This document shows positions 1 through 64,000 of a stretch of DNA of 64,000 nucleotides, piece after piece. This DNA is from an uncultured Patescibacteria group bacterium (GTDB taxonomy: Bacteria > Patescibacteriota > Microgenomatia > UBA10105 > UBA927). Made by a program: the position numbers and the translations under genes. The notes below the pieces were generated by a model. The model was not told the origin of the DNA. It ran no database searches and saw only the letters and a list, made by a program, of their open reading frames with translations. Position 1 is the stretch's first letter. The number at the start of each line of letters is the position of its first letter. The stretch lies in assembly GCA_937921305.1 (NCBI GenBank), contig CAKZSU010000007.1, positions 45,330 through 109,329 of the forward strand, given 5' to 3'.

Positions 1-311
1 AAAATGAATGGCTCGCGACGAATTGACGCGGTAACCCACCGCCAAGATCACATCCAAACTGTAAAATTCTACTGGTTTATCGGAATTTGGAATGTGCATT
101 TTTTGCACATTGCTTTTTTCATCAACCTCTTTATCTGTAAATATTTTATTGATGTGTTTGGTGATAACTGATCGTTCTTTGCCAAAAAGTAAAACTATTT
201 CATTTTGACGAAGCCATACAGATTCATTTTCAAATCGCACCTTTGGCTCTACCTCGTTTTGGGTTGTTTTATAGAGGACAATTTTTCCTTTTTGAAAATC
301 TTTTTTGTCAT
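1..311 (-). pseudogene. RhuM-family protein, partial and frameshifted. The C-terminus runs off the window edge. A 1-nt loss in the A6 run just after the ATG (plus-strand T-run 301-306) shifts the frame.
   Basis: The minus-strand translation gives KGKIVLYKTTQNEVEPKVRFENESVWLRQNEIVLLFGKERSVITKHINKIFTDKEVDEKSNVQKMHIPNSDKPVEFYSLDVILAVGYRVNSSRAIHF. This matches the RhuM signature (KMHI.NSDKPV.FY.LDVII.VGYRV.S). The ATG at 309-311 sits in a different frame from the conserved part. Confidence 0.6.
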
Positions 312-313
312 AA

Positions 314-2363
314 TTAACGCCAAAAACTTAAACCTTCTTGTTTTGCCCATTCAATAAACTTTTCGGCGATGCCGTCTGGCAGTTCGCCGTCGTGGTTGTG
401 CAGGTCGTGGTCAATAATAAGATGCCCGTTTTTGTCGAGCTTTGGCTTGCCATCGCCGTTTTTGACATAAACATATTCGCCAGAATTATCCTTGCCTGAT
501 TTTTCCGACACCGCAAAGAAAATGGGGTAATCGTCAACCTTTGGGCATAGAGGACCAGCCTTTGGGTCGTCATTCCATTTTTGGAGAAACAAAACGCTGG
601 TTTTGGTTCCTGTATGCGGTTTGAATGGTTTACATGAAGCCCGACTACCGCAAGGATTCTTGCTCTTTCGGCAATGTATTCGCGAATGGCTTTATCCGAT
701 GTATTGTTAAACCTGCCTTGTGGGAGCACTATTGCCATTCTTCCGCCCGGCTTCAAGAAATTGAGGTTTCTTTCAATAAACAAAATATCGCGTCCAACTT
801 TTGACTTTGGCTTGTTCTTTTCGTTGTAGCCAAGATCGTATTTGTGGATGATGCGTGATTCTTTGATATCTCCGGCAAAGGGCGGATTGGCCATCAGAAT
901 ATCAAAATTAAATTCTTTGTAAGAGTTGGGATCTTTTCGCAAGGCTTCAAGCCTTCTGAGTCCCGCTCCGTACACGTCATACCAGTTGCGATTTTGGATT
1001 GATTCATTCCAGCGGTCATAATCAAGGTTGTTGAGGTGCAAAACATTGGTGTTACCATCTCCGGCGATCAAGTTTAAAGTACGAGCCACACGCACCACCT
1101 TTTCGTCAAAATCAATACCAAACACTTTAAGCACATTTTCTTTTTCTTCTTCGGGAATTTCTGTATTAGAAAACAAATGCCCGGTAATTTTAAAGATTGT
1201 ATGTACTGGAAATCCGCAAGAACCAGCGGCGGTGTCCACCATATATTCACCGGGCTTTGGATTGAGCATCTTAACGCACATATCAATCACATGACGGGGC
1301 GTGAAATATTGTCCTTTTTCGCCTTTTGACGACTTATTAACCAAATATTCAAAAGCCTCATCTATGATTTGCAGATTGGAATTGAAAAGTTTGATATCCT
1401 GCAAACTGGAAACACTGACGGAAAGATGAGAAGGACTAAGCCCGATTTGGCTTGCTTCGTCAAACACGCCCGGCCACTTGGCTTTGGCTTCGTCAAAAAG
1501 TTTTTGGATTTTCTTTTTGAGTTCGCTTTCGGACTGCCCGGTGTTTCTAAACTCCAAAACTCTGAAACTGGAATCGTCCAGTTTTTCTAAAACTTCTTTG
1601 ACTTTTTCATAATCACCGCGGTCTTCTTTGGTGAGTTTATCTTCAAGATAAATCTCTATCCGCATCTTGTCTTTTTTTGCTCTGCAATTCATCGTACAGT
1701 TTGGTAAAAATCAGCTTAAAAACTTCTTCAAAGACATCCACGCCCGCATTTGCCAAAACCTCGTCTTCCATTTCCTGAATAATAGTTTTGAGCGATTTGC
1801 CTTCGTTGGGGATTTTGTCTTTGATGATTAAGTCTTTGAGCGTAAATCGTTCTTTCAAAATATCTTCAAGCGTTTGGTCGGCTTTGGGAATGTCGGTAAT
1901 GTCTTCAAAATAATTCGGGTCTTTGCGATTGTAATGCAAAATTTGCCCACCGTTGGTCCAAACGGCAATCGGCGCGCCAGTGGCGTTGGTGTATGATCGG
2001 AGCTGGTTTTTCCCATCTTGGAGGCGAGGCTTTTTGATTTCAACGATGATGTATTCAACCGTCGGGCGGTCTTTATCAAAAACCACAATGTCGGCGGATT
2101 TTACCTCACGGCCAAAATGGATTGGGTGTTCAAATTTGATTCTTTGTTTTGGATAGCCGTAATCTTCAAAGCAGTTTCATCGCGTAGAGCTGGCGAACGA
2201 CTTCTTCCGGCTTCAAAACAATTTCTTTATCACGAATAACGCAAACAACATACGGCTTACCGTCTTTGAGCGTGATTTTGCTTTCGAGTTCATCAACCAG
2301 CTTTTGATCAAAGATTGAAAGGCTGTAATTTGAATCTTTGATAATGTTTAAAATATTTTTCAT
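314..2363 (-). pseudogene. Fused restriction-modification enzyme: an N-terminal PD-(D/E)xK endonuclease domain (HsdR_N/Mrr-like) joined to a gamma-class N6-adenine DNA methyltransferase, type IIG-like. It is broken by three 1-nt homopolymer frameshifts near 2163-2166, 1652-1658 and 626-629.
   Basis: Three ORFs (2166..2363, 1643..2086, 328..1692) plus the 314..592 piece join in silico into one protein: ...VVRQLYAMKLL|EDYGYPKQRIKFEHPIHFGREVKSADIVVFDKDRPTVEYIIVEIKKP... Motif I DTAAGSCGF, motif IV NPPF (LMANPPFAGD) and the FTPRHVIDMCVKML block are all present. The C-terminal motif TGTKTSVLFLQKWNDD lies in the frame of the 314..592 ORF. Confidence 0.7.
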
Positions 2364-2368
2364 AAAGT

Positions 2369-3282
2369 TTATTTATTCAAATCATAACTTTGTTTGATAA
2401 GCGCAAAGACGGCATCCAGATTTTCTTCACTTTCTAATTTTACCTCATAGTCGCCATTGCCCCAGTGTCCGATTGGTTTCGATTTTGTCAGGTCGCGCGC
2501 CAAAGTTTGCGGATCATTAAGTTGTCCGCTTTTTACATTTAAAAAAATTTAAAACCCATAATGCTTTATAACAATATCAGTAAAATTGGTTGATGTTTTA
2601 TAGGCAATATATTTGGCTTTCGCTTCCTCAATTATATTTTCATCAAGTGATAATATTTTCTCCCGCAAAGCTTGGAATAGGTCGATAGTTTGCTTGTCAA
2701 TTCTGACAAGGTGATCATCAATAGAATATGTTTTTTTGTAACGCTTTCATTTTTTATTTGCCTTGCTTTGCTTTTCTAACTATGCCCGATGTAGAAATTC
2801 TAACTTTTTGATAATTCTCTGGCTCAACATACAAGATATTTTCGTCGTAAATACGATAATGCAAAACTCAACATTGATCGGCAGAATATCTGCCGTATCG
2901 AGGTCAAATTTATTGTAGCTTTCGGGAATGCAGATGACACGAGGCGAGTCCCAATCAATTTCAATATCTACTTTTTTGTTTTGGTACAGAATTTCAAAAT
3001 CGGCTTTGTGGTCAAGAAGCCACCGCAAATATGAAAGTCCTTGATTGATAACATTATCGTTTTGGTTTTTCTTGTACTCAATAATGCAGGGCGATCCGTT
3101 TTTATCTATGCCAAGCGTGTCAATTCTGCCGCCAAAACTGGTTGAGTATTCATGAGCAAAAAAACGATATTCAAAATTTCTTTCAAATTGACTTCAAAAA
3201 GTTCTTGAAGATTGCGCTCTAAATCGAAATCGCGGGCAACTAACTTTTTGACTGCTGAATTGTTGATTTTGAATAGTGCCAC
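2369..3282 (-). pseudogene. DUF91 (NucS-like PD-(D/E)xK endonuclease) plus DUF5655 C-terminal domain protein. Frameshifted and stop-interrupted.
   Basis: The minus-strand translation has a GTG start right after the XRE stop. It reads ...LERNLQELFEVNLKEILNIVF[frameshift]LAHEYSTSFGGRIDTLGIDKNGSPCIIEYKKNQNDNVINQGLSYLRWLLDHKADFEILYQNKKVDIEIDWDSPRVICIPESYNKFDLD... and then ...IDKQTIDLFQALREKILSLDENIIEEAKAKYIAYKTSTNFTDIVIKHYGF*...GHWGNGDYEVKLESEENLDAVFALIKQSYDLNK. Confidence 0.55.
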
Positions 3283-3286
3283 AGTT

Positions 3287-3508
3287 TTATTTCACTAAAT
3301 CATCTAAAGAAATGCCAAGACCATCGGCGATTTTTGTTATCGTTTGCAAAGATGGATTTTGAATGACATCGCTCTCAATTTTAGCCAAAGTTGTATAGGG
3401 AATATCCGCCTTTTTAGCTAAAGCGTCTTGCGTAATGTCCTTCTTTTTACGCCATGCTTTGATTTTCTGCCCTATTGTTTTGACTTGATTCATTTTCTTT
3501 TCTTCCAT
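3287..3508 (-). CDS. XRE-family helix-turn-helix transcriptional regulator (Cro/CI type)
   Basis: The 73-aa product contains IGQKIKAWRKKKDITQDALAKKADIPYTTLAKIESDVIQNPSLQTITKIADGLGISLDDL, a classic HTH_3 motif. Confidence 0.8.
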   Translation of the reverse strand: MEEKKMNQVKTIGQKIKAWRKKKDITQDALAKKADIPYTTLAKIESDVIQNPSLQTITKIADGLGISLDDLVK

Positions 3509-3620
3509 ATAATGTTAGTATAAAGATATTGGCATTTAACAATCATCAATGCTATTGATAACAAATAAAATGAAAACAGTCCAATTAAAAATAAGGGAAG
3601 CCCACTTTTGGCCCAAAATG

Positions 3621-3850
3621 AAGTTCGAGCCGATATTTTTTCAGGTTCTTTGGCAGTTTTTCAATCCGAAAGGGTCGCTTCTGCGGGCGGAAGGGAGGAT
3701 CTGGGGAGAATTCCGCCCGCCCTACAAATTTTGGGCGAAATCAGTTCGATTTTTTTCGAACGTACACCGCCAGTTAGGAAATGTCTTTGTTGGCTCGCCC
3801 TCTGCGAGGGCTCGCCAGCCGATTTTAAGCGCAAATTCGAATTTTTTATC
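3621..3850. repeat. Left copy of an imperfect inverted repeat. A 21-nt block at 3621-3641 and an approximately 80-nt block at 3766-3845 (about 88% identical) pair with 5250-5362 in reverse orientation. The segment TTCGAACGTACACCGCCA resembles the tRNA-Ser(UGA) T-loop-to-CCA end.
   Basis: Direct comparison: 3781-3850 reads atgtctttgttggctcgccctctgcgagggctcgccagccgattttaagcgcaaattcgaattttttatc. The reverse complement of 5281-5350 reads atgtctttgttggttcgccctctgcgagggctcgccagtcgattttaaagcggaaatttaattttttgtc. Confidence 0.6.
3683..3720. repeat. GC-rich perfect 10-bp inverted repeat (GCGGGCGGAA ... TTCCGCCCGC) with an 18-nt spacer, inside an approximately 130-nt insertion relative to the right repeat copy.
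   Basis: Seen directly in the sequence; hairpin-forming. Confidence 0.5.
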
Positions 3851-3917
3851 TTTGCCCCGGAGGGGCTGGCCAAAGCGGGCTTCCCGAATTTTCATTTTTA
3901 ATTTTTAAGGAGTAACT

Positions 3918-5358
3918 ATGAAGTATTTTATCTACACTCGAAAATCAACGGACAGCGAAGAAAGACAGGTTTTAAGTATTGAAGCTTAGCTTACTGAGCT
4001 AAAAGAATTTGCCGCCAAAGAAAGACTTGAAATCGTCGCCTCGCTTTGCGAGGCAAAAACTGCTAAAGAACCTGGCCGAAAAATTTTCGGCGAAATGCTT
4101 GCTCGGATTGAAAGGGACGAAGCCCAAGGAATTTTGGCTTGGCATCCGGACAGACTGGCTAGAAATTCAATAGACGGGGGCAAAATCATTTATTTGCTGG
4201 ACACAGAAAAAATCAAGGATTTAAAATTTCCGACTTTTTGGTTTGAGAATACGCCACAGGGGAAGTTTATGCTTTCAATCGCCTTTGGGTAAAGCAAATA
4301 CTATGTTGATAATCTTTCAGAAAACATAAAGCGGGGACATCGCCAAAAACTGCGAAAAGGAATTTGGCCCGGCTTCGCGCCTCTTTGCTATCTTAACAAT
4401 CATCGGACTAAAGAAATTGATTTAGACAAAGAAAAAGCGCTATTTATCAAAAAAGCATTTGAACTTTATGTCATCGGCGACTACACATTAAAGCAATAAA
4501 GCAGTTTTTGGCGGACAGTGGGATAACAAGTTATAGAAAAAACCGCTTTCTGTTTCCTGTGTCCAGCGAATGCTTAAAAAGCATTTCTACTATGGAGTAT
4601 TTAAGTTTAACAACGAATTTTATCAAGGAACTCACGAGCCAATTATTTCAAAGAAACTTTTTGATTCTGTTCAACAAGTCATGAATAGCCGAGGCAAGAA
4701 AAAGAGAAAACGGAAATACGAATTCGCTTTTTCCGGACTTATGCGTTGCAGAAATTGCGGCTGTATGATAACTGCAGAAAAACAAAAAGGCCATAACTAC
4801 TACCGATGCACCAAGAAAAAAGAAAGATGCGATGAGAAGTATTTAAGAGAGGAAAATCTTATTGAACAGATGAAAAATTTTATTCAAAAAGTTTCTGTGC
4901 CGGATAAATGGGCTAAAAATGCTCGCCGAGTTAGATAAAGAAAAAGAGCAAGCCAAGAGAAAAAGCGAAAATTTTGTTCAAAATCTCCGTCAACAAAAAG
5001 CGGAGGGTCGAGCGGAAAATTGAAAAATTGTTAGATCTTTATATTTCCGGCGGGAGATTTGACGCTTGAAGAATACCAAGCCAAGAAACAAAAACTGCTC
5101 AACGAAAAACTGGATATTGAACAAAGATTAAGAGATTTTGAACAAATGGGAAATAATTGGCTCGAACCGTTGAAAGAAATGATTTTAACCAGTAGCCAAG
5201 CCAAAATTCTTTTTTCGCAAAGCGACAAAACGCAAATCCGAGCATTTCTAAAAAATATCGGCTCGAACTTTATTTTGAAAGACAAAAAATTAAATTTCCG
5301 CTTTAAAATCGACTGGCGAGCCCTCGCAGAGGGCGAACCAACAAAGACATTTCCTAAT
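3918..5358 (+). pseudogene. Large serine recombinase (resolvase/invertase N-terminal catalytic domain, recombinase domain, zinc ribbon and C-terminal coiled coil). It carries an in-frame TAG at 3987-3989, an in-frame TAA at 4290-4292, and at least four 1-nt frameshifts near 4495, 4568, 4940 and 5045. The 3' end runs into the tRNA.
   Basis: MKYFIYTRKSTDSEERQVLSIEA*LTELKEFAAKERLEIV...ILAWHPDRLARNSIDGGKIIYLLDTEKIKDLKFPTFWFENTPQGKFMLSIAFG*SKYYVDNLSENIKRGHRQKLRKGIWPGF... The Cys-rich block MRCRNCGCMITAEKQKGHNYYRCTKKKERCDEKY is present. The C-terminal coiled coil reads LDLYISG..TLEEYQAKKQKLLNEKLDIEQRL. The reading frame has to be pieced from three frames. Confidence 0.75.
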
Positions 5359-5362
5359 TGGC
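5250..5362. repeat. Right copy of the inverted repeat. It overlaps the 3' end of the recombinase coding region and abuts the CCA end of tRNA-Ser(UGA).
   Basis: See the left copy for the alignment. The 21-nt block at 5250-5270 equals the reverse complement of 3621-3641. Confidence 0.6.
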
Positions 5363-5448
5363 GGAGAGGGTGGGATTCGAACCCACGAAGAGCTTGCGCC
5401 CTTAGCGGTTTTCAAGACCGCCGCACTAGACCACTATGCGACCTCTCC
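5359..5448 (-). tRNA. tRNA-Ser(UGA), class II with long variable arm and CCA encoded
   Basis: GGAGAGG/CCTCTCC acceptor stem, anticodon stem GCGGU/ACCGC, loop CUUGAAA (anticodon UGA), long variable arm, T-arm GUGGGUUCGAAUCCCAC. Confidence 0.85.
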
Positions 5449-5520
5449 ATGTATTCTTTCAATTTTATCATAATGCTCGCAATTATTTTGTATTACTCAT
5501 GATATAATCAATTTGATATT

Positions 5521-5604
5521 GGAGAGTGGGCCGGACGGTAAGGCACAGGTTTGCTAAACCTGCGGGACTAACCTCCTGAATGGGTTCGACTCCCATACTC
5601 TCCG
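5521..5604 (+). tRNA. tRNA-Ser(GCU), class II
   Basis: Acceptor GGAGAGU/ACUCUCC, anticodon stem CAGGU/ACCUG with loop UUGCUAA (anticodon GCU), 17-nt variable arm, T-arm AUGGGUUCGACUCCCAU, discriminator G. Confidence 0.85.
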
Positions 5605-5609
5605 CAATT

Positions 5610-6314
5610 TTACCTCGCGATCGTTACTCCCCACACGGTCTTCACGCCACCTCGTTTAAGCGCTGTCGCCGCCTCTCTCATGGTTGCGCCAGTGGTAAAT
5701 ACATCGTCAACCAAAAGAACGGTTTCTGGAAGACGAGAACACCTTGTCACTTCAAATATTCCTTGAATATTATGCAACCGCTGCTTTTTCGTTTCCATCT
5801 CTACTTGGGGTTTACTATGTTGCGTCCTCTTCAAAAACGATTCATCGTAATGAAGATTAATTGAATTTGCGAGATACTTTCCAATCAGCGCCGCTTGATT
5901 AAATCCTCGGAATCGTTGCCGAAACGGATGCAAGGGAATTGGAACGACCGTTGCGTCTTTTAAGAACGCATCGCTTACAAAAACCGTTGAAACATCCGCA
6001 AGCGATATGAGATGTAACACCATATCAGACACGAAACTGTATTTAATCTGTTTTATAGCTTTCTGAACTACCCCTTTATATCGAAAAAAACTCATCAACC
6101 CGTCAATCGTATAGTTATTTTTGCACCGGTCATGCGTCGACCCATCAAAACTGTAATATTCGCAGACTGGGCAGATCGGATCAACAATCCGTTCAATAGT
6201 GTTTTGACAAGAAGAACAAATATACGACCCAATCCTTCCGCATCCAACGCAAAACTTTGGAAACAATATGTCAAATACGATACGCATACACGAACGATAT
6301 ATCGTATCCATCAT
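5610..6314 (-). CDS. comFC: ComF-family protein (double zinc ribbon plus phosphoribosyltransferase domain)
   Basis: N-terminal CVGCG...CSSCQ...CPVCE zinc-ribbon motifs and a C-terminal PRTase motif VLLVDDVFTTGATMREAA. Confidence 0.8.
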   Translation of the reverse strand: MMDTIYRSCMRIVFDILFPKFCVGCGRIGSYICSSCQNTIERIVDPICPVCEYYSFDGSTHDRCKNNYTIDGLMSFFRYKGVVQKAIKQIKYSFVSDMVLHLISLADVSTVFVSDAFLKDATVVPIPLHPFRQRFRGFNQAALIGKYLANSINLHYDESFLKRTQHSKPQVEMETKKQRLHNIQGIFEVTRCSRLPETVLLVDDVFTTGATMREAATALKRGGVKTVWGVTIAR

Positions 6315-6437
6315 CTATCGTTCTCAAGATAGTTTATAACACTATATAAAGTTGTTAAAACATGAAGAAAATACAAATACAAGTAAAGAAAAGAGGAATA
6401 ACAAAGACGCGCAAAATATGCGTAAAATTCATAAAAC

Positions 6438-6870
6438 TGGTGGAGATGCCGAGTAGCGAGCTCGGGTCCGAACGGGTATCTTTCCAACATCTACGCGTGT
6501 AGTCTATTTGCTTACTCTAACAATGAGAAAAAATAGACAAATACATTGTTAGAGGTTCGACTGAATAAGATACTCCGAGATCAACCAGTCATTTGATCTC
6601 TGACGCTTCGGCTAAGGTTTATCGCGCAGAAGAATTCACCGAAGCGAAATTCATTCCGCGCGCGTCGCCTTACGCCGCGTACGCGTACGCGTAGCGAGCT
6701 GCTCGGCGAGCGGCAAGTTGGGCTTCAAGTCTCTCGACTTCAGCTTCCAACTCGGTTAATGCTTCATCATCAGCATGTATTTTTTGATATAGTTCTTTTT
6801 CGACTGCTATACCAAAAGTCGACGCGCAGTTGTCAAGGTACCGATCATTCGTCGAATCGCATTCATCCCC
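6438..6870 (-). ncRNA. ssrA: tmRNA (SsrA), standard one-piece. The 5' end is GGGGAUGAAUGCGAUUCGACGAAUGAUCGG and the 3' end is a tRNA-like domain ...GGACCCGAGCUCGCUACUCGGCAUCUCCACCA. The predicted tag reading frame is about 6673-6774, resuming at GCU around nt 97, and gives ADDEALTELEAEVERLEAQLAARRAARYAYAYAA followed by a stop.
   Basis: The 5' end matches the tmRNA consensus (GGGGcUGAuUcuGGAUUCGACGgg). Acceptor stem GGGGAUG/CAUCUCC includes the G3:U70 wobble. A T-arm-like CCGAG-CUCGCUA-CUCGG is followed by an encoded ACCA. The gene lies immediately downstream of smpB. Confidence 0.8.
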
Positions 6871-6886
6871 ATAAAATAACACTTAA

Positions 6887-7330
6887 TTAGTGTACTTTTC
6901 CTCGAAATTGTCGTTCTAGCTCTCGTTTAAGATCTCTTTTTTTCAACAGTTCTCTTTTTTCGTACTGTTTTCTCCCTTTTGCAACGCCTATCTCAAGTTT
7001 TATTGTGTGTCCTGTAGTATACCAACGCAATGGAATAATCGTCAATCCTCCCGCGTCTATCTTTTGTTTTAATCGAAGGATCTCTTTTTTATGTAACAAC
7101 AACTTTCTCGTTCGTCGAGGATCATACTGTTCAAGGCGAGCAAACGAATATGGATAAATATGTGCGCCGACAAGGTACGCCTCGCTTCCGATGATTTTCA
7201 CAAACGCACCGTCTAGCTTCGCGTGACCGCCCCGAAGCGATTTCACCTCAGGACCAGACAACACGACGCCAACTTCAAGTTTTTCTTGAATATCATATGA
7301 TGATGTAGCGCTTTTATTCGAAATATCCAT
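6887..7330 (-). CDS. smpB: SsrA-binding protein SmpB
   Basis: GPEVKSLRGGHAKLDGAFVKI...LVGAHIYPY...RTRKLLLHKKEI...IPLRWYTTGHTIKLEIGVAKGRK. The start is most likely MDISNKS. Confidence 0.9.
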   Translation of the reverse strand: MDISNKSATSSYDIQEKLEVGVVLSGPEVKSLRGGHAKLDGAFVKIIGSEAYLVGAHIYPYSFARLEQYDPRRTRKLLLHKKEILRLKQKIDAGGLTIIPLRWYTTGHTIKLEIGVAKGRKQYEKRELLKKRDLKRELERQFRGKVH

Positions 7331-7331
7331 A

Positions 7332-9059
7332 TTACTGTGCATTAAACATATATATCTTCTGATTCGCAAGAAGATAGATCCGATTCATCGAAAACGAAAC
7401 ACCAAATGACGATGGCTCTATAGATGTTCCATACACATACTGCGCCTGGTACGCTCCTTGTTTTGAGAATAAGACAATCCGCGATCGATCAGGATCGAAT
7501 ATATATACCGTAGGATATTGCTCATGAACAGAGACATCAAGAATATTCCCCAATAGAGGATCGATGGAATGAACAATGAACGAATCGTCTCTTCCTTGCG
7601 TATAGCGAAAGATTTTTCCAATTGAACTGCCGATCCAAATCGAGCCATCGATACTCATCCCTCTTACGCTCAAAAGATTCGGCCGAACATCTTCCGCAAG
7701 GTAGGATTCTACTTGATCAAATCCCGACTGAGTTCCTTTGTATCGAAGAATGCTCCCCTTATCTTTCAGTACCCCATAGAGATTTCCGCCATACACAGAA
7801 AACGCGTCAAATGGTTGCTCTATAGACAACACCTTTTGAACATCAGTTTCTCCAACCTTTACTGTCTCGACTGTTGTATCTGTAACGATATACAACGTGT
7901 TTCCTGAAAATGACAAAAATCGTGTTGATGTATATGCCTCTCCACCAGCGACAATTGTCGCGTCTTTACTCACAAGCGATACCACAGCAACCATCCCGAC
8001 ATTCGTGTCCGCGAACGCCAACGCATTCTCTCCAACAGTAAAAAGCGACACCACGCGATCTGGCTGAAGAAACGACGCGTCATAAAAAAATTGGGGATCC
8101 ACAGGATATACTTTTGACACAATCCGAAGATTATCGCGAATCGATTGCTCCAACAACACAATTGTCTTTCCGTCTCTTCCTCTTGGCAACGCCGAACCAG
8201 TGTATGGAGCAATCCGCATCAACGCTTCCTGAAAGTATTCTTGACTTTTGATTGGCTGAAGATCCATGATCGCCGATCCTTTTTTAAACAATGCTTCGGC
8301 CTCTTGTATCGCAATCTTTCGATCGCGATATCTCGTATCGGCAAGTTGCTTCCTTATTCCAAGAATAACGCTCACACAAAAAAACATGATTAACGCAATA
8401 AGAATAATACGACGAAAAGAAAAGAATCGCTTTATCGTATCAATCTTTGCAGAAATCAAGAATCGGAAAGACTGCTTGCTTCGATCAACGACCCGTTGCT
8501 CATCCCGAGGAAGCATAAATTCTATGACGAGCGCAGCCGCTCCTTCCGCATCTTCTCCCTCTTGGACAAATCGTATAGACAAAGCTTCGGCAATCTCTTT
8601 GGGAGAAAGCACAGGCGAGAATAATCCGCGATCGTCCAATCGAATAACGGTTTTTGCGGTTTTTGAAAAAACAATAAGACAATCTTTATCTTTGATCGAT
8701 CCTTTCATAACACCCTCTTGTTCAAGAACTGTGGAAAGAATCCTGCCTCGTCGAAGCAATACCGTTCCTTCTCCAATCATCCAGAGCAAACACGAGGATT
8801 CTTGAATTGAACACAAAAGAAGACTTGCCACGAGATCTTTATTAATTGTTTTTTGAACGTCTGAAACTGATGGAAGACTGTCGGAAGATAAATACAACCG
8901 ATTGATTCGCGTTATTTCGCTTACCCCTTCTTCTTGCGCGTTGCCAACCGACGCTACTTCAATAACCCCAACAACGGACGCGAAGTCAATAATTTGTCCC
9001 CATCGACTGTTTCTGTGAGAAGAAGCAAGAGAAGGATAAATCCGATACGACGCGGGCAT
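7332..9059 (-). CDS. Hypothetical membrane-anchored protein. It has an N-terminal cytoplasmic domain with weak PP2C-like features, one transmembrane helix and a C-terminal beta-rich (propeller-like) domain. It may be a sensor.
   Basis: 575-aa ORF with a central hydrophobic segment IILIALIMFFCVSVILGI. No strong motif was recognised. Confidence 0.4.
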   Translation of the reverse strand: MPASYRIYPSLASSHRNSRWGQIIDFASVVGVIEVASVGNAQEEGVSEITRINRLYLSSDSLPSVSDVQKTINKDLVASLLLCSIQESSCLLWMIGEGTVLLRRGRILSTVLEQEGVMKGSIKDKDCLIVFSKTAKTVIRLDDRGLFSPVLSPKEIAEALSIRFVQEGEDAEGAAALVIEFMLPRDEQRVVDRSKQSFRFLISAKIDTIKRFFSFRRIILIALIMFFCVSVILGIRKQLADTRYRDRKIAIQEAEALFKKGSAIMDLQPIKSQEYFQEALMRIAPYTGSALPRGRDGKTIVLLEQSIRDNLRIVSKVYPVDPQFFYDASFLQPDRVVSLFTVGENALAFADTNVGMVAVVSLVSKDATIVAGGEAYTSTRFLSFSGNTLYIVTDTTVETVKVGETDVQKVLSIEQPFDAFSVYGGNLYGVLKDKGSILRYKGTQSGFDQVESYLAEDVRPNLLSVRGMSIDGSIWIGSSIGKIFRYTQGRDDSFIVHSIDPLLGNILDVSVHEQYPTVYIFDPDRSRIVLFSKQGAYQAQYVYGTSIEPSSFGVSFSMNRIYLLANQKIYMFNAQ

Positions 9060-9065
9060 GATATG

Positions 9066-9287
9066 CTATAGTATAACAAACGCGACGATCCATAATCCAA
9101 TCGCCGCGATAAGATGAATAGCCACTAATACCCGAAACACCGGCTCAAATGTCTCGTCAATCACTTTATCCATGAGATGCTCTTGACGAACCATAATCGC
9201 CGCAAAAATAACATATAAACCGATTCCCACAAGCGCCATAATTTTTACTCCTGCTTGGACAAGAATTGAAAGATTTGGAATATCCAT
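9066..9287 (-). CDS. Small two-transmembrane-helix membrane protein
   Basis: 73 aa with two hydrophobic helices. Confidence 0.4.
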   Translation of the reverse strand: MDIPNLSILVQAGVKIMALVGIGLYVIFAAIMVRQEHLMDKVIDETFEPVFRVLVAIHLIAAIGLWIVAFVIL

Positions 9288-9292
9288 AGGCG

Positions 9293-9970
9293 CTATGTCT
9301 TGTGATGTACTTTTCTTACAAGTCCACCGATAACTTTCATAACGTGGGCTGGTTTTGGAATGTAATCAAACTCAAAATTTGTCACTTGACCAGCAGTTTG
9401 AATATAGATATTTCCGTAATTAAATAATGCAGCAAAAAATCCCCCTGCTGTATATGTTACATCTTCTATATTCGACAACCGAGCTTCAGAAAATCGCTTA
9501 TAGAGCAGCTGAAGAAAATCAATATCGATCACCCGCTCATTCGTCACGATATACAAGTTGTAATACCACAAGGTGAAATTCAACAGAGCGTACCCGAAAG
9601 TGGCAAGATACCAAAATGCAATTCCAACTACATAGTATTTAAACGGAATATCTGATACACCAATCACTAAAATCGAAAAAGGGACAATAAATAATGGAGC
9701 AAATATTAAGAAAATAAAAAATATTACCCAGGGAATATTTATCGCCCAGTGGGGACGCATAAAAATAAGCACTTCTTCGCCTTGATGTTGCGTTTCAAAT
9801 TTCACACCAAATGGACGCTCTGCATAACAGGTAAATAAATTCATTCGATCATAACGAAGCGGAATATCATCAATTTTGTCCTCGTTGTGATGGTGCGATT
9901 GATGTGCATGGTAATTGGAATGATCATTTGATTGCATCATGTTGATTGTATCACAAAACACTGTCAACAA
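9293..9970 (-). CDS. Bacterial PH-domain (bPH_2/YdbS-like) membrane protein with a His-rich N-terminus
   Basis: Two transmembrane helices followed by a PH-like region (EEVLIFMRPHW ... VTNERVIDIDF). Confidence 0.5.
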   Translation of the reverse strand: MLTVFCDTINMMQSNDHSNYHAHQSHHHNEDKIDDIPLRYDRMNLFTCYAERPFGVKFETQHQGEEVLIFMRPHWAINIPWVIFFIFLIFAPLFIVPFSILVIGVSDIPFKYYVVGIAFWYLATFGYALLNFTLWYYNLYIVTNERVIDIDFLQLLYKRFSEARLSNIEDVTYTAGGFFAALFNYGNIYIQTAGQVTNFEFDYIPKPAHVMKVIGGLVRKVHHKT

Positions 9971-10173
9971 AACAACATTCTATCGACTTAACCAATCACC
10001 TCAATCATTTTTACTTCTTTTAATGATCATTGTAATCTCGATTAAGAATGTAAAAATATCAATCAAAATTCTTTTCGACCTAATAAAAACATACTAAAGC
10101 ACATTCAATCATAAGAAATATAAGATCATACAATACAATCACCATATCCTAATAAAAGGAAGAAGAACTACTC

Positions 10174-11895
10174 TTACTTCTTTTCAATATTAAACAACGG
10201 ACTGCGGATTGAAATATATCCAGGGGCGCGAAGATTAAAGACCTCTCGAAATTCACTTCCTGGAATCCGAACCTCTCCTTTATTTGTTTGAAAAATGACC
10301 ATGTCTGTGTACCCATTGGTATTATACGTCACCGACACAGATGATACTGTCGTAAATCCCCCAAGAGATCGAAGCTCGTCTATAGAATACGGATTCCCTT
10401 TCGCACCATTAATGGGGCATTGATTAATTGTGGTCGGAAGAATTCTGCTTGTATCTCCTCCGCTTTTTCGCGCATGCCATGCGTTTAGCATATCTGCAAA
10501 TTCCTCCATGGTAAGCCATGGATGATTTCTTCCGCATTTTGCCGAGGAATTGAGGTAATTCTCTGTATACCAACCTTTATAAAACCATGGGCTGTTGGCG
10601 ATTTTTTCATACGCATCGCCAGTCCAACAACCTTGATTCCCGCATACTGTATCCCACCCCATGGTTGTGATATACCCGCCAGTTGTGGAAGAGTAGTACG
10701 CGATCACACCCTCAACCACTTGCCCTCGTGTTTCTTGCACCGCTTCTCGCCATGCTTGCGGTGGATTATTTGCTTTACTCTGCAAAAACACCTGACACGC
10801 TTGCGTCGTGCAGATTGCTTTTCCGTCTTGCTTATATCGCCACGCGTATGACCGCGCCGCGATCGCCTGCGCTTTTAATGCTTCTTTTGGGAAATTTGAC
10901 GGCATTTCTGCAATACCAAGAAGATAATAGTCTTCAAAATTCACGCTTCCCACACCTTGCACCACAATATTTCCGTTCGTGTCTCGCATTTCCGGTGTCC
11001 TGCCGTAATATGCGCGCAAGATATCGTTCGCACTTTGTCCTCGCTCTGCTCGTCCTTTTGCGCCATACTGACTCATGCCTTTTCTATGCGTATACGCGCC
11101 GAAGGAAAACCCGGCAAACGCCGGAGAAAATCCGGGGTCAAAGGTCGGACGGCTATTTGGGTCGTCGGACAATGGCACATCGCCAACGCTTGTGGTGAAC
11201 ACACCACCTCGTGCGTTTAAAATCGCTTGTTGTTGGGCCGTAAGACTTGCGATGAATCCAGAAACTTGCGACTGGTACGCGTTTGCCTCATCAATCAGTT
11301 TCTTGACAGACTTCGCGCGTTTGTCAGTTTCTTCTTTCATTGCGGAAAGCGCCAGTTGTTCTCGTTCTAAATCTCTCTTTCTTTCTTCAAGAGATACGAT
11401 GCTATGCGATGTTTTCGCGATCTCACGCTTGTGATAATCGGTAATCATTTGATGATAGGTAAGAAGCCGTGTCGCGCTGCCGATGTCATCGGATGAAAAC
11501 ATCGTGTACAATGGATGATAGGTATGCGATCGAATATAAAAGTGACGAAGTTTAATAGATGCGGAATCAATAAGCGAGGCCAGATCGTGTTCTCGTTCTT
11601 GAATCGCCTTGCTTTTTTTTACCAACGACTCTTGCAACGTTTTGAGTCTTGCCTGAAACGCGGCAATGTCCGATTCCATCTTTTTGAGCGCGTCCACATG
11701 GGGCTTCTTCGCCGCTTCCATAGCATTCCATGCCTCCTGACATTTTTGAATTTTCCCTTTACAATCATCAATAGAGGAACACGATGCGTCGCAAGATTGG
11801 GCAACAATAGTTTGCTGACTCAACAAAAAAAAAGAAACAACTACACTGAAATAAAAAAGAAAAACTCTACGTTGAGAATTAAAATTATGCGTCAT
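10174..11895 (-). CDS. SpoIID/LytB-domain protein with signal peptide and N-terminal coiled coil
   Basis: The motif GMSQYGAKGRAERGQSANDILRAYYG marks the SpoIID amidase-enhancer domain. An N-terminal hydrophobic signal and a coiled-coil region are present. Confidence 0.7.
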   Translation of the reverse strand: MTHNFNSQRRVFLFYFSVVVSFFLLSQQTIVAQSCDASCSSIDDCKGKIQKCQEAWNAMEAAKKPHVDALKKMESDIAAFQARLKTLQESLVKKSKAIQEREHDLASLIDSASIKLRHFYIRSHTYHPLYTMFSSDDIGSATRLLTYHQMITDYHKREIAKTSHSIVSLEERKRDLEREQLALSAMKEETDKRAKSVKKLIDEANAYQSQVSGFIASLTAQQQAILNARGGVFTTSVGDVPLSDDPNSRPTFDPGFSPAFAGFSFGAYTHRKGMSQYGAKGRAERGQSANDILRAYYGRTPEMRDTNGNIVVQGVGSVNFEDYYLLGIAEMPSNFPKEALKAQAIAARSYAWRYKQDGKAICTTQACQVFLQSKANNPPQAWREAVQETRGQVVEGVIAYYSSTTGGYITTMGWDTVCGNQGCWTGDAYEKIANSPWFYKGWYTENYLNSSAKCGRNHPWLTMEEFADMLNAWHARKSGGDTSRILPTTINQCPINGAKGNPYSIDELRSLGGFTTVSSVSVTYNTNGYTDMVIFQTNKGEVRIPGSEFREVFNLRAPGYISIRSPLFNIEKK

Positions 11896-12771
11896 AACCA
11901 GATCAGGAATATTATCACTATAGCATGTTGTGCGCTATTTTTTTTGATAATATTCTGGCATTTTCCAAATACAATATACGCTTGTGATCCAAATAAACTC
12001 ACAATAGCCCCTGAAGTTCTTGAGAATGCCGACACGCCATTAACCTTTTCCATATCGGGGTGTTCAGCAAATGAATTAATTGTTGTTTCTGTCATAGATA
12101 CAAAGAATAATCATCAGATGATATATGGATCTCCAATAAAATTTTTTCCTTCATCAAATGGAACAGCATCAAGAACGATTCAGAATTTTATGCCTGTAGA
12201 CAGAATAAAAAATATTACTTACCCTTTTCAAGGAAAATTAGTAATAATGACATCAGATTTCAGGGAAATTGCAACTAAAAAATTAACACAATTGCCATCC
12301 CCAGCCCCACCACCTCCTTCTGCACCTACCACCTCACAATTACCAACCCTAACACAAGGACCAGTCCCATCACCTACTTCTATACCTCCCACCTCTGCTC
12401 CTCGCTCGAGCGATTACCGATTCATTGTAAATAACTGCGGAAATGGAAGCAACAATGGAATCGGCGTCCTCACCGCCATCGGGTGTATTTCCGGCAACGT
12501 AGGAAAACTTACTGCCACATTTCTCCGCATCGGAATCGGCATCGCGGGAGGACTCGCGTTCCTCCTTATTATCTTTGGCGGGCTTCGAATCATCTTAAGC
12601 TCTGGTCACCCAGAGGCCATGATGGAAGGAAGAGAAATTGTTACATCGGCAATCGTGGGGCTTCTGCTAATTATCTTTTCCGTCTTTCTTCTCCGATTTA
12701 TCAGCGTCGATGTCCTTAAACTCCCCGGATTCTCCGCTGAACAAACACAAACATCGCCAACGCAAGAATAA
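11887..12771 (+). CDS. Pilin-domain protein: an N-terminal secreted domain, a Pro/Ser/Thr-rich linker and a C-terminal VirB2-type T4SS pilin domain
   Basis: The C-terminus GIGIAGGLAFLLIIFGGLRIILSSGHPEAMMEGREIVTSAIVGLLLIIFSVFLLRFISVDVLKLPGF is paralogous to the pilin family found in this window. Confidence 0.6.
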   Translation: MRHNQIRNIITIACCALFFLIIFWHFPNTIYACDPNKLTIAPEVLENADTPLTFSISGCSANELIVVSVIDTKNNHQMIYGSPIKFFPSSNGTASRTIQNFMPVDRIKNITYPFQGKLVIMTSDFREIATKKLTQLPSPAPPPPSAPTTSQLPTLTQGPVPSPTSIPPTSAPRSSDYRFIVNNCGNGSNNGIGVLTAIGCISGNVGKLTATFLRIGIGIAGGLAFLLIIFGGLRIILSSGHPEAMMEGREIVTSAIVGLLLIIFSVFLLRFISVDVLKLPGFSAEQTQTSPTQE

Positions 12772-12823
12772 AGATAAATACCATTCTACAAATCCTCTCT
12801 CTTATATGCTATAATCTAGCTCC

Positions 12824-13171
12824 ATGAAAAAAACTATAGGTCAAATTGCGAGAGGATTTGCTATTATCTTTTGCAACCCAGAACAAACGAAGATCCAAAC
12901 CGCCATTGGATGCATTGAAACATCCACAAACAAACTAACATCTCAAATAGTATCGATAAGCCTTGGCATAGCCGGCGGTGTCGCATTTTTAATGATTCTA
13001 TTGGGCGCGTTGCAAATTCAAACAAGCGCAGGAAATCCGGAACGCATTAATCAAGGAAAAGAGATTATCGAAGGCGCAATTGTTGGCTTATTGCTTATCA
13101 TTTTCTCTGTCTTTATACTAAAAGTAATTGGTGTTGATATCCTCAAAATTCCAGGATTTGAAGCATCATAA
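12824..13171 (+). CDS. T4SS pilin-like protein (two-helix, VirB2/TrbC-like, CPR family)
   Basis: GIAGGVAFLMILLGALQIQTSAGNPERINQGKEIIEGAIVGLLLIIFSVFILKVIGVDILKIPGF. An extended -10 (TGcTATAAT) lies about 10 nt upstream of the ATG. Confidence 0.65.
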   Translation: MKKTIGQIARGFAIIFCNPEQTKIQTAIGCIETSTNKLTSQIVSISLGIAGGVAFLMILLGALQIQTSAGNPERINQGKEIIEGAIVGLLLIIFSVFILKVIGVDILKIPGFEAS

Positions 13172-13178
13172 CATCATT

Positions 13179-13514
13179 ATGCTTGCGCAACGACTTACAT
13201 TGCCGGGAAATAATGGCGGCATAACAATTGAAGGACCTGCAGGATACTCCGCAGGAAATACCTTGGGAGAGGTTATATCAAATATTTATCCATTCCTGTT
13301 TGTGTTTGCAGGCATTGGGTTGCTTTTCATGTTAATATTTGGCGGATTTCAGCTTCTTACGGGAGGAACAGACCCAAAACGCATAGAAATAGGAAAACAA
13401 CGCATAACGTTTGCAATTGTTGGATTCCTCATTGTCTTTTTTGCTTTTTGGATGGTCCAATTTGTTGGTATGATCTTTAATCTTACAGAATTTACGTCTA
13501 TCTTTGGACCATGA
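13179..13514 (+). CDS. T4SS pilin-like protein
   Basis: FVFAGIGLLFMLIFGGFQLLTGGTDPKRIEIGKQRITFAIVGFLIVFFAFWMVQFV matches the family motif. The start was chosen at the internal Met to avoid overlap with the previous gene. Confidence 0.55.
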   Translation: MLAQRLTLPGNNGGITIEGPAGYSAGNTLGEVISNIYPFLFVFAGIGLLFMLIFGGFQLLTGGTDPKRIEIGKQRITFAIVGFLIVFFAFWMVQFVGMIFNLTEFTSIFGP

Positions 13515-13520
13515 TAGTAA

Positions 13521-14198
13521 TTACACGCCAAAATTTCGCTTCCTCTTTTGAAATTCTTCAATCGCTTCATCTAAATGATCTGGCGTAAAGTCTGGCATAT
13601 ACCATGACGGAAAATATAATTCACTATACTCGCTTTGCCACAACAAAAATCCTGACAATCTCTGTTCTCCACCTGTCCGAATAATCAAATCAGGATCGGG
13701 AATGCCGGATGTGTCAAGAAAACGCGAAAACTGTTCTGGATCTAGTGTGTTCTTGATGTCATTAGGGATGGCTCGAATCGCGCGAACAATCTCGTCTCTT
13801 CCACCGTAATTTACGGCAAAAATTGTCGTGATCGCGGTATTGTGCTTTGTTATTTCAACAATCTCTTGAAGCCCTTCTTGAATATCGCGATCAAACGCTT
13901 GTATGTCGCCAATAATTTGTATTTTCGCCCCTTTTTCATGAAGTTTCCGCCATTTTGTTGTTATTACCTGACGAAATAATCGCATAATGCCCGATATTTC
14001 TTCTTTTGTCCGTCGCCAATTTTCTGTGGACCATACCCAAAATGTCAGATACCTCACTCCTCGCTTTCCCGCGTGTTCAATAAGAGGACCCAAGATATGA
14101 TCAACAACGCGACGATGTCCTTCAAGAATGGGGAGGTTGTACGCTCTTGCCCACCGCCGATTTCCATCCATGATAATCGCAATATGTGTTGGTATCAT
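13521..14198 (-). CDS. uppS: Undecaprenyl (isoprenyl) diphosphate synthase, cis-prenyltransferase
   Basis: HIAIIMDGNRRWA motif plus RTGGEQRLSGFLLWQSEYSELYF. Confidence 0.9.
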   Translation of the reverse strand: MIPTHIAIIMDGNRRWARAYNLPILEGHRRVVDHILGPLIEHAGKRGVRYLTFWVWSTENWRRTKEEISGIMRLFRQVITTKWRKLHEKGAKIQIIGDIQAFDRDIQEGLQEIVEITKHNTAITTIFAVNYGGRDEIVRAIRAIPNDIKNTLDPEQFSRFLDTSGIPDPDLIIRTGGEQRLSGFLLWQSEYSELYFPSWYMPDFTPDHLDEAIEEFQKRKRNFGV

Positions 14199-14247
14199 AC
14201 TGATTAGAATGTTCTTGGATTATACACAATCGGAATGTATATCGTCT

Positions 14248-15225
14248 CTAAAACAGATGCGTGTTGCTTTGTCTTGCTCCTACTGATGGTGTGTTTATAC
14301 TAATCTGCTTCACATACGGAAGATCTCGAAGAAATGTTTGTAAACGATTTACTGTTTGTTCCTCGCACAGCACATGAATATCTTGGCCGGTATTAAGCGT
14401 GAGGTACACAGGTAATCCTTGCTTTCGCCATGCGTGAATCTGTTTAATAAAAACAATCGTCGCTTCTGTCCAATACACCAACGGAGGCCACGAAGTAAGC
14501 ATAATCGCATGCATCTCAAACGCTTCACGCTCGGCAAGCACACCCAATCGTTCAAAATCTTTCTTCTTTACCGCTTCCTTTGCTTCGCTCAACTTCTGTT
14601 CAATATAATTCATTCGGGCTTCATAGAATACGCTCGTTTCCGCAAGTATTTGTCCTTCTTCGCTTGAAACGGATTTTTTTTCATCGCTGACAATCACAAC
14701 AACATCGTGTAACTTCCAATGCTCGGAAGGATACAGGGAATATGCATAAGATGAATCGCTTGTTGACCCTTTGACCCACTCAACAAACCCGTCAGGAATG
14801 CTTCTTGCGGCAGAGCCAGACCCCTGCCGAGCAAGTATAGAAAGCTCTTGTTCTGAGAGATTCAACGATAAAGCGTCGACCGCGGCTTTTGTCAACGCGG
14901 CGAACCCGGACGCGGATGACGATAATCCCGTACTAGACGGAAATGAATTTTTGCTTACGACTTTTGCCCGAAGATTGGTTTTCGCGATCGCTCGAATTCT
15001 ATCAAGGTGCTTGGAAACACGAGCTGTTGCTTTATCGTGGACAACGCCGTCAATCACCACATCATCTGTTGGATAGGATGAAGAAAATTCAACGGTTGTG
15101 ATTGTATATAACCCGCTTAAATTCATTGAAATGCTTCCGTTTGCCGGAAGTCGCAAGGCTTCATTGCTCTTTCCCCAATACTTAACAAACGCGATGTTTG
15201 ATGGCGCAATCGCAGTCGCTTTCAT
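14248..15225 (-). CDS. mvaD: Diphosphomevalonate decarboxylase
   Basis: NIAFVKYWGK motif plus GLSSSASGFAAL. Confidence 0.85.
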   Translation of the reverse strand: MKATAIAPSNIAFVKYWGKSNEALRLPANGSISMNLSGLYTITTVEFSSSYPTDDVVIDGVVHDKATARVSKHLDRIRAIAKTNLRAKVVSKNSFPSSTGLSSSASGFAALTKAAVDALSLNLSEQELSILARQGSGSAARSIPDGFVEWVKGSTSDSSYAYSLYPSEHWKLHDVVVIVSDEKKSVSSEEGQILAETSVFYEARMNYIEQKLSEAKEAVKKKDFERLGVLAEREAFEMHAIMLTSWPPLVYWTEATIVFIKQIHAWRKQGLPVYLTLNTGQDIHVLCEEQTVNRLQTFLRDLPYVKQISINTPSVGARQSNTHLF

Positions 15226-16133
15226 ACTTCCAGACGAGCTCCTTCTTCATCAAACGCCACGAAAACAACCTCTCCTCCCGCTAAGCGAATGGCTGTTGAG
15301 ATATCTTCTTCCCTCTCTTTTGACACAAGCGCAATCATACAGTCGCCTCTTCCCGCTCCAGAGAGCTTCGCGCCAAACGCACCAGCACGTTTCGCTGCTA
15401 ACACTAATGAATCAAGCTTCTCAGAACTTACTCCAAGCGTTTGCAGAAGCGAATGATGCTCGTCCATCAACTCGCCAAGCCAGGGCATATTGTTTTCTTT
15501 CATCGCCTGTTTTGCCTGCCAAACAATATTTTCCATGCGATTAAAAAGCAAATCTATCTGCTCTGGATGATGATCGCGTTTCTCCGCTACTTCTCTCACA
15601 ATTTCTACTGTGCTTGCCTTCACGCCAGTATACCCAACAATCAGACGGATATCCTTCCATGGCAATGGCTCTATAATTTCTCCCTTATTTTTATAGAGTA
15701 AAGTTCGACCAAACGATGCTGCCGCGACATCAAATCCAGATCCAACCTTCTGAACAGAAAGAACAACATCAAGAGCGAATAAAAACAGTTCTCGATCTGA
15801 AATCGCCCGTGATGTATATGTCGCAAGCGCTTTGATCAGCGCCACTGTCACCGCGGATGACGACCCAAATCCGTATGCGCCGCTAAATGAACTACGAACA
15901 GTAATCCGAATCGATCGCGGAAGACACCACAAAGAAGATACGCGCGATAACACCGCGTGAATAAATGAATGATCGTTCACACCCGGCGTGTCAATACACA
16001 CTTCATTTCTCTCGTATTCCGCTACAGAAACCTCAATGCGCTTGCTTACTGCTGTCACCACACACGGATGACCATACACCACCGCGTGGTCGCCAAAGAG
16101 CATAAGTTTTCCCGGTGCGCTTGCTTTCACCAT
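15222..16133 (-). CDS. GHMP kinase, probably phosphomevalonate kinase (second kinase of the mevalonate pathway)
   Basis: APGKLMLFGDHAVVYG, a GHMP motif GFGSSSA and a GAG motif KLSGAGRGDCMIAL. Confidence 0.65.
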   Translation of the reverse strand: MVKASAPGKLMLFGDHAVVYGHPCVVTAVSKRIEVSVAEYERNEVCIDTPGVNDHSFIHAVLSRVSSLWCLPRSIRITVRSSFSGAYGFGSSSAVTVALIKALATYTSRAISDRELFLFALDVVLSVQKVGSGFDVAAASFGRTLLYKNKGEIIEPLPWKDIRLIVGYTGVKASTVEIVREVAEKRDHHPEQIDLLFNRMENIVWQAKQAMKENNMPWLGELMDEHHSLLQTLGVSSEKLDSLVLAAKRAGAFGAKLSGAGRGDCMIALVSKEREEDISTAIRLAGGEVVFVAFDEEGARLEV

Positions 16134-16149
16134 ACTTATCGCAACTCGT

Positions 16150-17091
16150 TTAGGAGCGCTGCTCGAGTCGAATCCCTTCCTCTCCCAAGATTACAGACTC
16201 CACGTCGTATCCATACGGATTGCACAGTTCCTGTATCCTTGAAGGATCACGATGATAGCATAATAAAAACCCCACCGCGCCTGTTTTTCCTCCGCCTCCT
16301 AAAATTTTCACCGATCCGCCCGCTTCTTCGATCTGACGGATCAATGGAATTACACGATCGCTCACCACTCCGATCTGTTCAAGTGTTCGCTGTCCATGGC
16401 GTATTGCATCGATTAACATTTCTTCGTTTCCCTCCTTGATTGCCTGCGCCACGCGTTTCGTCTGAATTTCATTATCAGAAAGAATATCTTCAAACGTACC
16501 CGGATTTTCATCTCGTTTCATCTTCACCAACGCAACCATCTCTCCTGTTGTTTCGCTTGGGCGACCCGTGTTAATTAGAACAAAATGATTAAGCGTTTGA
16601 GGAAAAGAAAACGGAAATTTCCAAATGCTTCGAAGGAATTCGAATTCCTTGCGAAACCAAATAAACCCGCCAAATGTCACTGTCGTGTTATCTCCTCCTG
16701 ACGGATTGCCGTGTTGCTTTTTTTCCACTTCATACGCAATCTGATTGATCAATTCTGGATTCCAGATCGTTTTCAGGTGGTATATCACCGCGCCAACCGT
16801 CGCGACCGCAATCGCGGCGGAAGAACCAAGATGATAGCCAATCGGAATGCCGGATGATACGATAATACGAACCCCTGGGAGACGATCCTGTCCCAGATGA
16901 TCGCAGGTCACTTGAACTGCGTGGCGAACATATGCTTCTCCTTCTGTCGTTTCAACAGAAAGACCATCTTGAGAAGATTCGAGAGAAACAACAACACGAC
17001 GATTAATCGCGGCAAGAAGCGCTGGTTTTCCATACACGACCGCGTGTTCTCCCATAAGATGCACTTTTCCAGGGGCTGAAACAATGATCAT
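16150..17091 (-). CDS. mvk: Mevalonate kinase
   Basis: APGKVHLMGEHAVVYG, motif PIGYHLGSSAA, ILGGGGKTGAVG. Confidence 0.8.
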   Translation of the reverse strand: MIIVSAPGKVHLMGEHAVVYGKPALLAAINRRVVVSLESSQDGLSVETTEGEAYVRHAVQVTCDHLGQDRLPGVRIIVSSGIPIGYHLGSSAAIAVATVGAVIYHLKTIWNPELINQIAYEVEKKQHGNPSGGDNTTVTFGGFIWFRKEFEFLRSIWKFPFSFPQTLNHFVLINTGRPSETTGEMVALVKMKRDENPGTFEDILSDNEIQTKRVAQAIKEGNEEMLIDAIRHGQRTLEQIGVVSDRVIPLIRQIEEAGGSVKILGGGGKTGAVGFLLCYHRDPSRIQELCNPYGYDVESVILGEEGIRLEQRS

Positions 17092-17390
17092 AGCGGTTTT
17101 ACTTTTACTCCATACGGTATAACGCCATCTGAGGACGGTTCCATGACCCGACGAAGGACAACAACAACCCGCTGTCCGATGCGAAGCGTTGTTTCGTTGT
17201 GATCAACAACCTGTGCAGTAATCGTTTCCCCGTTATCCAACGCGACCACCGCGATAGGATACGGCGCAAAGGATGAAAATCCCTGTGGTGGCACGTGAAT
17301 CATCGTCCATGTTACAATCGCTCCTTCTTGACCAAGGAGACGACGAATGCGTTTTTGATTTCTCCACACTTTTACTGGCGATTGGTGCAT
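17088..17390 (-). CDS. DUF35 OB-fold protein, partner of archaeal-type thiolase and HMG-CoA synthase. The start is uncertain; the ORF track extends to 17546 and overlaps the thiolase.
   Basis: MHQSPVKVW...GAIVTWTMIHVPPQGFSSFAPYPIAVVALDNGETITAQVVD...IGQRVVVVLR, typical of the DUF35 OB fold. Confidence 0.6.
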   Translation of the reverse strand: MHQSPVKVWRNQKRIRRLLGQEGAIVTWTMIHVPPQGFSSFAPYPIAVVALDNGETITAQVVDHNETTLRIGQRVVVVLRRVMEPSSDGVIPYGVKVKPL

Positions 17391-18526
17391 AAAATATGAA
17401 CCACGGCGGTAGCGCCCGATCCTCCCACATTGTGTGTCAGACCATATCGAGCGTTCGGTACTTGCCGTTTTCCCGCTGATCTTCGCAATTGTTCCACGAT
17501 TTCGACAAGTTGCTTCACACCGGTCGCCCCAACAGGATGCCCGCACCCCTTGAGCCCACCAGAAGAATTCACCACACGATCAAAGTCTCCATCAAGTCTC
17601 GTTTTTCCCTCTTCGATGGCTTTCGCCGCCTTTCCTTTTTCATAGATTCCTAAATCTTCCATAGCTAAAATTTCCGCTATCGTAAAACAATCATGAACTT
17701 CTAATACCTGAATATCTTTTGGCAAAATACCCGCTTGGGTATACGCTTTTTTTGCGGCGATTCGCGTCGCGCGCAATTCATCAAGAGACGATCGCCTCGC
17801 GATATCTAATGTATCCGTCGCAACAGAACTTGCGAGCACCTGAATGGCATGAATCGGGTGCGATGGCTTTGATGTAATAATCACCGCGGAAGCGCCGTCG
17901 GATATCGGCGAACAATCCAAGAGATGCAATGGGTCTGCAACCATGCTGCTTTGTAACACCTTTTCAACCGTAAGAAGATTCTTAAATTGGGCGTTTGGAT
18001 TCATACTCGCGTGAAAATGGTTTTTTACCGCGACAGACGCAAGCTGCTCTTGCGTTGTGCCGAATCGATGCATGTGAACTCGCGCAAGAAGCGCGTAAAG
18101 CGCAGGAAATGTTGCGCCGCTCATCCGTTCTTCGTCGCTCCCAGCACCTGCAAGCGCTGCTGACACATCTTCGGGCTTATGATCGGTCATTTTTTCAACA
18201 CCAAGAACGCACACTGTCGTATATTGCCCGGAAAGAACGCTCAGAATCGCCATGTGCGCAGCCAACCCGCCTGACGCGCACGCGCCTTCAACCTTAAACG
18301 CCGGAACATGCATGCCAAGCGAATCGGAAAAAAACGCGCCAAGATGCTCCTGCCTTCCCAACATCCCGGAAAGCATGTTGCCAACAAAGAGCGCTTCAAT
18401 ATTGTTCTTTTCTATCCCTGCGTCGCGAATCGCGCGATTAACAACATCGTTTGCAAGCGATCTGGGAGATACGTCCCATAATTCTCCAAACGGCGTGGTC
18501 GCGACTCCGGCAATATATACATTCAT
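17372..18526 (-). CDS. Archaeal-type thiolase (acetyl-CoA acetyltransferase, SCP-x-like)
   Basis: KVEGACASGGLAA and C-terminal GLTHNVGGSGATAVVHIL. Gene order thiolase-DUF35 with HMGCS adjacent. Confidence 0.8.
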   Translation of the reverse strand: MNVYIAGVATTPFGELWDVSPRSLANDVVNRAIRDAGIEKNNIEALFVGNMLSGMLGRQEHLGAFFSDSLGMHVPAFKVEGACASGGLAAHMAILSVLSGQYTTVCVLGVEKMTDHKPEDVSAALAGAGSDEERMSGATFPALYALLARVHMHRFGTTQEQLASVAVKNHFHASMNPNAQFKNLLTVEKVLQSSMVADPLHLLDCSPISDGASAVIITSKPSHPIHAIQVLASSVATDTLDIARRSSLDELRATRIAAKKAYTQAGILPKDIQVLEVHDCFTIAEILAMEDLGIYEKGKAAKAIEEGKTRLDGDFDRVVNSSGGLKGCGHPVGATGVKQLVEIVEQLRRSAGKRQVPNARYGLTHNVGGSGATAVVHILCTNRQ

Positions 18527-18529
18527 ACG

Positions 18530-19573
18530 TTATATATTCCTTGTCAGTTGTAAATAGGAAACATAATCAACAGTAACACCGTGATTGATCTGCCATTCTA
18601 CTGTTTCTTGTTCATTTTGTTTGCGCCTAAATGCATCGATATGATCCGTAACTTGCCACAAAAACGCGTCGCTCCCGGCGCCTGATCCATACGATATCAT
18701 CATAATCGTTTCTCTGGGGCGCACCTGATCAAGCGTCGCGGCGAACCCAAGCAATGAGGATGCAGAATACGGATTTCCAATGCGATCAACCGTCAGTGAA
18801 TGACGAAGTTGATCATCTCGAAACCCCAACCGTTTTGCCGCTTCTCGAGGAAACTTTCCATTCGGCATATGAAACACGCAATAAGTAACATCAGATGGCT
18901 GAATGTTTGCCAATAAAAAAAGTCGCTTGGCAGAACCAAGCACATGAGCGAAATACGCAGGTTCGCCAGTAAATCGTCCTGCGTGCGATGGGTACCTGAT
19001 GCTTTCTCTTCGCCAAAAATCTGGAGTATCTGAAGAATATGATGTATACGCAAGAAGATTCGCAATCAATGGATATCGATCGTCTCTCCCCATGAGCACC
19101 GCGACAGACGCAGCAGCAGAAGCATACTCTAGTACATCGTGCGGTCTACTTTGCGCGGTATCAGACCCAATCGCAAGACCCATCGAAATATGACCAGACG
19201 ACAATAACCCAGCAGTTGCTTGCATGCCAGCTGTCCCAGCTTTGCACGCGAATTCAAGATCGCTTGCCAGATACTGATTGCCAACACCTAAAAATTCCCC
19301 GACAATCGTCGCCGTTGGATTGACCGCGTACGGATGGCTTTCCGAACCAACAAAAATCGCTTCTATATCCGACGGATTGTAGCCTTGGATCGCTCGAAGA
19401 GACGCTTCAACAGCAAGCGTCACCGCATCTTCGTCTCTTCCAGCGATAGATTTCTCTTTAACTCCTAAAGAAGTCTCAACTTCTCGAGTCGACTTTTTCC
19501 AAACGCGACTTATCTCTTGCGTTGATATTCGATATCGCGGAATATACGCTCCGTATTGAATAATCCCAATCAT
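18530..19573 (-). CDS. mvaS: Hydroxymethylglutaryl-CoA synthase
   Basis: MIGIIQYGAYIPRYRI, catalytic Cys context LEFACKAGT, 347 aa. Confidence 0.85.
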   Translation of the reverse strand: MIGIIQYGAYIPRYRISTQEISRVWKKSTREVETSLGVKEKSIAGRDEDAVTLAVEASLRAIQGYNPSDIEAIFVGSESHPYAVNPTATIVGEFLGVGNQYLASDLEFACKAGTAGMQATAGLLSSGHISMGLAIGSDTAQSRPHDVLEYASAAASVAVLMGRDDRYPLIANLLAYTSYSSDTPDFWRRESIRYPSHAGRFTGEPAYFAHVLGSAKRLFLLANIQPSDVTYCVFHMPNGKFPREAAKRLGFRDDQLRHSLTVDRIGNPYSASSLLGFAATLDQVRPRETIMMISYGSGAGSDAFLWQVTDHIDAFRRKQNEQETVEWQINHGVTVDYVSYLQLTRNI

Positions 19574-20727
19574 ATCTTTTTCCCTCGAGCGAGTCGCTCG
19601 TGCGCTTGAGCCAGTGTTCCCTGTGCCAACGACGCAAGAAGAGAAAGTTCTCCAGCGAGGACAGCGCTACCGATAATCCCCGCGAGTTTCTTTGCGTTAT
19701 TGCCGTCTTTTCCACCTAAAACACCAAGCAAAGAAAGCGCTTCACTCTGAGTTGGCAAACTCGTTCCGCCTCCCACTGTTCCCACAAGAAGCGATGGCAA
19801 ATAGACACTTATGTATAGATCGCTTTCTTTGTGATTGTTCGTATCTACTTCTGTCGTAGTTATGCCATTACTTCCTTCGACCACATGCGCCGGATCTTGC
19901 CCGGTTGCGATAAACATCGCCGCAACGATATTCGCGTACTGCGCGTTATACCCCATAGACCCAACCAACGCGCTCCCGACCATGCATTTCGCAAGCCATG
20001 TCTCATAAATCGCTTGTGCGGAAACCTTCAGCGTAGACGAAAGAATCATTGATTGAATCGTCGCTTCAGCCCGAACCGCAAATCCCCGTTGAGAAATCGC
20101 GTTGATCCAAGCCGGCTTTTTGTCCACACAGACATTGCCAGACACCGCGACACACGATATACCAAGTTGTTCGTTGATATATGAGCACAACGCGTCAGTG
20201 GCAATTGTCACCATATTAAGACCCATCGCGTCTTGTGTGTCAAAAACAAATCGAACATAGCGATACTTTCCAACTCCTAGATATTCATATGACACAAGCG
20301 TTAAATGATGCGATGTTGACGAAGCAACTTCTTGCAACACAGAAAACCGCTCTGAAAGAAACCGCTCAAGCCGTTTCCCTTCTTCAAGAGAACGCACGCG
20401 AAACGCTGGTCCCCTTGTTGCTCCAACTCGCTCCACTTCAACAACCGCTCCCCCGCTTTCCGTAATTGCCTTACACCCGCGATTGACCGACGCAACAAGC
20501 ACTCCCTCTGTTGTTGCCAACGGCAGATAGTATGATTCTCCTTGTATCAGCAACGGACCGGCAACCCCAAGAGGAATTTGCGCAACACCAATCATATTTT
20601 CACAATGACGCGTTGACGCAATCTGCTCATCTACACTATACGATCCGATATGACGAAGCGAAATGCCTCTTGCTCCTTCTAACGCGTTTCTCCGATCTTT
20701 TACTGATTGATACTGACGAAGATTCAT
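19570..20727 (-). CDS. mvaA: HMG-CoA reductase (class I-like catalytic domain)
   Basis: ENMIGVAQIPLGVAGPL...LATTEGVLVASVNRGCKAI... Confidence 0.85.
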   Translation of the reverse strand: MNLRQYQSVKDRRNALEGARGISLRHIGSYSVDEQIASTRHCENMIGVAQIPLGVAGPLLIQGESYYLPLATTEGVLVASVNRGCKAITESGGAVVEVERVGATRGPAFRVRSLEEGKRLERFLSERFSVLQEVASSTSHHLTLVSYEYLGVGKYRYVRFVFDTQDAMGLNMVTIATDALCSYINEQLGISCVAVSGNVCVDKKPAWINAISQRGFAVRAEATIQSMILSSTLKVSAQAIYETWLAKCMVGSALVGSMGYNAQYANIVAAMFIATGQDPAHVVEGSNGITTTEVDTNNHKESDLYISVYLPSLLVGTVGGGTSLPTQSEALSLLGVLGGKDGNNAKKLAGIIGSAVLAGELSLLASLAQGTLAQAHERLARGKKI

Positions 20728-21359
20728 AAAAATGGCACGCGAAACACTCCGACGCGATACATCACAACACTGTATATTACCATAAACGGAATAATCACTA
20801 TGGACACGCCAACGCTTCTTATCAAATCAACCTGCAACCCAAATCGCAAAGTCAAATAGTATAGCTCAGCTTTCCAAAACAACAACACTGAACTTACGAC
20901 AAGATAGAGAAAACTAAATACAATACCCAATACTGTTTCTGTTCGTGGCGGCGGGATAAGAAGATAAGAAAGTGATGCAAAGAAAAACCATGCAACTGTT
21001 GGAATCAACGTGTACCCCCACGCGATCGCCAATCCTTTCATAAGGCGTCGTTTCCGAAGGAACACCGAACACACCCAAAGCAAAAGAACAACCACTGCAT
21101 ATCCAAGAAATGCTCCTGTTAATAGGATAATAAAGTGTTTTGTCAGTAAAAACGGACGAAACGATTCTGCTTTTATCAGGGAGGCCAACGCAAAATATGC
21201 TGAGCAAACACACCAGACAAACAACAATTCGCCTGTTTTTCCTCTTTCAACAATCGTCCTATAGGTCGAATAGGGAGCATACGCAATGCCAATAATATGC
21301 TTTGAAAATGACAAAAAACTAACAGAAATATAGGTAAGCGCGTTTGAAAGAAGATGCAT
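20724..21359 (-). CDS. Polytopic membrane protein (Yip1-like or DUF), hypothetical
   Basis: 211 aa with five or six hydrophobic helices. Confidence 0.4.
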   Translation of the reverse strand: MHLLSNALTYISVSFLSFSKHIIGIAYAPYSTYRTIVERGKTGELLFVWCVCSAYFALASLIKAESFRPFLLTKHFIILLTGAFLGYAVVVLLLWVCSVFLRKRRLMKGLAIAWGYTLIPTVAWFFFASLSYLLIPPPRTETVLGIVFSFLYLVVSSVLLFWKAELYYLTLRFGLQVDLIRSVGVSIVIIPFMVIYSVVMYRVGVFRVPFL

Positions 21360-21382
21360 GACACTATAGTCGAATCAATACG

Positions 21383-21613
21383 TTAAAACCCGCGTTGAAG
21401 AACGCTAACAAGCGTAGCTATGTCTGAACCAAACACAAGATATATTCCAAAAACAAACAAAATACTGACTATTGTTATCGCTGGCCACGGCATGACTTTT
21501 AATCGCTTTGTGATTTCTTTATAAAACGGCGTAAACGGCCCGACGCGTTGCGGCGGGAGCTCTGTCACTTCTTCCCAGTGCTTGACAAGCTTTTCATAGA
21601 GAACATCGCTCAT
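21383..21613 (-). CDS. Putative membrane-anchored anti-sigma factor
   Basis: Small protein immediately downstream of, and overlapping, the ECF sigma gene. It has a single C-terminal transmembrane helix (PWPAITIVSILFVFGIYLVF). Confidence 0.45.
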   Translation of the reverse strand: MSDVLYEKLVKHWEEVTELPPQRVGPFTPFYKEITKRLKVMPWPAITIVSILFVFGIYLVFGSDIATLVSVLQRGF

Positions 21614-22139
21614 AGGCTTGAATAAACGCTTTTCTTGCTCGAAACAACCGAGACTCAGCACTTTTGAAGCTTAGTCGAAGCATCTTCGCGATATCCTCCA
21701 CTGATCGTCCTTCAATATATTTATACACCAAAATTTCTTTATAACGCGGTAATATTTCGGAAAAAACGCGGGAAATTTTTTCTCGAACTAATGTTTCATC
21801 CAACGACTCTTCCGGACGCAAAAGCGGCGACATCAATTGTTCTAACTGCGGAAGTTGCGAAAACACAACATGTTTTATTTTCTTTTTTCTATAAAAATCA
21901 ATAATTTTATGCTGACAAATAGAAAATAAAAATGTTTTTACGCTTGACTTTCCATGAAAATCTCGAAGCGCTTCGATAAACGCGAAAAGCGCATCCTGAA
22001 GAATCTCTTCACAATCTGACTCTTTGTCCACTCGCTTTCGTATAAACGCAAGAAGTTTTTCTTTGTACCGATGATAAAATATATAAAGCGCTCGCTCGTC
22101 ACGACGAAGAATTCTCTCTACAAGTTGCGCGTCATCCAT
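21594..22139 (-). CDS. ECF-type RNA polymerase sigma factor (sigma-70 regions 2 and 4)
   Basis: LVERILRRDERALYIFYHRYKEKLLAFIRKRV (region 2) and ILVYKYIEGRSVEDIAKMLRLSFKSAESRLFRARKA (region 4). Its start is 29 bp from the divergent pilin gene. Confidence 0.8.
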   Translation of the reverse strand: MDDAQLVERILRRDERALYIFYHRYKEKLLAFIRKRVDKESDCEEILQDALFAFIEALRDFHGKSSVKTFLFSICQHKIIDFYRKKKIKHVVFSQLPQLEQLMSPLLRPEESLDETLVREKISRVFSEILPRYKEILVYKYIEGRSVEDIAKMLRLSFKSAESRLFRARKAFIQAYERCSL

Positions 22140-22168
22140 AGTATAATTGTATATTATAAAATAAAAGC

Positions 22169-22492
22169 ATGGAAAAAGTGTTTGCGCTTTCAACAACAAT
22201 CGGCGATCATATCACACCATTTTCTCCCGCACAAACATTTCCAAATATCGCAAGTCTTGTTGGTGTCATTACCTCAAACGCTTTTTTTATTGCAGGTGTT
22301 ATCGCGTTTATATTTATGATCGTAGGAGGATTTGGTATAATAATGTCTAGTGGCGATCCAAAAAAAATAGAACAAGGGAAAAATACGTTAACAATGGCAA
22401 TTATAGGATTCCTTGTCATTGTTTTCTCTTTTTGGATTGTTCAACTCATTGAATTATTGATAGGTGCAAATCCATTACAACTGTACCAATAA
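22169..22492 (+). CDS. T4SS pilin-like protein (CPR VirB2/TrbC-like family), paralog 1 of 4 in tandem
   Basis: AFIFMIVGGFGIIMSSGDPKKIEQGKNTLTMAIIGFLVIVFSFWIVQ. Confidence 0.65.
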   Translation: MEKVFALSTTIGDHITPFSPAQTFPNIASLVGVITSNAFFIAGVIAFIFMIVGGFGIIMSSGDPKKIEQGKNTLTMAIIGFLVIVFSFWIVQLIELLIGANPLQLYQ

Positions 22493-22501
22493 AAAGCTTA
22501 T

Positions 22502-22867
22502 ATGAAAGTATTCGCTGGAACAACTGATACTGATGTTGTAGGAAAGATTGAAAATAAAGTTTTAAACCCCTATGGGGATATCACAAATTCATCCGGCGGA
22601 CTTGGGCTTCTTATAACGAATTTTCTTCGCCTCTTCTTTGTTATTGCAGGAATTTTTGCATTTCTTAATTTTATTCTTGCAGGATTCCAATACATTACTG
22701 CGGAAGGAGATCCAAAAAAACTTCAACAGGCATGGAATAAAATCTGGCAATCACTCCTTGGTCTTGTTATTATGGTCATCTCATTCGCATTAGCTGCAGT
22801 GTTTGGACATCTTATATTTGGTGATCCATTATTCATGTTGCAACCAAAAATTTATACACCATTGTAA
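22502..22867 (+). CDS. T4SS pilin-like protein, paralog 2
   Basis: FLNFILAGFQYITAEGDPKKLQQAWNKIWQSLLGLVIMVISFALAAV. Confidence 0.65.
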   Translation: MKVFAGTTDTDVVGKIENKVLNPYGDITNSSGGLGLLITNFLRLFFVIAGIFAFLNFILAGFQYITAEGDPKKLQQAWNKIWQSLLGLVIMVISFALAAVFGHLIFGDPLFMLQPKIYTPL

Positions 22868-22888
22868 TTTATCTTATTATAAGATAAT

Positions 22889-23296
22889 ATGATCATAGAA
22901 AAAATTTATGCTGGACAAAAAAATTTAGGAGCGAGAATAGGAGGCGAAGGACTAGGTCCATTTGCTCAAGTAAGTAACGCGGTAGAAGGATTAAAAAATG
23001 TGACAAGCGCAATATCGTCGATCATTGGAGTTATGACTATTGCAGCGGGAATCTGGTTTATTTTTTACTTTATTATCGGTGGAATACAGTGGATAAATTC
23101 TGGAGGAGATAAAAACGCCTTAGAACAAGCTAGAAACAAAATTACAAATGCTTTTATCGGTCTTATTATTGTTGTTTCTGGTATAACCATACTATCATTA
23201 GTAAGCGTATTTCTTGGATTTGATTTTCTTATTACAAATCCAGAATCAGTTATCAATATATTATTTCCAAAGCAAAATATTCCAACAATAAGATAA
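22889..23296 (+). CDS. T4SS pilin-like protein, paralog 3
   Basis: IWFIFYFIIGGIQWINSGGDKNALEQARNKITNAFIGLIIVVSGI. Confidence 0.65.
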   Translation: MIIEKIYAGQKNLGARIGGEGLGPFAQVSNAVEGLKNVTSAISSIIGVMTIAAGIWFIFYFIIGGIQWINSGGDKNALEQARNKITNAFIGLIIVVSGITILSLVSVFLGFDFLITNPESVINILFPKQNIPTIR

Positions 23297-23334
23297 GATA
23301 CACCTAAAAATAGCAACATAGTAATAACTACACT

Positions 23335-23706
23335 ATGACAATCATGATACAAAAAAAAATTTTTGCTCAAATTCATGTTCCAGGTCTCCCGGACGCGTTA
23401 GGCGGAGGGAAAAATATTTCAACAAACTTTGGATTGACTTCAGCGGGGAACATCATTAGAGGACTTATTAATGCATCTCTTATTATCGCAACGCTTGGCG
23501 CTCTTATATATCTCGTCGTTGGAGGTCTTCAATGGATAACAGGCGGAGGCGATAAGACTCAACTTGAAAATGCAAGAAACAAAATAACAAGCGCGATTAT
23601 TGGTTTGATTATTGTAGCGTCCGCTTGGGCAACATGGATTCTTGTTGGAAACTTTCTTGGAATTAATGTCCAAGAACTCCCATTCCCAACAATTAGCGGG
23701 AATTAA
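23335..23706 (+). CDS. T4SS pilin-like protein, paralog 4
   Basis: LIYLVVGGLQWITGGGDKTQLENARNKITSAIIGLIIVASAWA. Confidence 0.65.
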   Translation: MTIMIQKKIFAQIHVPGLPDALGGGKNISTNFGLTSAGNIIRGLINASLIIATLGALIYLVVGGLQWITGGGDKTQLENARNKITSAIIGLIIVASAWATWILVGNFLGINVQELPFPTISGN

Positions 23707-23775
23707 GATTTTCAAAAGACTTGCTTTGCAAAACAATGCGTTTAGTATAAAATAGGACTTATTTACTCTACTGCC

Positions 23776-23843
23776 GCGGGGTGGTGTAGAGACGCACAGG
23801 AGGCTCATAATCTCCTAGACCGGGCGCGACTCCCGGCCCCGCA
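23776..23843 (+). tRNA. tRNA-Met-like (anticodon CAU) with non-canonical architecture: 68 nt, a single nucleotide at positions 8/9, a 3-bp D-stem and a 4-bp T-stem
   Basis: Acceptor GCGGGGU/GCCCCGC (7 bp), anticodon stem GGAGG/UCUCC, loop CUCAUAA, T-arm CGGG-CGCGACU-CCCG, discriminator A. The alternative 5' start at 23773 does not pair. Confidence 0.45.
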
Positions 23844-23853
23844 ACATAATTAT

Positions 23854-23926
23854 GCCAAGGTAGCTCAGTGGTAGTAGCACACGCTTCATAAGCGTGGGGT
23901 CGTGGGTTCGATCCCCACCCTTGGTA
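23854..23926 (+). tRNA. tRNA-Met(CAU), elongator-type or possibly tRNA-Ile2
   Basis: Acceptor GCCAAGG/CCUUGGU (G1-U72 wobble), anticodon stem CACGC/GCGUG, loop UUCAUAA, T-arm GUGGG-UUCGAUC-CCCAC. Confidence 0.8.
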
Positions 23927-23948
23927 CATTCTAAAAATTCTCCTAATT

Positions 23949-24338
23949 TTATCTTCCGAAGAATATCATAATCCATTGTGTTATTGGTGAAATATTTCTT
24001 TGATTACTCAGTTCTTCTCTCTCAACATCACCGATAGCGCTTGGTTGTTCATTATGAATATAGACAACATGTTCTCCAATTTTCATCAAGCCCAACTTAT
24101 TTCTTGCCTCTTGTTCAATAAAAACATCAGTTTGAGCATACGCGATATCATGTTTTAACGCGTCTCTTGTTGCTTCCACCTGTCGCAACCGCTGTTCTTC
24201 TTGATACACCTTGCTCTTTTTTTGAATAAGTTGATAAGAAGAGAAAATTGACTGAAAGAAAACAAAGCAACTGATAAAAAAAATCAAAACTCTTGTTATT
24301 CCCCTGAAAAGGGAGTAATCATTTTCATTTTTTGTCAT
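23949..24338 (-). CDS. Septum formation initiator family protein (FtsB/DivIC-like)
   Basis: N-terminal transmembrane helix, a coiled coil, and FIEQEARNKLGLMKIGEHVVYI. Confidence 0.6.
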   Translation of the reverse strand: MTKNENDYSLFRGITRVLIFFISCFVFFQSIFSSYQLIQKKSKVYQEEQRLRQVEATRDALKHDIAYAQTDVFIEQEARNKLGLMKIGEHVVYIHNEQPSAIGDVEREELSNQRNISPITQWIMIFFGR

Positions 24339-24416
24339 GTGATTTTTTCTTGTTTTGTACCTCTTTTTATGTTATTATAGGATTTTAAAATATACTTAAT
24401 ACATTATTCAAATACT

Positions 24417-25277
24417 ATGAATGACATCCGTGATTATCTTAAAACATTTCAAGATCATCTTATCGCGAAAAAGCGAGCAAAAGCAACCATCATCGCATAC
24501 ACAAAAGACATTGAACAATTTATTTTATTCCTCTCTCATGTAGAAAAAACAGATATTCATAGAATCACCAAAGATGAAATTGACGCATTTTTAAAAAAAC
24601 TCTCCCATGACAACTACACTCCAAAATCAATTTCAAGAAAAATCAATTCCATAAAAACATTCTTTCGCCATATTAAACTTCAGGGACATATTAGCGTTGA
24701 CCCGTCTCAAGGCATCACTCATCCAAAATACGATAGTAAACCTCCTAGAATTCTTTCAAAACTGGAATATCGCGCGCTTCGGGACACCTGCAGGCAAGAT
24801 ATTCGAACCTACGCAATTGTTGAGCTTCTTCTTCAAACGGGCATGCGCATAGGAGAAATCCCGCTATTAACCCTTGGGGACATTAGCGAAGATACATTGC
24901 ATATTTCAAGACATGAAGGACATGAAGAACGAACTGTTCCTTTAAATAAAAAAGCAAAAGACGCAATCAAACAATACTTAGAAATTAGATCGGGTTCAAG
25001 AGAAAAAACCGCCCCGCTTTTTATTACAAAATCAGGAAAACCACTCCTTGTTCGCAACATTCGAACCTCGATTGATCGATACTTTAAGCTCGCGGGAATC
25101 GAAGACGCAAAGGTAAACGACCTTCGCCACACCTTTATCGCGCATCATCTCATAGCTGGAACACCGCTCACCGCAATTTCAAAACTTGTTGGTCACAAAC
25201 GATTGACGACAACAGAAAAGTACCTCTCTTTTATAAAAGAGAAAAATCCAGAAGTAAGCAAACTAGAAGAGCTTTGA
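24417..25277 (+). CDS. Tyrosine site-specific recombinase (XerC/XerD family)
   Basis: C-terminal catalytic block LRHTFIAHHLIAGTPLTAISKLVGHKRLTTTEKYLSF (R..H...Y). 286 aa, flanked by tRNA genes. Confidence 0.75.
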   Translation: MNDIRDYLKTFQDHLIAKKRAKATIIAYTKDIEQFILFLSHVEKTDIHRITKDEIDAFLKKLSHDNYTPKSISRKINSIKTFFRHIKLQGHISVDPSQGITHPKYDSKPPRILSKLEYRALRDTCRQDIRTYAIVELLLQTGMRIGEIPLLTLGDISEDTLHISRHEGHEERTVPLNKKAKDAIKQYLEIRSGSREKTAPLFITKSGKPLLVRNIRTSIDRYFKLAGIEDAKVNDLRHTFIAHHLIAGTPLTAISKLVGHKRLTTTEKYLSFIKEKNPEVSKLEEL

Positions 25278-25327
25278 GCACTTCTTTACATTAATGCATT
25301 AATGCATCAATACATGAAACTTTTCCT

Positions 25328-25861
25328 TCAAAGATTTTTCTTTTTCAAAAACTCCTTCACAAATATCGCCTCTTCTTTGCACCATGGCGAGTATATGTCA
25401 GACCGTTCTTGTATATCTCGAAGAAAATCTTCCCACGCCATCCATCGAGATGATTCAATTTCATCAGGATTTGGCAACGGGTCATCATGACTCCATCCGA
25501 CGAATACCGGACAAATTTCATTTTCAACAATCCCATTAACATCCGCACAAGTATATCGATAGTCCGAAACAAATTCGATGGATTCCAACCTCATTCCCAG
25601 CTCCTGTTGTAACCGTCTAATCGCCGCGTCTTTTGGTTCTTCATTAAAGGCTGGATGCCCGCATACCGTGTTGCTCCATACGCCCGGAAATGTTTTTTTG
25701 GTCAACGCCCGCTGAGTTACAAGAAATTCGTTTTTATTATTAAATACAAACAGAGAAAATCCACGATGAAGAGGTGTCTCTTTTGTATGAACAGTCGCTT
25801 TTGGAGCTGTTCCCAAAACAAGATTGTGTTCATTTACTAATACAACATGTTCTTCCATCAT
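25328..25861 (-). CDS. idi: Isopentenyl-diphosphate delta-isomerase, type 1 (Nudix)
   Basis: FSLFVFNNKNEFLVTQRALTKKTFPGVWSNTVCGHP...EICPVF. Confidence 0.8.
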   Translation of the reverse strand: MMEEHVVLVNEHNLVLGTAPKATVHTKETPLHRGFSLFVFNNKNEFLVTQRALTKKTFPGVWSNTVCGHPAFNEEPKDAAIRRLQQELGMRLESIEFVSDYRYTCADVNGIVENEICPVFVGWSHDDPLPNPDEIESSRWMAWEDFLRDIQERSDIYSPWCKEEAIFVKEFLKKKNL

Positions 25862-25865
25862 GGAG

Positions 25866-25938
25866 TGCGTCCGGAAGGACTCGAACCTTCGACACGTTGT
25901 GTATAAGACAACTGCTCTACCAACTGAGCTACGGACGC
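25866..25938 (-). tRNA. tRNA-Ile(UAU)
   Basis: Canonical cloverleaf GCGUCCG-UA-GCUC-AGUUGGUA-GAGC-A-GUUGU-CUUAUAC-ACAAC-GUGUC-GAAGG-UUCGAGU-CCUUC-CGGACGC-A. The anticodon loop is C-U-UAU-A-C. Confidence 0.8.
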
Positions 25939-25974
25939 AAGGAATATGCGAATTATAGCAAATAGATGAAACAA

Positions 25975-28323
25975 TTATAACCGCGCTCGTTGTCCGATTT
26001 CAGCTTCAACCATTTCTCGCGATTTTCCGTATTTCAATCGAGACAATTGAATGATCGCGCGGGCAAGCTGTGGATTCTTTTTCGCGTTCACCTCGCGCAT
26101 ATCTTTTGTCAAATCCATGCTAAACGGTTTTACTGGTTCGTTATGCACGATTGTTTTGACATACGCGTTGAATTTATCGATGTTAATAAGATCAATTTCA
26201 TTGAATACCGGACTAAATTCATGCTGAAGATAATTTGCGTCTGTCACGCCAACGCGGAAAGAAATCAACGTCCCAACATTCCCAAATACCGCGTTTTTTA
26301 CTTCTTCATCCATCTGCCCGATAAATTGATTCGCGACGGTTAGATTCAGCCGATATTTTCGAGCCTCTGAAAGAATTTGCGCAAAATCAGGCGTCGCGAA
26401 GTTTTGAAACTCGTCAACATACAAATAAAAATCTCTTCGCTGATCCTCTGGAATGTCTTGCCGAGAGAGCGCGGATAATAAAATTCTTGGAACAAGAATC
26501 AGCCCCAAAAAGTTACTATTTTCCTCTCCAATTGTTCCCTTTGAAAGATTGCACAGAAGAATCTTTCCTTCATCCATCACAGTTCGAAAATTGAAGCTTG
26601 ACTGTGACTGGCCAATAATATTTCGCATCAACTTATTTGTCACGAAGCGACCAAATTTAGAAACAATATAGTCTAACACTTCAGACTTATGAAAATCAGA
26701 GGTTTGCGCAATTTGATCTGTCCAGTATCGACGGACAATCGGGTCTTGCACTTTTGGAAGCAATTCCTGCACAAACGAACTATCGGTTAATACTCTCACA
26801 ACCTCGATAAAGGTGTTTCCCGGCTCACTCATCACGGTAAGCATAGCGTTTCGAATCGCATGCTCAAACCGAGGCCCAATAATACCAGTTTTTTGAGGAT
26901 CATAGAGTTTATACATAAGCCCGACAATTGAGGTTACCACAAAATGCTTTTGCTCCTCTGTTGACGCCTCAAGCATGTTCAATCCCATTGGTCGCTCGAC
27001 ATCTGCTGGATCAAAATAAATCACATCTTCCGCTCGAGAAGGCGGAATTCGCTGCAAAATTCCCACAATAAGCTCGCCATGCGGATCAATAACACCAACT
27101 CCTTTTCCACTCTCTATGTCTTGAATAATCATTTCTTCAAGAAGCTGCGATTTACCCGTTCCTGTTTTTCCAATAATGTACACATGACGCCTTCGATCGT
27201 CGTCGCTAATATAGATTTTTCGTTCAACGCCGCGATATTTCGACTTGCCGAGATACAATCCCGACGTGGGAATTTGAGAAGGCGCTGGCGCGCGTTTGGC
27301 GTTTAACCAAAAAATATGCGCCGTTTCTATTGATTTATTTGGCAAGTGAAAAATTGTCGCAAGTTCATCGCTGTTTAAAATGCCACACTGCTTAAAAAAT
27401 GGAAGACTAATCATGGGAAAATATCGATAAATAAAATCCTTCATAAAAAACGCTTTCAATATTATTCTCGCTCTGCCAAAGTGATTATGATCTGAGGTAA
27501 ATTGATGAAATGATGCCTCAATATTATGAAGATGCCGCTCTGCTGAATGCTTATCGGTAGATGAAACCACAATCCGAACAACAACACGAAATCCTGGCTT
27601 GGCAATCTCTTGTTCCACTGATTCAAGCGTTTTTTGATCAACCGAAAAACTCGCTTTTTCAGGATTCGCTTCATTCTTTTTTGTGGACGATACAAATTTT
27701 CTCCCACGCTCTTGCCATTTTTGTCCAGCTGGTTGCACAAGAATTTGAATTGCCGCTCCTTCATTGTCTTGCATTTTCGCCAACACTGATGTCATGGACG
27801 ACAAAGGGTCAACAGGTAAATCCCGAAAGGTTCTAATCGGCATATAATCAGGCCCCATAGGAACAAGAGAAGCAAACGTAACTTTACCCTGTTCAGAGAA
27901 AATATTGTATTCTTCAACTTCTTTAATATCTGCCCCTGGGTATGCGCCATGAATTTGCTTCTCAATCAAATCTACAAGATGATGAGGACACGAAATATAA
28001 AATCGAATATCTTCTTTTTTCCCAACAATTTCAAACGAAATATGCTCCGCAGGCTTTAGAAAGGATAAAAATCCCCCATGATGGATGCTATGAAGACTTG
28101 CGAACAACTGTTCCGCTGCATCAATTTTAATCTCATTGTCTCGAGGCACCGCAATCTGAAGCAGCACATAATCTAATGAATCTTTTTCTCTATTGCGATA
28201 TTTCCATAATAAAAAAACGACAAACAAAATCGCGACAATACCACATAACGCCAACAGGATGAGTGTCATCGACACAAAAAAAACAATAATTCGATAATAC
28301 AGCTCTTCAAATGAAAGATTCAT
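25975..28323 (-). CDS. virD4: VirD4/TraG/TraD-like type IV secretion coupling ATPase (paralog 1), with an N-terminal transmembrane helix
   Basis: Walker A YIIGKTGTGKSQ and Walker B DFYLYVDEFQNF, then ILSEARKYRLNLTVANQFIGQMDEEVKNAVFGNVGTLISFRV. It is about 45% identical to the ORF at 52654..54840. Confidence 0.7.
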   Translation of the reverse strand: MNLSFEELYYRIIVFFVSMTLILLALCGIVAILFVVFLLWKYRNREKDSLDYVLLQIAVPRDNEIKIDAAEQLFASLHSIHHGGFLSFLKPAEHISFEIVGKKEDIRFYISCPHHLVDLIEKQIHGAYPGADIKEVEEYNIFSEQGKVTFASLVPMGPDYMPIRTFRDLPVDPLSSMTSVLAKMQDNEGAAIQILVQPAGQKWQERGRKFVSSTKKNEANPEKASFSVDQKTLESVEQEIAKPGFRVVVRIVVSSTDKHSAERHLHNIEASFHQFTSDHNHFGRARIILKAFFMKDFIYRYFPMISLPFFKQCGILNSDELATIFHLPNKSIETAHIFWLNAKRAPAPSQIPTSGLYLGKSKYRGVERKIYISDDDRRRHVYIIGKTGTGKSQLLEEMIIQDIESGKGVGVIDPHGELIVGILQRIPPSRAEDVIYFDPADVERPMGLNMLEASTEEQKHFVVTSIVGLMYKLYDPQKTGIIGPRFEHAIRNAMLTVMSEPGNTFIEVVRVLTDSSFVQELLPKVQDPIVRRYWTDQIAQTSDFHKSEVLDYIVSKFGRFVTNKLMRNIIGQSQSSFNFRTVMDEGKILLCNLSKGTIGEENSNFLGLILVPRILLSALSRQDIPEDQRRDFYLYVDEFQNFATPDFAQILSEARKYRLNLTVANQFIGQMDEEVKNAVFGNVGTLISFRVGVTDANYLQHEFSPVFNEIDLINIDKFNAYVKTIVHNEPVKPFSMDLTKDMREVNAKKNPQLARAIIQLSRLKYGKSREMVEAEIGQRARL

Positions 28324-28342
28324 ACATCAAAAAATATTAAAA

Positions 28343-28756
28343 TCATGCATGATCCGCATGTTTTCTCAAGACTTTTGCATGAACGATATGAATTTGACGG
28401 ACACACCACTCCGCAAGCCAACGAATAGAATCTGCAATGCTTTCATGAAGAGCTTTTGCAATCTGTTCATCTGTAAGCGGAAGATGAATAACTGATGATG
28501 ATTGAATGTTGACTGGCGCATGATGACCAACCGCCTGTACACCCGCCTGCGCTATTTGCGGAGGAACACTTGTCGCTTGAGGGATAACCTGAACACCTGC
28601 TGAAACAACTTCTTTCGGCAATTCTATTTCTTGACTTACTGGCTTTAATGGAAGCTCTGATGACTGAACCGATACCGGTTCTCCCTCTTTTCCGCCATTC
28701 ATGGAGGCGCACTGAGGATTATGCTGTGATTGGTTGATTTGCTGGGGATCTATCAT
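28343..28756 (-). CDS. Hypothetical protein (Gln/Pro/Val-rich), within the VirD4 operon
   Basis: 137-aa ORF between the 758-aa protein and virD4-like gene. No motif recognised. Confidence 0.35.
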   Translation of the reverse strand: MIDPQQINQSQHNPQCASMNGGKEGEPVSVQSSELPLKPVSQEIELPKEVVSAGVQVIPQATSVPPQIAQAGVQAVGHHAPVNIQSSSVIHLPLTDEQIAKALHESIADSIRWLAEWCVRQIHIVHAKVLRKHADHA

Positions 28757-30995
28757 AGTCTAATGATATCATAAATATGATTCCTGATTGAGGAAAATTA
28801 CGCGTTTTTTTTGAAGAATATGCGTATTGTTGCAAACCATAATATGAACCTATCGCGCCTTCTTTCATCATCGTCATATACCGAATGACCGATAACAATA
28901 TCCAAACTGAACATCGATATTCTTCTATCTGCTCTGAAGGATATGGAAACGCTCTATTAGCAGTAAGAAACATACACAATACATGAAACATTCTCAGAAC
29001 GAGCTCTCCTTCGCTGTTTACATTCTGCCACACAATAAAATTCTCTTCTTGTTGATTAAAAAAACTCATCTGTGCATTTTCCTTCCTTGTATTGAGATGT
29101 TTCGTAAGACTAACTGCATCGCCTTGACCTTTTTCATCAACACCCTCTCTAGAAAAATCAAAACTATAACTAATGGAATTAAACGATGAAAAATCAACCG
29201 ATCGATTGGCGATGCGTTGGATTAATACTAAAAAACACATCACGACAGGAATATTTATCCGCTTATCCGATTTTTTATTTTCGTCATCCTCGAATACTTC
29301 GTATTCATCATATAGCAATTTGGAAACCATCGATAGTTGTTCATGTATCCATATAAAAAACTCCTTAAGGAGTAGATCATGATCGTCAATCATGTCAACA
29401 TCGTGTTCGTCGGTCGCTAGTTCATATAAAGATTGTCGTTCTTGTAACAATAAAAATGATTGATCATTTACTAAATCACAATCGCCAACATAACGAAGAA
29501 ACACCTGATACATGAACCACAATACCGACGCTTGTTCTTCAATATTTGAAGATTGTATCTCTTGATTGTTTTCACCCTCTGTTGCTCCCAACTGATTCTG
29601 ATCTTTTTCATCAATAATGATGATCGACTGTTCTTTTAATGCTCCTTTTCTTTCCCGAAAAGCGAAAATCGCTTCATCAAGTCCACGAGCATCTTCTTCG
29701 TCAACGTTTTCTCTGTTCTTCGGATTAATAACTCTATACTCCATTCGAGGCATCTCATCTTGAATTATGACCACAAACGGATCTACCCCCGAGATTTCTA
29801 AGAAATCGCCCATTTCTTGCTTTTTCAATACTCTTTCCGCACGATCAACATCAACCTGTTTGTTCGTTTCAAACAACTTGTCTTGAAAAGGGTATTGTTG
29901 CGATGAATCCGGTAAGACATCTTCTTTTTTATCACGAATACCAATCGAAACTTCGATAATGGGACGGTCTTTTTTTTCAATCGCAGTCGATGGACTTGCT
30001 TTAACTTCACCAGAAGACTTTATATATCTTCTACTCTCATCTGACCGACTTGTACCCACTCTTCCTTGATCGCTATCATTCTTGTCTGTTCCACTCTGTT
30101 CTTCTTTATCATCAGAAATAGTCTTACGTTCGTTTATTTCTAATGGTATTTCCCTTCTCGATAGAGGAATACCTTTCCTACTTTGTTCATCTTTTTCTTC
30201 AGCTTGTCTCGCAGAAAAAGATTGCTTTGAATCCTCATACGCCGTTTTTAATTCATTCGAACCACCCTTGCTCTTTCTCCGCAACGTATCATTATTATTA
30301 TTAGTAGTAGTAGTAGTAGATGATTCACAAAAAGAAGCAGGCGCGCATTGATTAGCTTTTGTCTCTTGAACAACCTGTTGAAGAACAGATTGCGCGTCAG
30401 GCAATGATATGGTTGCATCCGTAAGAATAAATACGCGATCTGAAGGAAAAACTTTGTTCAGGTGACCAAATTGACGCTGAGCGATAGCTTGTATTCCTTC
30501 AAACGAATGAAACAATCCGTCAGGAGCGGCATTGATAATCATTTGTTTTCCTCTCCTTGTTTCATGATCATATGTCATGACCACAACATCTCTATTATCT
30601 TTGCCTTCCCTTGCGTAACTGGTAACTACGATTGTTGCTCCTCGTCGAAATGCTTCCTCAATCATCCGCGATGTTTGATGATCGGAAAGAGAATACTGAT
30701 CGGGCGTTTTCCTTCGTTGATTGTCGTGCAGCGCTTCAAGCGAAATATTGTACGATGGAAAAAAGACCCGAGAATCATTAATCTCAAACTCTGCGGTGTA
30801 ATACGCGCCCTTCTCTGTACTCTCACGAATATATGAATAGACATCTAATTTATACCGATCACGAAATTGCCTTGCCGCTTTTCGCCGTATATCGCTATCA
30901 GTCCATCCCTGATCTTTGTATGCGATCGAAAGATCCTGACACAACAATTCATATGATTGACGAAAAACTTCTTTACTACATCCGCATGTTGCCAT
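28719..30995 (-). CDS. Large acidic hypothetical protein (758 aa) with a poly-Thr/Asn tract, co-oriented upstream of the VirD4-like gene
   Basis: Long ORF with no recognisable catalytic motif. The microsatellite (ATT)n(AGT)n at 30288-30320 encodes the TTTTTNNNN tract. Confidence 0.5.
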   Translation of the reverse strand: MATCGCSKEVFRQSYELLCQDLSIAYKDQGWTDSDIRRKAARQFRDRYKLDVYSYIRESTEKGAYYTAEFEINDSRVFFPSYNISLEALHDNQRRKTPDQYSLSDHQTSRMIEEAFRRGATIVVTSYAREGKDNRDVVVMTYDHETRRGKQMIINAAPDGLFHSFEGIQAIAQRQFGHLNKVFPSDRVFILTDATISLPDAQSVLQQVVQETKANQCAPASFCESSTTTTTNNNNDTLRRKSKGGSNELKTAYEDSKQSFSARQAEEKDEQSRKGIPLSRREIPLEINERKTISDDKEEQSGTDKNDSDQGRVGTSRSDESRRYIKSSGEVKASPSTAIEKKDRPIIEVSIGIRDKKEDVLPDSSQQYPFQDKLFETNKQVDVDRAERVLKKQEMGDFLEISGVDPFVVIIQDEMPRMEYRVINPKNRENVDEEDARGLDEAIFAFRERKGALKEQSIIIIDEKDQNQLGATEGENNQEIQSSNIEEQASVLWFMYQVFLRYVGDCDLVNDQSFLLLQERQSLYELATDEHDVDMIDDHDLLLKEFFIWIHEQLSMVSKLLYDEYEVFEDDENKKSDKRINIPVVMCFLVLIQRIANRSVDFSSFNSISYSFDFSREGVDEKGQGDAVSLTKHLNTRKENAQMSFFNQQEENFIVWQNVNSEGELVLRMFHVLCMFLTANRAFPYPSEQIEEYRCSVWILLSVIRYMTMMKEGAIGSYYGLQQYAYSSKKTRNFPQSGIIFMISLDYDRSPANQPITA

Positions 30996-31228
30996 ATGTT
31001 ACTCCCATAAAAAAACCTTCTCATCTCGAGAAGGCACAAAAACCACATTGCAAGCATAAACCACATAAAGCGAATCTTTTTAACTCTTATACTTGCAAGC
31101 TATGACAATTCTCCTGCTCGGGATGAATTACATACGGGGAGTTCCGGACTTTACCGTTGCGGCACAGTCTCTGAATTTCACAGAGTTCCTCGATCCGTAT
31201 GGGTAAAATTGGTATATTCTGTCAAAAT

Positions 31229-31792
31229 TTACTGATCTTGTTTTCTCTCAATTCCTCTCCATGGAACATCTTCAATTTTAAACGTATAATTCAAAAATCG
31301 AGCGAGCATAAATAACCAGTCTGACAATCGATTCATATATTGAAGGATCTTTTCATATTTTCCCCTTTTTTCTCCCGCATGTTGTTCGTACACTTTAACG
31401 ATCGCTCTTTCGGCTCTCCGACAGATACTCCTTGCAATGTGTGTTTTTGCGGCGATCGAACTTCCACCAGGAAGAATGAAATGGTTTAATGATGGAAGCA
31501 TTTCCTCCATAACATCAATCTCAACTTCAATCTCTGAAACTCTTGTCGCAAGATTGTGCAAGTCATGATCCCATCCAGCCAAGAATCCTCCAACAACAAA
31601 CAGATCTGATTGTATTTTCTGAAGAAGCGATTGTTTCTCTTCAAAAGTAATCTCGCTTACCAATAGTCCCATCCAACTATTGAGTTCGTCGACAAGACCA
31701 TACGCTTCAATTCGATCATGAGATTTGCTTACGCGCTTTCCTCCATATAACGATGTCTCTCCTCTGTCTCCTGTTTTTGTATAGATCGGCAT
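31229..31792 (-). CDS. PduO-type ATP:cob(I)alamin adenosyltransferase (MMAB family)
   Basis: IYTKTGDRGETSLYGGKRVSKSHDRIEAYGLVDELNSWMG. Confidence 0.8.
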   Translation of the reverse strand: MPIYTKTGDRGETSLYGGKRVSKSHDRIEAYGLVDELNSWMGLLVSEITFEEKQSLLQKIQSDLFVVGGFLAGWDHDLHNLATRVSEIEVEIDVMEEMLPSLNHFILPGGSSIAAKTHIARSICRRAERAIVKVYEQHAGEKRGKYEKILQYMNRLSDWLFMLARFLNYTFKIEDVPWRGIERKQDQ

Positions 31793-32240
31793 ACACCTGT
31801 TTCATATCATACCTTGATATGTTCTTCAATGATGAAATTGATAGATTGCAGAACAGAGCTTGTTCATGGGAAAATACACACGATAATTTTCTACAAAACA
31901 GCAAATATTTGAACTGTCATCTTTTATCATTCCGACATTAACCTGTTGATCCCACTCTCAACAACACGTCATTCTAACCTTGTTTCCAGATTTGTTGACG
32001 AACGAAGAAAAAATTTACTTCCAAACACTTTTAGATGCTGAAACGAGTTCAGCATAACAAAAAAGAACACTGAAATAAATTCAACATGACAAAGAAAAAT
32101 ATGATAAAATTCTTAAAAAACCCAAATATATGATTAAAAATTCATGAAAACGATCGCGATTGATCATGTTTGTTCAAAAAAATGATCCACATCATCCTAG
32201 TTGACTGAAACAAAACATACTCCCTAGCATAAATGCTAAT

Positions 32241-33242
32241 ATGAAGAATCGAATGATTATTTTTCTTTTGTCAATCACTATTGTTGCCTCAACGATTCTC
32301 ATCATTCAAAATCCAAAAAAGACACAGTCCACAACATCACATGTTGTATTATCGGAAATTCAAGTCCGATCGGTGGAAAATGCAAATGATGAATTTGTTG
32401 AACTATATAATCCGACAAACTCACCAGTTGATCTCTCGTCGTGGAAACTCTCAAGAAAAACCGCAAGCGGAACGGAAAGCGTACTTGTGGCAAGTCTCTC
32501 GGGAAGCATTCCAGCAAAAGGATTCTTTCTTATCGCCTCTCCAGAATCATCGACGGCTTCTCTCGCTGATCAAACCTATTCAACTGATCAACGTATCGCG
32601 GCAAACAATGCAATTCTTCTCTATAATCAGGAAGGAACTATTGTTGACATGGTAGGATTAGGGACAGCATCAGCAAGCGAAACAGCGACGATTGGAAATC
32701 CCGTCAACGGCGGAAGCGTAGAACGGAAAGCGAACGCGTCGTCAACAAGCGAATCCATGAATATTGGAGGCACTGATGAATTCCTTGGAAACGGATGGGA
32801 TACGGATAATAATAGTCTTGACTTTATTCAAAGAAGAGTAAGTCAACCACAAAACGCTTCTTTTCCGCCAGAACCCCCAATCATATCACCAACGCCAACT
32901 CCTTCTTCGTCACCAACGTTGCTTCCAACGCTAACGCCAACCACAACACCCAATCCAACCCCTACTTCATCTCCAACACCAACCATGACTCCAACAAACA
33001 CACCAACGCCCATCCCAACACAAACGCCATTACCAACGCAAATAGTCACTCCAACCATTTCGCCAACGACTCATCCTACCCATATTCCACAACCAACGCC
33101 GTCCATGTTCCCGACACCAACACCGCCGTTATGGAGAATGCCGCATATAACTATTCAATGCTCGATGACACAAAAGATAATCGATACACCATTATGGACA
33201 ATACGGATATCAATTCCTTCATGCAGGGTAATTCGTTTATAA
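32241..33242 (+). CDS. Lamin-tail-domain (LTD) protein with signal peptide and a long Pro/Thr-rich linker. The C-terminus possibly continues in another frame (33131..33460).
   Basis: [43 protein letters not shown] matches the LTD signature, followed by a PTPTPS... repeat. Confidence 0.65.
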
Positions 33243-33507
33243 AAATAAAAAAAGAAAAATTCATTGATTTACCAACTTACAAAAATAAAGCTTCTAATAA
33301 TTCTTCGTTAAGAATTACAACGGTAGTCGCACCTGAAGAACTGAGAAAATTAGGACAAGAACCGCCAATTCTCTATTGCAATCCCAAACGCAATACCCTA
33401 TATATTGCCGTCGTGATGAGCGGTCTGGGGGTGATGAGCTTCCTGCTGTCTATGGAGTAATTTTTGCAAATCCATCCAAATGAAAAAATCCCAGATACTC
33501 ATCTGTG

Positions 33508-34077
33508 TTACTCCCGTAAAAATTGTTCATCCAGTGTTTTTCGAATACTCATCCACCACTCTTGCGAATCTGTCGATCGAATCTGCTCCGCCAACTCTTT
33601 ACTCTCTTTCAATCGAAGCCGTTTCACATTGCTATCGAACCATTCTTGCGTATGCGTATGTCCGCGCTCTGTTAAAAGCTTCAACTCAACAAGAAACGCA
33701 AGAATGTTCGCTTCGTAGACAATACGAGCCTCCAGGGTCTTTTTTTCTTCATATACTTCCAACGTTCGAAGCAATTCAGGGTCAACACCTGAAAAGATAT
33801 CTGTATTCGCTCGATCTTCATGCCGTGTAATATAAAACTTCGCAAGTTTGTCAATTTCTCCTGTTCGAGCTTCATGAAAATCGTGAAAGATCGCCATGGT
33901 TAACACAGTTTCCGTGTTCGCACCTTTTAATTTGCACAGAAAATATGCGATAACAGCGGTCATAAAACTATGCTCTCCCACTCCTTCGCTATGACCGCCA
34001 AGAATCTGCCACCCTGTTCTTTGAAGTCTTTTGACAACAGCCGCTTCAAAGATAATATGAATCAACGATCGTTTCAT
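33508..34077 (-). CDS. HD-domain phosphohydrolase (YfbR-like 5'-deoxynucleotidase family)
   Basis: RTGWQILGG...HSFMTAVIAYFL...AIFHDFHEARTGEID (H..HD motif). Confidence 0.7.
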   Translation of the reverse strand: MKRSLIHIIFEAAVVKRLQRTGWQILGGHSEGVGEHSFMTAVIAYFLCKLKGANTETVLTMAIFHDFHEARTGEIDKLAKFYITRHEDRANTDIFSGVDPELLRTLEVYEEKKTLEARIVYEANILAFLVELKLLTERGHTHTQEWFDSNVKRLRLKESKELAEQIRSTDSQEWWMSIRKTLDEQFLRE

Positions 34078-34664
34078 TGAATGCGAAATGATACGTCCTG
34101 CGTTGAAGAAAGGATATCTGGAATCTCCCCTGTTTCTTCATCTCGAAGACCAAATAACGATGTTTGATCTTCCGCTCCTCGAACGAGCCGTATCGTGACA
34201 TCCCCCTTATCGCCAACCACAGTAAAAAATAGTTTCGCCAATTTTGTCTCTTCCATGAATGAAACTGGAGCAACACCGGCGGATTGATCACCAAAAAGGG
34301 AAAACACCGCTCTCCCTGGCTCAATGCTTACGATATGCAATGTCGGAAATGCTCCTTCATTTCTGATATTCTTTTCTTCTAATAATACTTTTGTTGGATC
34401 AAATGTAAGGACAATATACGCTTCCACAACGGGTTGACCGTCTGTCTTTGCCGTGACATACACAGGCATTAATTCTCCTTTCGACGCCCGATCCTTCACG
34501 ATTCCTAATCGAAGAAAAGGAGATGATATCGGCAACGACGGAAGAATTGTTTCTTCAGATGCCTTTGATCGAACATCTTGCGATTGATTCGTCAACACCA
34601 AAGACAGCACTGGAATAAATATAAGAAAAGCCACCAACGATAAAAATAAGAAAATGTTTTTCAT
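34074..34664 (-). CDS. Secreted hypothetical protein (beta-rich, cohesin-like?)
   Basis: N-terminal signal peptide MKNIFLFLSLVAFLIFIPVLSLV. No motif recognised. Confidence 0.35.
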   Translation of the reverse strand: MKNIFLFLSLVAFLIFIPVLSLVLTNQSQDVRSKASEETILPSLPISSPFLRLGIVKDRASKGELMPVYVTAKTDGQPVVEAYIVLTFDPTKVLLEEKNIRNEGAFPTLHIVSIEPGRAVFSLFGDQSAGVAPVSFMEETKLAKLFFTVVGDKGDVTIRLVRGAEDQTSLFGLRDEETGEIPDILSSTQDVSFRIQ

Positions 34665-34680
34665 ATACCCATAGAATACA

Positions 34681-35451
34681 TCACGATTCTTTAAGCGTTG
34701 TATATACCACTAATCGTTCATTGTAAATTTGCTCTTTCTTATCCCATATACCACCACATGTGATAAGATTTAAATTTTTCCCCGGTTTTGTAAAAAAGAC
34801 ATGCTCCGATGGAAATGTTTTGTAATGATGCATCTCTTTGCTTTCAACAATAAATGTCAACTCTCTTCCATCCTCAGAAACGACAATAACTTCATTGCCT
34901 GGCTCCAATGTCTTAAGTTTATAGAATACAGCAGGCTTCCCCGACGGCGTATCGTAGTGACCGCTGATCACCGCGTTCCCCTCTTCGCCAGGCTTGGCTC
35001 CATACACATACCAAGAAACATTCGCGGCGTTCTTTGGAACATCCATTTCGTGGGTCTTCGTCTGACCAACATGCTCAATATGAGTATCAATATTTAATGA
35101 TGGAATTTTTATGCGAACAGGAATAAATTCAATGGGGTTGGTTGGCATTTCTGCAGAAGATTCTTCTTTTGTTTCGTATATATTTTGAGGTGGAAGAAAA
35201 ACTTCAGTATCGCTCAAAAGAGCGGATTGTAGAACAAACTGCTTATAAAATTTTGGCACAAATATAAAGGCAGCGATACCATACGAAACAAGAAAAAATA
35301 TAAGAACAAACCATCGATAACGATTAATAAATCTATGAATTTTCGAAAAAATAGTGTTGTGATAAGCATTCTGTTCATTAATGCCCACACTACCAAGATT
35401 ACTTGCAGAAAACTGATAATTTGAAATTCCGTATTGGTATTGGTCGTCCAT
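34681..35451 (-). CDS. Sortase-family transpeptidase with an N-terminal transmembrane anchor
   Basis: Conserved His (VISGHYD), the TLITC catalytic Cys motif (NLNLITCGG) and a C-terminal Arg region. Confidence 0.7.
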   Translation of the reverse strand: MDDQYQYGISNYQFSASNLGSVGINEQNAYHNTIFSKIHRFINRYRWFVLIFFLVSYGIAAFIFVPKFYKQFVLQSALLSDTEVFLPPQNIYETKEESSAEMPTNPIEFIPVRIKIPSLNIDTHIEHVGQTKTHEMDVPKNAANVSWYVYGAKPGEEGNAVISGHYDTPSGKPAVFYKLKTLEPGNEVIVVSEDGRELTFIVESKEMHHYKTFPSEHVFFTKPGKNLNLITCGGIWDKKEQIYNERLVVYTTLKES

Positions 35452-35491
35452 TATTTCTAGCGTATCAAAAAAACAAGAAAGAGTAAAGCAG

Positions 35492-35563
35492 TACCTTCGG
35501 CGGGAATTGAACCCGCATCTTCGGCTCCGGAGGCCGACGCTCTCTCCGTTGAGCTACAAAGGC
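35492..35563 (-). tRNA. tRNA-Arg(CCG)
   Basis: GCCUUUG-UA-GCUC-AACGGAGA-GAGC-G-UCGGC-CUCCGGA-GCCGA-AGAU-GCGGG-UUCAAUU-CCCGC-CGAAGGU-A. The acceptor stem has two G-U wobbles. Confidence 0.8.
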
Positions 35564-35615
35564 AAAAGATTTTCTTAAAAAAGAAATGCGTATAATACAG
35601 GTATAACTTCGATAT

Positions 35616-37661
35616 ATGATACAAGCATTTATCAAACGTTATTATATCGCAGGATTTTGGATTCTGCTTATCGCGCATATCACGTTTGTTTGTTATACCT
35701 ATCGCGCGAAACTTCTTCAGCGATTCGATGAGGAATACTGGAAAGAACGACACGAACAATCTCAATGGAGAATGCTATTCTCTCCGCGAATTATTGGAGA
35801 TGATGGATTATACCTCTATCAGGGATATCTCTTTTCAAGAGGAGAAAATCCTGTATTACACAATCCAGAACATCCACCGCTTGGGAAATATCTTATCGGC
35901 GCAAGTATTCAATTATTTCACAACGGAAGCGCTGCTGGAGTGATACTTACGACAGGAGTTGTCATCACGTTCTTTTATTTATTGCGCCTTATCACGAAAA
36001 ACACACCACTTTCTCTGTTTTTTACCCTTCTTCTTGCGACGGATCCACTAATCACAGATCAATTTCATCTGACGATGCTTGATAGTCCGCAAACACTATT
36101 TCTTCTCCTTGCCGGGATCGGATTTATCAAATATAGTCCACTGTTTACAGGTATCTTTCTCGGTCTTTCCGCGGCAACAAAATTTCCTATTTTTCTTGTT
36201 CTTTTGGTTGTGGGAATACTCTTGTGGTATTTATCAAAAAAACAGCATTCTCAGCTCGTCTTATTTTTAGTCGCGCTTTTCGTTACCTATACCATGTCTT
36301 ATACGCAGTATTTCCGGCTTGGGTATACGATTGTTGATTTTCTCCGCGTGCAAAAACATATGGTCGCGTTTCACCAATCAAGCCAACTTGAATCAAACCG
36401 CGGATCGCTCTTCACCACTCTATTCTTTAATCGCTCCAAGAATCTTTTTACGGAAGAATGGCAACATGAACGTTTTTTTTCACCGATCTGGCCTATTGTT
36501 GCATTGTTTGGAATATTTGGAGCAATATGGATTCTTCTCAAAAAACGAAACGAACCGACGGTATTTATCGGCGCATACACTGTATCGTCAATCGCCATTC
36601 TCTCATTTATTCCATTTTGGACGAGATATCTTGTTGCTTTACTACCGTTCCTTTACACAGGAACAGCGATTATTATTTCTTCAATAATCAATCGACAATC
36701 GCATAAAATGCTCATGGTTTCAATCGAAGTGATACTCTTCTCGCTTCAGTATTTTGCGACACTTCGAACACTTGAACCTTCTAAACAAGAACAAGTACAG
36801 GCTTTCGCGTATAACATTCAATATGGATTCTTTCATGATATATATGAGCATGTTGACAAGCAAACAAAGCACATATATTCGCGAAAAACATTTGATCAGA
36901 TTGGAAAATCTTTTTTTCATGGCGCTCAGATAGAACGCGCATTTGCAACAATTGACACCAATCAAAACACTATATCAATCCGATATGTTACACGATACCT
37001 TGGCGAAATAAAAACAAATACAAAACTCGCACTCACAAAAGAGGATGGCACATGGAAAATTGTATGGGATTGGCGATACATTCATCCTGATTTTTCTCCT
37101 GAAACAACCACTCAAACAATGGTGGATCTTGCAAATCGCGGGAGCATCATCATCGATAACGAGCGGGTAGCATTTGACGCACCATCGTTTATCGCAATAA
37201 TTGATCCTCGAACAATCGATGCATCAAAAGAATGGGAGTTGTATGAAAAACTCTCGTCTCTTTTTTCTGGAACATTGTCGGCAACACACATTCATCATCG
37301 CGTCGTTTTTGATAATCCTAACAATCACCCTCGCGTCATTGGATCTCTTCCATTCTCACTGCCCACCAACGCCATTCATGTGCTTAGATCGTATTCAGGG
37401 GTAGTTCTTGAACCCGGATATATCCGAGCGCAATCAACTCGTTCTGGAACCGTGGAAAATACCGTTTTTGACGAATGCTGTTCTCGTATCTACTCTGTTT
37501 CAACTCATCATGGAACATCAGGGTATGAACAACAATATGATAAAATTCTCTCCGGCACAAACGGCGGATCAATCGTGTTTGTTTCAAAGGATGGAACAAG
37601 GAAAGAAATTCTAAAACAAACAAAAAAAGATGGAGAAGATATAAAGATTAAAACAGAGTAA
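35616..37661 (+). CDS. Polytopic membrane glycosyltransferase (GT39/GT83, PMT/ArnT-like) with a C-terminal soluble domain
   Basis: About 10 N-terminal transmembrane helices with the loop motif NPEHPPLGKYLIGASI typical of PMT/ArnT-family enzymes. 681 aa. Confidence 0.55.
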   Translation: MIQAFIKRYYIAGFWILLIAHITFVCYTYRAKLLQRFDEEYWKERHEQSQWRMLFSPRIIGDDGLYLYQGYLFSRGENPVLHNPEHPPLGKYLIGASIQLFHNGSAAGVILTTGVVITFFYLLRLITKNTPLSLFFTLLLATDPLITDQFHLTMLDSPQTLFLLLAGIGFIKYSPLFTGIFLGLSAATKFPIFLVLLVVGILLWYLSKKQHSQLVLFLVALFVTYTMSYTQYFRLGYTIVDFLRVQKHMVAFHQSSQLESNRGSLFTTLFFNRSKNLFTEEWQHERFFSPIWPIVALFGIFGAIWILLKKRNEPTVFIGAYTVSSIAILSFIPFWTRYLVALLPFLYTGTAIIISSIINRQSHKMLMVSIEVILFSLQYFATLRTLEPSKQEQVQAFAYNIQYGFFHDIYEHVDKQTKHIYSRKTFDQIGKSFFHGAQIERAFATIDTNQNTISIRYVTRYLGEIKTNTKLALTKEDGTWKIVWDWRYIHPDFSPETTTQTMVDLANRGSIIIDNERVAFDAPSFIAIIDPRTIDASKEWELYEKLSSLFSGTLSATHIHHRVVFDNPNNHPRVIGSLPFSLPTNAIHVLRSYSGVVLEPGYIRAQSTRSGTVENTVFDECCSRIYSVSTHHGTSGYEQQYDKILSGTNGGSIVFVSKDGTRKEILKQTKKDGEDIKIKTE

Positions 37662-37666
37662 TGTGC

Positions 37667-37753
37667 GGAAGAGGTGGGATTCGAACCCACGTTCCCGAAT
37701 ATCGGGACCAAGGTTTTCGAGACCTGGCCGTTAAACCACTCCGGCACCCTTCC
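37667..37753 (-). tRNA. tRNA-Ser(CGA), class II
   Basis: Acceptor GGAAGGG/CUCUUCC, anticodon loop CUCGAAA, long variable arm GGUCCCGAUAUUCGGGAAC, T-arm GUGGG-UUCGAAU-CCCAC. Confidence 0.8.
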
Positions 37754-37764
37754 AGATGATTGAG

Positions 37765-37836
37765 CGCTCCCGACAGGAATCGAACCTGTATCAGAAGTTC
37801 CGCAAACTCCTATTCTATCCATTGAACTACGGGAGC
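37765..37836 (-). tRNA. tRNA-Arg(GCG)
   Basis: GCUCCCG-UA-GUUC-AAUGGAUA-GAAU-A-GGAGU-UUGCGGA-ACUUC-UGAU-ACAGG-UUCGAUU-CCUGU-CGGGAGC-G. Confidence 0.75.
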
Positions 37837-37881
37837 ATCGCGTCTTGATTTTACTACATTTTATAAAGAAGAAAAACAAAG

Positions 37882-38370
37882 TTATTGATTTTTCGTTGTT
37901 TCAAGAGGTATTTTACGAGAAATCCATGACGCCGCTTTATCCGAAAATGTCCGCTCTGGAACTTCTCTCATTGAAAGAAAACGCATCATTACTTCTTTTA
38001 TGTCGTCTTTTGATAATCCTTCTACAATCATCATAACACGGTGATTTTGCTCTGTTGTTACAATAACCACCTCTTTGCCCCATTGTTGCTCGAACCAAAA
38101 CTCTTTCAGCTCATTCCACTGGTACATTTTCCCTGCCGTCTCAATTCCAAGATTAGTAATTGCGTGAACAACATTGCCGGGACGAACAGTAGAAAAGACA
38201 TATAACAAAAACGATACAGACACAACAGCGAAAATAAGAGGAATTTCTCGAGCAAAAAACAAAATAACAAGCAAAAAGAACACAATCGCCACGATATTTT
38301 GAAAGAACTCTTTATTGCGTTCCTTAAACAACCACGCTGGAGATTCCCATGTAAGATACACTGTTTTCAT
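37882..38370 (-). CDS. Hypothetical membrane protein
   Basis: 162 aa with two transmembrane helices. Confidence 0.35.
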   Translation of the reverse strand: MKTVYLTWESPAWLFKERNKEFFQNIVAIVFFLLVILFFAREIPLIFAVVSVSFLLYVFSTVRPGNVVHAITNLGIETAGKMYQWNELKEFWFEQQWGKEVVIVTTEQNHRVMMIVEGLSKDDIKEVMMRFLSMREVPERTFSDKAASWISRKIPLETTKNQ

Positions 38371-38474
38371 TGTTGATAACAGTATATATATATTTTCATT
38401 TTTTGAAAAGATCGCTCATTATAACAACTCACTATTTAGAAAAAACAATACCTAAAATAGTAAAATAATTACTA

Positions 38475-39655
38475 TTGCTTTTGGATTATAAATGTATGGT
38501 GAAATATCTATCCTCATTCTTTCTCTTTCAAATCATTCTTTATACATGGATGATTTTGATGAGATATGCTGTTCCATTTCATGTTGAACATTTCAATAAC
38601 TTTCATAATAAACATTTTGAAACAGAACTGAGAGATAAAGTTCCTAAAAATTTCTTTAAAAATCTTGTTATATACGATGCGAAGTGGTATTTGTTTTTAT
38701 CGAGTCGCTTTTATGAAACTCCGACATCAGAAGATTTTGAAAACCCTCCATATAGCAGACGTGTCCTACAGTTCGCATTCTTCCCACTCTATCCATTAAC
38801 ATTGTCGATGTTTCACAACATATCTCCTTTTCAAAACATTGAAACATCGGCATTTATTGTTTCAATAATTCTTCAAATCGCGACATCAATAATTATGTTT
38901 TTATTTATAAAACGTATTGCAAATGAAAAAATTGCACTATATACATCGCTTCTTCTGTTCTTTGCTCCATTTAGCATTTTTTTCGTTCGTATTACACAGA
39001 GATTCTTTTTCTTTTCCTCCTTGTGTTATTTTGTTTCTTTGTTTTTAACAAGCAGTATATTATTGCTGCTTTTTTTCTTGGATTGCTTACTGTAACAAGA
39101 GGAACAGCAATACTTCTTCTATCTTTATTCAGCGTATATCTTTTGCTCGAATACAAAAAGAAACACATTCGATTAATATATCTATTTATCTCAATGGTGA
39201 TATCAATACTTCCAATTACTTTATGGATGGTTATATGTTACCAAAAAACAGGAAATCCGATATTTTTTATCTCAGTAAAACAATATTGGCTTCACACAAC
39301 ATTTCCACTTTTAAGAATTATTCATGCGTTTAGCATTTATCCATTTCTTCCTTTTCATACATTCCATGCATCAAAACTAGATGCCTTCATGATTGTGCTT
39401 ATTGGATTTCTTCTCTATAAAAGCAGAATGTCGATTCCGCGATTTCTTTGGTGGATTGGATTTTGTTTATGGATTACTCCGCTCCTAAGTCACGATACGA
39501 TGTCATTTTCTCGATATCAAAGCGTAAATTTCCCTATATTCCTTTATTTAGCATTGATTATGAAACGGAGTATGTTTCTTACTTCGTTTATTGCATCGTT
39601 TGCCTTGTTGGCAATTGTTTCTCTCTTATTCTTAAATTACCATTGGATGGGATAA
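38475..39655 (+). CDS. Membrane mannosyltransferase-like protein (PIG-V/DUF2029-like) encoded as two overlapping ORFs (38475..39095 and 39023..39655). A frameshift in a T-rich tract is likely, or it is a genuinely split gene.
   Basis: The N-terminal part has the motif YDAKWYLFLSSRFYE (compare PIG-V W.DA.WY..IA..GY). Both ORFs are polytopic and contiguous. Confidence 0.45.
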
Positions 39656-39658
39656 TAT

Positions 39659-39871
39659 ATGGAATACATTGGAAAACTTCTTCTTGTCGCAGGAATAACA
39701 CTATCCGTTGTCGGCGTCTTTTTCGTCCTTGGAGGAAAACTACCGTTTTTGGGAAAATTGCCAGGCGATATTGTGATTGAGAAAGAAGGTTTCTCATTGT
39801 ACGCGCCGATTACCACATCAATCATGATTAGCATTCTTCTTTCGATTCTTTTTTGGTTGTTTCGACGATAA
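39659..39871 (+). CDS. DUF2905-family small membrane protein
   Basis: GGKLPFLGKLPGDIVIEKEGFSLYAPITTSIMISILLSILFWL. Confidence 0.6.
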   Translation: MEYIGKLLLVAGITLSVVGVFFVLGGKLPFLGKLPGDIVIEKEGFSLYAPITTSIMISILLSILFWLFRR

Positions 39872-40975
39872 CCATGTATTGTACGCTTCTTCAACGAATG
39901 ATGAAAGCTCATTCTTAAATCGCTCTTTGGAAAATTCTTTCGCTCGTTTCCTGCACGCATTTTCCCAATCAACGGACATCCGCTCAAATTTCTGAATCGC
40001 TTGAACAAACGCGTCAACAGACAGATCGGGAACCAGCAATCCCGTAACCCCATCGATAACTGTCTCTTTCACCCCGCCGCTTGCAAATGCAATCACGGGA
40101 ACGCCATGCGCCATCGCCTCAACCGGCACCATGCCAAAATCCTCATCTATTGCGCAAAAAATCAACGCTTTCGCGCGCGCGTATATCTCGGGCAACATGT
40201 CGTCTGGAACGCTTCCAAGAAATGCAATAGTTGAACCCGCAATCCGCCGAAGCGACGCTTCCTCTTTCCCTGTCCCAACGATCTTTAATGGCAAAGATAA
40301 GTTATTACATGCTTGAATCACGATATCGACACGCTTCGCGTACGCCAAACGACCAACACAGAGGTAATACTCACGATCTTGCCAAGTCACTCTGTGCGAA
40401 TGAGGAGAAATGTGAATAGGCGGATAGATCACCATACTGTCTCTCCGATAAAACTTTTTGATTCTTCGAACGGTTTCTTGCGAATTCGCGATTAGATAAT
40501 CCACGCGTTGCGCTGTTTCATAATCGTATTGACGAAGAAAAAAATTCACAAAAAACGCGTACCAACGAACGATCGCATGGCGTTGAAAAGAGCTGCCAGT
40601 TGCATATCCGTACAAATTCCTTGGCGGATGATGGATATACGATATGTGAAGCGCGTTTCTCTTCCTTATCCCTCGACAGATAAACCAGCCGGAAGAAGAA
40701 AGAATAACATCAAAAGACGAGAAATCAAACGATTCCCATACATATCGAGCAAGAAATCGCAACGGCGAATGAAGTTTTCTTACAATAATATTTTGTTGTA
40801 TCCAACTTGTCCGAATATCCCACGAACGAAATCGATCCGCGTGTATCCCAAGACCATCCCAATCCACAAACGATGTATATACTGGTGCGCCAGGCCAGAT
40901 CTCGCGCATGCATTCAAGGACTCGCTCGGCTCCACCATACTCCCGAAGGTAATCGTGAACAAGCGCAATTCTCAT
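39818..40975 (-). CDS. Family 4 glycosyltransferase (GT-B fold)
   Basis: MRIALVHDYLREYGGAERV ... FASGGVKETVIDGVTGLLV (E-x7-E region). Confidence 0.75.
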   Translation of the reverse strand: MRIALVHDYLREYGGAERVLECMREIWPGAPVYTSFVDWDGLGIHADRFRSWDIRTSWIQQNIIVRKLHSPLRFLARYVWESFDFSSFDVILSSSGWFICRGIRKRNALHISYIHHPPRNLYGYATGSSFQRHAIVRWYAFFVNFFLRQYDYETAQRVDYLIANSQETVRRIKKFYRRDSMVIYPPIHISPHSHRVTWQDREYYLCVGRLAYAKRVDIVIQACNNLSLPLKIVGTGKEEASLRRIAGSTIAFLGSVPDDMLPEIYARAKALIFCAIDEDFGMVPVEAMAHGVPVIAFASGGVKETVIDGVTGLLVPDLSVDAFVQAIQKFERMSVDWENACRKRAKEFSKERFKNELSSFVEEAYNTWLSSKQPKKNRKKNANHD

Positions 40976-41511
40976 ATTGTGGATGATTTTCCATGAAGTA
41001 ATGCATCAAGATGCGCAATCGCGTCTTGCGGAGAATCAACAACAGCAAGTACCTCTTTCAAATCTTCTTTCAAAAATCCTTCGCGTTTCATTGTCTCATA
41101 TTGCGATAGTAATCCCTGATAAAATTTATTGGTATTGACAATAACAATTGGCTTGTTGTGATATCCAAGAATTTTTTGTTCAATAAGTTCCGACAACTCA
41201 TCAAGCGTTCCCGTCCCACCAACCAACGCAACAAACGCGTCTGCTTTTTCTCTCATCAACTTCTTTCGTTCATTTAAATCACTTGCGATAATCATTTCAT
41301 GCGCGCCTTTTCTTGCCACATCTTTTAATACTTCAACCGACACGCCACATAGCGTCCCTCCATTCGATTCAACGCTGTCCGCCAATGTTTTCATGAGACC
41401 AGTGTTCGATCCTCCCCACACTACCCCATATCCATAAGACGCGAGAAGTTTGCCAAACGACTCCGCAGCATCTTGATAGATAGTACCAACATCAAGCGCC
41501 GAACAAAACAC
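40972..41511 (-). CDS. LOG-family protein (TIGR00730 Rossmann-fold nucleotide-binding, cytokinin riboside 5'-monophosphate phosphoribohydrolase-like)
   Basis: VVWGGSNTGLMKTLAD and FVALVGGTGTLDELSE motifs. Confidence 0.7.
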   Translation of the reverse strand: MFCSALDVGTIYQDAAESFGKLLASYGYGVVWGGSNTGLMKTLADSVESNGGTLCGVSVEVLKDVARKGAHEMIIASDLNERKKLMREKADAFVALVGGTGTLDELSELIEQKILGYHNKPIVIVNTNKFYQGLLSQYETMKREGFLKEDLKEVLAVVDSPQDAIAHLDALLHGKSSTI

Positions 41512-41535
41512 GCAAATATATTTTATATTCCTCCT

Positions 41536-42495
41536 TCAAGGAAATAAATCTAATTGATTGCGATTTATCATGTGTGCATCGCCTTGTTCTTCTTGACTAT
41601 TCTTTACCGCGTCGAGTTTCATAATTCGCTTTACCAGCGAAACAAACCCTAATTTATAAAACAACTGAATCGCTTGATTCGCGTCAAAAGAAAATGACGA
41701 AATTTCTTCTTTTTTCAAATCAATTGGAGTGTCTGTTCGTATCATCGCAAGCGATTTTGCCAACAACGCGTGATCTTTTCCTTCGCGAAGCGCGCATTTT
41801 ATTTTATTAGATAATCGCGCTTCTTCCAAGTGCATGTAAATGGCCTCTAACGAACCATACTCATGAAGAAGAGATATCGCGGTTTTTGGTCCAATACCTG
41901 CAACACCTTTATAGTTATCAGACGAATCGCCACACAGCGCTTTAAAATCAACAACTTGACTCGGACGAACACCAAGACGATGCGCAACATCATCTTCTCC
42001 ATACAATTTCCCTTCTGACAATCCTTTTATAGGCATGTAGACATACACATCATGATCGCGAACCAATTGCAAAATATCTCTATCTCCTGTAACAATGATA
42101 ATCTGATCAATTCCATACTGTTTCTTCTGTTTAGACACTATTCGAACGATCGTCCCAATCACATCGTCGGCTTCATACCCAACAGCATCTCGCAAAGGAA
42201 TGCGAAACGCTGATAACACATCTTTCACAAGAAGAATTTGTCGGACAAAGTCTTCATCTGCTTTTGGACGCTGAGCTTGATACTCAGCGTAAAGATGATT
42301 GCGAAATGTCGGTTCGGGACGATCAAATGCGGCAACAATACCCACAGGATGAAACTCTGAGAAAAGTTTCAAAAACATAGAGAGAAATCCATACACCGCA
42401 CCAACCGGCAATCCCTCGGGGCTTGTCAACGGGGGAAGCGCATGATAAGAGCGATAAAGAAGCGCGTGAGTATCCAAGATAAGAAGTCTATTCAT
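41536..42495 (-). CDS. Stand-alone 5'-3' exonuclease (FEN/Pol I 5'-nuclease family)
   Basis: LLILDTHALLYRSYHAL, YEADDVIG, KALCGDSSDNYKGVAGIGPKTA (H3TH). Confidence 0.8.
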   Translation of the reverse strand: MNRLLILDTHALLYRSYHALPPLTSPEGLPVGAVYGFLSMFLKLFSEFHPVGIVAAFDRPEPTFRNHLYAEYQAQRPKADEDFVRQILLVKDVLSAFRIPLRDAVGYEADDVIGTIVRIVSKQKKQYGIDQIIIVTGDRDILQLVRDHDVYVYMPIKGLSEGKLYGEDDVAHRLGVRPSQVVDFKALCGDSSDNYKGVAGIGPKTAISLLHEYGSLEAIYMHLEEARLSNKIKCALREGKDHALLAKSLAMIRTDTPIDLKKEEISSFSFDANQAIQLFYKLGFVSLVKRIMKLDAVKNSQEEQGDAHMINRNQLDLFP

Positions 42496-42518
42496 AGCAA
42501 TATTTTATGCGCGCAGCA

Positions 42519-44393
42519 TTACACTCGTTTCTTCGGACCGCCAAGAAGCTGTTCAAACTCTTCAGCTTCTATGGTTTCGTGATCAATGAGCGCTTCGGCG
42601 ATCGCATCGAGCTGTGTTCTATGTTTTTTGAGAATACCTTCCGCAAGTTCGTATCCTTCGTGAATAATACGCTGAATTTCTTTGTCAATTTCGGCCTGCA
42701 TCGCCGGAGAGATATGATTATGTTCCATTAGACTTTTTCCCCACTCTGTCACATCTTGATTCGGTCCGTAATTCACTGGACCAAGTTTGCTCATACCAAA
42801 TTCCATCACCATATATCGGGCAACTCTTGTCGCTTGGCCTATGTCATTTGCCGCACCGCTAGTTAGTTCATTAAAAATAACCTGCTCCGCTGCTCTTCCA
42901 CCCATCATCACCGCGATTTCTTCAATAAGCTGAGATCGCGTTTCGTGCAACCTATCTTTCTCTGGAGGCGTTAACGTGTACCCAAGTGCCATTCCTCGAG
43001 ACACAATGCTAATCCTATGGACCGGATCGGTATGCGGCGTATAGTAATTGACCAATGCATGTCCCGCTTCATGATACGCGGTCATTTTCCGATCAAGATC
43101 GCTTTGCAATCGTTTTTTCTCTGGCCCGAGCTTTACTTTCATCGCCGCTTCTTCAATATCTTTGCTGTCAATTTCCTTTTTCCCTTGTCTCGCGGCGAAA
43201 ATCGCAGCTTCGTTTAACATGTTTTCCAAATCCGCTCCCGAGAACCCAACCGTTCGCTTCGCAACTCTATCCCAATCAACGGATGACGCAAATGGTTTTC
43301 CTTTCGCGTGGATTTGTAGAATAGCTTTTCTCCCCTCAATATCCGGAAGATCCAAAACCACCCGTCGATCAAATCTCCCCGGTCGCGTCAACGCTGGATC
43401 AAGCAAATCTCCTCTATTCGTCGCGGCAACCACCATGACCGCAGTGTTTGGTTCAAACCCATCCATTTCCACAAGAATTTGATTTAATGTTTGCTCTCGC
43501 TCGTCATGACCACCGACAATCCCCATGCTTCTCATTCGCCCTATGGCATCAATTTCATCAATGAAAATAATCGATGGCGCGTTTTTCTTCGCGTTTGCGA
43601 AGAGATCGCGAACACGCGCCGCGCCAACGCCAACCAACATTTCCATAAATTCCGATCCGGCAATACTATAAAACGGTACCCTTGCTTCTCCTGCCATGGC
43701 TTTCGCAAGAAGCGTTTTTCCTGTTCCGCTTGGACCGACAAGAATGACACCTTTTGGCGTTCGAGCGCCAAGAGTTTTATACTTTGCCGGATTCTTAAGA
43801 AAATCCACAATCTCTTCTAGCTCTTTCTTCGCTTCGTCAACGCCTGCAACATCGGCAAACGTCACTTTTGGAAGGTCTTTATTCCAGACTCGAGCTTTAC
43901 TTTGCCCAAAAGAAAAAATACTATCCTGCGCTCCGCGCGCCTGGCGAAACAAAAAAAGGAAGAACGCGACAGTCAATACAAGCGGAAGGACATTCGTAAG
44001 CAATCCTATCCACAACTGCCCCATACTTAAGTCTCTAACAGTAATTTCTACAGACTTTAGATCAATGCCTACGGATTCAAAAATTTTTATCAATGAATCA
44101 CCCGCTTCTTTTCGTGAAATATACCGTTCTCCACCTTTTGTTTCGACAAGCAATCGGGTTTCTTCGACTCGTATTTTTGCAATGTTTCCATCTTTCACCT
44201 CTTGAAGCACAGTGGACAACGGCTTCTCCGCAAGAAATGCGGCGTCTCGCGACATATTTCCTAAAAAAGAAAAAAGAATAAGCAATATAAAGAGGAGAAT
44301 AAAGATATTTTTTAGGTTAAATTCAAACTTAAATTCCCAAAATCTCTCTGACTTTTTGCCGTTTTTCATTATTTTTTTCACTTTTTCCGCCAT
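42519..44393 (-). CDS. ftsH: ATP-dependent zinc metalloprotease FtsH
   Basis: AAA Walker [14 protein letters not shown], second region of homology, protease HEAGHAL motif, N-terminal transmembrane helices. Confidence 0.95.
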
Positions 44394-44462
44394 AACACAT
44401 CCTCAAAAGGGAAAATAATTGTATGAATACTGAGTATATCACGAAGAAAACACGAGATAAAG

Positions 44463-45809
44463 CTAGCGAATAAACGCGCCAAGCGGAAATCCTTCTGCGG
44501 ACAAAAATTTCGGCTTGTTGTCCTCCGCTTCAACAGCAAGAATCATGCCATTTGATTCTTCACCCATCATCTTTTTGGGAAGAAGATTTACCACAAAGAA
44601 AAATTGTTTCCCTACAAAATCGTCTTTTGTATATCCATACTGACGAACAGCGGTAAAGACAACTCGCTCTTCATCGCCAAAATCCACTGTAAGACGGATG
44701 AGTCGATCGCTTTTTTCTGGATAATTTGCATCAATAACCTTTCCCACTTGTTGTTTCACATGGAGAAAATCATCAATCGTAATATATTCATCGCACGATT
44801 GCTTCGTTGTGCTATAGACTGTCTTTAGACCAATCGCGTGTCGAACTTCCTCTATTGTTTGATTTGCAATCTCTCTTGCTTTCGCCGTTCCGCGCTCCAG
44901 TATTCGCCGAACCTCATCGGGACGATGCTTTAATGTTTCATATCGTTTTCGTGGAGCGTCGAAATGTCGGAAAATCGATTGATATAAATATTCCTTCGCT
45001 TCGATATCACCCATCCGTCCCTCTTTATATCGCTCCTCCATTCTGTTTACCTCGTCTGGTTCGCCAAAAAATCGTAAATAATAAAAGACCATATTGCCTT
45101 CAATATGTCCGGGATCATTGACATGTCGCTTTGATGGATCGGTAAAACAAGAAAACACTTGTTTGCGAATAACATCCTCTCGCTCAAATATCGCGATGAT
45201 GTTGCCGAGCGATTTACTCATTTTTCGCTTTCCGTCTGTTCCCGGGATCACCGCAGTATCTTCCGAGATATATGGTTCTGGCAAAGGAAATATTGCTCGG
45301 TATCGCCTATTGAATCGCTCTGCGATGTCCCGCGCGATTTCTACATGTTGCTTTTGATCTTTTCCAACGGGAACAATATCTGGTTTATATAAAAGAATGT
45401 CACTCGCCATCAACACCGGGTAGGTAAACAATCCCACATTGATTTCGTCATCGCTTGCGTCTTTTGAAAGCTTGTCTTTGTACGCGTGAGCGCGCTTGAG
45501 AACACCTAGTGGGGTTAACGTGTTAAATATCCATGTAAGCTCAGTGTGCACTGCGATATCTGATTGACGGAAAAAATACACATGCGGCATATCACCAATC
45601 AGCGCAAGCTCATTTAGGATTAATTCTTCTATATTTTTTTGAAGCGTTTGCTTGTCATGAACAGTCGTCAACGCATGAAAATCCGCAAACATGAATAAAC
45701 ATTCATGCGTCTTTGCAAGCGAAATAAACTGCTTTACCGCACCCAAATAATTTCCAATGTGAAGACTCCCATCTCCGCTTGGTGTGATTCCAGAAAGAAG
45801 TCGTTTCAT
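44463..45809 (-). CDS. trpS: Tryptophanyl-tRNA synthetase with a C-terminal EMAP-II/Myf-like tRNA-binding OB-fold domain
   Basis: LSGITPSGDGSLHIGNYLGA (HIGH-like) and KMSKS (GKRKMSKSLGN). The C-terminal block of about 110 aa, ...GKVIDANYPEKSDRLIRLTVDFGDEERVVFTAVRQY...ESNGMILAVE, is Myf-like. Confidence 0.85.
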   Translation of the reverse strand: MKRLLSGITPSGDGSLHIGNYLGAVKQFISLAKTHECLFMFADFHALTTVHDKQTLQKNIEELILNELALIGDMPHVYFFRQSDIAVHTELTWIFNTLTPLGVLKRAHAYKDKLSKDASDDEINVGLFTYPVLMASDILLYKPDIVPVGKDQKQHVEIARDIAERFNRRYRAIFPLPEPYISEDTAVIPGTDGKRKMSKSLGNIIAIFEREDVIRKQVFSCFTDPSKRHVNDPGHIEGNMVFYYLRFFGEPDEVNRMEERYKEGRMGDIEAKEYLYQSIFRHFDAPRKRYETLKHRPDEVRRILERGTAKAREIANQTIEEVRHAIGLKTVYSTTKQSCDEYITIDDFLHVKQQVGKVIDANYPEKSDRLIRLTVDFGDEERVVFTAVRQYGYTKDDFVGKQFFFVVNLLPKKMMGEESNGMILAVEAEDNKPKFLSAEGFPLGAFIR

Positions 45810-46826
45810 ACAATTTTTATCAATTTTACCTCTGTTTTTAACTTTTATTCCTACTTCTCTATCTTTGCTTCCGCACTATTAATTTACTTCTTAAGTTTAT
45901 ATTTAAAATTGCATACTCGAACAGTTTCTGCGTTTTTAATTGATTTGACTTTCTCTATATTATCATTGCTAATGATTTTTTTCAGCATTCTTCATCAAAC
46001 TTACACGATCTGAAAACCATGGTTTCTTTCTATCAGTTGATGCAAACCCACATACTTGCTTCTTTTGATATCAGGTGCATTGTCTAATATTTTGTTCATT
46101 ATACTCAGCTAAACAAGCACATTGGTGTTCTTCGTTCTCATTTGAAGACAAAAGAACTTAAAAAGCTGTTTTAACTACTAATACTAGATACCCTTGGGAA
46201 AACAAACAATAAACAATAAAAAGAGGCAACAAGGATAGGAGAATAAAGGTTTTAGAGGAATTCTAAAAGCTTAATTCGCTCACAAAGCACACAGTGTAAA
46301 TACAGTTTGTCTCGTAATACTCATTGATATTCATGATAGACGATAAATTCATTTACCATTTGTCTAAAGCTCAATAGATGAAGGGCGGTTGAATAGAGTA
46401 GTCTGACCGATACAATGACTCGCATATGCGGGCATACAACCAAGAAGAAACTGGACGATATGGGCATTTCCCATTATTTTTCAGATCTCTATTCTCCCCA
46501 ACAGAATGGAAGAGAGGAAGGGTTCCACCAAGCATGAATACATGAATGATTAAAACGATCTGTTGCCCGATCTGACAATAATCACTCCAATGGTGCGCTG
46601 TATTGAATGAACAATACAATAACTAAAAGGTTTCATCAATGTATTAGTTACAAAATGCCGGAGAAATACGGCGCTCTGTACCAACAACTAGGAGATCAAC
46701 CATTCTCTATCTCTAGAGGATGAAAACAAGGCTGTTGACTTACATCACTTATTAGTTTATCATTTAAGAAGTAAGAAGTGCAAAATGAAAACAATTAAAG
46801 TATTCTAAAAAATAGGAGGAAAGCAT

Positions 46827-47192
46827 ATGAATATTATTCAAAAAATATTAGCACAAAATCAACAAACACAACTTAATAAGGGATCGACGATAATAGGTAT
46901 AAATCAACCAGAAAATTTTAAAGTTTCTGATGTTGGAACAGCAATAAAAAATGTTATAAATGCCTCGCTTGTCATAGCAGCTTTAGTTGCTTTTATTTAT
47001 CTCATTTTGGGGGGAATTCAATGGATAACATCTGGAGGAGACAAATCAGCAATGGAATCGGCAAGGAACAAAATTACCCAAGCCATAGTTGGACTTATCA
47101 TCGTTGCGGCGGCATACGCAGTAATGAATCTTGTGTCTTCATTCTTAGGTCTGAACATCACTAACTTAGATATAGGAAATATTTATAAATAA
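46827..47192 (+). CDS. T4SS pilin-like protein, close paralog of 22889..23296 and 23335..23706
   Basis: FIYLILGGIQWITSGGDKSAMESARNKITQAIVGLIIVAAAYAVM. There is a strong RBS, AGGAGG. Confidence 0.65.
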   Translation: MNIIQKILAQNQQTQLNKGSTIIGINQPENFKVSDVGTAIKNVINASLVIAALVAFIYLILGGIQWITSGGDKSAMESARNKITQAIVGLIIVAAAYAVMNLVSSFLGLNITNLDIGNIYK

Positions 47193-47414
47193 ATCATCAT
47201 AAGTAAAGATAACAAAAAAAAATTTTAAATTATAAGTATAAGTTGCAACGATTTATAACAAAATAGACTATTTGCAATTAAAATCATCTAGATGTACATA
47301 GTTAATAGTTCAAGCTCATTAATTATAGAGAGTGAAGGATAACTAATTTATGGATTTTTCCATATCTCATATTCGATTGTAATGAAAGTGTGATTTTTCC
47401 CAGATTTTGTTTTA

Positions 47415-47445
47415 CTAATCTCTTTAAAAATCTAATCTCTTTAAA
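47415..47445. promoter_or_regulatory. 14-nt direct repeat (ctaatctctttaaa, two copies) immediately upstream of the second locus-B pilin gene
   Basis: Seen directly in the sequence at 47415-47428 and 47432-47445. Confidence 0.4.
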
Positions 47446-47455
47446 GATAAATAAA

Positions 47456-47878
47456 ATGAGAACAAGATTGTTCATAACATTTCTTTTTGTCACTATTCTT
47501 TTTTTCATAGAAACAAAAACTAAAGCGTATGCCAACTCAACCTGGGAAAATTGCTTATATGATGGTGCCGCAACGATTCAATGCTTTGTTCCCCTTTTTG
47601 GAAGCATTGTTACAGCAATCGTCCAAATCGCCGGCGTTGCACTATTTATTATGTTTATAATATCTGGATATAACTTTTTAATGTCAGGAGGAAATCCAAA
47701 ACAACTGGAACAAGCAAAAAATACATTAACTTATGCTATAATAGGAGTTGTTGTTATTGTAAGCGCATACCTTATTTTGCTTATCATAGGACAATTTACT
47801 GGTGTAGATGTGACACGATTTGAAATACCAGACAGACTAAATGATTCCTCAAGGACACAAACCAACAAAGTAATCTAA
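47456..47878 (+). CDS. T4SS pilin-like protein with signal peptide. The ORF track starts it at 47390.
   Basis: VQIAGVALFIMFIISGYNFLMSGGNPKQLEQAKNTLTYAIIGVVVIVSAYLILL. Confidence 0.6.
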   Translation: MRTRLFITFLFVTILFFIETKTKAYANSTWENCLYDGAATIQCFVPLFGSIVTAIVQIAGVALFIMFIISGYNFLMSGGNPKQLEQAKNTLTYAIIGVVVIVSAYLILLIIGQFTGVDVTRFEIPDRLNDSSRTQTNKVI

Positions 47879-47885
47879 GTAATCC

Positions 47886-49499
47886 ATGTATTGTTTTATG
47901 AAACAATCAATGAATTATTCAAAAGAAAAGAAAGGATATAAAAAAACAATCATCTGTGGTTTTCTTTCACTTGTTAACCCCACATGTATAAGCGAAGTAA
48001 TGGAGTATCTTTTCAAGAAGACATCGTCATTAAAATTCACTTTTCTACTTACCCTACTTGCACTAACCATCTTTGTATTGGCAAGACAACATGTTGTTTA
48101 TGGTTGGGCATTTATCACGACAAAAGACTATACAGAAAACATGAAACAAACGATAAACGGACAAATTAATGGAGAAGGGTCGGGAACATTCTTTCCTCTT
48201 GTCCAAATCGCGGCGATAAATTGCGCTATGACATCATTCGAAAAAGATGGGAAGAATGGAAGCGGATATTGTCCAGAAAATTTAAAAAGTTTGGGGTTAA
48301 TTCCTAGCATCGCAAGGATTAATGATTCTTTTTATCACGCGCCGCCAGCAAATTTAGCGCTATGGATCAAAGACACCGCAACAACGCTAGGATTGATACC
48401 AAAATCAGCGTACGCGCAACAAGGCATTGGATTTAGCGGAATGCAACCACTTCTTGATATCTGGAAAGCGTTTCGAAATCTTGCGTATGCTTTATTATCG
48501 TTGGCTATTGTCGTTGTCGGTTTTATGATTATGTTTAGAAAAAAAATTGACCCACAGACCGTCGCATCGATACAAGAAGCTCTTCCAAGAATTATTATAG
48601 CGCTCATTCTAATAACATTCTCGTACGCGATTGTGGGGTTGTTTATAGACTTAATGTATGTAATCATATTTGTTATTTATCAAATATTCACCGCGTCTGG
48701 GATTATCAGCATGGAAACAATAAGCAAACTCCAGAGTATTCGAATAAGCATTTTTGGCATCCCTATTTCCACACAAGGAAGACCACTTCAGCAAGTTATC
48801 CTTAATGGCGACATAAGAGAAGTGTTTGCCACAGTATTTCCAGCGGGAATGAATGATTTATTTACAATTGGATCGCAAATCCTTAATGATGGACAAAATC
48901 CTATCAATGCAATTATTTTCGGAACAATTGGAGGATTGTTGCTTGGAGTGATTCTCAATATTCTTCTTTTAATACTTATGATTAGACTCTTTGTTATGTT
49001 TTTAGCCGCTTATCTCCAGATCGTCTTTCAGCTTATCTTTGGGCCATTATATATTCTTTCAGATGTTCTACCAGGGAGTAACAACACAAGCACGTGGATT
49101 AAAAACCTTATCGCAAACTTATCTGTCTATGTCGTATCAGCAACAGTATTCCTTCTCGCAATCGCATTTCATTCGCGAACAGGGTACTTTTCTGGACAAA
49201 TTTATGAATATAACTCAACATATGGGAAAGAATTATGGATTCCTCCATATACGAGTATAATGCCAACATTTAGCAGCGTGAGCGCGCTATTCACTATTGG
49301 GGTTCTCTTCCTTCTTCCAAGCATTGTAAAACAATTTAAAGAGGGAATTAAATCCACTGGGGGAATGAACCCCGCATCGGGAATTGGAGGAGGACTGTCT
49401 TTAGCCTACAATTCTGCTCTTCAAATTGGTCTTGTGGCAGCCAACTTCTTTAGAAGAGGAGAAAGAGGCGCTGGCAGAGGCGGTGGCGAACAACACTAA
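47886..49499 (+). CDS. Polytopic inner-membrane protein, VirB6/TrbL-like T4SS channel component
   Basis: 537 aa with at least eight transmembrane helices and a Gly-rich C-terminal tail. It sits immediately downstream of the pilin genes. Confidence 0.5.
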   Translation: MYCFMKQSMNYSKEKKGYKKTIICGFLSLVNPTCISEVMEYLFKKTSSLKFTFLLTLLALTIFVLARQHVVYGWAFITTKDYTENMKQTINGQINGEGSGTFFPLVQIAAINCAMTSFEKDGKNGSGYCPENLKSLGLIPSIARINDSFYHAPPANLALWIKDTATTLGLIPKSAYAQQGIGFSGMQPLLDIWKAFRNLAYALLSLAIVVVGFMIMFRKKIDPQTVASIQEALPRIIIALILITFSYAIVGLFIDLMYVIIFVIYQIFTASGIISMETISKLQSIRISIFGIPISTQGRPLQQVILNGDIREVFATVFPAGMNDLFTIGSQILNDGQNPINAIIFGTIGGLLLGVILNILLLILMIRLFVMFLAAYLQIVFQLIFGPLYILSDVLPGSNNTSTWIKNLIANLSVYVVSATVFLLAIAFHSRTGYFSGQIYEYNSTYGKELWIPPYTSIMPTFSSVSALFTIGVLFLLPSIVKQFKEGIKSTGGMNPASGIGGGLSLAYNSALQIGLVAANFFRRGERGAGRGGGEQH

Positions 49500-49688
49500 A
49501 AACAACAAACCGATCTATGGGATAAATTAAGAAGCATAAAAAATTTCCAAGAAAGAAAAAGATCAAAGATAGTGTTGGTTACAAAATTAATACCAGCACA
49601 AAACAATTTGTTATCAACCCCGCTCTACGCTATATTACTAAAAGTAAAATAAAAAGATCAAACCTAAGTCATTAACCTGTTTCATCAA

Positions 49689-52616
49689 TCAATGATGTCC
49701 ACCACCACCAGAACCACCTTCTTTGCCTGAAAACTCATCAAGAGCTTGAGTAACTGCCAAAAGTAAAAGTGTTGATAATCCGACTATGAAAACAACTCTC
49801 ATTGTTGGTATCAATCGATCTGTTAATCGAATTTTCAAAAGTTCCCTATAAAAGTGCTCATTTTCTGGTGTGATAATTCCTTTTCCTTCAAGCATATGCA
49901 TGATATGGATCCGCTCACCAAGATCCCACGCTTTTTGCCCTTTACCTCGAATCTTTTGCATCTCGCTTGCATACAAACCAGGAACAAGGTCAATAACCCA
50001 CTCAGAAAACAACTGTGCATACCACCTGGGAGTATTTAATTTTATTATTGCTTCCATAATTTTCTGAAACTTTTCTTGCGCACCCTCTCTTCCGCTTTGA
50101 TTTTCCAGCGCCGCAACAAATTCCGCAAGCTTTTCAATGTCTTGAGGGTGACGAACAAAATAATTGACCTGCTCTCGAATGCCATACATAGCCCCCAAAT
50201 CCCCATGATATATACGAGACCAATAGTCGTTTTGTTCAATCAATGGATTATGTCGCCCCAAAGCATGCATCGGAACATCGGCAATCGAAAGAACTTTGCT
50301 CCATAAATAATTTACATCCTCCTCATCTTTATCTTCTTTCGGATGAACAGCATGATGGTGTCCGTGCGATGGCTCGAACTGAAGACGAAGTTTTCTTGCG
50401 ATATCATCTTTTCTTCTTTTCAAAAACAATAATAATTCTCCAATCACCGGCTGATTCGTCTTTAAAGCCTCTCTGTGAGATGCGCTCATTTTATCCGGAT
50501 CAAATACCATATCAGGTGTCCCCAGCTGAATTTGAAGTTTCATAAAAAGAGCGGCAGAAACCGTTTCTTCAAATTGTCCAAGATTAGCAAATCCGTAGCG
50601 AGAAAGAATGCTCCGCAACTCTTGATCGTTTTCATAAAGACTTAATAATGGGAGCATGTGTGTATCTTTTTCAAGAAGAAGATTAAAGGCTTGTCTTCTT
50701 TTATCAAAAACATCTAGTGTATCACCAGGCTCTCTAATTCTCATCCATAATCCAGCGTATTTGTACCCAGCGTTGTCTAATGCCTCAAGATATCGAGCGA
50801 TTCGAAACCCAGAACTATATGGATCGTTGAAGTCACTCATAAGCTCATCGATTGCTCCCACCCGCCCAAGAGCTAAATAAATAATTTTTTGCTCTTCTTT
50901 GCTAATCATTCCCCATTTTTGCTGTAAAAAGTATGACGGTCTCCACAGGGAAATAATTGCTGAATACGGATCGTTATCAAACCTGCTCGGATCATCGGGA
51001 AGCTTTGATTCTCGAGCGATCAAAAGTGGTTTTCGAAGCGAAACAGTAAATATTCTGTCGGCTCTCCGAACAATTCGTTGTTTTGTCTGCTCGTCAATAT
51101 CTCTTCCTTCAAAAAGCTGATCAACAAATTGTCGTAGTTTTTTTTCTAACTCTGAAATATCTGATTGTTCAAATCGATGATTGGGTTTTGTATGAATAAT
51201 CTCCAACAGCGCTTGCTCAGCATATAACGCGACCTTTGCTATAGGAGCATCAACGCCTGCAACAGATCTATTTAGTTCACCAATTATTTGTTTTAAAAAT
51301 AAATCTGACGCGCTTCTCTGAATAATTCCTATTTTTTCTCGATCAAATGGCGGTCGAGACAGTCCATGGTTTACATCGTGAAGGGCAAGAATCATATTCA
51401 CTCTGTCTTCAAGCTTTTTTCTCAGATCTGGATGATTGGTAAAGGCGTACAGTTTAATTTCAGCTATCTTTCTCCGTAATTCCTGATAATTTGTGTCAAG
51501 TTGCAATTCATGACTAAACTCAGATCGCTCCTCAATCAAATCTAATATAGGATCTAAATACGAAAGAACCTCCTGAAAAACCCTCTCTTTGTCTTCTTCT
51601 GACGCACCATCTGGAATTCTAAACCGAAGGATTTCTTGCATTTCATTATTCCGAATTTGTAATTCCTGCGGATTATCAATTGCCCTTCTATCATTTCTTA
51701 CGTCTTGAGCATATAATTTAAAATCTTCTTCTAACTCTTTAAATTTTTCTCTATATACCAATTGTACCCAATCAACATAGTCATTAATATTAATTTCTGG
51801 ATCAGAAAGAACAGACGACATTTCTTGCTCTACTGCTTCTCTATGTTTCTGAAGCAATTGCTCGTAGAGTTCATCTCGATTAGCGCCTATAACACCACTC
51901 TGAAGCTTTTCAATTTCTTGAAGTTTTCTTTCACCCGAAAAGGAAGTATCTCCCATAATTGCAAGAAGCTCCAACTCTAAAGCCATTGCTTTTGCAAGAA
52001 CTTCTTTTGTTAGCTCTCTTTTTGCTTCCTCAAACAACACGCCCCTTAACTCATCCGCAATAATTTGCGCTTCTTGCTCTTGTTTTTTTGTTTGTTCGTC
52101 AATAGGATTATCACCCTCTTGAGACACAAATGGTGGTGTTTTGGGATTTTTTTCCTCTTCCGCAATCTTTTTTCCCAATCGTCGGATTTTTGTTCTTTCT
52201 TCTTTATCCAAGGAATATTGAGTTTGTTGTTCTCCTTGTTGTTCTCCTTGTTGTTCTCCTTGTTGTTCTCCTTGTTGTTCTCCTTGTCCAGTTCTCCTGT
52301 CTTTCTCCAGCTCCTTTTGTGCTTCTTCAATTTGCAATCTCGTTCTTATCACAACTTCATTTTTAGAATCTTTTGGAAGAGCATCAGATAATACTCGAAT
52401 TTTCTCTTCTAAAGAAAGATTGCCGTATTCTGTTTTATACTTTTCTTCCGCGATTCGATTAAACAATTCTTTCAATTCTAAAAAAATAGGATCTTTTACT
52501 CGTCGATGTGATAGATCCTCCTCTCGTGTAGATCTACTTGACCTTGCTGCTACTTCTATGTTTTTTAAAACTTTCCTTAATAACCAATTTTTAGCTTCTG
52601 GTCTTGACATGTACAT
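49689..52616 (-). CDS. Large alpha-helical hypothetical protein (975 aa) with a tandem (GEQQ)x5 repeat and a C-terminal transmembrane anchor
   Basis: The repeat is encoded by five 12-nt units (ttgttgttctcc) at 52224-52283. C-terminus VVFIVGLSTLLLLAVTQAL followed by a Gly/His tail. Confidence 0.5.
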   Translation of the reverse strand: MYMSRPEAKNWLLRKVLKNIEVAARSSRSTREEDLSHRRVKDPIFLELKELFNRIAEEKYKTEYGNLSLEEKIRVLSDALPKDSKNEVVIRTRLQIEEAQKELEKDRRTGQGEQQGEQQGEQQGEQQGEQQTQYSLDKEERTKIRRLGKKIAEEEKNPKTPPFVSQEGDNPIDEQTKKQEQEAQIIADELRGVLFEEAKRELTKEVLAKAMALELELLAIMGDTSFSGERKLQEIEKLQSGVIGANRDELYEQLLQKHREAVEQEMSSVLSDPEININDYVDWVQLVYREKFKELEEDFKLYAQDVRNDRRAIDNPQELQIRNNEMQEILRFRIPDGASEEDKERVFQEVLSYLDPILDLIEERSEFSHELQLDTNYQELRRKIAEIKLYAFTNHPDLRKKLEDRVNMILALHDVNHGLSRPPFDREKIGIIQRSASDLFLKQIIGELNRSVAGVDAPIAKVALYAEQALLEIIHTKPNHRFEQSDISELEKKLRQFVDQLFEGRDIDEQTKQRIVRRADRIFTVSLRKPLLIARESKLPDDPSRFDNDPYSAIISLWRPSYFLQQKWGMISKEEQKIIYLALGRVGAIDELMSDFNDPYSSGFRIARYLEALDNAGYKYAGLWMRIREPGDTLDVFDKRRQAFNLLLEKDTHMLPLLSLYENDQELRSILSRYGFANLGQFEETVSAALFMKLQIQLGTPDMVFDPDKMSASHREALKTNQPVIGELLLFLKRRKDDIARKLRLQFEPSHGHHHAVHPKEDKDEEDVNYLWSKVLSIADVPMHALGRHNPLIEQNDYWSRIYHGDLGAMYGIREQVNYFVRHPQDIEKLAEFVAALENQSGREGAQEKFQKIMEAIIKLNTPRWYAQLFSEWVIDLVPGLYASEMQKIRGKGQKAWDLGERIHIMHMLEGKGIITPENEHFYRELLKIRLTDRLIPTMRVVFIVGLSTLLLLAVTQALDEFSGKEGGSGGGGHH
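52224..52283. repeat. Perfect 5 x 12-nt tandem repeat (ttgttgttctcc) within the coding region of the 975-aa protein
   Basis: Seen directly in the sequence. Confidence 0.9.
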
Positions 52617-52653
52617 ATTTTATCATGAAAGAACGAAAAAATGGAGGGGTTGC

Positions 52654-54840
52654 CTAAGTTTTCCACACCTGCTTCTTCCCATATCTCTCTCGCGAGGAAC
52701 GAATGACTTTTTGTCTGTTTTTGTTTCTGCTGTTTGGCAATGGGAGGGTCGTGGCAAAAAATGGATTTGACGTGTGATTGTCGATTGATAATTTCATGAT
52801 GGTTTGATAATTGCCGAGCCCAACTAATTCTTCTGGCTTATATTTTCCACCAAACTCTTTAGAGAGTATATGCGCGTCAGACGCGCCAACACCAAAAGAA
52901 ATTAACGATCCCACATTTCCGAAGATCGCCTTCTGAATATCTTCGTCAATTTGCCCGATGTATTGATTGGCAAGCATCAAATTTAACCGATATTTTCGAG
53001 CCTCTGAGAGAATTTTGATAAAACTTCTCGTCGCGAAGTTTTGAAACTCGTCAACATACAAATAAAAATCCCTTCGGTCTCGCTCTTCAATATAGACTCT
53101 ATTCATCGCGGCAAGCTGCATTTTTGTAATCAGCATCGCGCCAAGAAGCGCGCTGTTATCCTCCCCAAGTTTTCCCTGAGAGAGGTTTACTAAAAGAATT
53201 TTCCCGTGATTCATGATATCTTCCAAATTGATCGTTGAGGCAGGATAGCCGATAATCTGACGAATTGTTTGGGACGAAAGAAACTGACCGACTTTATTCA
53301 AAATCGGAGAAATTGCTTCGCTTTTCAGTTGTGGAGGCATTTTTTCAAATTCATTCATCCAAAAATTTTTTAATATCTGATCTGATAATTTCTCCACAAC
53401 ATTCTTTCGATATCGATCATTCGCAAGAAGCTCTGGAACCTGCAAAAATGTTGCGTGCGGAACATGCAACAAAGTCAAGATTGTATTCCGAAGAATATAT
53501 TCTAGTCTTGGTCCCCAACTATGAGCATATAGCTTAAAAAAGATTGAAACAATACCAGACGCAACGAGTTCGCGATAGGTATCGTTTTTCACCTCAAGAG
53601 GATTGATGCGAAACGGATATTCAATATCAGACGGATCAAAATATGCAACATCATTAATCCGAAATGAGGGAATAAAATCAAGGATCACATCGCACAGATC
53701 GCCATGAGGATCAATTACCGCCAGACCTTCCCCATTTCTCATGTCGTTAATCACCATATTTGCGATAAGCGTGGACTTTCCTGCACCAGTTTTTCCAACC
53801 ACATAGATGTGTTTTCTTCTATCATCTTTTTTTATCCCGAACGTCGTTAACTCATTTTTATGCTCTGTTCTCGCAAAAAAATTGATTCGTTTTTTCTCTT
53901 CTTCATTGTCCGTCGCAACAGGAAGATTGTCCGGCGCTTCTCCTGTCATCTTTGATCCCCACGCAATATTTTTCACCATAGACAAAGAAGCTCCTGGTGG
54001 ATGCCATAACGAGGCAAGCTCTCGAACTGTAAAGATTTGATTTCTCGGAACAGTCTTCCATGATCGCTCAAGAAATGCTCGCTCAAATCGTTTTTTCAAA
54101 AAAAATAATGGATCGGCCAGCTTTAAGCCGTTTCCATCTCCCGAAGTAAACACGCCGTAGGTTCCAGAAATAGACTGGATCATATCTTTTGCTCGCTCTT
54201 TTGTTGGTGCGACAGCAAGAAGACGAATCGCCCCATGAAATCCTATCTGTTGAATCTTTTCCTCAATAATTGACGCCTGAGGGTGTGGCTTTGTCCGTTG
54301 TGGATTCATCGGGTCGGGAACGCCTTTTATAAGCATCCGAGAAACAGTTCGTTGCCAGCCTTGACCAGCGGGAGAAATCCATAGATGAATCGCGACTGCC
54401 TCATTTACCTGAAGCTTTGCTAGTTGACCAAACACCGACGCCAACATATCCACATCTTTTGCATCTTTATATGTTCGCAATGAAAAATAATATGGGTTTA
54501 AAAACACGAGTTGAGACGACTCGTGAGGTAACGAAAAGAAACTTGGAAGATAGTCTTTCACCCGTAAAAGAATCACCTTAGGATAATGCGCAGCTATCTG
54601 ACTCTCAACATATCGCACTGCATGCTCTGGAATCCCAACAAATGTATGAATTTTTGTATGCAAACAAACAAACTCAAAAGTGAACCAATGACTCGCTCGA
54701 CGAAGACCAAAAATTGTTCGCAACAATCCTCCGTGATACCCAACAGATCCAATCGCAGAAAACACTTGCTCTATTGCTTCTGGTCCCTCCTCGCTTTCTG
54801 GGCTATTCCGAACTTCAAAAAGAACAATATGTGTATTCAT
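52654..54840 (-). CDS. virD4: VirD4/TraG/TraD-like type IV secretion coupling ATPase (paralog 2). It lacks an N-terminal transmembrane helix.
   Basis: Walker A YVVGKTGAGKST, Walker B DFYLYVDEFQNF, ILSEARKYRLNLMLANQYIGQIDEDIQKAIFGNVGSLISFGV. Confidence 0.7.
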   Translation of the reverse strand: MNTHIVLFEVRNSPESEEGPEAIEQVFSAIGSVGYHGGLLRTIFGLRRASHWFTFEFVCLHTKIHTFVGIPEHAVRYVESQIAAHYPKVILLRVKDYLPSFFSLPHESSQLVFLNPYYFSLRTYKDAKDVDMLASVFGQLAKLQVNEAVAIHLWISPAGQGWQRTVSRMLIKGVPDPMNPQRTKPHPQASIIEEKIQQIGFHGAIRLLAVAPTKERAKDMIQSISGTYGVFTSGDGNGLKLADPLFFLKKRFERAFLERSWKTVPRNQIFTVRELASLWHPPGASLSMVKNIAWGSKMTGEAPDNLPVATDNEEEKKRINFFARTEHKNELTTFGIKKDDRRKHIYVVGKTGAGKSTLIANMVINDMRNGEGLAVIDPHGDLCDVILDFIPSFRINDVAYFDPSDIEYPFRINPLEVKNDTYRELVASGIVSIFFKLYAHSWGPRLEYILRNTILTLLHVPHATFLQVPELLANDRYRKNVVEKLSDQILKNFWMNEFEKMPPQLKSEAISPILNKVGQFLSSQTIRQIIGYPASTINLEDIMNHGKILLVNLSQGKLGEDNSALLGAMLITKMQLAAMNRVYIEERDRRDFYLYVDEFQNFATRSFIKILSEARKYRLNLMLANQYIGQIDEDIQKAIFGNVGSLISFGVGASDAHILSKEFGGKYKPEELVGLGNYQTIMKLSIDNHTSNPFFATTLPLPNSRNKNRQKVIRSSRERYGKKQVWKT

Positions 54841-54935
54841 GATAATTGCATATCTAATTGTAATAGAAATGAAACATGTTTGATATGTCGCGTTGTCTTG
54901 CGATTTTGATTGTTTCTTTTTACAATAATCATATC

Positions 54936-56069
54936 ATGCTTGAACAGCACCCTGTTCCTCAAAATGTTACCAGCTTTCAATTCAAACTTATCGGTGATAT
55001 GACACTCAAGCAATTTGGGTATCTTGCAGGAGGTGGGATTCTTGCGCTTGCATCATACAACCTCCCTCTTCCCGATCTCTTTCGATGGCCACTTGTTGGG
55101 ATTTTTGCTTTGGGGGGTATAGGATTTGCGTTTGTTCCAATTGAAGAACGACCAATGGATGTTTGGTTTATCTCGTTTATAAAAAGCGTATATAGTCCAA
55201 CATTATATGTGTGGCAACGAGAAGCGACGGTTGTCCAACAACAAAACACCACCCCAGCGTTGACGATTCCAAATATCCCCCATGTGTCAATTGCAAAAAA
55301 TGCATCATCATCGATCACAAATATGTTTTCTCGAATAAAACCACCTACGCTTCCTCAATTTAGAATAAATAAATTAAATATCCAAAAACTATCAGTGAGC
55401 GCTCCTAAAACAAACACATCAACCCCTAAAGGGCAAAACAACATGGCAAACCACACACAACAATCCCATCAACAATCAACAACACATCAAACATCTCCAC
55501 AAAACAATCCAACGCAAAATGTTCAAAACACCCATCATACGATCAATCAACCAGAACCTCAAACACAACAAAATTCCGTTGGAAACATATCAACCAAGCC
55601 AACGCTTGAAGAACAACTAAAAAAAGCATTGGAAGAAAAAAAACAACTAGAAGAAGATCTTAAAAAAATCAAGAGTGTTCTTCCTTATGGATCAAAACAA
55701 AACCAAAAACAACAAAATAAAGTGACTCAATCGCCCGCTCCGCAGCAAAACGTTCTTTCTGGTGTTGTAAAACAAAAAACAGGAGATCCACTTCATAGTA
55801 TTTTAATAACAGTCAAAGACACGAATGGCATCCCTATAAGAGCACTAAAAACGAATAAGCTTGGACAATTCTTTTCCGCAACACCGCTCCCAAACGGAAC
55901 ATATACAATAGAAGTAGAAGATCCTAAAAATGTATTTTTCTTTCAGTCAACACAGATAACATTTACTGGTGAAAAAAATAATCCAATCATTATTGTTGCA
56001 AAATCAAAACAAGACCTAGAAAGACAAAAACTTGAGCAAGTGTTGTTTGGAACGACATCAAAACCATAG
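54936..56069 (+). CDS. PrgI/VirB3-like T4SS membrane protein fused to a Gln/Thr-rich linker and a C-terminal beta-sandwich domain. The ORF track starts it at 54876.
   Basis: FQFKLIGDMTLKQFGYLAGGGILALASYNLPLP...PLVGIFALGGIGFAFVPIEERPMDVWFISFI matches the PrgI-family topology of two transmembrane helices. Confidence 0.5.
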   Translation: MLEQHPVPQNVTSFQFKLIGDMTLKQFGYLAGGGILALASYNLPLPDLFRWPLVGIFALGGIGFAFVPIEERPMDVWFISFIKSVYSPTLYVWQREATVVQQQNTTPALTIPNIPHVSIAKNASSSITNMFSRIKPPTLPQFRINKLNIQKLSVSAPKTNTSTPKGQNNMANHTQQSHQQSTTHQTSPQNNPTQNVQNTHHTINQPEPQTQQNSVGNISTKPTLEEQLKKALEEKKQLEEDLKKIKSVLPYGSKQNQKQQNKVTQSPAPQQNVLSGVVKQKTGDPLHSILITVKDTNGIPIRALKTNKLGQFFSATPLPNGTYTIEVEDPKNVFFFQSTQITFTGEKNNPIIIVAKSKQDLERQKLEQVLFGTTSKP

Positions 56070-56110
56070 AATTTTAATATATCAAAATTGACGATGCGCG
56101 TTGATTATGT

Positions 56111-56770
56111 ATGAAGCAAACAATTGTACCAATCCGATCCTCCACGCAAAAATTCATAGAAATTGAAGATGTAGACAAAGATATTGCACTGTTTGTAGAC
56201 GGATCGTGCGTTATGGTTCTTTCTGTTTCGGCGGTAAATTTTGAACTTCTCTCTGAAAAAGAACAGGAATCGCTCATTTACGCGTATGGAAATTTTCTTA
56301 ACTCGCTATCGTTTCCCATACAAATTCTTGTTCGAACACAGCGAAAGGATATTAGCTCTTATCTTCATGAACTCGAAGATCAAGAAAAGAAACAAACAAA
56401 CCCTAAACTTCAAGCAAGCATACGGTCATATCGCGTGTTTATTTCAAAAATGGTTAAGGAACGAAATGTTCTTGATAAAAAATTCTACATTGTTATTCCT
56501 CTCTCGAGTCTGGAACTTGGCATATCGCCATCTCTTCTATTTGGCAACAAAAAAAGCGGGCTTCCATATCCAAAAGACTACATTTTTGAAAAAGCAATGA
56601 ACATACTAACACCCAAAAAGGATCAAGTCATTAGACTCATTGGACGCATGGGATTAAAAGCAAAACAACTCAACACAGAACAACTTATTCAATTGTTTTT
56701 TTCTATTTACAATCCAGAAACGCCATTACCGGATAAAACCAAATTAGAACACGCACAACACAATCAATGA
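56111..56770 (+). CDS. virB4: VirB4-like ATPase, N-terminal domain (separate ORF)
   Basis: FVDGSCVMVLSVSAVNFELLSEKEQESLIYAYGNFLNSLSFPIQILVRTQRKDISSYL is typical of the VirB4/TrbE/CagE N-terminal region. Its TGA stop overlaps the ATG of the next ORF (ATGA). Confidence 0.6.
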   Translation: MKQTIVPIRSSTQKFIEIEDVDKDIALFVDGSCVMVLSVSAVNFELLSEKEQESLIYAYGNFLNSLSFPIQILVRTQRKDISSYLHELEDQEKKQTNPKLQASIRSYRVFISKMVKERNVLDKKFYIVIPLSSLELGISPSLLFGNKKSGLPYPKDYIFEKAMNILTPKKDQVIRLIGRMGLKAKQLNTEQLIQLFFSIYNPETPLPDKTKLEHAQHNQ

Positions 56771-58668
56771 ATTGGAAACACGCGATTAAAAAATTTCTTA
56801 ACCCGATGCCAGAAAACAAGCCGGTTCAACATTCGGCAACCGGCCCATTATTATTGAAAGATATTATTGCCCCGCCCTCTATTGAAGTGGATTTTGATTA
56901 TTTAAAAATTGGAGATAAATACTTTAGAAGCTTCTTTGTTGCCGGATATCCCCGTTTTGTTTCACCAAACTGGCTTCAGCCGATCATATCATTTGACCAC
57001 ACATTAGACATTTCTATGTTTGTGTATCCATCAAATTCTGCGGAAATCCTTGAAAATCTCAAAAGAAAAGTTGGAGAAATGGAAGCAACTATTCAATCTG
57101 ATCTTAAACGAGGACGGGTGATAGAACCATCTGTTCAAGTTGCCCTTGAAGACGCGCTCGCGCTTCAACAAGAACTTGCAAAAGGGGAAGAACGATTCTT
57201 TCAATTTGGTCTATATCTCACAATACCAGCGTCAAATAAAGAAGATTTAGATAAAACATCAAAACAAGTCGAGTCGACACTTGGATCACTCATGATCATC
57301 AGTAAGCGCGCAATGCTTCAAATGGAAGAAGCCTTTAAAACAACGCTTCCAATGGGTCAAGATCGCCTTGTAATAACACGAAATATGGATACTACCTCTC
57401 TTGCGACAACATTTCCGTTTACAACATCGGAACTTACCGCGAATGAAGGAATTTTGTACGGGATTAATCAACACAATGACAGTCTTGTCATTTTTGATCG
57501 ATTTCATCTTGAAAACGCAAACACCGTTGTGTTCGGGAAGTCTGGCTCCGGCAAAAGCTACTTAGTAAAGCTTGAAATTATTCGAAGCATCATGTTTGAC
57601 ACGGAAATTATTATTATCGATCCAGAAAACGAATACGAAGCGTTAACTTATATGCTGGGCGGAGAATATATCCGATTTAGCTTTAATAGTCCAACAAAAA
57701 TTAACCCGTTTGATCTGGCTCTTTTAAAAGAAAGCGGAGAAAGTGAGCTCAATCAAAAAATACTTTCGCTTCATGGGTTCTTTCGTGTTGTGATGGGAGA
57801 ACTTGATCCAACCGAAGACGCGATTCTCGATCAAGCCCTTATTTTGACGTATAAACAAAAAGGAATTACGCCAGACGAAGAAACACAAAAGAAAGAACCA
57901 CCATTAATGGAAGATTTATATAAGGTCTTAATTGGCATGGAAAACGAAATAGCTCATTCCCTTGCGAACAGAATTGAAAAGTTTGTCAAAGGAAGTCTCG
58001 TGGGGATATTTGATCAACAAACAAATATTGAGATAAAAAATCAACTGACGGTCTTTTCTATTCGAGACCTTGAAGAATCTCTCAGGCCAATCGCCATGTA
58101 TCTTATTCTTGATTACATTTGGACGCGCGTTCGAAGAAGTCTTAAAAAACGATTACTTATCGTTGATGAGGCGTGGTACATGATGCGATACCCCGACTCC
58201 GCACAATTCTTAAATTCAATAACAAAGCGAGCAAGAAAATACTACCTTGGTGTCACAACAATTTCTCAAGATGTTGAGGATTTTATTTCAACAGAATTAG
58301 GAAAAACCATCATCCAAAATAGTAGCCTACAGTTTTTGATGAAACAATCTGCAGCCGCGGTGGACAAAATCACCGATGTGTTTTACTTATCAGATGGAGA
58401 GAAACAACTGTTGATGACAGTGAATGTCGGAGAGGGGCTTATGTTTGCGGGACCAGCGCATGCAGCGATCCGCGTTGTTGCATCGCCAGAAGAACACGAG
58501 GTAGCGACAACAAAACCACAGGAGGTTCTAAAAAGACAACAACAAAACAAAACAACATATAATACTGATGAAAAAACAGATGAAAAATCAAAGAAAGAAC
58601 AATCAACAAAAAATACATCAATAGACAAGACCACAAATAGACCCATCTTTGTTGTCGAACAATTCTAG
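56767..58668 (+). CDS. virB4: VirB4/TrbE/CagE-family T4SS ATPase, C-terminal ATPase domain
   Basis: Walker A VVFGKSGSGKSYL, Walker B RLLIVDEAWYMM, and the YYLGVTTISQDVEDF block. Confidence 0.8.
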   Translation: MNWKHAIKKFLNPMPENKPVQHSATGPLLLKDIIAPPSIEVDFDYLKIGDKYFRSFFVAGYPRFVSPNWLQPIISFDHTLDISMFVYPSNSAEILENLKRKVGEMEATIQSDLKRGRVIEPSVQVALEDALALQQELAKGEERFFQFGLYLTIPASNKEDLDKTSKQVESTLGSLMIISKRAMLQMEEAFKTTLPMGQDRLVITRNMDTTSLATTFPFTTSELTANEGILYGINQHNDSLVIFDRFHLENANTVVFGKSGSGKSYLVKLEIIRSIMFDTEIIIIDPENEYEALTYMLGGEYIRFSFNSPTKINPFDLALLKESGESELNQKILSLHGFFRVVMGELDPTEDAILDQALILTYKQKGITPDEETQKKEPPLMEDLYKVLIGMENEIAHSLANRIEKFVKGSLVGIFDQQTNIEIKNQLTVFSIRDLEESLRPIAMYLILDYIWTRVRRSLKKRLLIVDEAWYMMRYPDSAQFLNSITKRARKYYLGVTTISQDVEDFISTELGKTIIQNSSLQFLMKQSAAAVDKITDVFYLSDGEKQLLMTVNVGEGLMFAGPAHAAIRVVASPEEHEVATTKPQEVLKRQQQNKTTYNTDEKTDEKSKKEQSTKNTSIDKTTNRPIFVVEQF

Positions 58669-58701
58669 GGAGAGATAATTTCCTTTATATATTTCATTTA
58701 T

Positions 58702-61700
58702 ATGAATCAACAACAAGAGCAAACTCAAACACAGCGACACCTTACTATTCTTAACGCAATTGATAAGTTATCAGCGATAACAGCAGAAACAGATGAGGGA
58801 AAAGAGAAGATAATAAACCTCTACGATTCATACAAAAACATAGTCTCTCGATTCATCCAAGAAAAAAGCCAGCTAGATGATTCTGCGAAAACTCTTTACG
58901 ATCGACTCTCATTTTCTGGGGTTGAATCCCTTTCAAAACAAGACCTTGATAGTCTTCGAAGACTAATGTTTAGCGCGCTTATCATAGAAGAGGGGAAACT
59001 GTTTCAAACAAAAGAGAAAATAGAGGGTTCTCGTCCTGATCTCATGTTTGGTGAAACACTTATGGCCATAAACGAAGGTAGAGAGCAGGCAAAAAGAAAA
59101 AAACAGGAAAAAGATCGAGAATTTATAGAACAACTTGTCCTTCAATATGGATCGGCGCTCAGATTGTCTCCAGAAGAACAAAAATCTTCACAACAAACAC
59201 TTTTACAACAAGCGGCAAATCTTCGAAAAACCTATGGAGATCGAGTAATTCCAGAGAGTGTATATATTCAGGAGGTTAAAAAAGCAATTCAAAGATTAAA
59301 ACCGTTATCTTCGGTTCGTTTAATAACTTTTACCAATCCAAAAACACAATCCTTATATGAAAAAGCGATTGACTTCTATGAACAAGGAACACTCTTTTCA
59401 AGACAAGGAATGGTGGGGCAACCAACAATAACTACCACCTCCCCACCTCTTGATAATACTCACACAGCTGGTACAACAGCTTTTCAATCCACATCGTATG
59501 AAGAATTACTTCGAGAATTGGGAAATGAACTTTTAGTAACAGTCATTTATTCTAAAATACCTAAAGAAAAAATAAATCAACTACGAATAGCAATAGCCAA
59601 CACACAAATTGAACAAAATGGGGTTGTTGTTTCTCCTGATGAATACATAGAAAAAATAACAACTATTTTATCTCACGAACCATCCCTTATCCCAAAAGAC
59701 TATGAACTTACTAATTCTTTTAAAGAGATCTATCAACGATTTCCAAATATTCAATCAATTTACCAAGAAGTAGAATCGTTTTACAGAGAAGAACGAACAT
59801 ATGAACTCCTTGCAAAAGAAATTGTTCGAAAACAAAAAGATCTTGCTATTAGAGACGATCTTCGAATTGTATATGCTCCATTTGTTGCACTAGAAGCTGC
59901 GACACATGTATTGTTAAAAACATCTCCACCAAACATTCCTCCAGAAGAAATCATTGAAAAAGCAACAGCTTTAGGAAATGTGTTTGTTGGTTATCAAATT
60001 CAAGACTATCCAAACACATCAGAGGATATCGCGCGACTCATCCAAGAAAGCATCGGTTCTCGCTATGGCGATATAGTTCAGAAACAGTCTATTGAGTTGA
60101 TTGACAAAATTATCGGTCCACCAAGTCAAATTACTGAAGAAAGCAAAAAAGCCATGTTGTATGAATTCATACGAGCTGACATTCAAAGAGATCTTCTTCA
60201 GATTATAGAAAATAAAGAATTATTACAACGTATACTTACGAACAATGGTAACGGACCAATGACAAGCGAAGCATTTCAACTCTTTGTTCAAAGCCCATTA
60301 TTTGCCTTCATAGAACAAACAATCAAACAACAATCAAATCAACAACACGGAGGTGGTATTGGTGGACTTTTTCAAATTGTTTCTTCAGCGCAAGGACTTA
60401 CCAATCTCACTCCAGAAACCAATGCGGCGCTCTCATTTATTTTCACCGCGGGAGACCTGGTTGAAATTCAAAGAAATGAAGAGTTATATAACCGATTTAT
60501 TAGCGCGTTTCCTGAGTTATCAAAAGACGGAAAACTTCCAAAAACACCACAAGAAGCGTTTTTTGCGTTGGTTTTTGCTAGTGTTTATCCCAATGAACAA
60601 GAGCGCTTTTTTGAAACAATAAAAGAATCTCTTCGAGAAGATCCAAGTGGAAAATTTTACCATCTTGGGTGGCTAAACCATATGATCGATCATCTTAAAA
60701 AAGAAGCTGCTCACCGATTATTATTACTGAGCAAGCCATATATCACCAACATTTTAAGACTTGGAAGGATAGATAAGTTACCATTTTTTTTGGGGAAAAA
60801 AATTTTCGGATCAATTGGTCGTGGATTAGTAAAAATTGGAATTGGTAAGGTCGCATCACTTGCAACAAAGTCTGCATTATTCCTTACCGGTCCAGTTGGG
60901 GCAGCCATTGAGACTGCTTCAAGGGTATTAGATATGGTAAAAATATTAGCCATATATATATTTGGCGATGTTTCTTTTATAAAAAAAGGCATAGAATCAA
61001 TAAGTATAGTAAATATCATAGTTTATATACTGGGAGGAATCTTGCTTGGGGTTTATTTCTTCTCTTCTCCTCAATCAAATCCAGTATTGATAGAACAAAA
61101 AATTATTCAAAGTTCAATAGATGATTGGACACTTACAAGTGGAAGCAAAGATATTCCAATGATTAATTGTAGTCAAGAACCAACAAACCCTGTTTGTTCG
61201 ATTTGCTATACAAATGGACAAAGAGATCCAACAAAATGTATTTGGCCTGTTTCATCAGGGTGTATCACACAAGGACCCAATCCTAATCATAAAACAGAAC
61301 CAAATGGACAAGGAGTCGATATTGCAACAGAATTTAACACACCTATAAGAGCAATGTTCCCAGGAAGAGTGATTGAGGCTCGGTGGCATTTTGTTGATAA
61401 TCAAAAGACAGAAAATCCCAATTATGGTAACATGGTCCGAATAAAAACATCAACAAACCCTTCATTTATTATTGTTTATGCTCACTTACGACAAACAAAT
61501 ACTGTACAACAAGGAGATACTGTAACTCCAGACACAATCATTGGATATGTTGATAACACTGGTTACGGAACAGGAACACATTTGCATATGGAAATACAAG
61601 GTGTTCCCGCTGGAAACGTTTTGCCTTTTCCTGTTCCACCTTGTGTTGGATTATCTGATTGTTCAACTCAAATCTCAAACTCAGGAAATTCCTCTTGTTG

Positions 61701-61704
61701 GTAG
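58702..61704 (+). CDS. Giant (1000 aa) protein: a roughly 700-aa alpha-helical N-terminal region, transmembrane segments and a C-terminal M23-family metallopeptidase domain. It is a candidate T4SS-associated cell-wall hydrolase.
   Basis: The C-terminal GQGVDIATEFNTPIRAMFPGRVIEARW...YGNMVRIKT...GYVDNTGYGTGTHLHMEIQG contains the H.H and HxxxD motifs of LytM/M23 peptidases. Confidence 0.7.
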   Translation: MNQQQEQTQTQRHLTILNAIDKLSAITAETDEGKEKIINLYDSYKNIVSRFIQEKSQLDDSAKTLYDRLSFSGVESLSKQDLDSLRRLMFSALIIEEGKLFQTKEKIEGSRPDLMFGETLMAINEGREQAKRKKQEKDREFIEQLVLQYGSALRLSPEEQKSSQQTLLQQAANLRKTYGDRVIPESVYIQEVKKAIQRLKPLSSVRLITFTNPKTQSLYEKAIDFYEQGTLFSRQGMVGQPTITTTSPPLDNTHTAGTTAFQSTSYEELLRELGNELLVTVIYSKIPKEKINQLRIAIANTQIEQNGVVVSPDEYIEKITTILSHEPSLIPKDYELTNSFKEIYQRFPNIQSIYQEVESFYREERTYELLAKEIVRKQKDLAIRDDLRIVYAPFVALEAATHVLLKTSPPNIPPEEIIEKATALGNVFVGYQIQDYPNTSEDIARLIQESIGSRYGDIVQKQSIELIDKIIGPPSQITEESKKAMLYEFIRADIQRDLLQIIENKELLQRILTNNGNGPMTSEAFQLFVQSPLFAFIEQTIKQQSNQQHGGGIGGLFQIVSSAQGLTNLTPETNAALSFIFTAGDLVEIQRNEELYNRFISAFPELSKDGKLPKTPQEAFFALVFASVYPNEQERFFETIKESLREDPSGKFYHLGWLNHMIDHLKKEAAHRLLLLSKPYITNILRLGRIDKLPFFLGKKIFGSIGRGLVKIGIGKVASLATKSALFLTGPVGAAIETASRVLDMVKILAIYIFGDVSFIKKGIESISIVNIIVYILGGILLGVYFFSSPQSNPVLIEQKIIQSSIDDWTLTSGSKDIPMINCSQEPTNPVCSICYTNGQRDPTKCIWPVSSGCITQGPNPNHKTEPNGQGVDIATEFNTPIRAMFPGRVIEARWHFVDNQKTENPNYGNMVRIKTSTNPSFIIVYAHLRQTNTVQQGDTVTPDTIIGYVDNTGYGTGTHLHMEIQGVPAGNVLPFPVPPCVGLSDCSTQISNSGNSSCW

Positions 61705-61741
61705 AGAATATATGGTTTGTTTATTATAACAATAAGAGAGT

Positions 61742-62695
61742 ATGAATAAAAAAATCTTGTTTTCTTTATTTGTTTTTTTAATTCTATTTGTGTTTGCATC
61801 AATTGCTTTTTTCATCTTCTCCTCAAAAAAAGAAAAACAAGTTGTTCTTCCACCATTAGAAAGTGTTCCAACATATCCATCAAGTCAAGAATTTGAATCA
61901 ATACCCGAATCGAATTTCTCATACATTACTGAACCACCGAAGATACCAAAAACACTTCCGGTTTTTACATATACCACAAAAGATATATTTCCGCTTGTTA
62001 TTGATTTTGCAAAGAAATCTAATTTCTCAATAAATTATACAGAAATTAGTCCTGGAATTTTTGATTTTCAAACAACATCAGCGCTTCTTACATTTAACAA
62101 ACAAGCACATTCTCTTTCGTTTTCTTGGAATATAAATAGTGGGAAGAGTATTTTTTCTTCTTATGAAGACGTTTTTAAAAAACTCGAAGAATCACAAATA
62201 ACACTGTCTTTTTCACTAAAAGAACGAAATGATAAACAAAATTTTGAAAACGAAGGGGATGTTGATCTTTCGAAACAATTACAAAGAAAAACTTTCGATC
62301 TGATTCTTCCAGTTGGATACCCTTTTATATTAGATCCTATTAATAGGACATCATTATCTTTTACAACACATGTTTTTAATGGGATAACTTCCTTCCTTGT
62401 TCGAATTCCTCCTGTCGAAATCACAAAAAAAGAAGATCGACTCATGATTCAAGCAGATGAAATCCTTCTCCTTTTAAAGAGCAAAAAAGCAGGATTATAT
62501 ACAGTAAGCAATATCCCTCCAACAACAATGTATACAACTCCCAATTTCACTCATGTATTTATTCAATCTGTAGACATTATATATATGAAATCTCCATCAG
62601 AAGAGCTTTTGATTCCGTTCTTTAAAATATCTGGTATTGGAAAAGGAAGACAAGAAGAACAATATGTTGAATTCTTTATGATTGGAATCAGATAA
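61742..62695 (+). CDS. Hypothetical N-terminally membrane-anchored protein
   Basis: 317 aa with a single N-terminal transmembrane helix. No motif recognised. Confidence 0.35.
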   Translation: MNKKILFSLFVFLILFVFASIAFFIFSSKKEKQVVLPPLESVPTYPSSQEFESIPESNFSYITEPPKIPKTLPVFTYTTKDIFPLVIDFAKKSNFSINYTEISPGIFDFQTTSALLTFNKQAHSLSFSWNINSGKSIFSSYEDVFKKLEESQITLSFSLKERNDKQNFENEGDVDLSKQLQRKTFDLILPVGYPFILDPINRTSLSFTTHVFNGITSFLVRIPPVEITKKEDRLMIQADEILLLLKSKKAGLYTVSNIPPTTMYTTPNFTHVFIQSVDIIYMKSPSEELLIPFFKISGIGKGRQEEQYVEFFMIGIR

Positions 62696-62709
62696 GATTG
62701 ATTTCCCTT

Positions 62710-63813
62710 TTATACCCTCACTGGCATAATAATGTGAAAAAATGAATCATCGTCTGGAGCAGTAAACATAACAGGATTTAACACTCCATTTATACGAATT
62801 ATTATATCTTCTGATGAAAATACGGATAGTGCTTCAAGAAGAAATCTACTATTAATCGCTATTACTCCACCCTCCCCCTCGACGCGCGCGTCAAGAGAAA
62901 TCGTATTCTCTCCAAGACTCGGAGCGCTTGCGGAAACATGAATAATCGACTGCTCTAGTGATACTTTAATGATCCCAACATTATCTCTTGCGAAAATCGC
63001 CGCGGATTTCACCGCTTGATGAAACAATTTTCTATCACATCGTGCTTCCGTAATGAAAGATTGGGGAATAATCTTCTTATAGTTCGGATACTCTCCATCT
63101 ATTCGTCGAGTCATAATATGTGTATCGTCAATAAAAAAGAATAGTTGTCCATCAACTGTCTCAGAAACTTGAATCGTCTTTTCTTCTTTTTCTTCCACAA
63201 TGTTTCTTATTATTTCAATAAGCGATCCCGAAGGAATAATCGTTGATTGTTGCATTATATTTTTTACGCCAGATAATCGTTTTAACGACAAACGATACCC
63301 ATCTGTTGAGACAAATGAAATTCCATACTCTGTGTTTTCAATTAATACACCGCGCAATACTGGTCTCGATTCATCAGATGAAACAAAAGGAAGAACGGTG
63401 TGAAGACCAGAAAGTAATACAGTGGACTCAAGAGTAACACCTTGGGAAGATGAATAATCAGGAAGAGATGGAAATTCACCAGCTGACAACGTTGGAAGAA
63501 TCGCTTTTGCATTTGTTGTTTGAATAATAAGCGATTCATTGTCTAACATAATATCAATTGTTTGATTTGGAAGCGATTGAATCAACTCAAGAAACAATTT
63601 CCCTGGAATACATACGCTTCCTTCTTCTTTCACTTTTGATGGCACTATTGTTCGAATAGTAGATTCTATATTTGTGGTTGTTATTGTTGTTACTCCTTTC
63701 GTTGTGGATAACAATGCATATGACAGTATTGGTAATTGTGGTTTAGATGAGAGAATTCGTGTTGTTTTCCCCAATGTTTTACACAAATGTTCTTGAAGAA
63801 TAGTAATATGCAT
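62710..63813 (-). CDS. dnaN: DNA polymerase III subunit beta (sliding clamp)
   Basis: 367 aa with a three-domain clamp pattern: LPILSYALL, FVSTDGYRLS, VMFTAPDDDSFFHIIMPVRV. Confidence 0.85.
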   Translation of the reverse strand: MHITILQEHLCKTLGKTTRILSSKPQLPILSYALLSTTKGVTTITTTNIESTIRTIVPSKVKEEGSVCIPGKLFLELIQSLPNQTIDIMLDNESLIIQTTNAKAILPTLSAGEFPSLPDYSSSQGVTLESTVLLSGLHTVLPFVSSDESRPVLRGVLIENTEYGISFVSTDGYRLSLKRLSGVKNIMQQSTIIPSGSLIEIIRNIVEEKEEKTIQVSETVDGQLFFFIDDTHIMTRRIDGEYPNYKKIIPQSFITEARCDRKLFHQAVKSAAIFARDNVGIIKVSLEQSIIHVSASAPSLGENTISLDARVEGEGGVIAINSRFLLEALSVFSSEDIIIRINGVLNPVMFTAPDDDSFFHIIMPVRV

Positions 63814-63907
63814 ACTTATTTACCTAGTAGTTAGTAGTAAAAGTTTGTGTGGAAAAGTGTAAAACGATTAGGCGTATTCGTCAATCACGAAAAAACAATG
63901 TGAATAA

Positions 63908-63970
63908 TTGTGGATATTATTGTGGATAAGATTGTGGATACTTATTGGTATGATTGTGGATTTGTGGATA
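63908..63970. promoter_or_regulatory. Cluster of five DnaA boxes (TTGTGGATA/T) upstream of dnaN; putative oriC
   Basis: ttgtggata at 63908, 63920, 63932 and 63962; ttgtggatt at 63954. All are in the same orientation. Confidence 0.7.
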
Positions 63971-64000
63971 GAGAAAATAATGATGCCTTGATATCTTCTA

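Follow-up and report, generated by a model that had tools for sequence, protein, structure and literature searches.

Introduction

Tandem arrays of VirB2-like (PF18895/PF04956) type IV secretion system (T4SS) pilin genes have been described in Patescibacteria, where 441 arrays of 2-11 genes were found, most commonly in Microgenomatia and Saccharimonadia, with a mean identity of 25% and a maximum of 54% (Microb Genom 2025, PMC12102498). That study suggested versatility or roles resembling antigenic variation for these arrays and reported that VirB6 is scarce in Microgenomatia; a sigma factor is nowhere mentioned (PMC12102498). Almost no gene regulation has been characterised in the CPR/Patescibacteria, and the means by which such tiny epibionts control their envelope and their contact with hosts are still to be explained.

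The described ECF sigma factor systems closest to the one analysed here are CnrH-CnrY-CnrX of Cupriavidus and SigM-YhdL-YhdK of B. subtilis. CnrY is a class II short anti-sigma factor, a very short single-pass protein with a cytoplasmic part of ~45 residues that works with a third membrane-anchored protein. In the B. subtilis system an ECF sigma factor, a small membrane anti-sigma factor and a second membrane protein are functionally tied to the availability of undecaprenyl-phosphate (UndP), the level of which is sensed by SigM together with its membrane-bound anti-sigma complex (PMC11081497).

Here we analyse a T4SS pilin array that lies head to head with an ECF sigma gene in a 64-kb stretch of DNA from an uncultured Microgenomatia bacterium (hereafter the window; Table 1). 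The comparison set comprised 80 related Microgenomatia genomes and 82 loci of 16 kb. Motif scans covered the window and these 16-kb loci, and promoter assignments throughout are made on sequence pattern.

Table 1 Features of the pilin-sigma locus and of the relocated part of the array, with positions in the window.
Feature	Position	Strand	Basis
Mevalonate-UppS genes: HMG-CoA reductase, HMG-CoA synthase, thiolase, OB/DUF35 protein, two GHMP kinases, diphosphomevalonate decarboxylase, UppS	13521-20727	-	Pfam
Yip1-domain polytopic membrane protein, 211 aa, 5 hydrophobic segments	20724-21359	-	PF04893
ECF promoter-like motif CGCGGGTTTTA-N12-CGACTA	21367-21395	-	7 nt upstream of Yip1-like ATG
Single-pass membrane protein, 76 aa, anti-sigma candidate	21383-21613	-	Ortholog-based start
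ECF-type (group 4) sigma factor, 181 aa	21594-22139	-	Sigma70_r2 + Sigma70_r4_2; TIGR02937
Divergent intergenic region, 29 bp, AT-rich	22140-22168	.	Between sigma ATG 22139 and pilin ATG 22169
VirB2-like T4SS pilin paralog 1, 107 aa, ortholog of p1	22169-22492	+	PF18895 38.7 bits
VirB2-like T4SS pilin paralog 2, 121 aa, ortholog of p2	22502-22867	+	PF18895 33.8 bits
VirB2-like T4SS pilin paralog 3, 135 aa, ortholog of p3	22889-23296	+	PF18895 30.5 bits
VirB2-like T4SS pilin paralog 4, 123 aa, ortholog of p4	23335-23706	+	PF18895 34.7 bits
Relocated pilin, p5 ortholog, 121 aa	46827-47192	+	PF18895 36.9 bits
Relocated pilin, p6 ortholog	47390-47878	+	PF18895 44.5 bits
VirB6-like polytopic membrane protein, 537 aa	47886-49499	+	Orthologous position + Foldseek

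Results and discussion

The tandem pilins are type IV secretion pilins

The original prediction, made by reading the sequence, placed four tandem pilin paralogs next to the sigma gene, and coordinates and PF18895 scores bear this out, but the genes encode VirB2/TrbC-like type IV secretion pilins; an identity as type IV (PilA) pilins was rejected on the PF18895 matches. All four exceed the gathering cut-off of Pfam PF18895 (T4SS_pilin, 26.6 bits). The same family matches five more window genes, four of them above the cut-off and one, a 418-aa protein, at 25.4 bits. By hydropathy each of the four tandem pilins has two hydrophobic segments, and the AF2 model of pilin 2 forms a two-helix hairpin (H33-66 and H71-106; pLDDT 76, core ~90), in keeping with the architecture expected of the family, in which a short charged loop connects two hydrophobic helices. 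A Foldseek search of the PDB with this hairpin gave no match at E <= 0.001, the conjugative pilin 8dft appearing at E = 5; so simple a hairpin is non-discriminating. Any two of the four are 29-47% identical, and in Pfam family, tandem layout and low paralog identity they are like the published Patescibacteria arrays; the presence of an array here is in itself ordinary. The motif that the paralogs had been said to share, GG.QWI..GGD...E.ARNKIT.A.IGLIIV, was quoted one position short (GGD....E.ARNKIT); only pilins 3 and 4 and the gene at 46827 match it exactly, whereas the match of pilins 1 and 2 is loose.

An ECF sigma factor gene beside that of a short single-pass membrane protein

The sigma and pilin starts are divergent and separated by exactly the 29 bp first reported, and the assignment of the sigma factor to the ECF type rather than the housekeeping type is confirmed. 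Its only domains are Sigma70_r2 and Sigma70_r4_2, it scores 84.7 bits against TIGR02937 (sigma70-ECF; calls were made at the cut-off of 42.9 bits), and its best PDB sequence matches are all ECF sigma factors, namely SigH, SigW, RpoE and CnrH, the last at E 5e-13. Orthologs ~60% identical to it are found among more than 100 Patescibacteria proteins.

A membrane anti-sigma factor overlapping the 3' end of the sigma gene had also been proposed; the overlap and the candidate identity stand. The 92-aa open reading frame from GTG 21661 was rejected, as orthologs at 82/82 loci fix a protein of 76 aa from ATG 21613, which overlaps the sigma gene by 20 nt. At all 82 loci the ortholog lies immediately downstream of sigma, with a length of 72-80 aa (mostly 76-78) and a conserved Y.KFVKRWEEVTDLPPQT.GPLTP.YK..RLKVMPWP. 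The start of this gene overlaps the sigma stop in 33 of 81 loci, 22 of those as ATGA. The protein consists of ~41 cytoplasmic residues, one transmembrane helix and a ~10-residue tail ending in LQRGF. Searches of Pfam and NCBIfam with the 92-aa and 76-aa versions returned no anti-sigma domain (zf-HC2/RsrA-like, RskA, CnrY-like and others) at E <= 0.1, and the 76-aa protein has no sequence match to any Pfam or PDB entry. We propose it as a candidate anti-sigma factor that would bind the sigma factor and whose translation would be coupled to that of the sigma gene. CnrH-CnrY-CnrX offers a parallel in that CnrH is among the closest solved sequences to the sigma factor and the 76-aa protein is similarly short and single-pass; the third protein here is, however, a five-helix Yip1 membrane protein and not a periplasmic metal sensor like CnrX.

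Gene order across related genomes

Across the 82 loci the pilin array faces, in divergent orientation, a series that begins with sigma, the 76-aa membrane protein, Yip1 and HMG-CoA reductase (HMGR). The head-to-head arrangement of pilin and sigma genes was found in 68 of the 79 loci with sufficient upstream flank, over ~50% sigma divergence, and is not due to chance; the other 11 tolerate an offset between sigma and pilins, insertions or loss. A control junction, on the far side of the pilin operon, proved just as stable (51/54 loci), however, and the adjacency is therefore weak evidence for regulatory coupling; after this control, synteny was rejected as proof of coupling.

The divergent spacer carries probable sigma-70-type promoters

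In the relatives the sigma-pilin spacer has a median length of ~68 bp and contains a pilin promoter of sigma-70 type, TTGACA-N17/18-TACACT. TA[CT]ACT occurs upstream of the p1 ATG in 48 of 69 loci, at a modal distance of 6 nt, and the strict form TTGAC-N17-19-TACA[CA]T occurs 39 times in 2.25 Mb scanned, 33 of these on the pilin strand of the sigma-pilin spacer. Given this promoter, the pilin operon is most likely transcribed by the housekeeping sigma factor, and the short distance to the ATG implies a leaderless pilin mRNA. The sigma gene itself has a sigma-70-type promoter, TGnTATAGT, in most Gottesmanbacteria and probably TATAAT in the window, where the tRNA promoters are of the same type as TGnTATAGT; an ECF-type promoter ahead of the sigma gene is absent from the window and from most Gottesmanbacteria.

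The 29-bp spacer of the window is a shrunken version that has lost the canonical pilin promoter of the relatives. It contains TATAAT at 22142-22147 on the plus strand and ATTATA at 22153-22158 (TATAAT on the minus strand), inverted and 5 nt apart, and lacks an ECF-type motif. On the minus strand, TTTCCA-N18-TACAAT (22175-22146) resembles a sigma-70 promoter, and a sigma mRNA transcribed from it would be leaderless. A simple promoter and terminator scan of 21000-24400 remained at background level (11 found, 11.4 expected).

Two ECF-like candidates were discarded. The generic ECF consensus [GT]AA[CT]-N15-18-CGT is matched 80 times in the window, where 131 matches would be expected. Its single match upstream of pilin 1, GAAT-N17-CGT at 22109-22132, was rejected as an ECF promoter of that gene and put down to chance: it lies within sigma codons 3-10, is kept in 8 of 81 loci, and belongs to a type of pattern that occurs about once per 1.6 kb. 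On the sigma strand of the spacer, GGGAAT...CGTCAAT has a spacing of 11 nt and was likewise rejected; the distance of GTCAAT from AGTGTA is constant and that from the sigma -10 is not, and GTCAAT is therefore the opposite-strand pilin -35 (TTGAC) rather than an ECF element.

A conserved ECF-like motif leads into the mevalonate-UppS genes

A conserved ECF-like motif of the general form GCGGGTTTTA-N11-13-CGACTA is found on the other side of the sigma gene, where it points into the Yip1-like, mevalonate and UppS genes. The corresponding position weight matrix (PWM) has a single match in the window, which scores 30.3 bits, whereas 20 shuffles reached no more than 22.0. Among the 82 loci it has 66 matches at >=14 bits, 58 of which lie at the junction of the 76-aa and Yip1 genes; the remainder include one between Yip1 and HMGR and two upstream of sigma. 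None lies on the pilin side in any of the 82 loci, and the best PWM scores upstream of all nine window pilin genes are negative.

The upstream half of the window motif is formed by the final codons (R-G-F-stop) of the 76-aa gene. In ~28 loci this half is a separate copy 3' of the stop codon, which shows that the motif is conserved as DNA. Most loci lack AAC in the motif, and its geometry varies with the definition of the -35; the upstream half falls on conserved codons or on the U-tract of a terminator, and so may be something other than a -35 element. Strong terminator hairpins immediately precede the motif in some loci, indicating that the Yip1-mevalonate genes require their own promoter. 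In 13 loci of a distant clade the sigma gene itself is preceded by CGAC[TAC][AT], together with an upstream element that resembles TGAAAC/GGAAAC/TGATTT. An ECF-type promoter in this position is the classic layout of ECF autoregulation.

The genes behind the motif form a compact series. Yip1 is present in 80 of 82 loci and in the window overlaps the HMG-CoA reductase gene by 4 nt, HMGR follows it in 73 of 82, and the mevalonate-UppS genes are co-directional, with junctions that overlap or span <=49 nt. The window Yip1 protein matches PF04893 weakly (E 0.008), and six of eight orthologs are above the cut-off. The gene content and the position of the motif make control of isoprenoid lipid-carrier supply the most likely role of the sigma module. 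A widely conserved ECF module apparently wired to mevalonate-UppS genes by a defined motif is a new and testable proposal; if true, it would provide a concrete, assayable regulatory circuit for the CPR and a possible analogue of SigM-mediated UndP homeostasis. As in SigM-YhdL-YhdK, an ECF sigma factor is grouped with a small membrane protein and a second membrane protein, the three genes here preceding the mevalonate-UppS series; the 76-aa and Yip1 proteins have no detectable sequence relationship to YhdL or YhdK. The proposed target also differs from that of SigM, being carrier-lipid synthesis (mevalonate, UppS) and not recycling or genes of peptidoglycan flux.

Competing explanations for the divergent arrangement

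The explanation that we favour, with a probability of roughly 0.55, is that two conserved divergent units meet at this spacer and that the sigma module tunes the supply of isoprenoid and undecaprenyl-phosphate carrier, with no dedicated pilin switch. The rightward unit would be a T4SS pilus-module operon, ancestrally p1-p6 and the VirB6-like protein, with a promoter that in the relatives would end ~6 nt before the first ATG. The leftward unit would start with the ECF sigma gene and the coupled anti-sigma candidate, and the motif in the last codons of the latter would drive the Yip1 protein, the whole mevalonate pathway and UppS. A membrane signal would thus lead the sigma module to adjust carrier-lipid supply, in a logic resembling that of B. 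subtilis SigM-YhdLK. The original prediction had instead taken the arrangement to mean that an envelope signal frees the sigma factor from its membrane anti-sigma factor to activate the pilin operon directly. Its appeal lies in the head-to-head adjacency, in the GAAT-N17-CGT upstream of pilin 1, and in the fact that ECF sigma factors can run surface-fibre genes, as PMC6101532 indicates for BldN with chaplins and rodlins. We nevertheless find it very unlikely, given that the conserved pilin promoter is of sigma-70 type, that the GAAT/CGT pair lies within sigma codons, is poorly kept and is of a common kind, and that the next junction is as well conserved as the adjacency. The search for an ECF-type promoter that accompanied this model found none ahead of any of the nine window pilin genes, and the sole conserved ECF-like motif points away from them, into Yip1-mevalonate-UppS; the model is unsupported. 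A pilin-linked ECF site may lie elsewhere in the genome, or control may be indirect.

The two units could also be neighbours through Microgenomatia collinearity and share no regulatory link, in which case CGACTA would be read by another factor, or a terminator would simply stand next to some unrelated element, and the sigma targets would lie elsewhere in the genome. The conservation of the control junction and the loci that tolerate offset, insertion or loss are in keeping with this, as is the observation that in several loci GCGGGTTTT makes up the 3' arm of an intrinsic terminator. It is an unlikely account all the same: the spacing between GGGTTTT and CGACTA is held at 11-13 nt even where spacers are long, and if the motif did not belong to this sigma factor, its position ahead of the sigma gene in the distant clade would be difficult to account for. 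Another possibility is that back-to-back overlapping promoters, each with its -35 within the spacer of the other, make pilus and sigma/anti-sigma expression reciprocal through exclusion of RNA polymerase, without ECF recognition of the pilin promoter. The median 68-bp spacer does contain two complete promoters, in many loci 5 nt separate the pilin -35 (TTGAC) and the extended -10 of sigma (TGnTATAGT), and the two inverted TATAAT boxes of the window are equally close. However, overlap is not required, because several genomes have longer, non-overlapping spacers or ~1-kb insertions, and compact spacers are typical of these small genomes; we judge this reading decidedly improbable. More elaborate than the favoured reading, and put forward tentatively as a picture that we doubt holds in full, would be a Microgenomatia-specific sensor, composed of the ECF sigma factor, a new type of 76-aa anti-sigma factor and Yip1, that acts as an isoprenoid/UndP homeostat. 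It would drive mevalonate-UppS from the promoter in the last anti-sigma codons, be open-loop in Gottesmanbacteria-type genomes including the window and autoregulated in the distant clade, and be coordinated with the T4SS pilus operon via the overlapping divergent promoters.

A six-position array split in the window lineage

The array positions p1-p6 are positionally orthologous among the relatives, with p1 matching p1 in 1784 of 1806 comparisons, and they form stable orthogroups in at least 43 genomes, each with its own N-terminal signature. Pilin 1 has p1 as its best match in 68 other loci, pilin 2 has p2 in 66, pilin 3 carries the p3-specific N-terminal signature IGGEGLGPF, and the best match of pilin 4 is most often p4. 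The gene at 46827 finds its best matches at position p5 (median identity 59.6%) and that at 47390 at p6. An ortholog of the 537-aa protein comes after p6 in 58 relatives. From these positions, the ancestral array would have consisted of p1-p6 with the VirB6-like gene last, and the paralogs appear to be ancient. The window lineage has split the array after p4, and p5, p6 and the VirB6-like gene are now located at 46827-49499.

Of the antigenic or functional diversification that had been read from the divergent N-terminal regions, the functional part agrees with conserved, position-specific orthogroups that have their own signatures. Antigenic variation is disfavoured, because the paralogs appear ancient and are positionally orthologous; fixed orthogroups together with a VirB6-like gene favour a multi-subunit structure instead. 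Stable orthogroups at six positions and an array closed by a VirB6-like gene set this locus apart from the published Patescibacteria arrays, and constitute a new, testable point.

The 537-aa protein has seven hydrophobic segments and no match in Pfam, and its profile matched no PDB sequence. With its AF2 model (pLDDT 73), the top seven Foldseek matches in the PDB are all TrwI/VirB6 of R388, although these matches are marginal (E 5e-3 to 0.15, prob 0.92-1.0, TM 0.27/0.46). One ortholog is labelled 'Type IV secretion system protein' in UniRef. We consider the protein a candidate for the 'missing' VirB6 of Microgenomatia. As for TrwL and TrwI of R388 (PDB 7o3v, 8rt9), two-helix hairpin pilins stand beside a polytopic VirB6-like protein, with six different pilin paralogs here rather than one. 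The window also encodes two VirD4/TraD-like ATPases; no VirB4 was recognised in the window or beside the pilins, and no VirB5 beside the pilin and VirB6-like genes. Pilin 4 is the final pilin gene at the sigma-adjacent site in the window lineage, and is followed by two tRNA-Met genes (23775-23927). At the relocated site, the true start of the p6 ortholog is probably the internal Met at ~47456, which yields a signal-peptide-like N-terminus.

An ECF sigma gene divergent from VirB2-like pilins

The original prediction described four tandem pilin genes divergently transcribed from an ECF sigma gene, and the ORF listing together with the Pfam and TIGR02937 scores bears this arrangement out, with the sigma and pilin 1 start codons 29 bp apart. 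All four pilin products (107-135 aa, two hydrophobic helices each) exceed the gathering score of PF18895 (T4SS_pilin), and in NCBIfam they resemble, below threshold, the mycoplasma ICE 'pilin-like conjugal transfer protein'; by these matches they are VirB2/TrbC-like pilins of type IV secretion rather than type IV pilins. The window holds nine PF18895 genes in all. Identity between pairs of the four is 29-47%. The motif ascribed to all of them was given one position short, and only pilins 3 and 4 match it exactly. The sigma factor is ECF and not housekeeping, since it exceeds the TIGR02937 ECF cut-off and the solved sequences nearest to it (SigH, SigW, RpoE, CnrH) all belong to ECF sigmas. The membrane ORF overlapping its 3' end was also recovered; it is single-pass, and comparison with 82 loci places its start at ATG 21613, giving a 76-aa product.

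Features of the locus and their coordinates in the window
Feature	Positions	Strand	Remark
tmRNA, full-length	6438-6870	-
Pilin group near UppS	11515-13514	+
HMG-CoA synthase, thiolase, OB-fold protein	17088-19573	-	encoded together
Yip1-domain protein	20724-21359	-
CGACTA element	21367-21395	-
76-aa protein	21383-21613	-
ECF sigma factor	21594-22139	-	181 aa; regions 2 and 4 only
Pilin 1	22169-22492	+	ORF listing
Pilin 2	22502-22867	+	ORF listing
Pilin 3	22889-23296	+	ORF listing
Pilin 4	23335-23706	+	ORF listing
Two adjacent tRNA-Met (CAT)	23775-23927	+	ARAGORN; directly after pilin 4
Xer-type tyrosine recombinase	24417-25277		marks the array break with the tRNA pair
tRNA-Ile (TAT)	25865-25938	-	ARAGORN
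VirD4/TraD-like ATPase	25975-28323	-	three-gene string, 3' of riboswitch
137-aa ORF			same string
758-aa protein	28719-30995		same string; no Pfam match
AdoCbl-II riboswitch	31132-31200	-
PduO-type adenosyltransferase	31229-31792
Region upstream of p5	46700-46826	+
537-aa protein	47886-49499	+	3' of p6 in 58 relatives
975-aa protein	49689-52616		no Pfam matches
VirD4/TraD-like ATPase, paralog	52654-54840	-

Tightly packed 3' of sigma on the same strand are the genes for the 76-aa protein, a Yip1-domain membrane protein (orthologs above the Pfam cut-off) and HMG-CoA reductase, and the string continues with HMG-CoA synthase, thiolase, an OB/DUF35 protein, two GHMP kinases, diphosphomevalonate decarboxylase and UppS. 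The synthase, thiolase and OB-fold (DUF35/ChsH2_C) trio is typical of archaeal-type first mevalonate pathway steps.

The window bacterium belongs to the Microgenomatia (CPR), close to Woese-/Gottesmanbacteria, and we compared it with 80 loci from species-level genomes, collected via a sigma alignment, by ORF calling and HMM/phmmer searches. Gene order is constant, with the pilin array on one strand and, on the other, sigma, the 76-aa gene (82/82), Yip1 (80/82) and HMG-CoA reductase (73/82). The array lies directly adjacent to and divergent from sigma in 68 of the 79 loci with enough flank (86%); the remaining 11 have an offset, insertion or loss between the two. As a control, the next junction, on the far side of the pilin operon, is kept in 51 of 54 loci; given this and the 11 exceptions, collinearity characterises these genomes in general and is not evidence for co-regulation.

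Relatives usually have six array genes, and orthology follows position: between six-gene arrays, 1784 of 1806 comparisons match p1 to p1, other positions behave similarly, and every orthogroup is marked by a conserved N-terminal signature of its own. The four tandem pilins of the window are p1-p4; p5 and p6 start at 46827 and 47390. Pilin diversification had been proposed to be antigenic or functional; fixed orthologous positions, each with its own signature, support the functional rather than the antigenic option. The array itself is a known kind of feature, as tandem VirB2-like arrays of 2-11 genes are reported in Patescibacteria and are abundant in Microgenomatia (PMC12102498, 2025); its positional orthology appears to be undescribed.

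Predicted promoters on the two sides of sigma

The p1-sigma spacer of relatives (about 68 bp) carries TTGACA-N17/18-TACACT on the pilin strand and TGnTATAGT on the sigma strand, the latter of the same extended -10 type as before the window tRNA genes; both promoters are sigma-70-like and overlap back-to-back. The strict pilin-promoter pattern has 39 sites in the 2.25 Mb scanned, 33 of them at this spacer, and its -10 element most often lies 6 nt 5' of the ATG, which suggests a leaderless transcript. The window and its closest relative (L003) have a reduced spacer of 29 bp that holds inverted TATAAT boxes; sequence alone does not define the promoters there. The search proposed for ECF-type promoters (AAC/CGT) 5' of the pilins that start at 22169, 46827 and 12824 was negative; the sole generic match (22109-22132) falls in sigma codons 3-10, is at chance level and is kept in 8 of 81 loci.

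At the 76-aa/Yip1 junction, 7-12 nt 5' of the Yip1 ATG, lies the strikingly conserved element GCG(C/A)GGGTTTTA-N11-13-(t)(a/c)CGACTA. Where spacers are short its upstream half forms the codons R-G-F-stop; about 28 loci with longer spacers carry a separate copy 3' of the stop codon, with its distance to CGACTA unchanged, which argues that the DNA itself is conserved. A two-block PWM (at least 14 bits, 82 loci) gave 66 sites. The junction accounts for 58 of them, one separates Yip1 from HMG-CoA reductase (L081), two precede sigma, and the pilin side has none. The single PWM site in the 64-kb window (CGAC at 21372, -) scores 30.3 bits versus a maximum of 22 in shuffles, and all pilin upstream regions of the window score negative. 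Thirteen distant-clade loci have no spacer at the junction; 7-20 nt 5' of their sigma ATG lies CGAC[TAC][AT], accompanied by an upstream element resembling TGAAAC, GGAAAC or TGATTT. By sequence this would be the usual autoregulated ECF layout.

Several genomes have a strong GC hairpin and U-tract directly 5' of CGACTA, a predicted terminator that would keep read-through from sigma out of the genes that follow. In L034, L055, L021, L045, L043 and L014 a strong GC-rich hairpin (dG -18 to -30 kcal/mol) has its 3' arm and U-tract coinciding with the -35-like half, and one stretch of bases appears to serve as both terminator and promoter element. The motif departs from textbook AAC/CGT promoters, and constraints from coding or termination can account for part of it. 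CGACTA also occurs within sigma (cttCGACTAagc, 21660-21690 region, -, codons for LRLS, about 80 nt before the stop), and the PWM gives the same place in L003 (+462) 19 bits. Coincidence of codons is the probable explanation, although the site may serve as an internal start of the 76-aa gene.

On the most economical reading, the 76-aa membrane protein, possibly with Yip1, would hold the ECF sigma, which would read the CGACTA promoter and so determine how strongly Yip1, the mevalonate pathway and UppS are expressed, and with that the carrier-lipid supply; the housekeeping sigma would read the pilin operon; we infer all steps on who binds what. This better-supported alternative replaces envelope-signal control of the pilins by the ECF sigma, for which the promoter evidence gives no support: in relatives the pilin promoter is sigma-70-like, and the ECF-type motif points elsewhere. 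As a hypothesis, overlap of the divergent promoters could set the pilin and sigma units in competition for RNA polymerase. The proposed circuit parallels the logic of B. subtilis SigM, where the membrane anti-sigma complex reacts to the level of undecaprenyl phosphate (PMC11081497). Literature searches on ECF sigma or anti-sigma factors in Patescibacteria gave nothing on this locus, PMC12102498 does not mention sigma factors, and the sigma/76-aa/Yip1/mevalonate wiring appears to be undescribed.

Break of the ancestral array and neighbouring genes

The p1-p6 orthology and the 537-aa gene after p6 indicate that the ancestral operon comprised six VirB2-like genes and a VirB6-like gene; it was split after p4 in the window lineage, and L003 keeps six pilins. 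The 537-aa protein is polytopic, the best seven PDB matches of its AF2 model (pLDDT 73) are all TrwI/VirB6 chains, at marginal significance, and one ortholog is named a type IV secretion system protein in UniRef. This VirB6-like terminal gene appears to be undescribed; VirB6 is reported as scarce in Microgenomatia (PMC12102498). The tRNA-Met pair, of which only the second reaches the Rfam tRNA threshold, and the Xer-type recombinase mark the break. Relocated p5 has acquired a different upstream region: TTGACT-N17-TATCAT lies about 60 nt 5' of the gene, and there is a GGAGG Shine-Dalgarno, which the remaining pilin genes of the window lack.

Pilin genes flank the mevalonate block on both sides, as a further group lies at its UppS end: a 418-aa protein with a C-terminal pilin domain (PF18895 25.4 bits, just below cut-off), then two pilin paralogs, convergent with the gene string, a layout shared by L061 and L072. 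The tmRNA scores 95 bits with Rfam, and ARAGORN reported none. The TAT anticodon of the tRNA-Ile is unusual for bacteria.

The two paralogous VirD4/TraD-like ATPases (about 750 aa) carry DUF87, TrwB_AAD_bind and TraG-D_C, and precomputed matches add DUF8128 for the first; the second adjoins the 975-aa protein. The cobalamin riboswitch (45 bits versus gathering 36.5) sits between the PduO-type cobalamin adenosyltransferase and the three-gene string; a B12 riboswitch would not be expected 5' of a 758-aa protein without Pfam match and an ATPase of T4SS type.

Follow-up and report, generated by a model that had tools for sequence, protein, structure and literature searches.

Gene content of the locus

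We analysed a DNA window of 64,000 nucleotides (the whole stretch, to which all positions refer) from an uncultured Patescibacteria group bacterium. Here, we found ten open reading frames between positions 46,827 and 62,695, which are followed by dnaN and an oriC-type region. The features on which the analysis draws are as follows (coordinates, strand, description).

24417-25277, 22 kb upstream of the locus: Xer-type tyrosine recombinase, XerC/D-type two-domain layout, next to tRNA genes
46735-46826, plus: promoter-like site TTGACT-17-TATCAT, with an AGGAGG ribosome-binding site, preceding pilin 1; from reading of the sequence
46827-47192, plus: VirB2-like pilin 1, 121 aa; PF18895 (T4SS_pilin) 36.9 bits, cut-off 26.6
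47456-47878, plus: VirB2-like pilin 2, 140 aa from ATG 47456; PF18895 44.5 bits, cut-off 26.6
47886-49499, plus: VirB6-like polytopic membrane protein, 537 aa; predicted VirB6/DotA-like fold
49689-52616, minus: all-helical, charged, cysteine-free protein, 975 aa; single C-terminal transmembrane helix, GGSGGGGHH tail
52654-54840, minus: VirD4/TraG-like coupling-type ATPase, 728 aa; three coupling-protein Pfam families over cut-off
54876-56069, plus: PrgI/VirB3-like membrane protein (PrgI, PF12666) with a Q/N/T-rich linker and a prealbumin/CarboxypepD_reg-like beta-sandwich
56111-56770, plus: TrsD-like protein, 219 aa, free-standing counterpart of the VirB4 N-terminal domain; family matches below cut-off
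56767-58668, plus: VirB4 ATPase of the monoderm (MPF-FATA) type, 633 aa; initiation codon overlaps the stop of the TrsD frame (ATGA)
58702-61704, plus: 1000-aa protein with M23 peptidase ectodomain; Peptidase_M23 69.9 bits, residues 870-966
61742-62695, plus: bitopic protein, 317 aa, with N-terminal transmembrane helix and ectodomain of about 290 aa; convergent with dnaN
62710-63813, minus: dnaN, encoding the beta clamp of DNA polymerase III; matches to all three DNA_pol3_beta domains (E 1e-20 to 1e-30)
63848-63971, no strand: six DnaA boxes (TTATCCACA with at most one mismatch) within 125 bp; oriC-type region to the window end

All ten reading frames named in a preliminary description of this DNA were found at their coordinates. 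That description had read them as parts of an apparatus resembling a type IV secretion system (T4SS), and profile searches confirmed the two pilins, the PrgI/VirB3-like protein, the TrsD-like protein, VirB4, the VirD4/TraG-like ATPase and the M23 peptidase. The promoter-like site ahead of pilin 1 is the top promoter-like match of the region (10/12), which is weak evidence, as the total number of such sites was not above shuffle expectation. It stands at the end of an AT-rich stretch of about 1 kb (45810-46826) that carries no convincing gene.

Properties of the encoded proteins

Judged by its sequence, the 633-aa protein is unambiguously a VirB4. This identity held when membership of the FtsK/HerA families was considered as alternative, since the CD1110-family model NF045971 scored 406 bits (curated cut-off 325) and the best solved relative was the Firmicute VirB4 4AG5 (E 1e-42 vs. 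9e-8 for TrwK). P-loop_TraG scored 95.8 bits. The enzyme shares 60-79% identity with 80 Patescibacteria loci, the best of which come from Gottesmanbacteria MAGs, and on sequence it appears to group with the Patescibacteria homologues. The preliminary description had considered VirB4 to be encoded as two reading frames. Two reading frames are indeed present, and they correspond to the known arrangement of TrsD and VirB4. The upstream frame aligned with VirB4_plasma (positions 104-233, E 1e-9) and with the TrsD/TraD model NF041427 (E 3e-8), both under the curated cut-offs, and it precedes VirB4 in 78 of the 80 loci. In 77 of these 78 a stop codon separates the two genes, so that the division is a conserved one and does not stem from a frameshift. 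For the PrgI fusion, which probably starts at ATG 54936, the PrgI family narrowly exceeded its cut-off (27.8 bits vs. 27), whereas CarboxypepD_reg remained below (27.8 bits vs. 32.3). Both ends of this protein are conserved (75 and 79 of 80 loci) and the linker is not. The complete set of PrgI, TrsD and VirB4 was present in 78-79 of the 80 related loci.

The 728-aa ATPase, previously described as VirD4-like, passed the cut-offs of TrwB_AAD_bind (28.1 bits, cut-off 20.5), TraG-D_C (28.3, 22) and T4SS-DNA_transf (24.0, 20.1), and in the same Pfam search FtsK_SpoIIIE stayed under its cut-off. However, DUF87/HerA was also passed and was the top Pfam match (32.9 bits, cut-off 23.2). Among PDB sequences only two TrwB chains were matched (1e9r, 1gl6; E 6e-5), and Walker A (GKTGAGKST) and Walker B (LYVDEF) motifs can be read from the sequence. 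A Kyte-Doolittle scan revealed no hydrophobic or transmembrane segment, and the N-terminal transmembrane domain typical of coupling proteins is absent. The N-terminal 320 aa form a soluble domain of unknown fold that is 51% conserved, and the C-terminal part is 77% conserved in 32-33 of 40 Gottesmanbacteria-type loci. A second coupling-protein paralogue, 35% identical to this ATPase, is encoded at 25975-28323. The 728-aa gene adjoins the core in 33 of the 80 related loci; in a survey a VirD4-like gene was reported near virB4 for only 148 of 5,713 homologues (PMC12102498). Because the protein has no membrane anchor, a paralogue elsewhere and DUF87/HerA as top match, we infer its membership of the machine from adjacency only.

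The two pilins share 30% identity over 77 aa. Pilin 1 has two hydrophobic helices, no evident cleavable leader and a weak match to the pilin-like family NF045849 of the Mycoplasma ICE. For pilin 2 the mechanical reading frame begins at GTG 47390, public gene calls give 140 aa, and the N-terminus is signal-peptide-like (MRTRLFITFLFVTILFFIETKTKAYA). A third pilin-domain protein is encoded elsewhere in the window at about 11.9-12.8 kb. The 537-aa protein was modelled as a polytopic helical bundle, and its VirB6/DotA-like predicted fold agrees with the earlier assignment and suggests a channel subunit of the VirB6/TrbL type. This suggestion comes from the fold: in profile searches all VirB6-related sequence matches were below curated cut-offs, the family profile gave no significant match against PDB sequences, and identity to R388 TrwI/VirB6 and Legionella DotA was 10-18%, with no link in profile searches. 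The protein is about twice as large as TrwI and carries an extra N-terminal extracytoplasmic region and a Gly-rich tail with terminal His. The full Gly-run/His motif was found in 27 of 120 VirB6-like proteins; it was rejected as a strict motif and is regarded as a soft tendency.

The 975-aa protein, which contains a (GEQQ)5 repeat, was all-helical with one C-terminal transmembrane segment, as described before, and no domain was found. No match was obtained in Pfam, NCBIfam or PDB, and only three homologues were present among 1.84 billion representatives. An AF2 model from four sequences was unusable (pLDDT 56.8), and Foldseek returned only generic alpha-solenoids (TM <0.2). BLASTP detected no significant similarity to the positional equivalents in two related loci (L001, L002) or between those of L001 and L010, a hidden Markov model of the three homologues did not recover the positional equivalents, and Pfam found nothing in 16 large positional proteins. 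It was only the profile-profile comparison (hhalign) that linked the protein to these 16 equivalents (Prob 98.1, E 1e-13, 454 columns including anchor and tail); the family profile had no significant match among PDB sequences. Within the family only the C-terminal half, the transmembrane helix and the Gly-run/His tail are conserved. On this sequence evidence we assign the 975-aa protein to a family that diverges fast and whose genes stand tail-to-tail with the VirB6-like gene. The family members of 1000-1400 aa are always in this orientation, and both partners tend to end in Gly-run/His tails. At first, the 975-aa protein was considered as operonic cargo for the coupling ATPase. This was abandoned because nadD/nadE lie between both genes in relatives and because the nearest relative that has a clear homologue carries the module of pilin, VirB6 and large protein away from VirB4 and the coupling ATPase.

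The preliminary description had placed this protein together with the 1000-aa product as two very large helical proteins. They are not of the same kind: one is the N-terminal part of an M23 hydrolase and the other belongs to the separate family linked to pilin and VirB6, and no mutual similarity was detected between the 975-aa protein and the hydrolase N-domain. The hydrolase, for which both peptidase domain and transmembrane segments had been predicted, consists of a hypervariable, cysteine-free helical part of about 740 aa, hydrophobic segments at about 742-787 and a Cys-rich M23 ectodomain. In the 80 loci tblastn found no match to the N-terminal part and matched the M23 part in 33. In the canonical HxxxD motif Gly replaces the His, and the protein retains the Asp, the HLH motif and the His of AHL. 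A His is located 10 residues before the Asp in our protein and 7 residues before it in many relatives. Thus, the first zinc ligand is not in its canonical place. The protein is a putative wall-remodelling subunit (VirB1 role).

The 317-aa bitopic protein had a single homologue, 99% identical, in a word-indexed database, and profile searches with protein and family gave no PDB, Pfam or NCBIfam match. A reading frame of similar size with N-terminal transmembrane segment occupies this position in about 30 related loci, and the family aligns at 13-24% identity. Its bitopic topology and conserved position make it a candidate VirB8 counterpart.

Proposed assembly and possible substrates

By analogy with studied T4SSs, from which the roles of the parts are taken, the proteins may be arranged into a machine. 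It is probably of monoderm type and goes back to the conjugation machinery found in Firmicutes, Tenericutes, Actinobacteria and Archaea. VirB4, with its N-terminal domain supplied as the separate TrsD-like protein, would dock on the PrgI/VirB3-like membrane protein, and the polytopic protein of VirB6 fold would form the membrane channel. The membrane-anchored M23 peptidase would open the wall locally, and the two divergent pilins would be drawn from the membrane into a surface filament. For the soluble VirD4/TraG-like ATPase, whose gene stands back-to-back with the core, a role in delivering or accepting the substrate is probable. Three lineage-specific, fast-evolving parts would complete the set: the tail-anchored protein of about 1000 aa, the cytoplasmic N-domain of the hydrolase and the bitopic protein by dnaN. 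We infer that the machine acts at host-cell contact, moving macromolecules (protein or DNA, in either direction) and not its own DNA, because the homologous system of Saccharibacteria is essential for epibiotic growth (Wang 2023, PMC10633639). It counts against this view that essentiality was established in another class, the Saccharimonadia, in whose cluster no coupling protein is recognisable (PMC10633639).

Two kinds of substrate deserve equal, and limited, credence. The first is DNA, imported by a device like archaeal Ced or H. pylori ComB, for which host DNA would be a nucleotide source and the coupling-type ATPase the motor. A conserved ATPase of this type, with TrwB-like P-loop and TraG-D_C domain, does adjoin the core in this lineage, and CedB and CedD models matched weakly. 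However, these matches fell far under their cut-offs (CedB 58.7 vs. 700 bits, CedD 32.5 vs. 600), no CedA-type membrane protein was identified, and sequence gives neither direction nor substrate. ComB-type uptake systems are not known to contain a VirD4, which also counts against DNA import. In the literature, the import of DNA or other macromolecules is favoured by the authors of PMC12102498, and de novo synthesis of nucleotides is generally missing in the Patescibacteria as a group (PMC10633639). On the other hand, the cluster of Southlakia epibionticum has no recognisable coupling protein (PMC10633639), and the t4cp homologue of this organism is reported as not essential (PMC12102498). From these two observations protein export was suggested (Wang 2023, PMC10633639).

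Protein export, the second possibility, would send effectors, or a translocator that inserts into the host membrane, into the host cell or onto its surface, and the hypervariable large proteins would be cargo or host-specificity parts. While VirB4 stays at about 73%, divergence has taken both the 975-aa family and the N-domain of the hydrolase out of the reach of tblastn, and the 975-aa family retains only its C-terminal portion with anchor and tail. Many T4SS substrates bear signals at the C-terminus, which is in line with this pattern. However, the 975-aa protein has no signal peptide, and its tail anchor would be just as expected of an ordinary cytoplasmic subunit tethered to the membrane. 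Moreover, all-helical charged scaffolds can diverge fast without an arms race, and the VirB6-like channel protein, a part that is not cargo, bears the soft Gly/His tail as well. A more specific proposal, which we consider doubtful, is that the slot of fast-evolving large proteins in the T4SS of Microgenomatia (the 1000-1400-aa tail-anchored proteins, the 740-aa hydrolase N-domain and the bitopic protein) holds host-range determinants, or translocated cargo or translocators, engaged in an arms race with the host.

Chromosomal setting and relation to known systems

The location of the locus on the chromosome beside dnaN and oriC, as originally proposed, was corroborated. The six-box cluster lies upstream of dnaN, and of the 27 DnaA-box matches in the window, seven fall in the last 300 bp. 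When synteny was compared across the 80 related loci, dnaN was found on the opposite strand, at a median of 3.3 kb downstream of the core, in 56-57 of them; dnaA follows dnaN in relatives, the NAD-biosynthesis genes nadD/nadE are interleaved, and no ICE or plasmid context was seen. The flanks of our locus carry housekeeping genes (Tyr/Trp-type tRNA synthetase, FtsH, 5'-3' exonuclease). Conservation amounts to 73% for VirB4, 77% for the C-terminal part of the coupling ATPase and 42% for DnaN; the higher values of the core ATPases may be read as strong purifying selection. The GC content is 0.33-0.39 in the locus; elsewhere in the window it is mostly 0.34-0.46 and peaks at 0.46-0.49 over mevalonate genes. 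No match to relaxase, MobA_MobL, TrwC, Mob_Pre or Rep_trans families was obtained among the 50 window reading frames of about 130 aa or more, in agreement with the preliminary description. Its statement that no integrase is nearby applies to the 16-kb locus and its flanks, but not to the region 22 kb upstream, where the Xer-type recombinase is encoded. The window also encodes proteins of 575 and 758 aa without annotation.

Taken together, these data indicate, with a probability of about 85%, a chromosomal, vertically inherited Patescibacteria-type T4SS in a Gottesmanbacteria-like (Microgenomatia) genome, next to dnaN and an oriC-type cluster of DnaA boxes. The organism is an ultrasmall Gottesmanbacteria-like member of the CPR/Patescibacteria. 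It is very improbable that we are dealing with a present or recent conjugative element (ICE or integrated plasmid) whose relaxase and integrase are too divergent for recognition or lie outside the locus. In favour of this reading, the parts have their ancestry in monoderm conjugation systems (CD1110-type VirB4, TrsD, PrgI, Mycoplasma-ICE-like pilin and transmembrane proteins), a coupling-type ATPase lies in the locus, the region 20-30 kb upstream contains a second such ATPase and a tyrosine recombinase by tRNA genes, and a very divergent relaxase may hide among large unannotated frames such as those of 575 and 758 aa. Against it, the dnaN/dnaA synteny is kept throughout the class, with VirB4 at 60-79% identity, relatives have housekeeping genes in between, no relaxase was matched in the 50 scanned frames, there is no marked compositional break, the recombinase is distant and of XerC/D-type layout, and the survey found a relaxase near only 15 of 2,474 virB4 genes (PMC12102498).

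The vertically inherited T4SS agrees with the dedicated, non-conjugative machine of a CPR episymbiont envisaged earlier and with three publications (PMC12102498, PMC10633639, PMC12857230). VirB4 clade, TrsD, PrgI, pilin arrays and M23 hydrolases of Patescibacteria were described by Quinonero-Coronel 2025, together with relaxase absence and dnaA/dnaN proximity across 2,400 genomes (PMC12102498), and T4SS and pilin array are essential in S. epibionticum (PMC10633639; PMC12857230). As in these systems (PMC12102498; SEML1_0006-0019 of S. epibionticum, PMC10633639), the locus combines an MPF-FATA VirB4, a separate TrsD-like frame, PrgI/VirB3, VirB2 pilins, VirB6 (by fold only) and an M23 peptidase downstream of virB4 with the lack of a relaxase match (50 frames) and a chromosomal site by dnaN. 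It differs in its VirD4-like ATPase back-to-back with the core, which is not recognisable in the S. epibionticum cluster (PMC10633639), in a VirB6 by fold where VirB6 is reported scarce for Microgenomatia (PMC12102498), in the conserved C-terminal beta-sandwich of PrgI and in having only two pilins at the site. For the large tail-anchored family and the bitopic protein by dnaN, the accessible text of PMC12102498 and PMC10633639 offers no counterpart.

Among other systems, the Mycoplasma ICE module (Mbov_0395 pilin-like, Mbov_0396 transmembrane protein, Mbov_0397 VirB4) is matched in all three adjacent gene types, always under curated cut-offs: both pilins by NF045849, the 537-aa family by NF045889, and TrsD and VirB4 by NF045975 (VirB4 260 bits). 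In the Mycoplasma ICE and here, the system is wall-poor or monoderm and has a pilin-like subunit. However, Mycoplasma VirB4 is a single 894-aa protein, whereas TrsD and VirB4 are separate here. The Mycoplasma ICE carries a DDE transposase and is mobile, whereas the present locus is fixed beside oriC. We also compared Gram-positive T4SSs (pGO1/pSK41 Trs, pCF10 Prg, pIP501 Tra, C. difficile CTn2 with CD1110 VirB4 and CD1115 VirD4). Shared are PrgI/VirB3, a membrane-anchored wall hydrolase by VirB4, the lack of outer-membrane core parts, TrsD as a feature of the pGO1 subclass and a VirB4 that passes the CD1110 equivalog cut-off. In contrast to these systems, our locus has no relaxase match among the scanned frames, pilins in place of adhesins without VirB2, M23 in place of SLT+CHAP, a coupling ATPase without N-terminal transmembrane domain and no recognisable VirB8-like PrgL/TraM/TcpC.

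The locus is thus a further example of a published architecture and not a discovery, since systems of this kind, relaxase absence and dnaN/dnaA position included, were already described in 2023-2025. Beyond the published picture, the structural model suggests a VirB6 in a class where this protein is reported scarce, the coupling-protein gene adjoins the core, which is reported as a minority arrangement, the 975-aa "orphan" is placed by sequence profiles in a very fast-diverging tail-anchored family linked with pilin and VirB6, and the conserved bitopic protein by dnaN is a candidate VirB8.

A large part of bacterial diversity belongs to the CPR/Patescibacteria, whose members grow attached to other microbes. 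Their T4SS has been shown to be essential for the growth of its owner, which is so far not known of any other T4SS. The present locus leaves the published picture unchanged and adds one more well-preserved example. Its modest value lies in the details for Microgenomatia, which are the VirB6 fold, the adjacency of the coupling ATPase (77%), the PrgI-beta-sandwich fusion and the fast-diverging accessory family. This family could guide experiments on substrate and host specificity and, if the arms-race proposal is true, the fast-evolving slot would offer a first approach to the substrate of this essential, functionally opaque machine.

Components of the locus

The preliminary description had proposed a CPR-type type IV secretion system (T4SS) beside dnaN and the origin, and its ten ORFs were recovered exactly where it had placed them. 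The features referred to below are as follows:

46827-62695: the locus, comprising two pilins, a VirB6-like protein, the 975-aa protein, a coupling ATPase, a PrgI fusion protein, a TrsD-like protein, VirB4, an M23 hydrolase and a 317-aa protein
47886-49499 (+): VirB6-like protein, 537 aa
49689-52616 (-): large tail-anchored protein, 975 aa
52654-54840 (-): coupling ATPase, 728 aa
58702-61704 (+): M23 hydrolase, 1000 aa
62710-63813 (-): dnaN
63848-63971: DnaA boxes

Profile searches assigned both VirB2-like pilins to T4SS_pilin (PF18895; 36.9 and 44.5 bits, cut-off 26.6). The proposed fusion of PrgI with a beta-sandwich (397 aa) was recovered with an N-terminal PrgI domain (27.8 bits, cut-off 27), and its C-terminal end resembles a prealbumin/CarboxypepD_reg-like beta-sandwich at a score under the family cut-off. 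The mechanically called ORF (54876-54936) leaves 35 bp to the start of the divergent ATPase gene, and residue 26 is the first of its PrgI domain; the in-frame ATG at 54936 is the more plausible true start. The 633-aa protein was identified as VirB4 by the CD1110-family model (406 bits, cut-off 325) and by P-loop_TraG (95.8 bits). Among solved structures the Firmicute VirB4 4AG5 is its closest relative (E 1e-42), with the Gram-negative TrwK at 9e-8. VirB4 had been described as encoded in two ORFs. Two ORFs are indeed present, but the first one (219 aa, directly 5' of VirB4) is TrsD-like and aligns with N-terminal residues 100-230 in models of full-length VirB4, and also with the TrsD family, so that VirB4 proper is the 633-aa protein. 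Since a stop codon separates TrsD from VirB4 in 77 of 78 related loci, the two-ORF state is the ancestral arrangement and not a frameshift.

The VirD4-like ATPase exceeded the profile cut-offs of TrwB_AAD_bind, TraG-D_C and T4SS-DNA_transf. The DUF87/HerA cut-off was passed too, FtsK_SpoIIIE stayed under its cut-off, and two TrwB chains were the sole matches among PDB sequences. Thus, the profile and PDB matches place the ATPases in the VirB4 and coupling families, and a placement in FtsK/HerA instead, which would have spoken against a T4SS, was not observed. About 1 kb of AT-rich DNA (45810-46826, GC about 0.33) lies between a tRNA synthetase gene and pilin 1; it contained no convincing ORF and no Rfam match.

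The predicted M23 domain was found at the C-terminal end of the 1000-aa hydrolase (69.9 bits). All cysteines of this protein lie within the C-terminal ~200 residues around this domain and none in the first 740. This distribution fits a putative topology in which the N-domain is cytoplasmic, the chain crosses the membrane near residues 742-787 and the peptidase lies outside the cytoplasm. In the HxxxD motif, the window protein lacks the His (NGQGVD, compared with NHTGLD in TagE and HYGVD in lysostaphin); it shares the Asp, the AHL His and HLH with 31 relatives. A His precedes the M23 Asp by seven residues in many relatives and by ten in the window. The 317-aa protein is bitopic and occupies the same position next to dnaN in about 30 loci, and on this topology and position it is a candidate for the VirB8 role. 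Profile searches of this protein against PDB, Pfam and NCBIfam gave no match. To our knowledge, nobody has found the protein that fills the VirB8 role in Patescibacteria T4SSs.

Chromosomal setting and published systems

The origin-adjacent position was borne out: dnaN follows the locus on the opposite strand, with DnaA boxes beyond it. Six boxes with at most one mismatch lie inside 125 bp past dnaN, at the very end of the window, and calculation from the window-wide density of such matches gave a chance of about 1 in 10^10. The upstream flank carries a Tyr/Trp-type tRNA synthetase, FtsH and a 5'-3' exonuclease. VirB4 shares 60-79% identity with 80 loci from Patescibacteria MAGs, with the best matches in Gottesmanbacteria and then in Woese-, Curtiss-, Beckwith-, Shapiro- and Daviesbacteria (class Microgenomatia). 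A VirB6-like protein of identical sequence assigns the window to an ENA metagenome contig of 207 kb. When synteny was checked, PrgI-TrsD-VirB4 was kept in 78-79 of the 80 loci, and dnaN was found on the opposite strand downstream of the VirB4 core in 56-57 (median distance 3.3 kb). In the 33 Gottesmanbacteria-type loci, a coupling-type ATPase gene and PrgI stand back-to-back. In one relative (L001), dnaN is followed by dnaA. There and in L002 and L010, nadD/nadE (NAD biosynthesis) lie inside the cluster between the coupling ATPase and the large tail-anchored protein (about 4.4-7.4 kb). These genes are missing from the matching position in the window, and thus the cluster has been rearranged around housekeeping genes.

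No relaxase family was matched in the 50 window ORFs scanned. The earlier statement that no integrase is nearby holds at the locus itself, but a Xer-type tyrosine recombinase (24417-25277; Phage_integrase and SAM-like N-domain), the only recombinase recovered, is present 22 kb away. Taken together, the dnaN/DnaA-box setting, the housekeeping flanks, the synteny, the lack of a relaxase hit and the distant recombinase speak for a fixed chromosomal system and against an ICE or plasmid.

In its neighbourhood (23775-25938), the recombinase gene is flanked by two tRNA-Met(CAT) genes and a tRNA-Ile gene whose anticodon, TAT, is uncommon, and the local GC content is lower (0.37-0.38). A complete-looking mevalonate block (14248-20727, minus strand; HMG-CoA reductase, HMG-CoA synthase-like protein, thiolase and three GHMP kinases/decarboxylase), followed by undecaprenyl-diphosphate synthase, has a GC content of 0.45-0.49, clearly above the rest of the window (about 0.40); in the relative L084 this block adjoins the pilin/VirB6 module. 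Further genes (328-1692, 5610-6314, 6438-6870, 32241-35451) include an N6-adenine DNA methylase (Eco57I-like), a ComFC-like protein, tmRNA, a lamin-tail-domain protein and a sortase.

Quinonero-Coronel et al. (2025) surveyed 3,035 Patescibacteria genomes (PMC12102498). According to this survey, the Patescibacteria VirB4 clade is monophyletic and nested in MPF-FATA, its commonest partner is TrsD, and other parts include PrgI/VirB3, VirB6, divergent VirB2-like pilin arrays and M23/LysM hydrolases. Relaxases are nearly all absent there, and dnaA/dnaN are enriched around virB4, explicitly in Microgenomatia. Wang et al. (2023) showed by Tn-seq that Southlakia epibionticum requires the T4SS cluster SEML1_0006-0019 and its pilin array to grow as an epibiont (PMC10633639), and a 2025 review enters such systems as a new T4SS group (PMC12857230). 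The preliminary reading of a dedicated, non-conjugative chromosomal T4SS of a CPR episymbiont is essentially this published view, and the window locus is a further example of the system already described.

In some respects our loci differ from the survey (PMC12102498). VirB6 is scarce in Microgenomatia there, whereas here a VirB6-fold protein comes after the pilins. VirB3 accompanies virB4 in 22.6% of Microgenomatia homologues, whereas a PrgI-like gene almost always precedes TrsD-VirB4 in our 80 loci. A coupling-protein gene was reported near virB4 for 148 of 5,713 homologues, but in this lineage such a gene lies next to the core and is strongly conserved.

Conservation of the parts and the 975-aa family

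This analysis shows which proteins the parts are and how far they are conserved, and a tblastn comparison of related loci indicated that conservation is sharply bimodal (medians over Gottesmanbacteria-type loci). VirB4 (73%), the PrgI N-domain (69%), TrsD (61%) and the PrgI beta-sandwich (50%) are well kept. The VirB6-like protein (33%), the M23 domain (32%) and the 317-aa protein (24%, detected in 5 loci only) are weakly kept. In the same loci, tblastn gave zero matches for the 975-aa protein, for hydrolase residues 1-740 and for the PrgI linker. The coupling ATPase reaches 77% in its C-terminal ATPase part and 51% in its 320-aa N-terminal domain. In Gottesmanbacteria-type genomes, both T4SS ATPases rank far above the neighbouring clamp DnaN, our comparison gene (42%).

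Since no transmembrane segment was found in the coupling ATPase and a full-length paralogue exists elsewhere in the window, it is only adjacency that suggests its membership in the T4SS machine. This paralogue, a second VirD4/TraG-like ATPase (782 aa, 35% identity over the full length), ends a gene string at 25975-31200 (minus strand) behind unannotated 758-aa and 137-aa genes. An AdoCbl-II riboswitch (31132-31200) lies between the 758-aa gene and a PduO-type cobalamin adenosyltransferase gene (31229-31792); a cobalamin riboswitch before a coupling-type ATPase string is odd.

The 975-aa protein is all-helical, highly charged and free of cysteine, with a single C-terminal transmembrane helix and a GGSGGGGHH tail. 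Only three homologues were found among 1.84 billion representative proteins and one in a word-indexed set of 5.8 billion. At the matching position in every Gottesmanbacteria-type locus there is an ORF of 1000-1400 aa that has the same orientation and runs tail-to-tail with the VirB6-like gene; its C-terminus usually carries a hydrophobic segment and a Gly-run/His tail. No link between the 975-aa protein and these positional equivalents emerged from pairwise BLASTP or from a family HMM; profile-profile comparison linked them with 98.1% probability (E 1e-13) over 454 columns, which cover the C-terminal half, the anchor and the tail. This match and the same-place ORFs indicate that the protein belongs to a conserved, very rapidly diverging family and is no orphan. 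The closest relative with a clear homologue carries six pilins, the VirB6-like gene and the large protein as one block apart from VirB4 and the coupling ATPase, which ties the large protein to the pilin/VirB6 module. An AF2 model, Foldseek, profiles against PDB sequences and Pfam searches on the positional equivalents yielded no fold assignment.

The convergent VirB6-like (49460-49499) and large-protein (49689-49730) genes both encode a Gly-run followed by His at their ends (..GRGGGEQH and ..GGSGGGGHH). Such tails occur in 2 of 94 window ORFs, namely these two, and in 25 of 1095 ORFs of at least 150 aa in the 80 loci, where 23 of the 25 are VirB6-like or large proteins (loci L001-L034). Among 120 VirB6-like homologues the full motif is present in 27, a soft tendency. 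Near its N-terminus the 975-aa protein has (GEQQ)5, encoded by a perfect 12-nt tandem repeat (52224-52287, 5.3 copies) that is a possible site of length variation. Far from the locus (about 11896-12771, plus strand), a third pilin-domain protein is encoded; its N-terminal part is globular, and a Pro-rich linker joins this part to a VirB2-like domain at the C-terminus (T4SS_pilin 25.8 bits, slightly below the cut-off of 26.6).

Proposed mechanism

The best-supported picture is that of a monoderm T4SS. Going by established T4SS knowledge, VirB3/VirB4 (with TrsD) would form the energy centre and VirB6 the channel, the peptidase would open the wall, and VirB2 would build the filament; expression would take place from an origin-proximal site. 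As the genetics of Saccharibacteria suggests, the monoderm T4SS probably has a host-directed function, in which case it would be used at host contact and self-transfer would not be its role. As for direction and substrate, DNA import and protein export are both possible and about equally probable, and some other transport may take place instead. A role of the fast-evolving large proteins as cargo or in host specificity seems rather unlikely.
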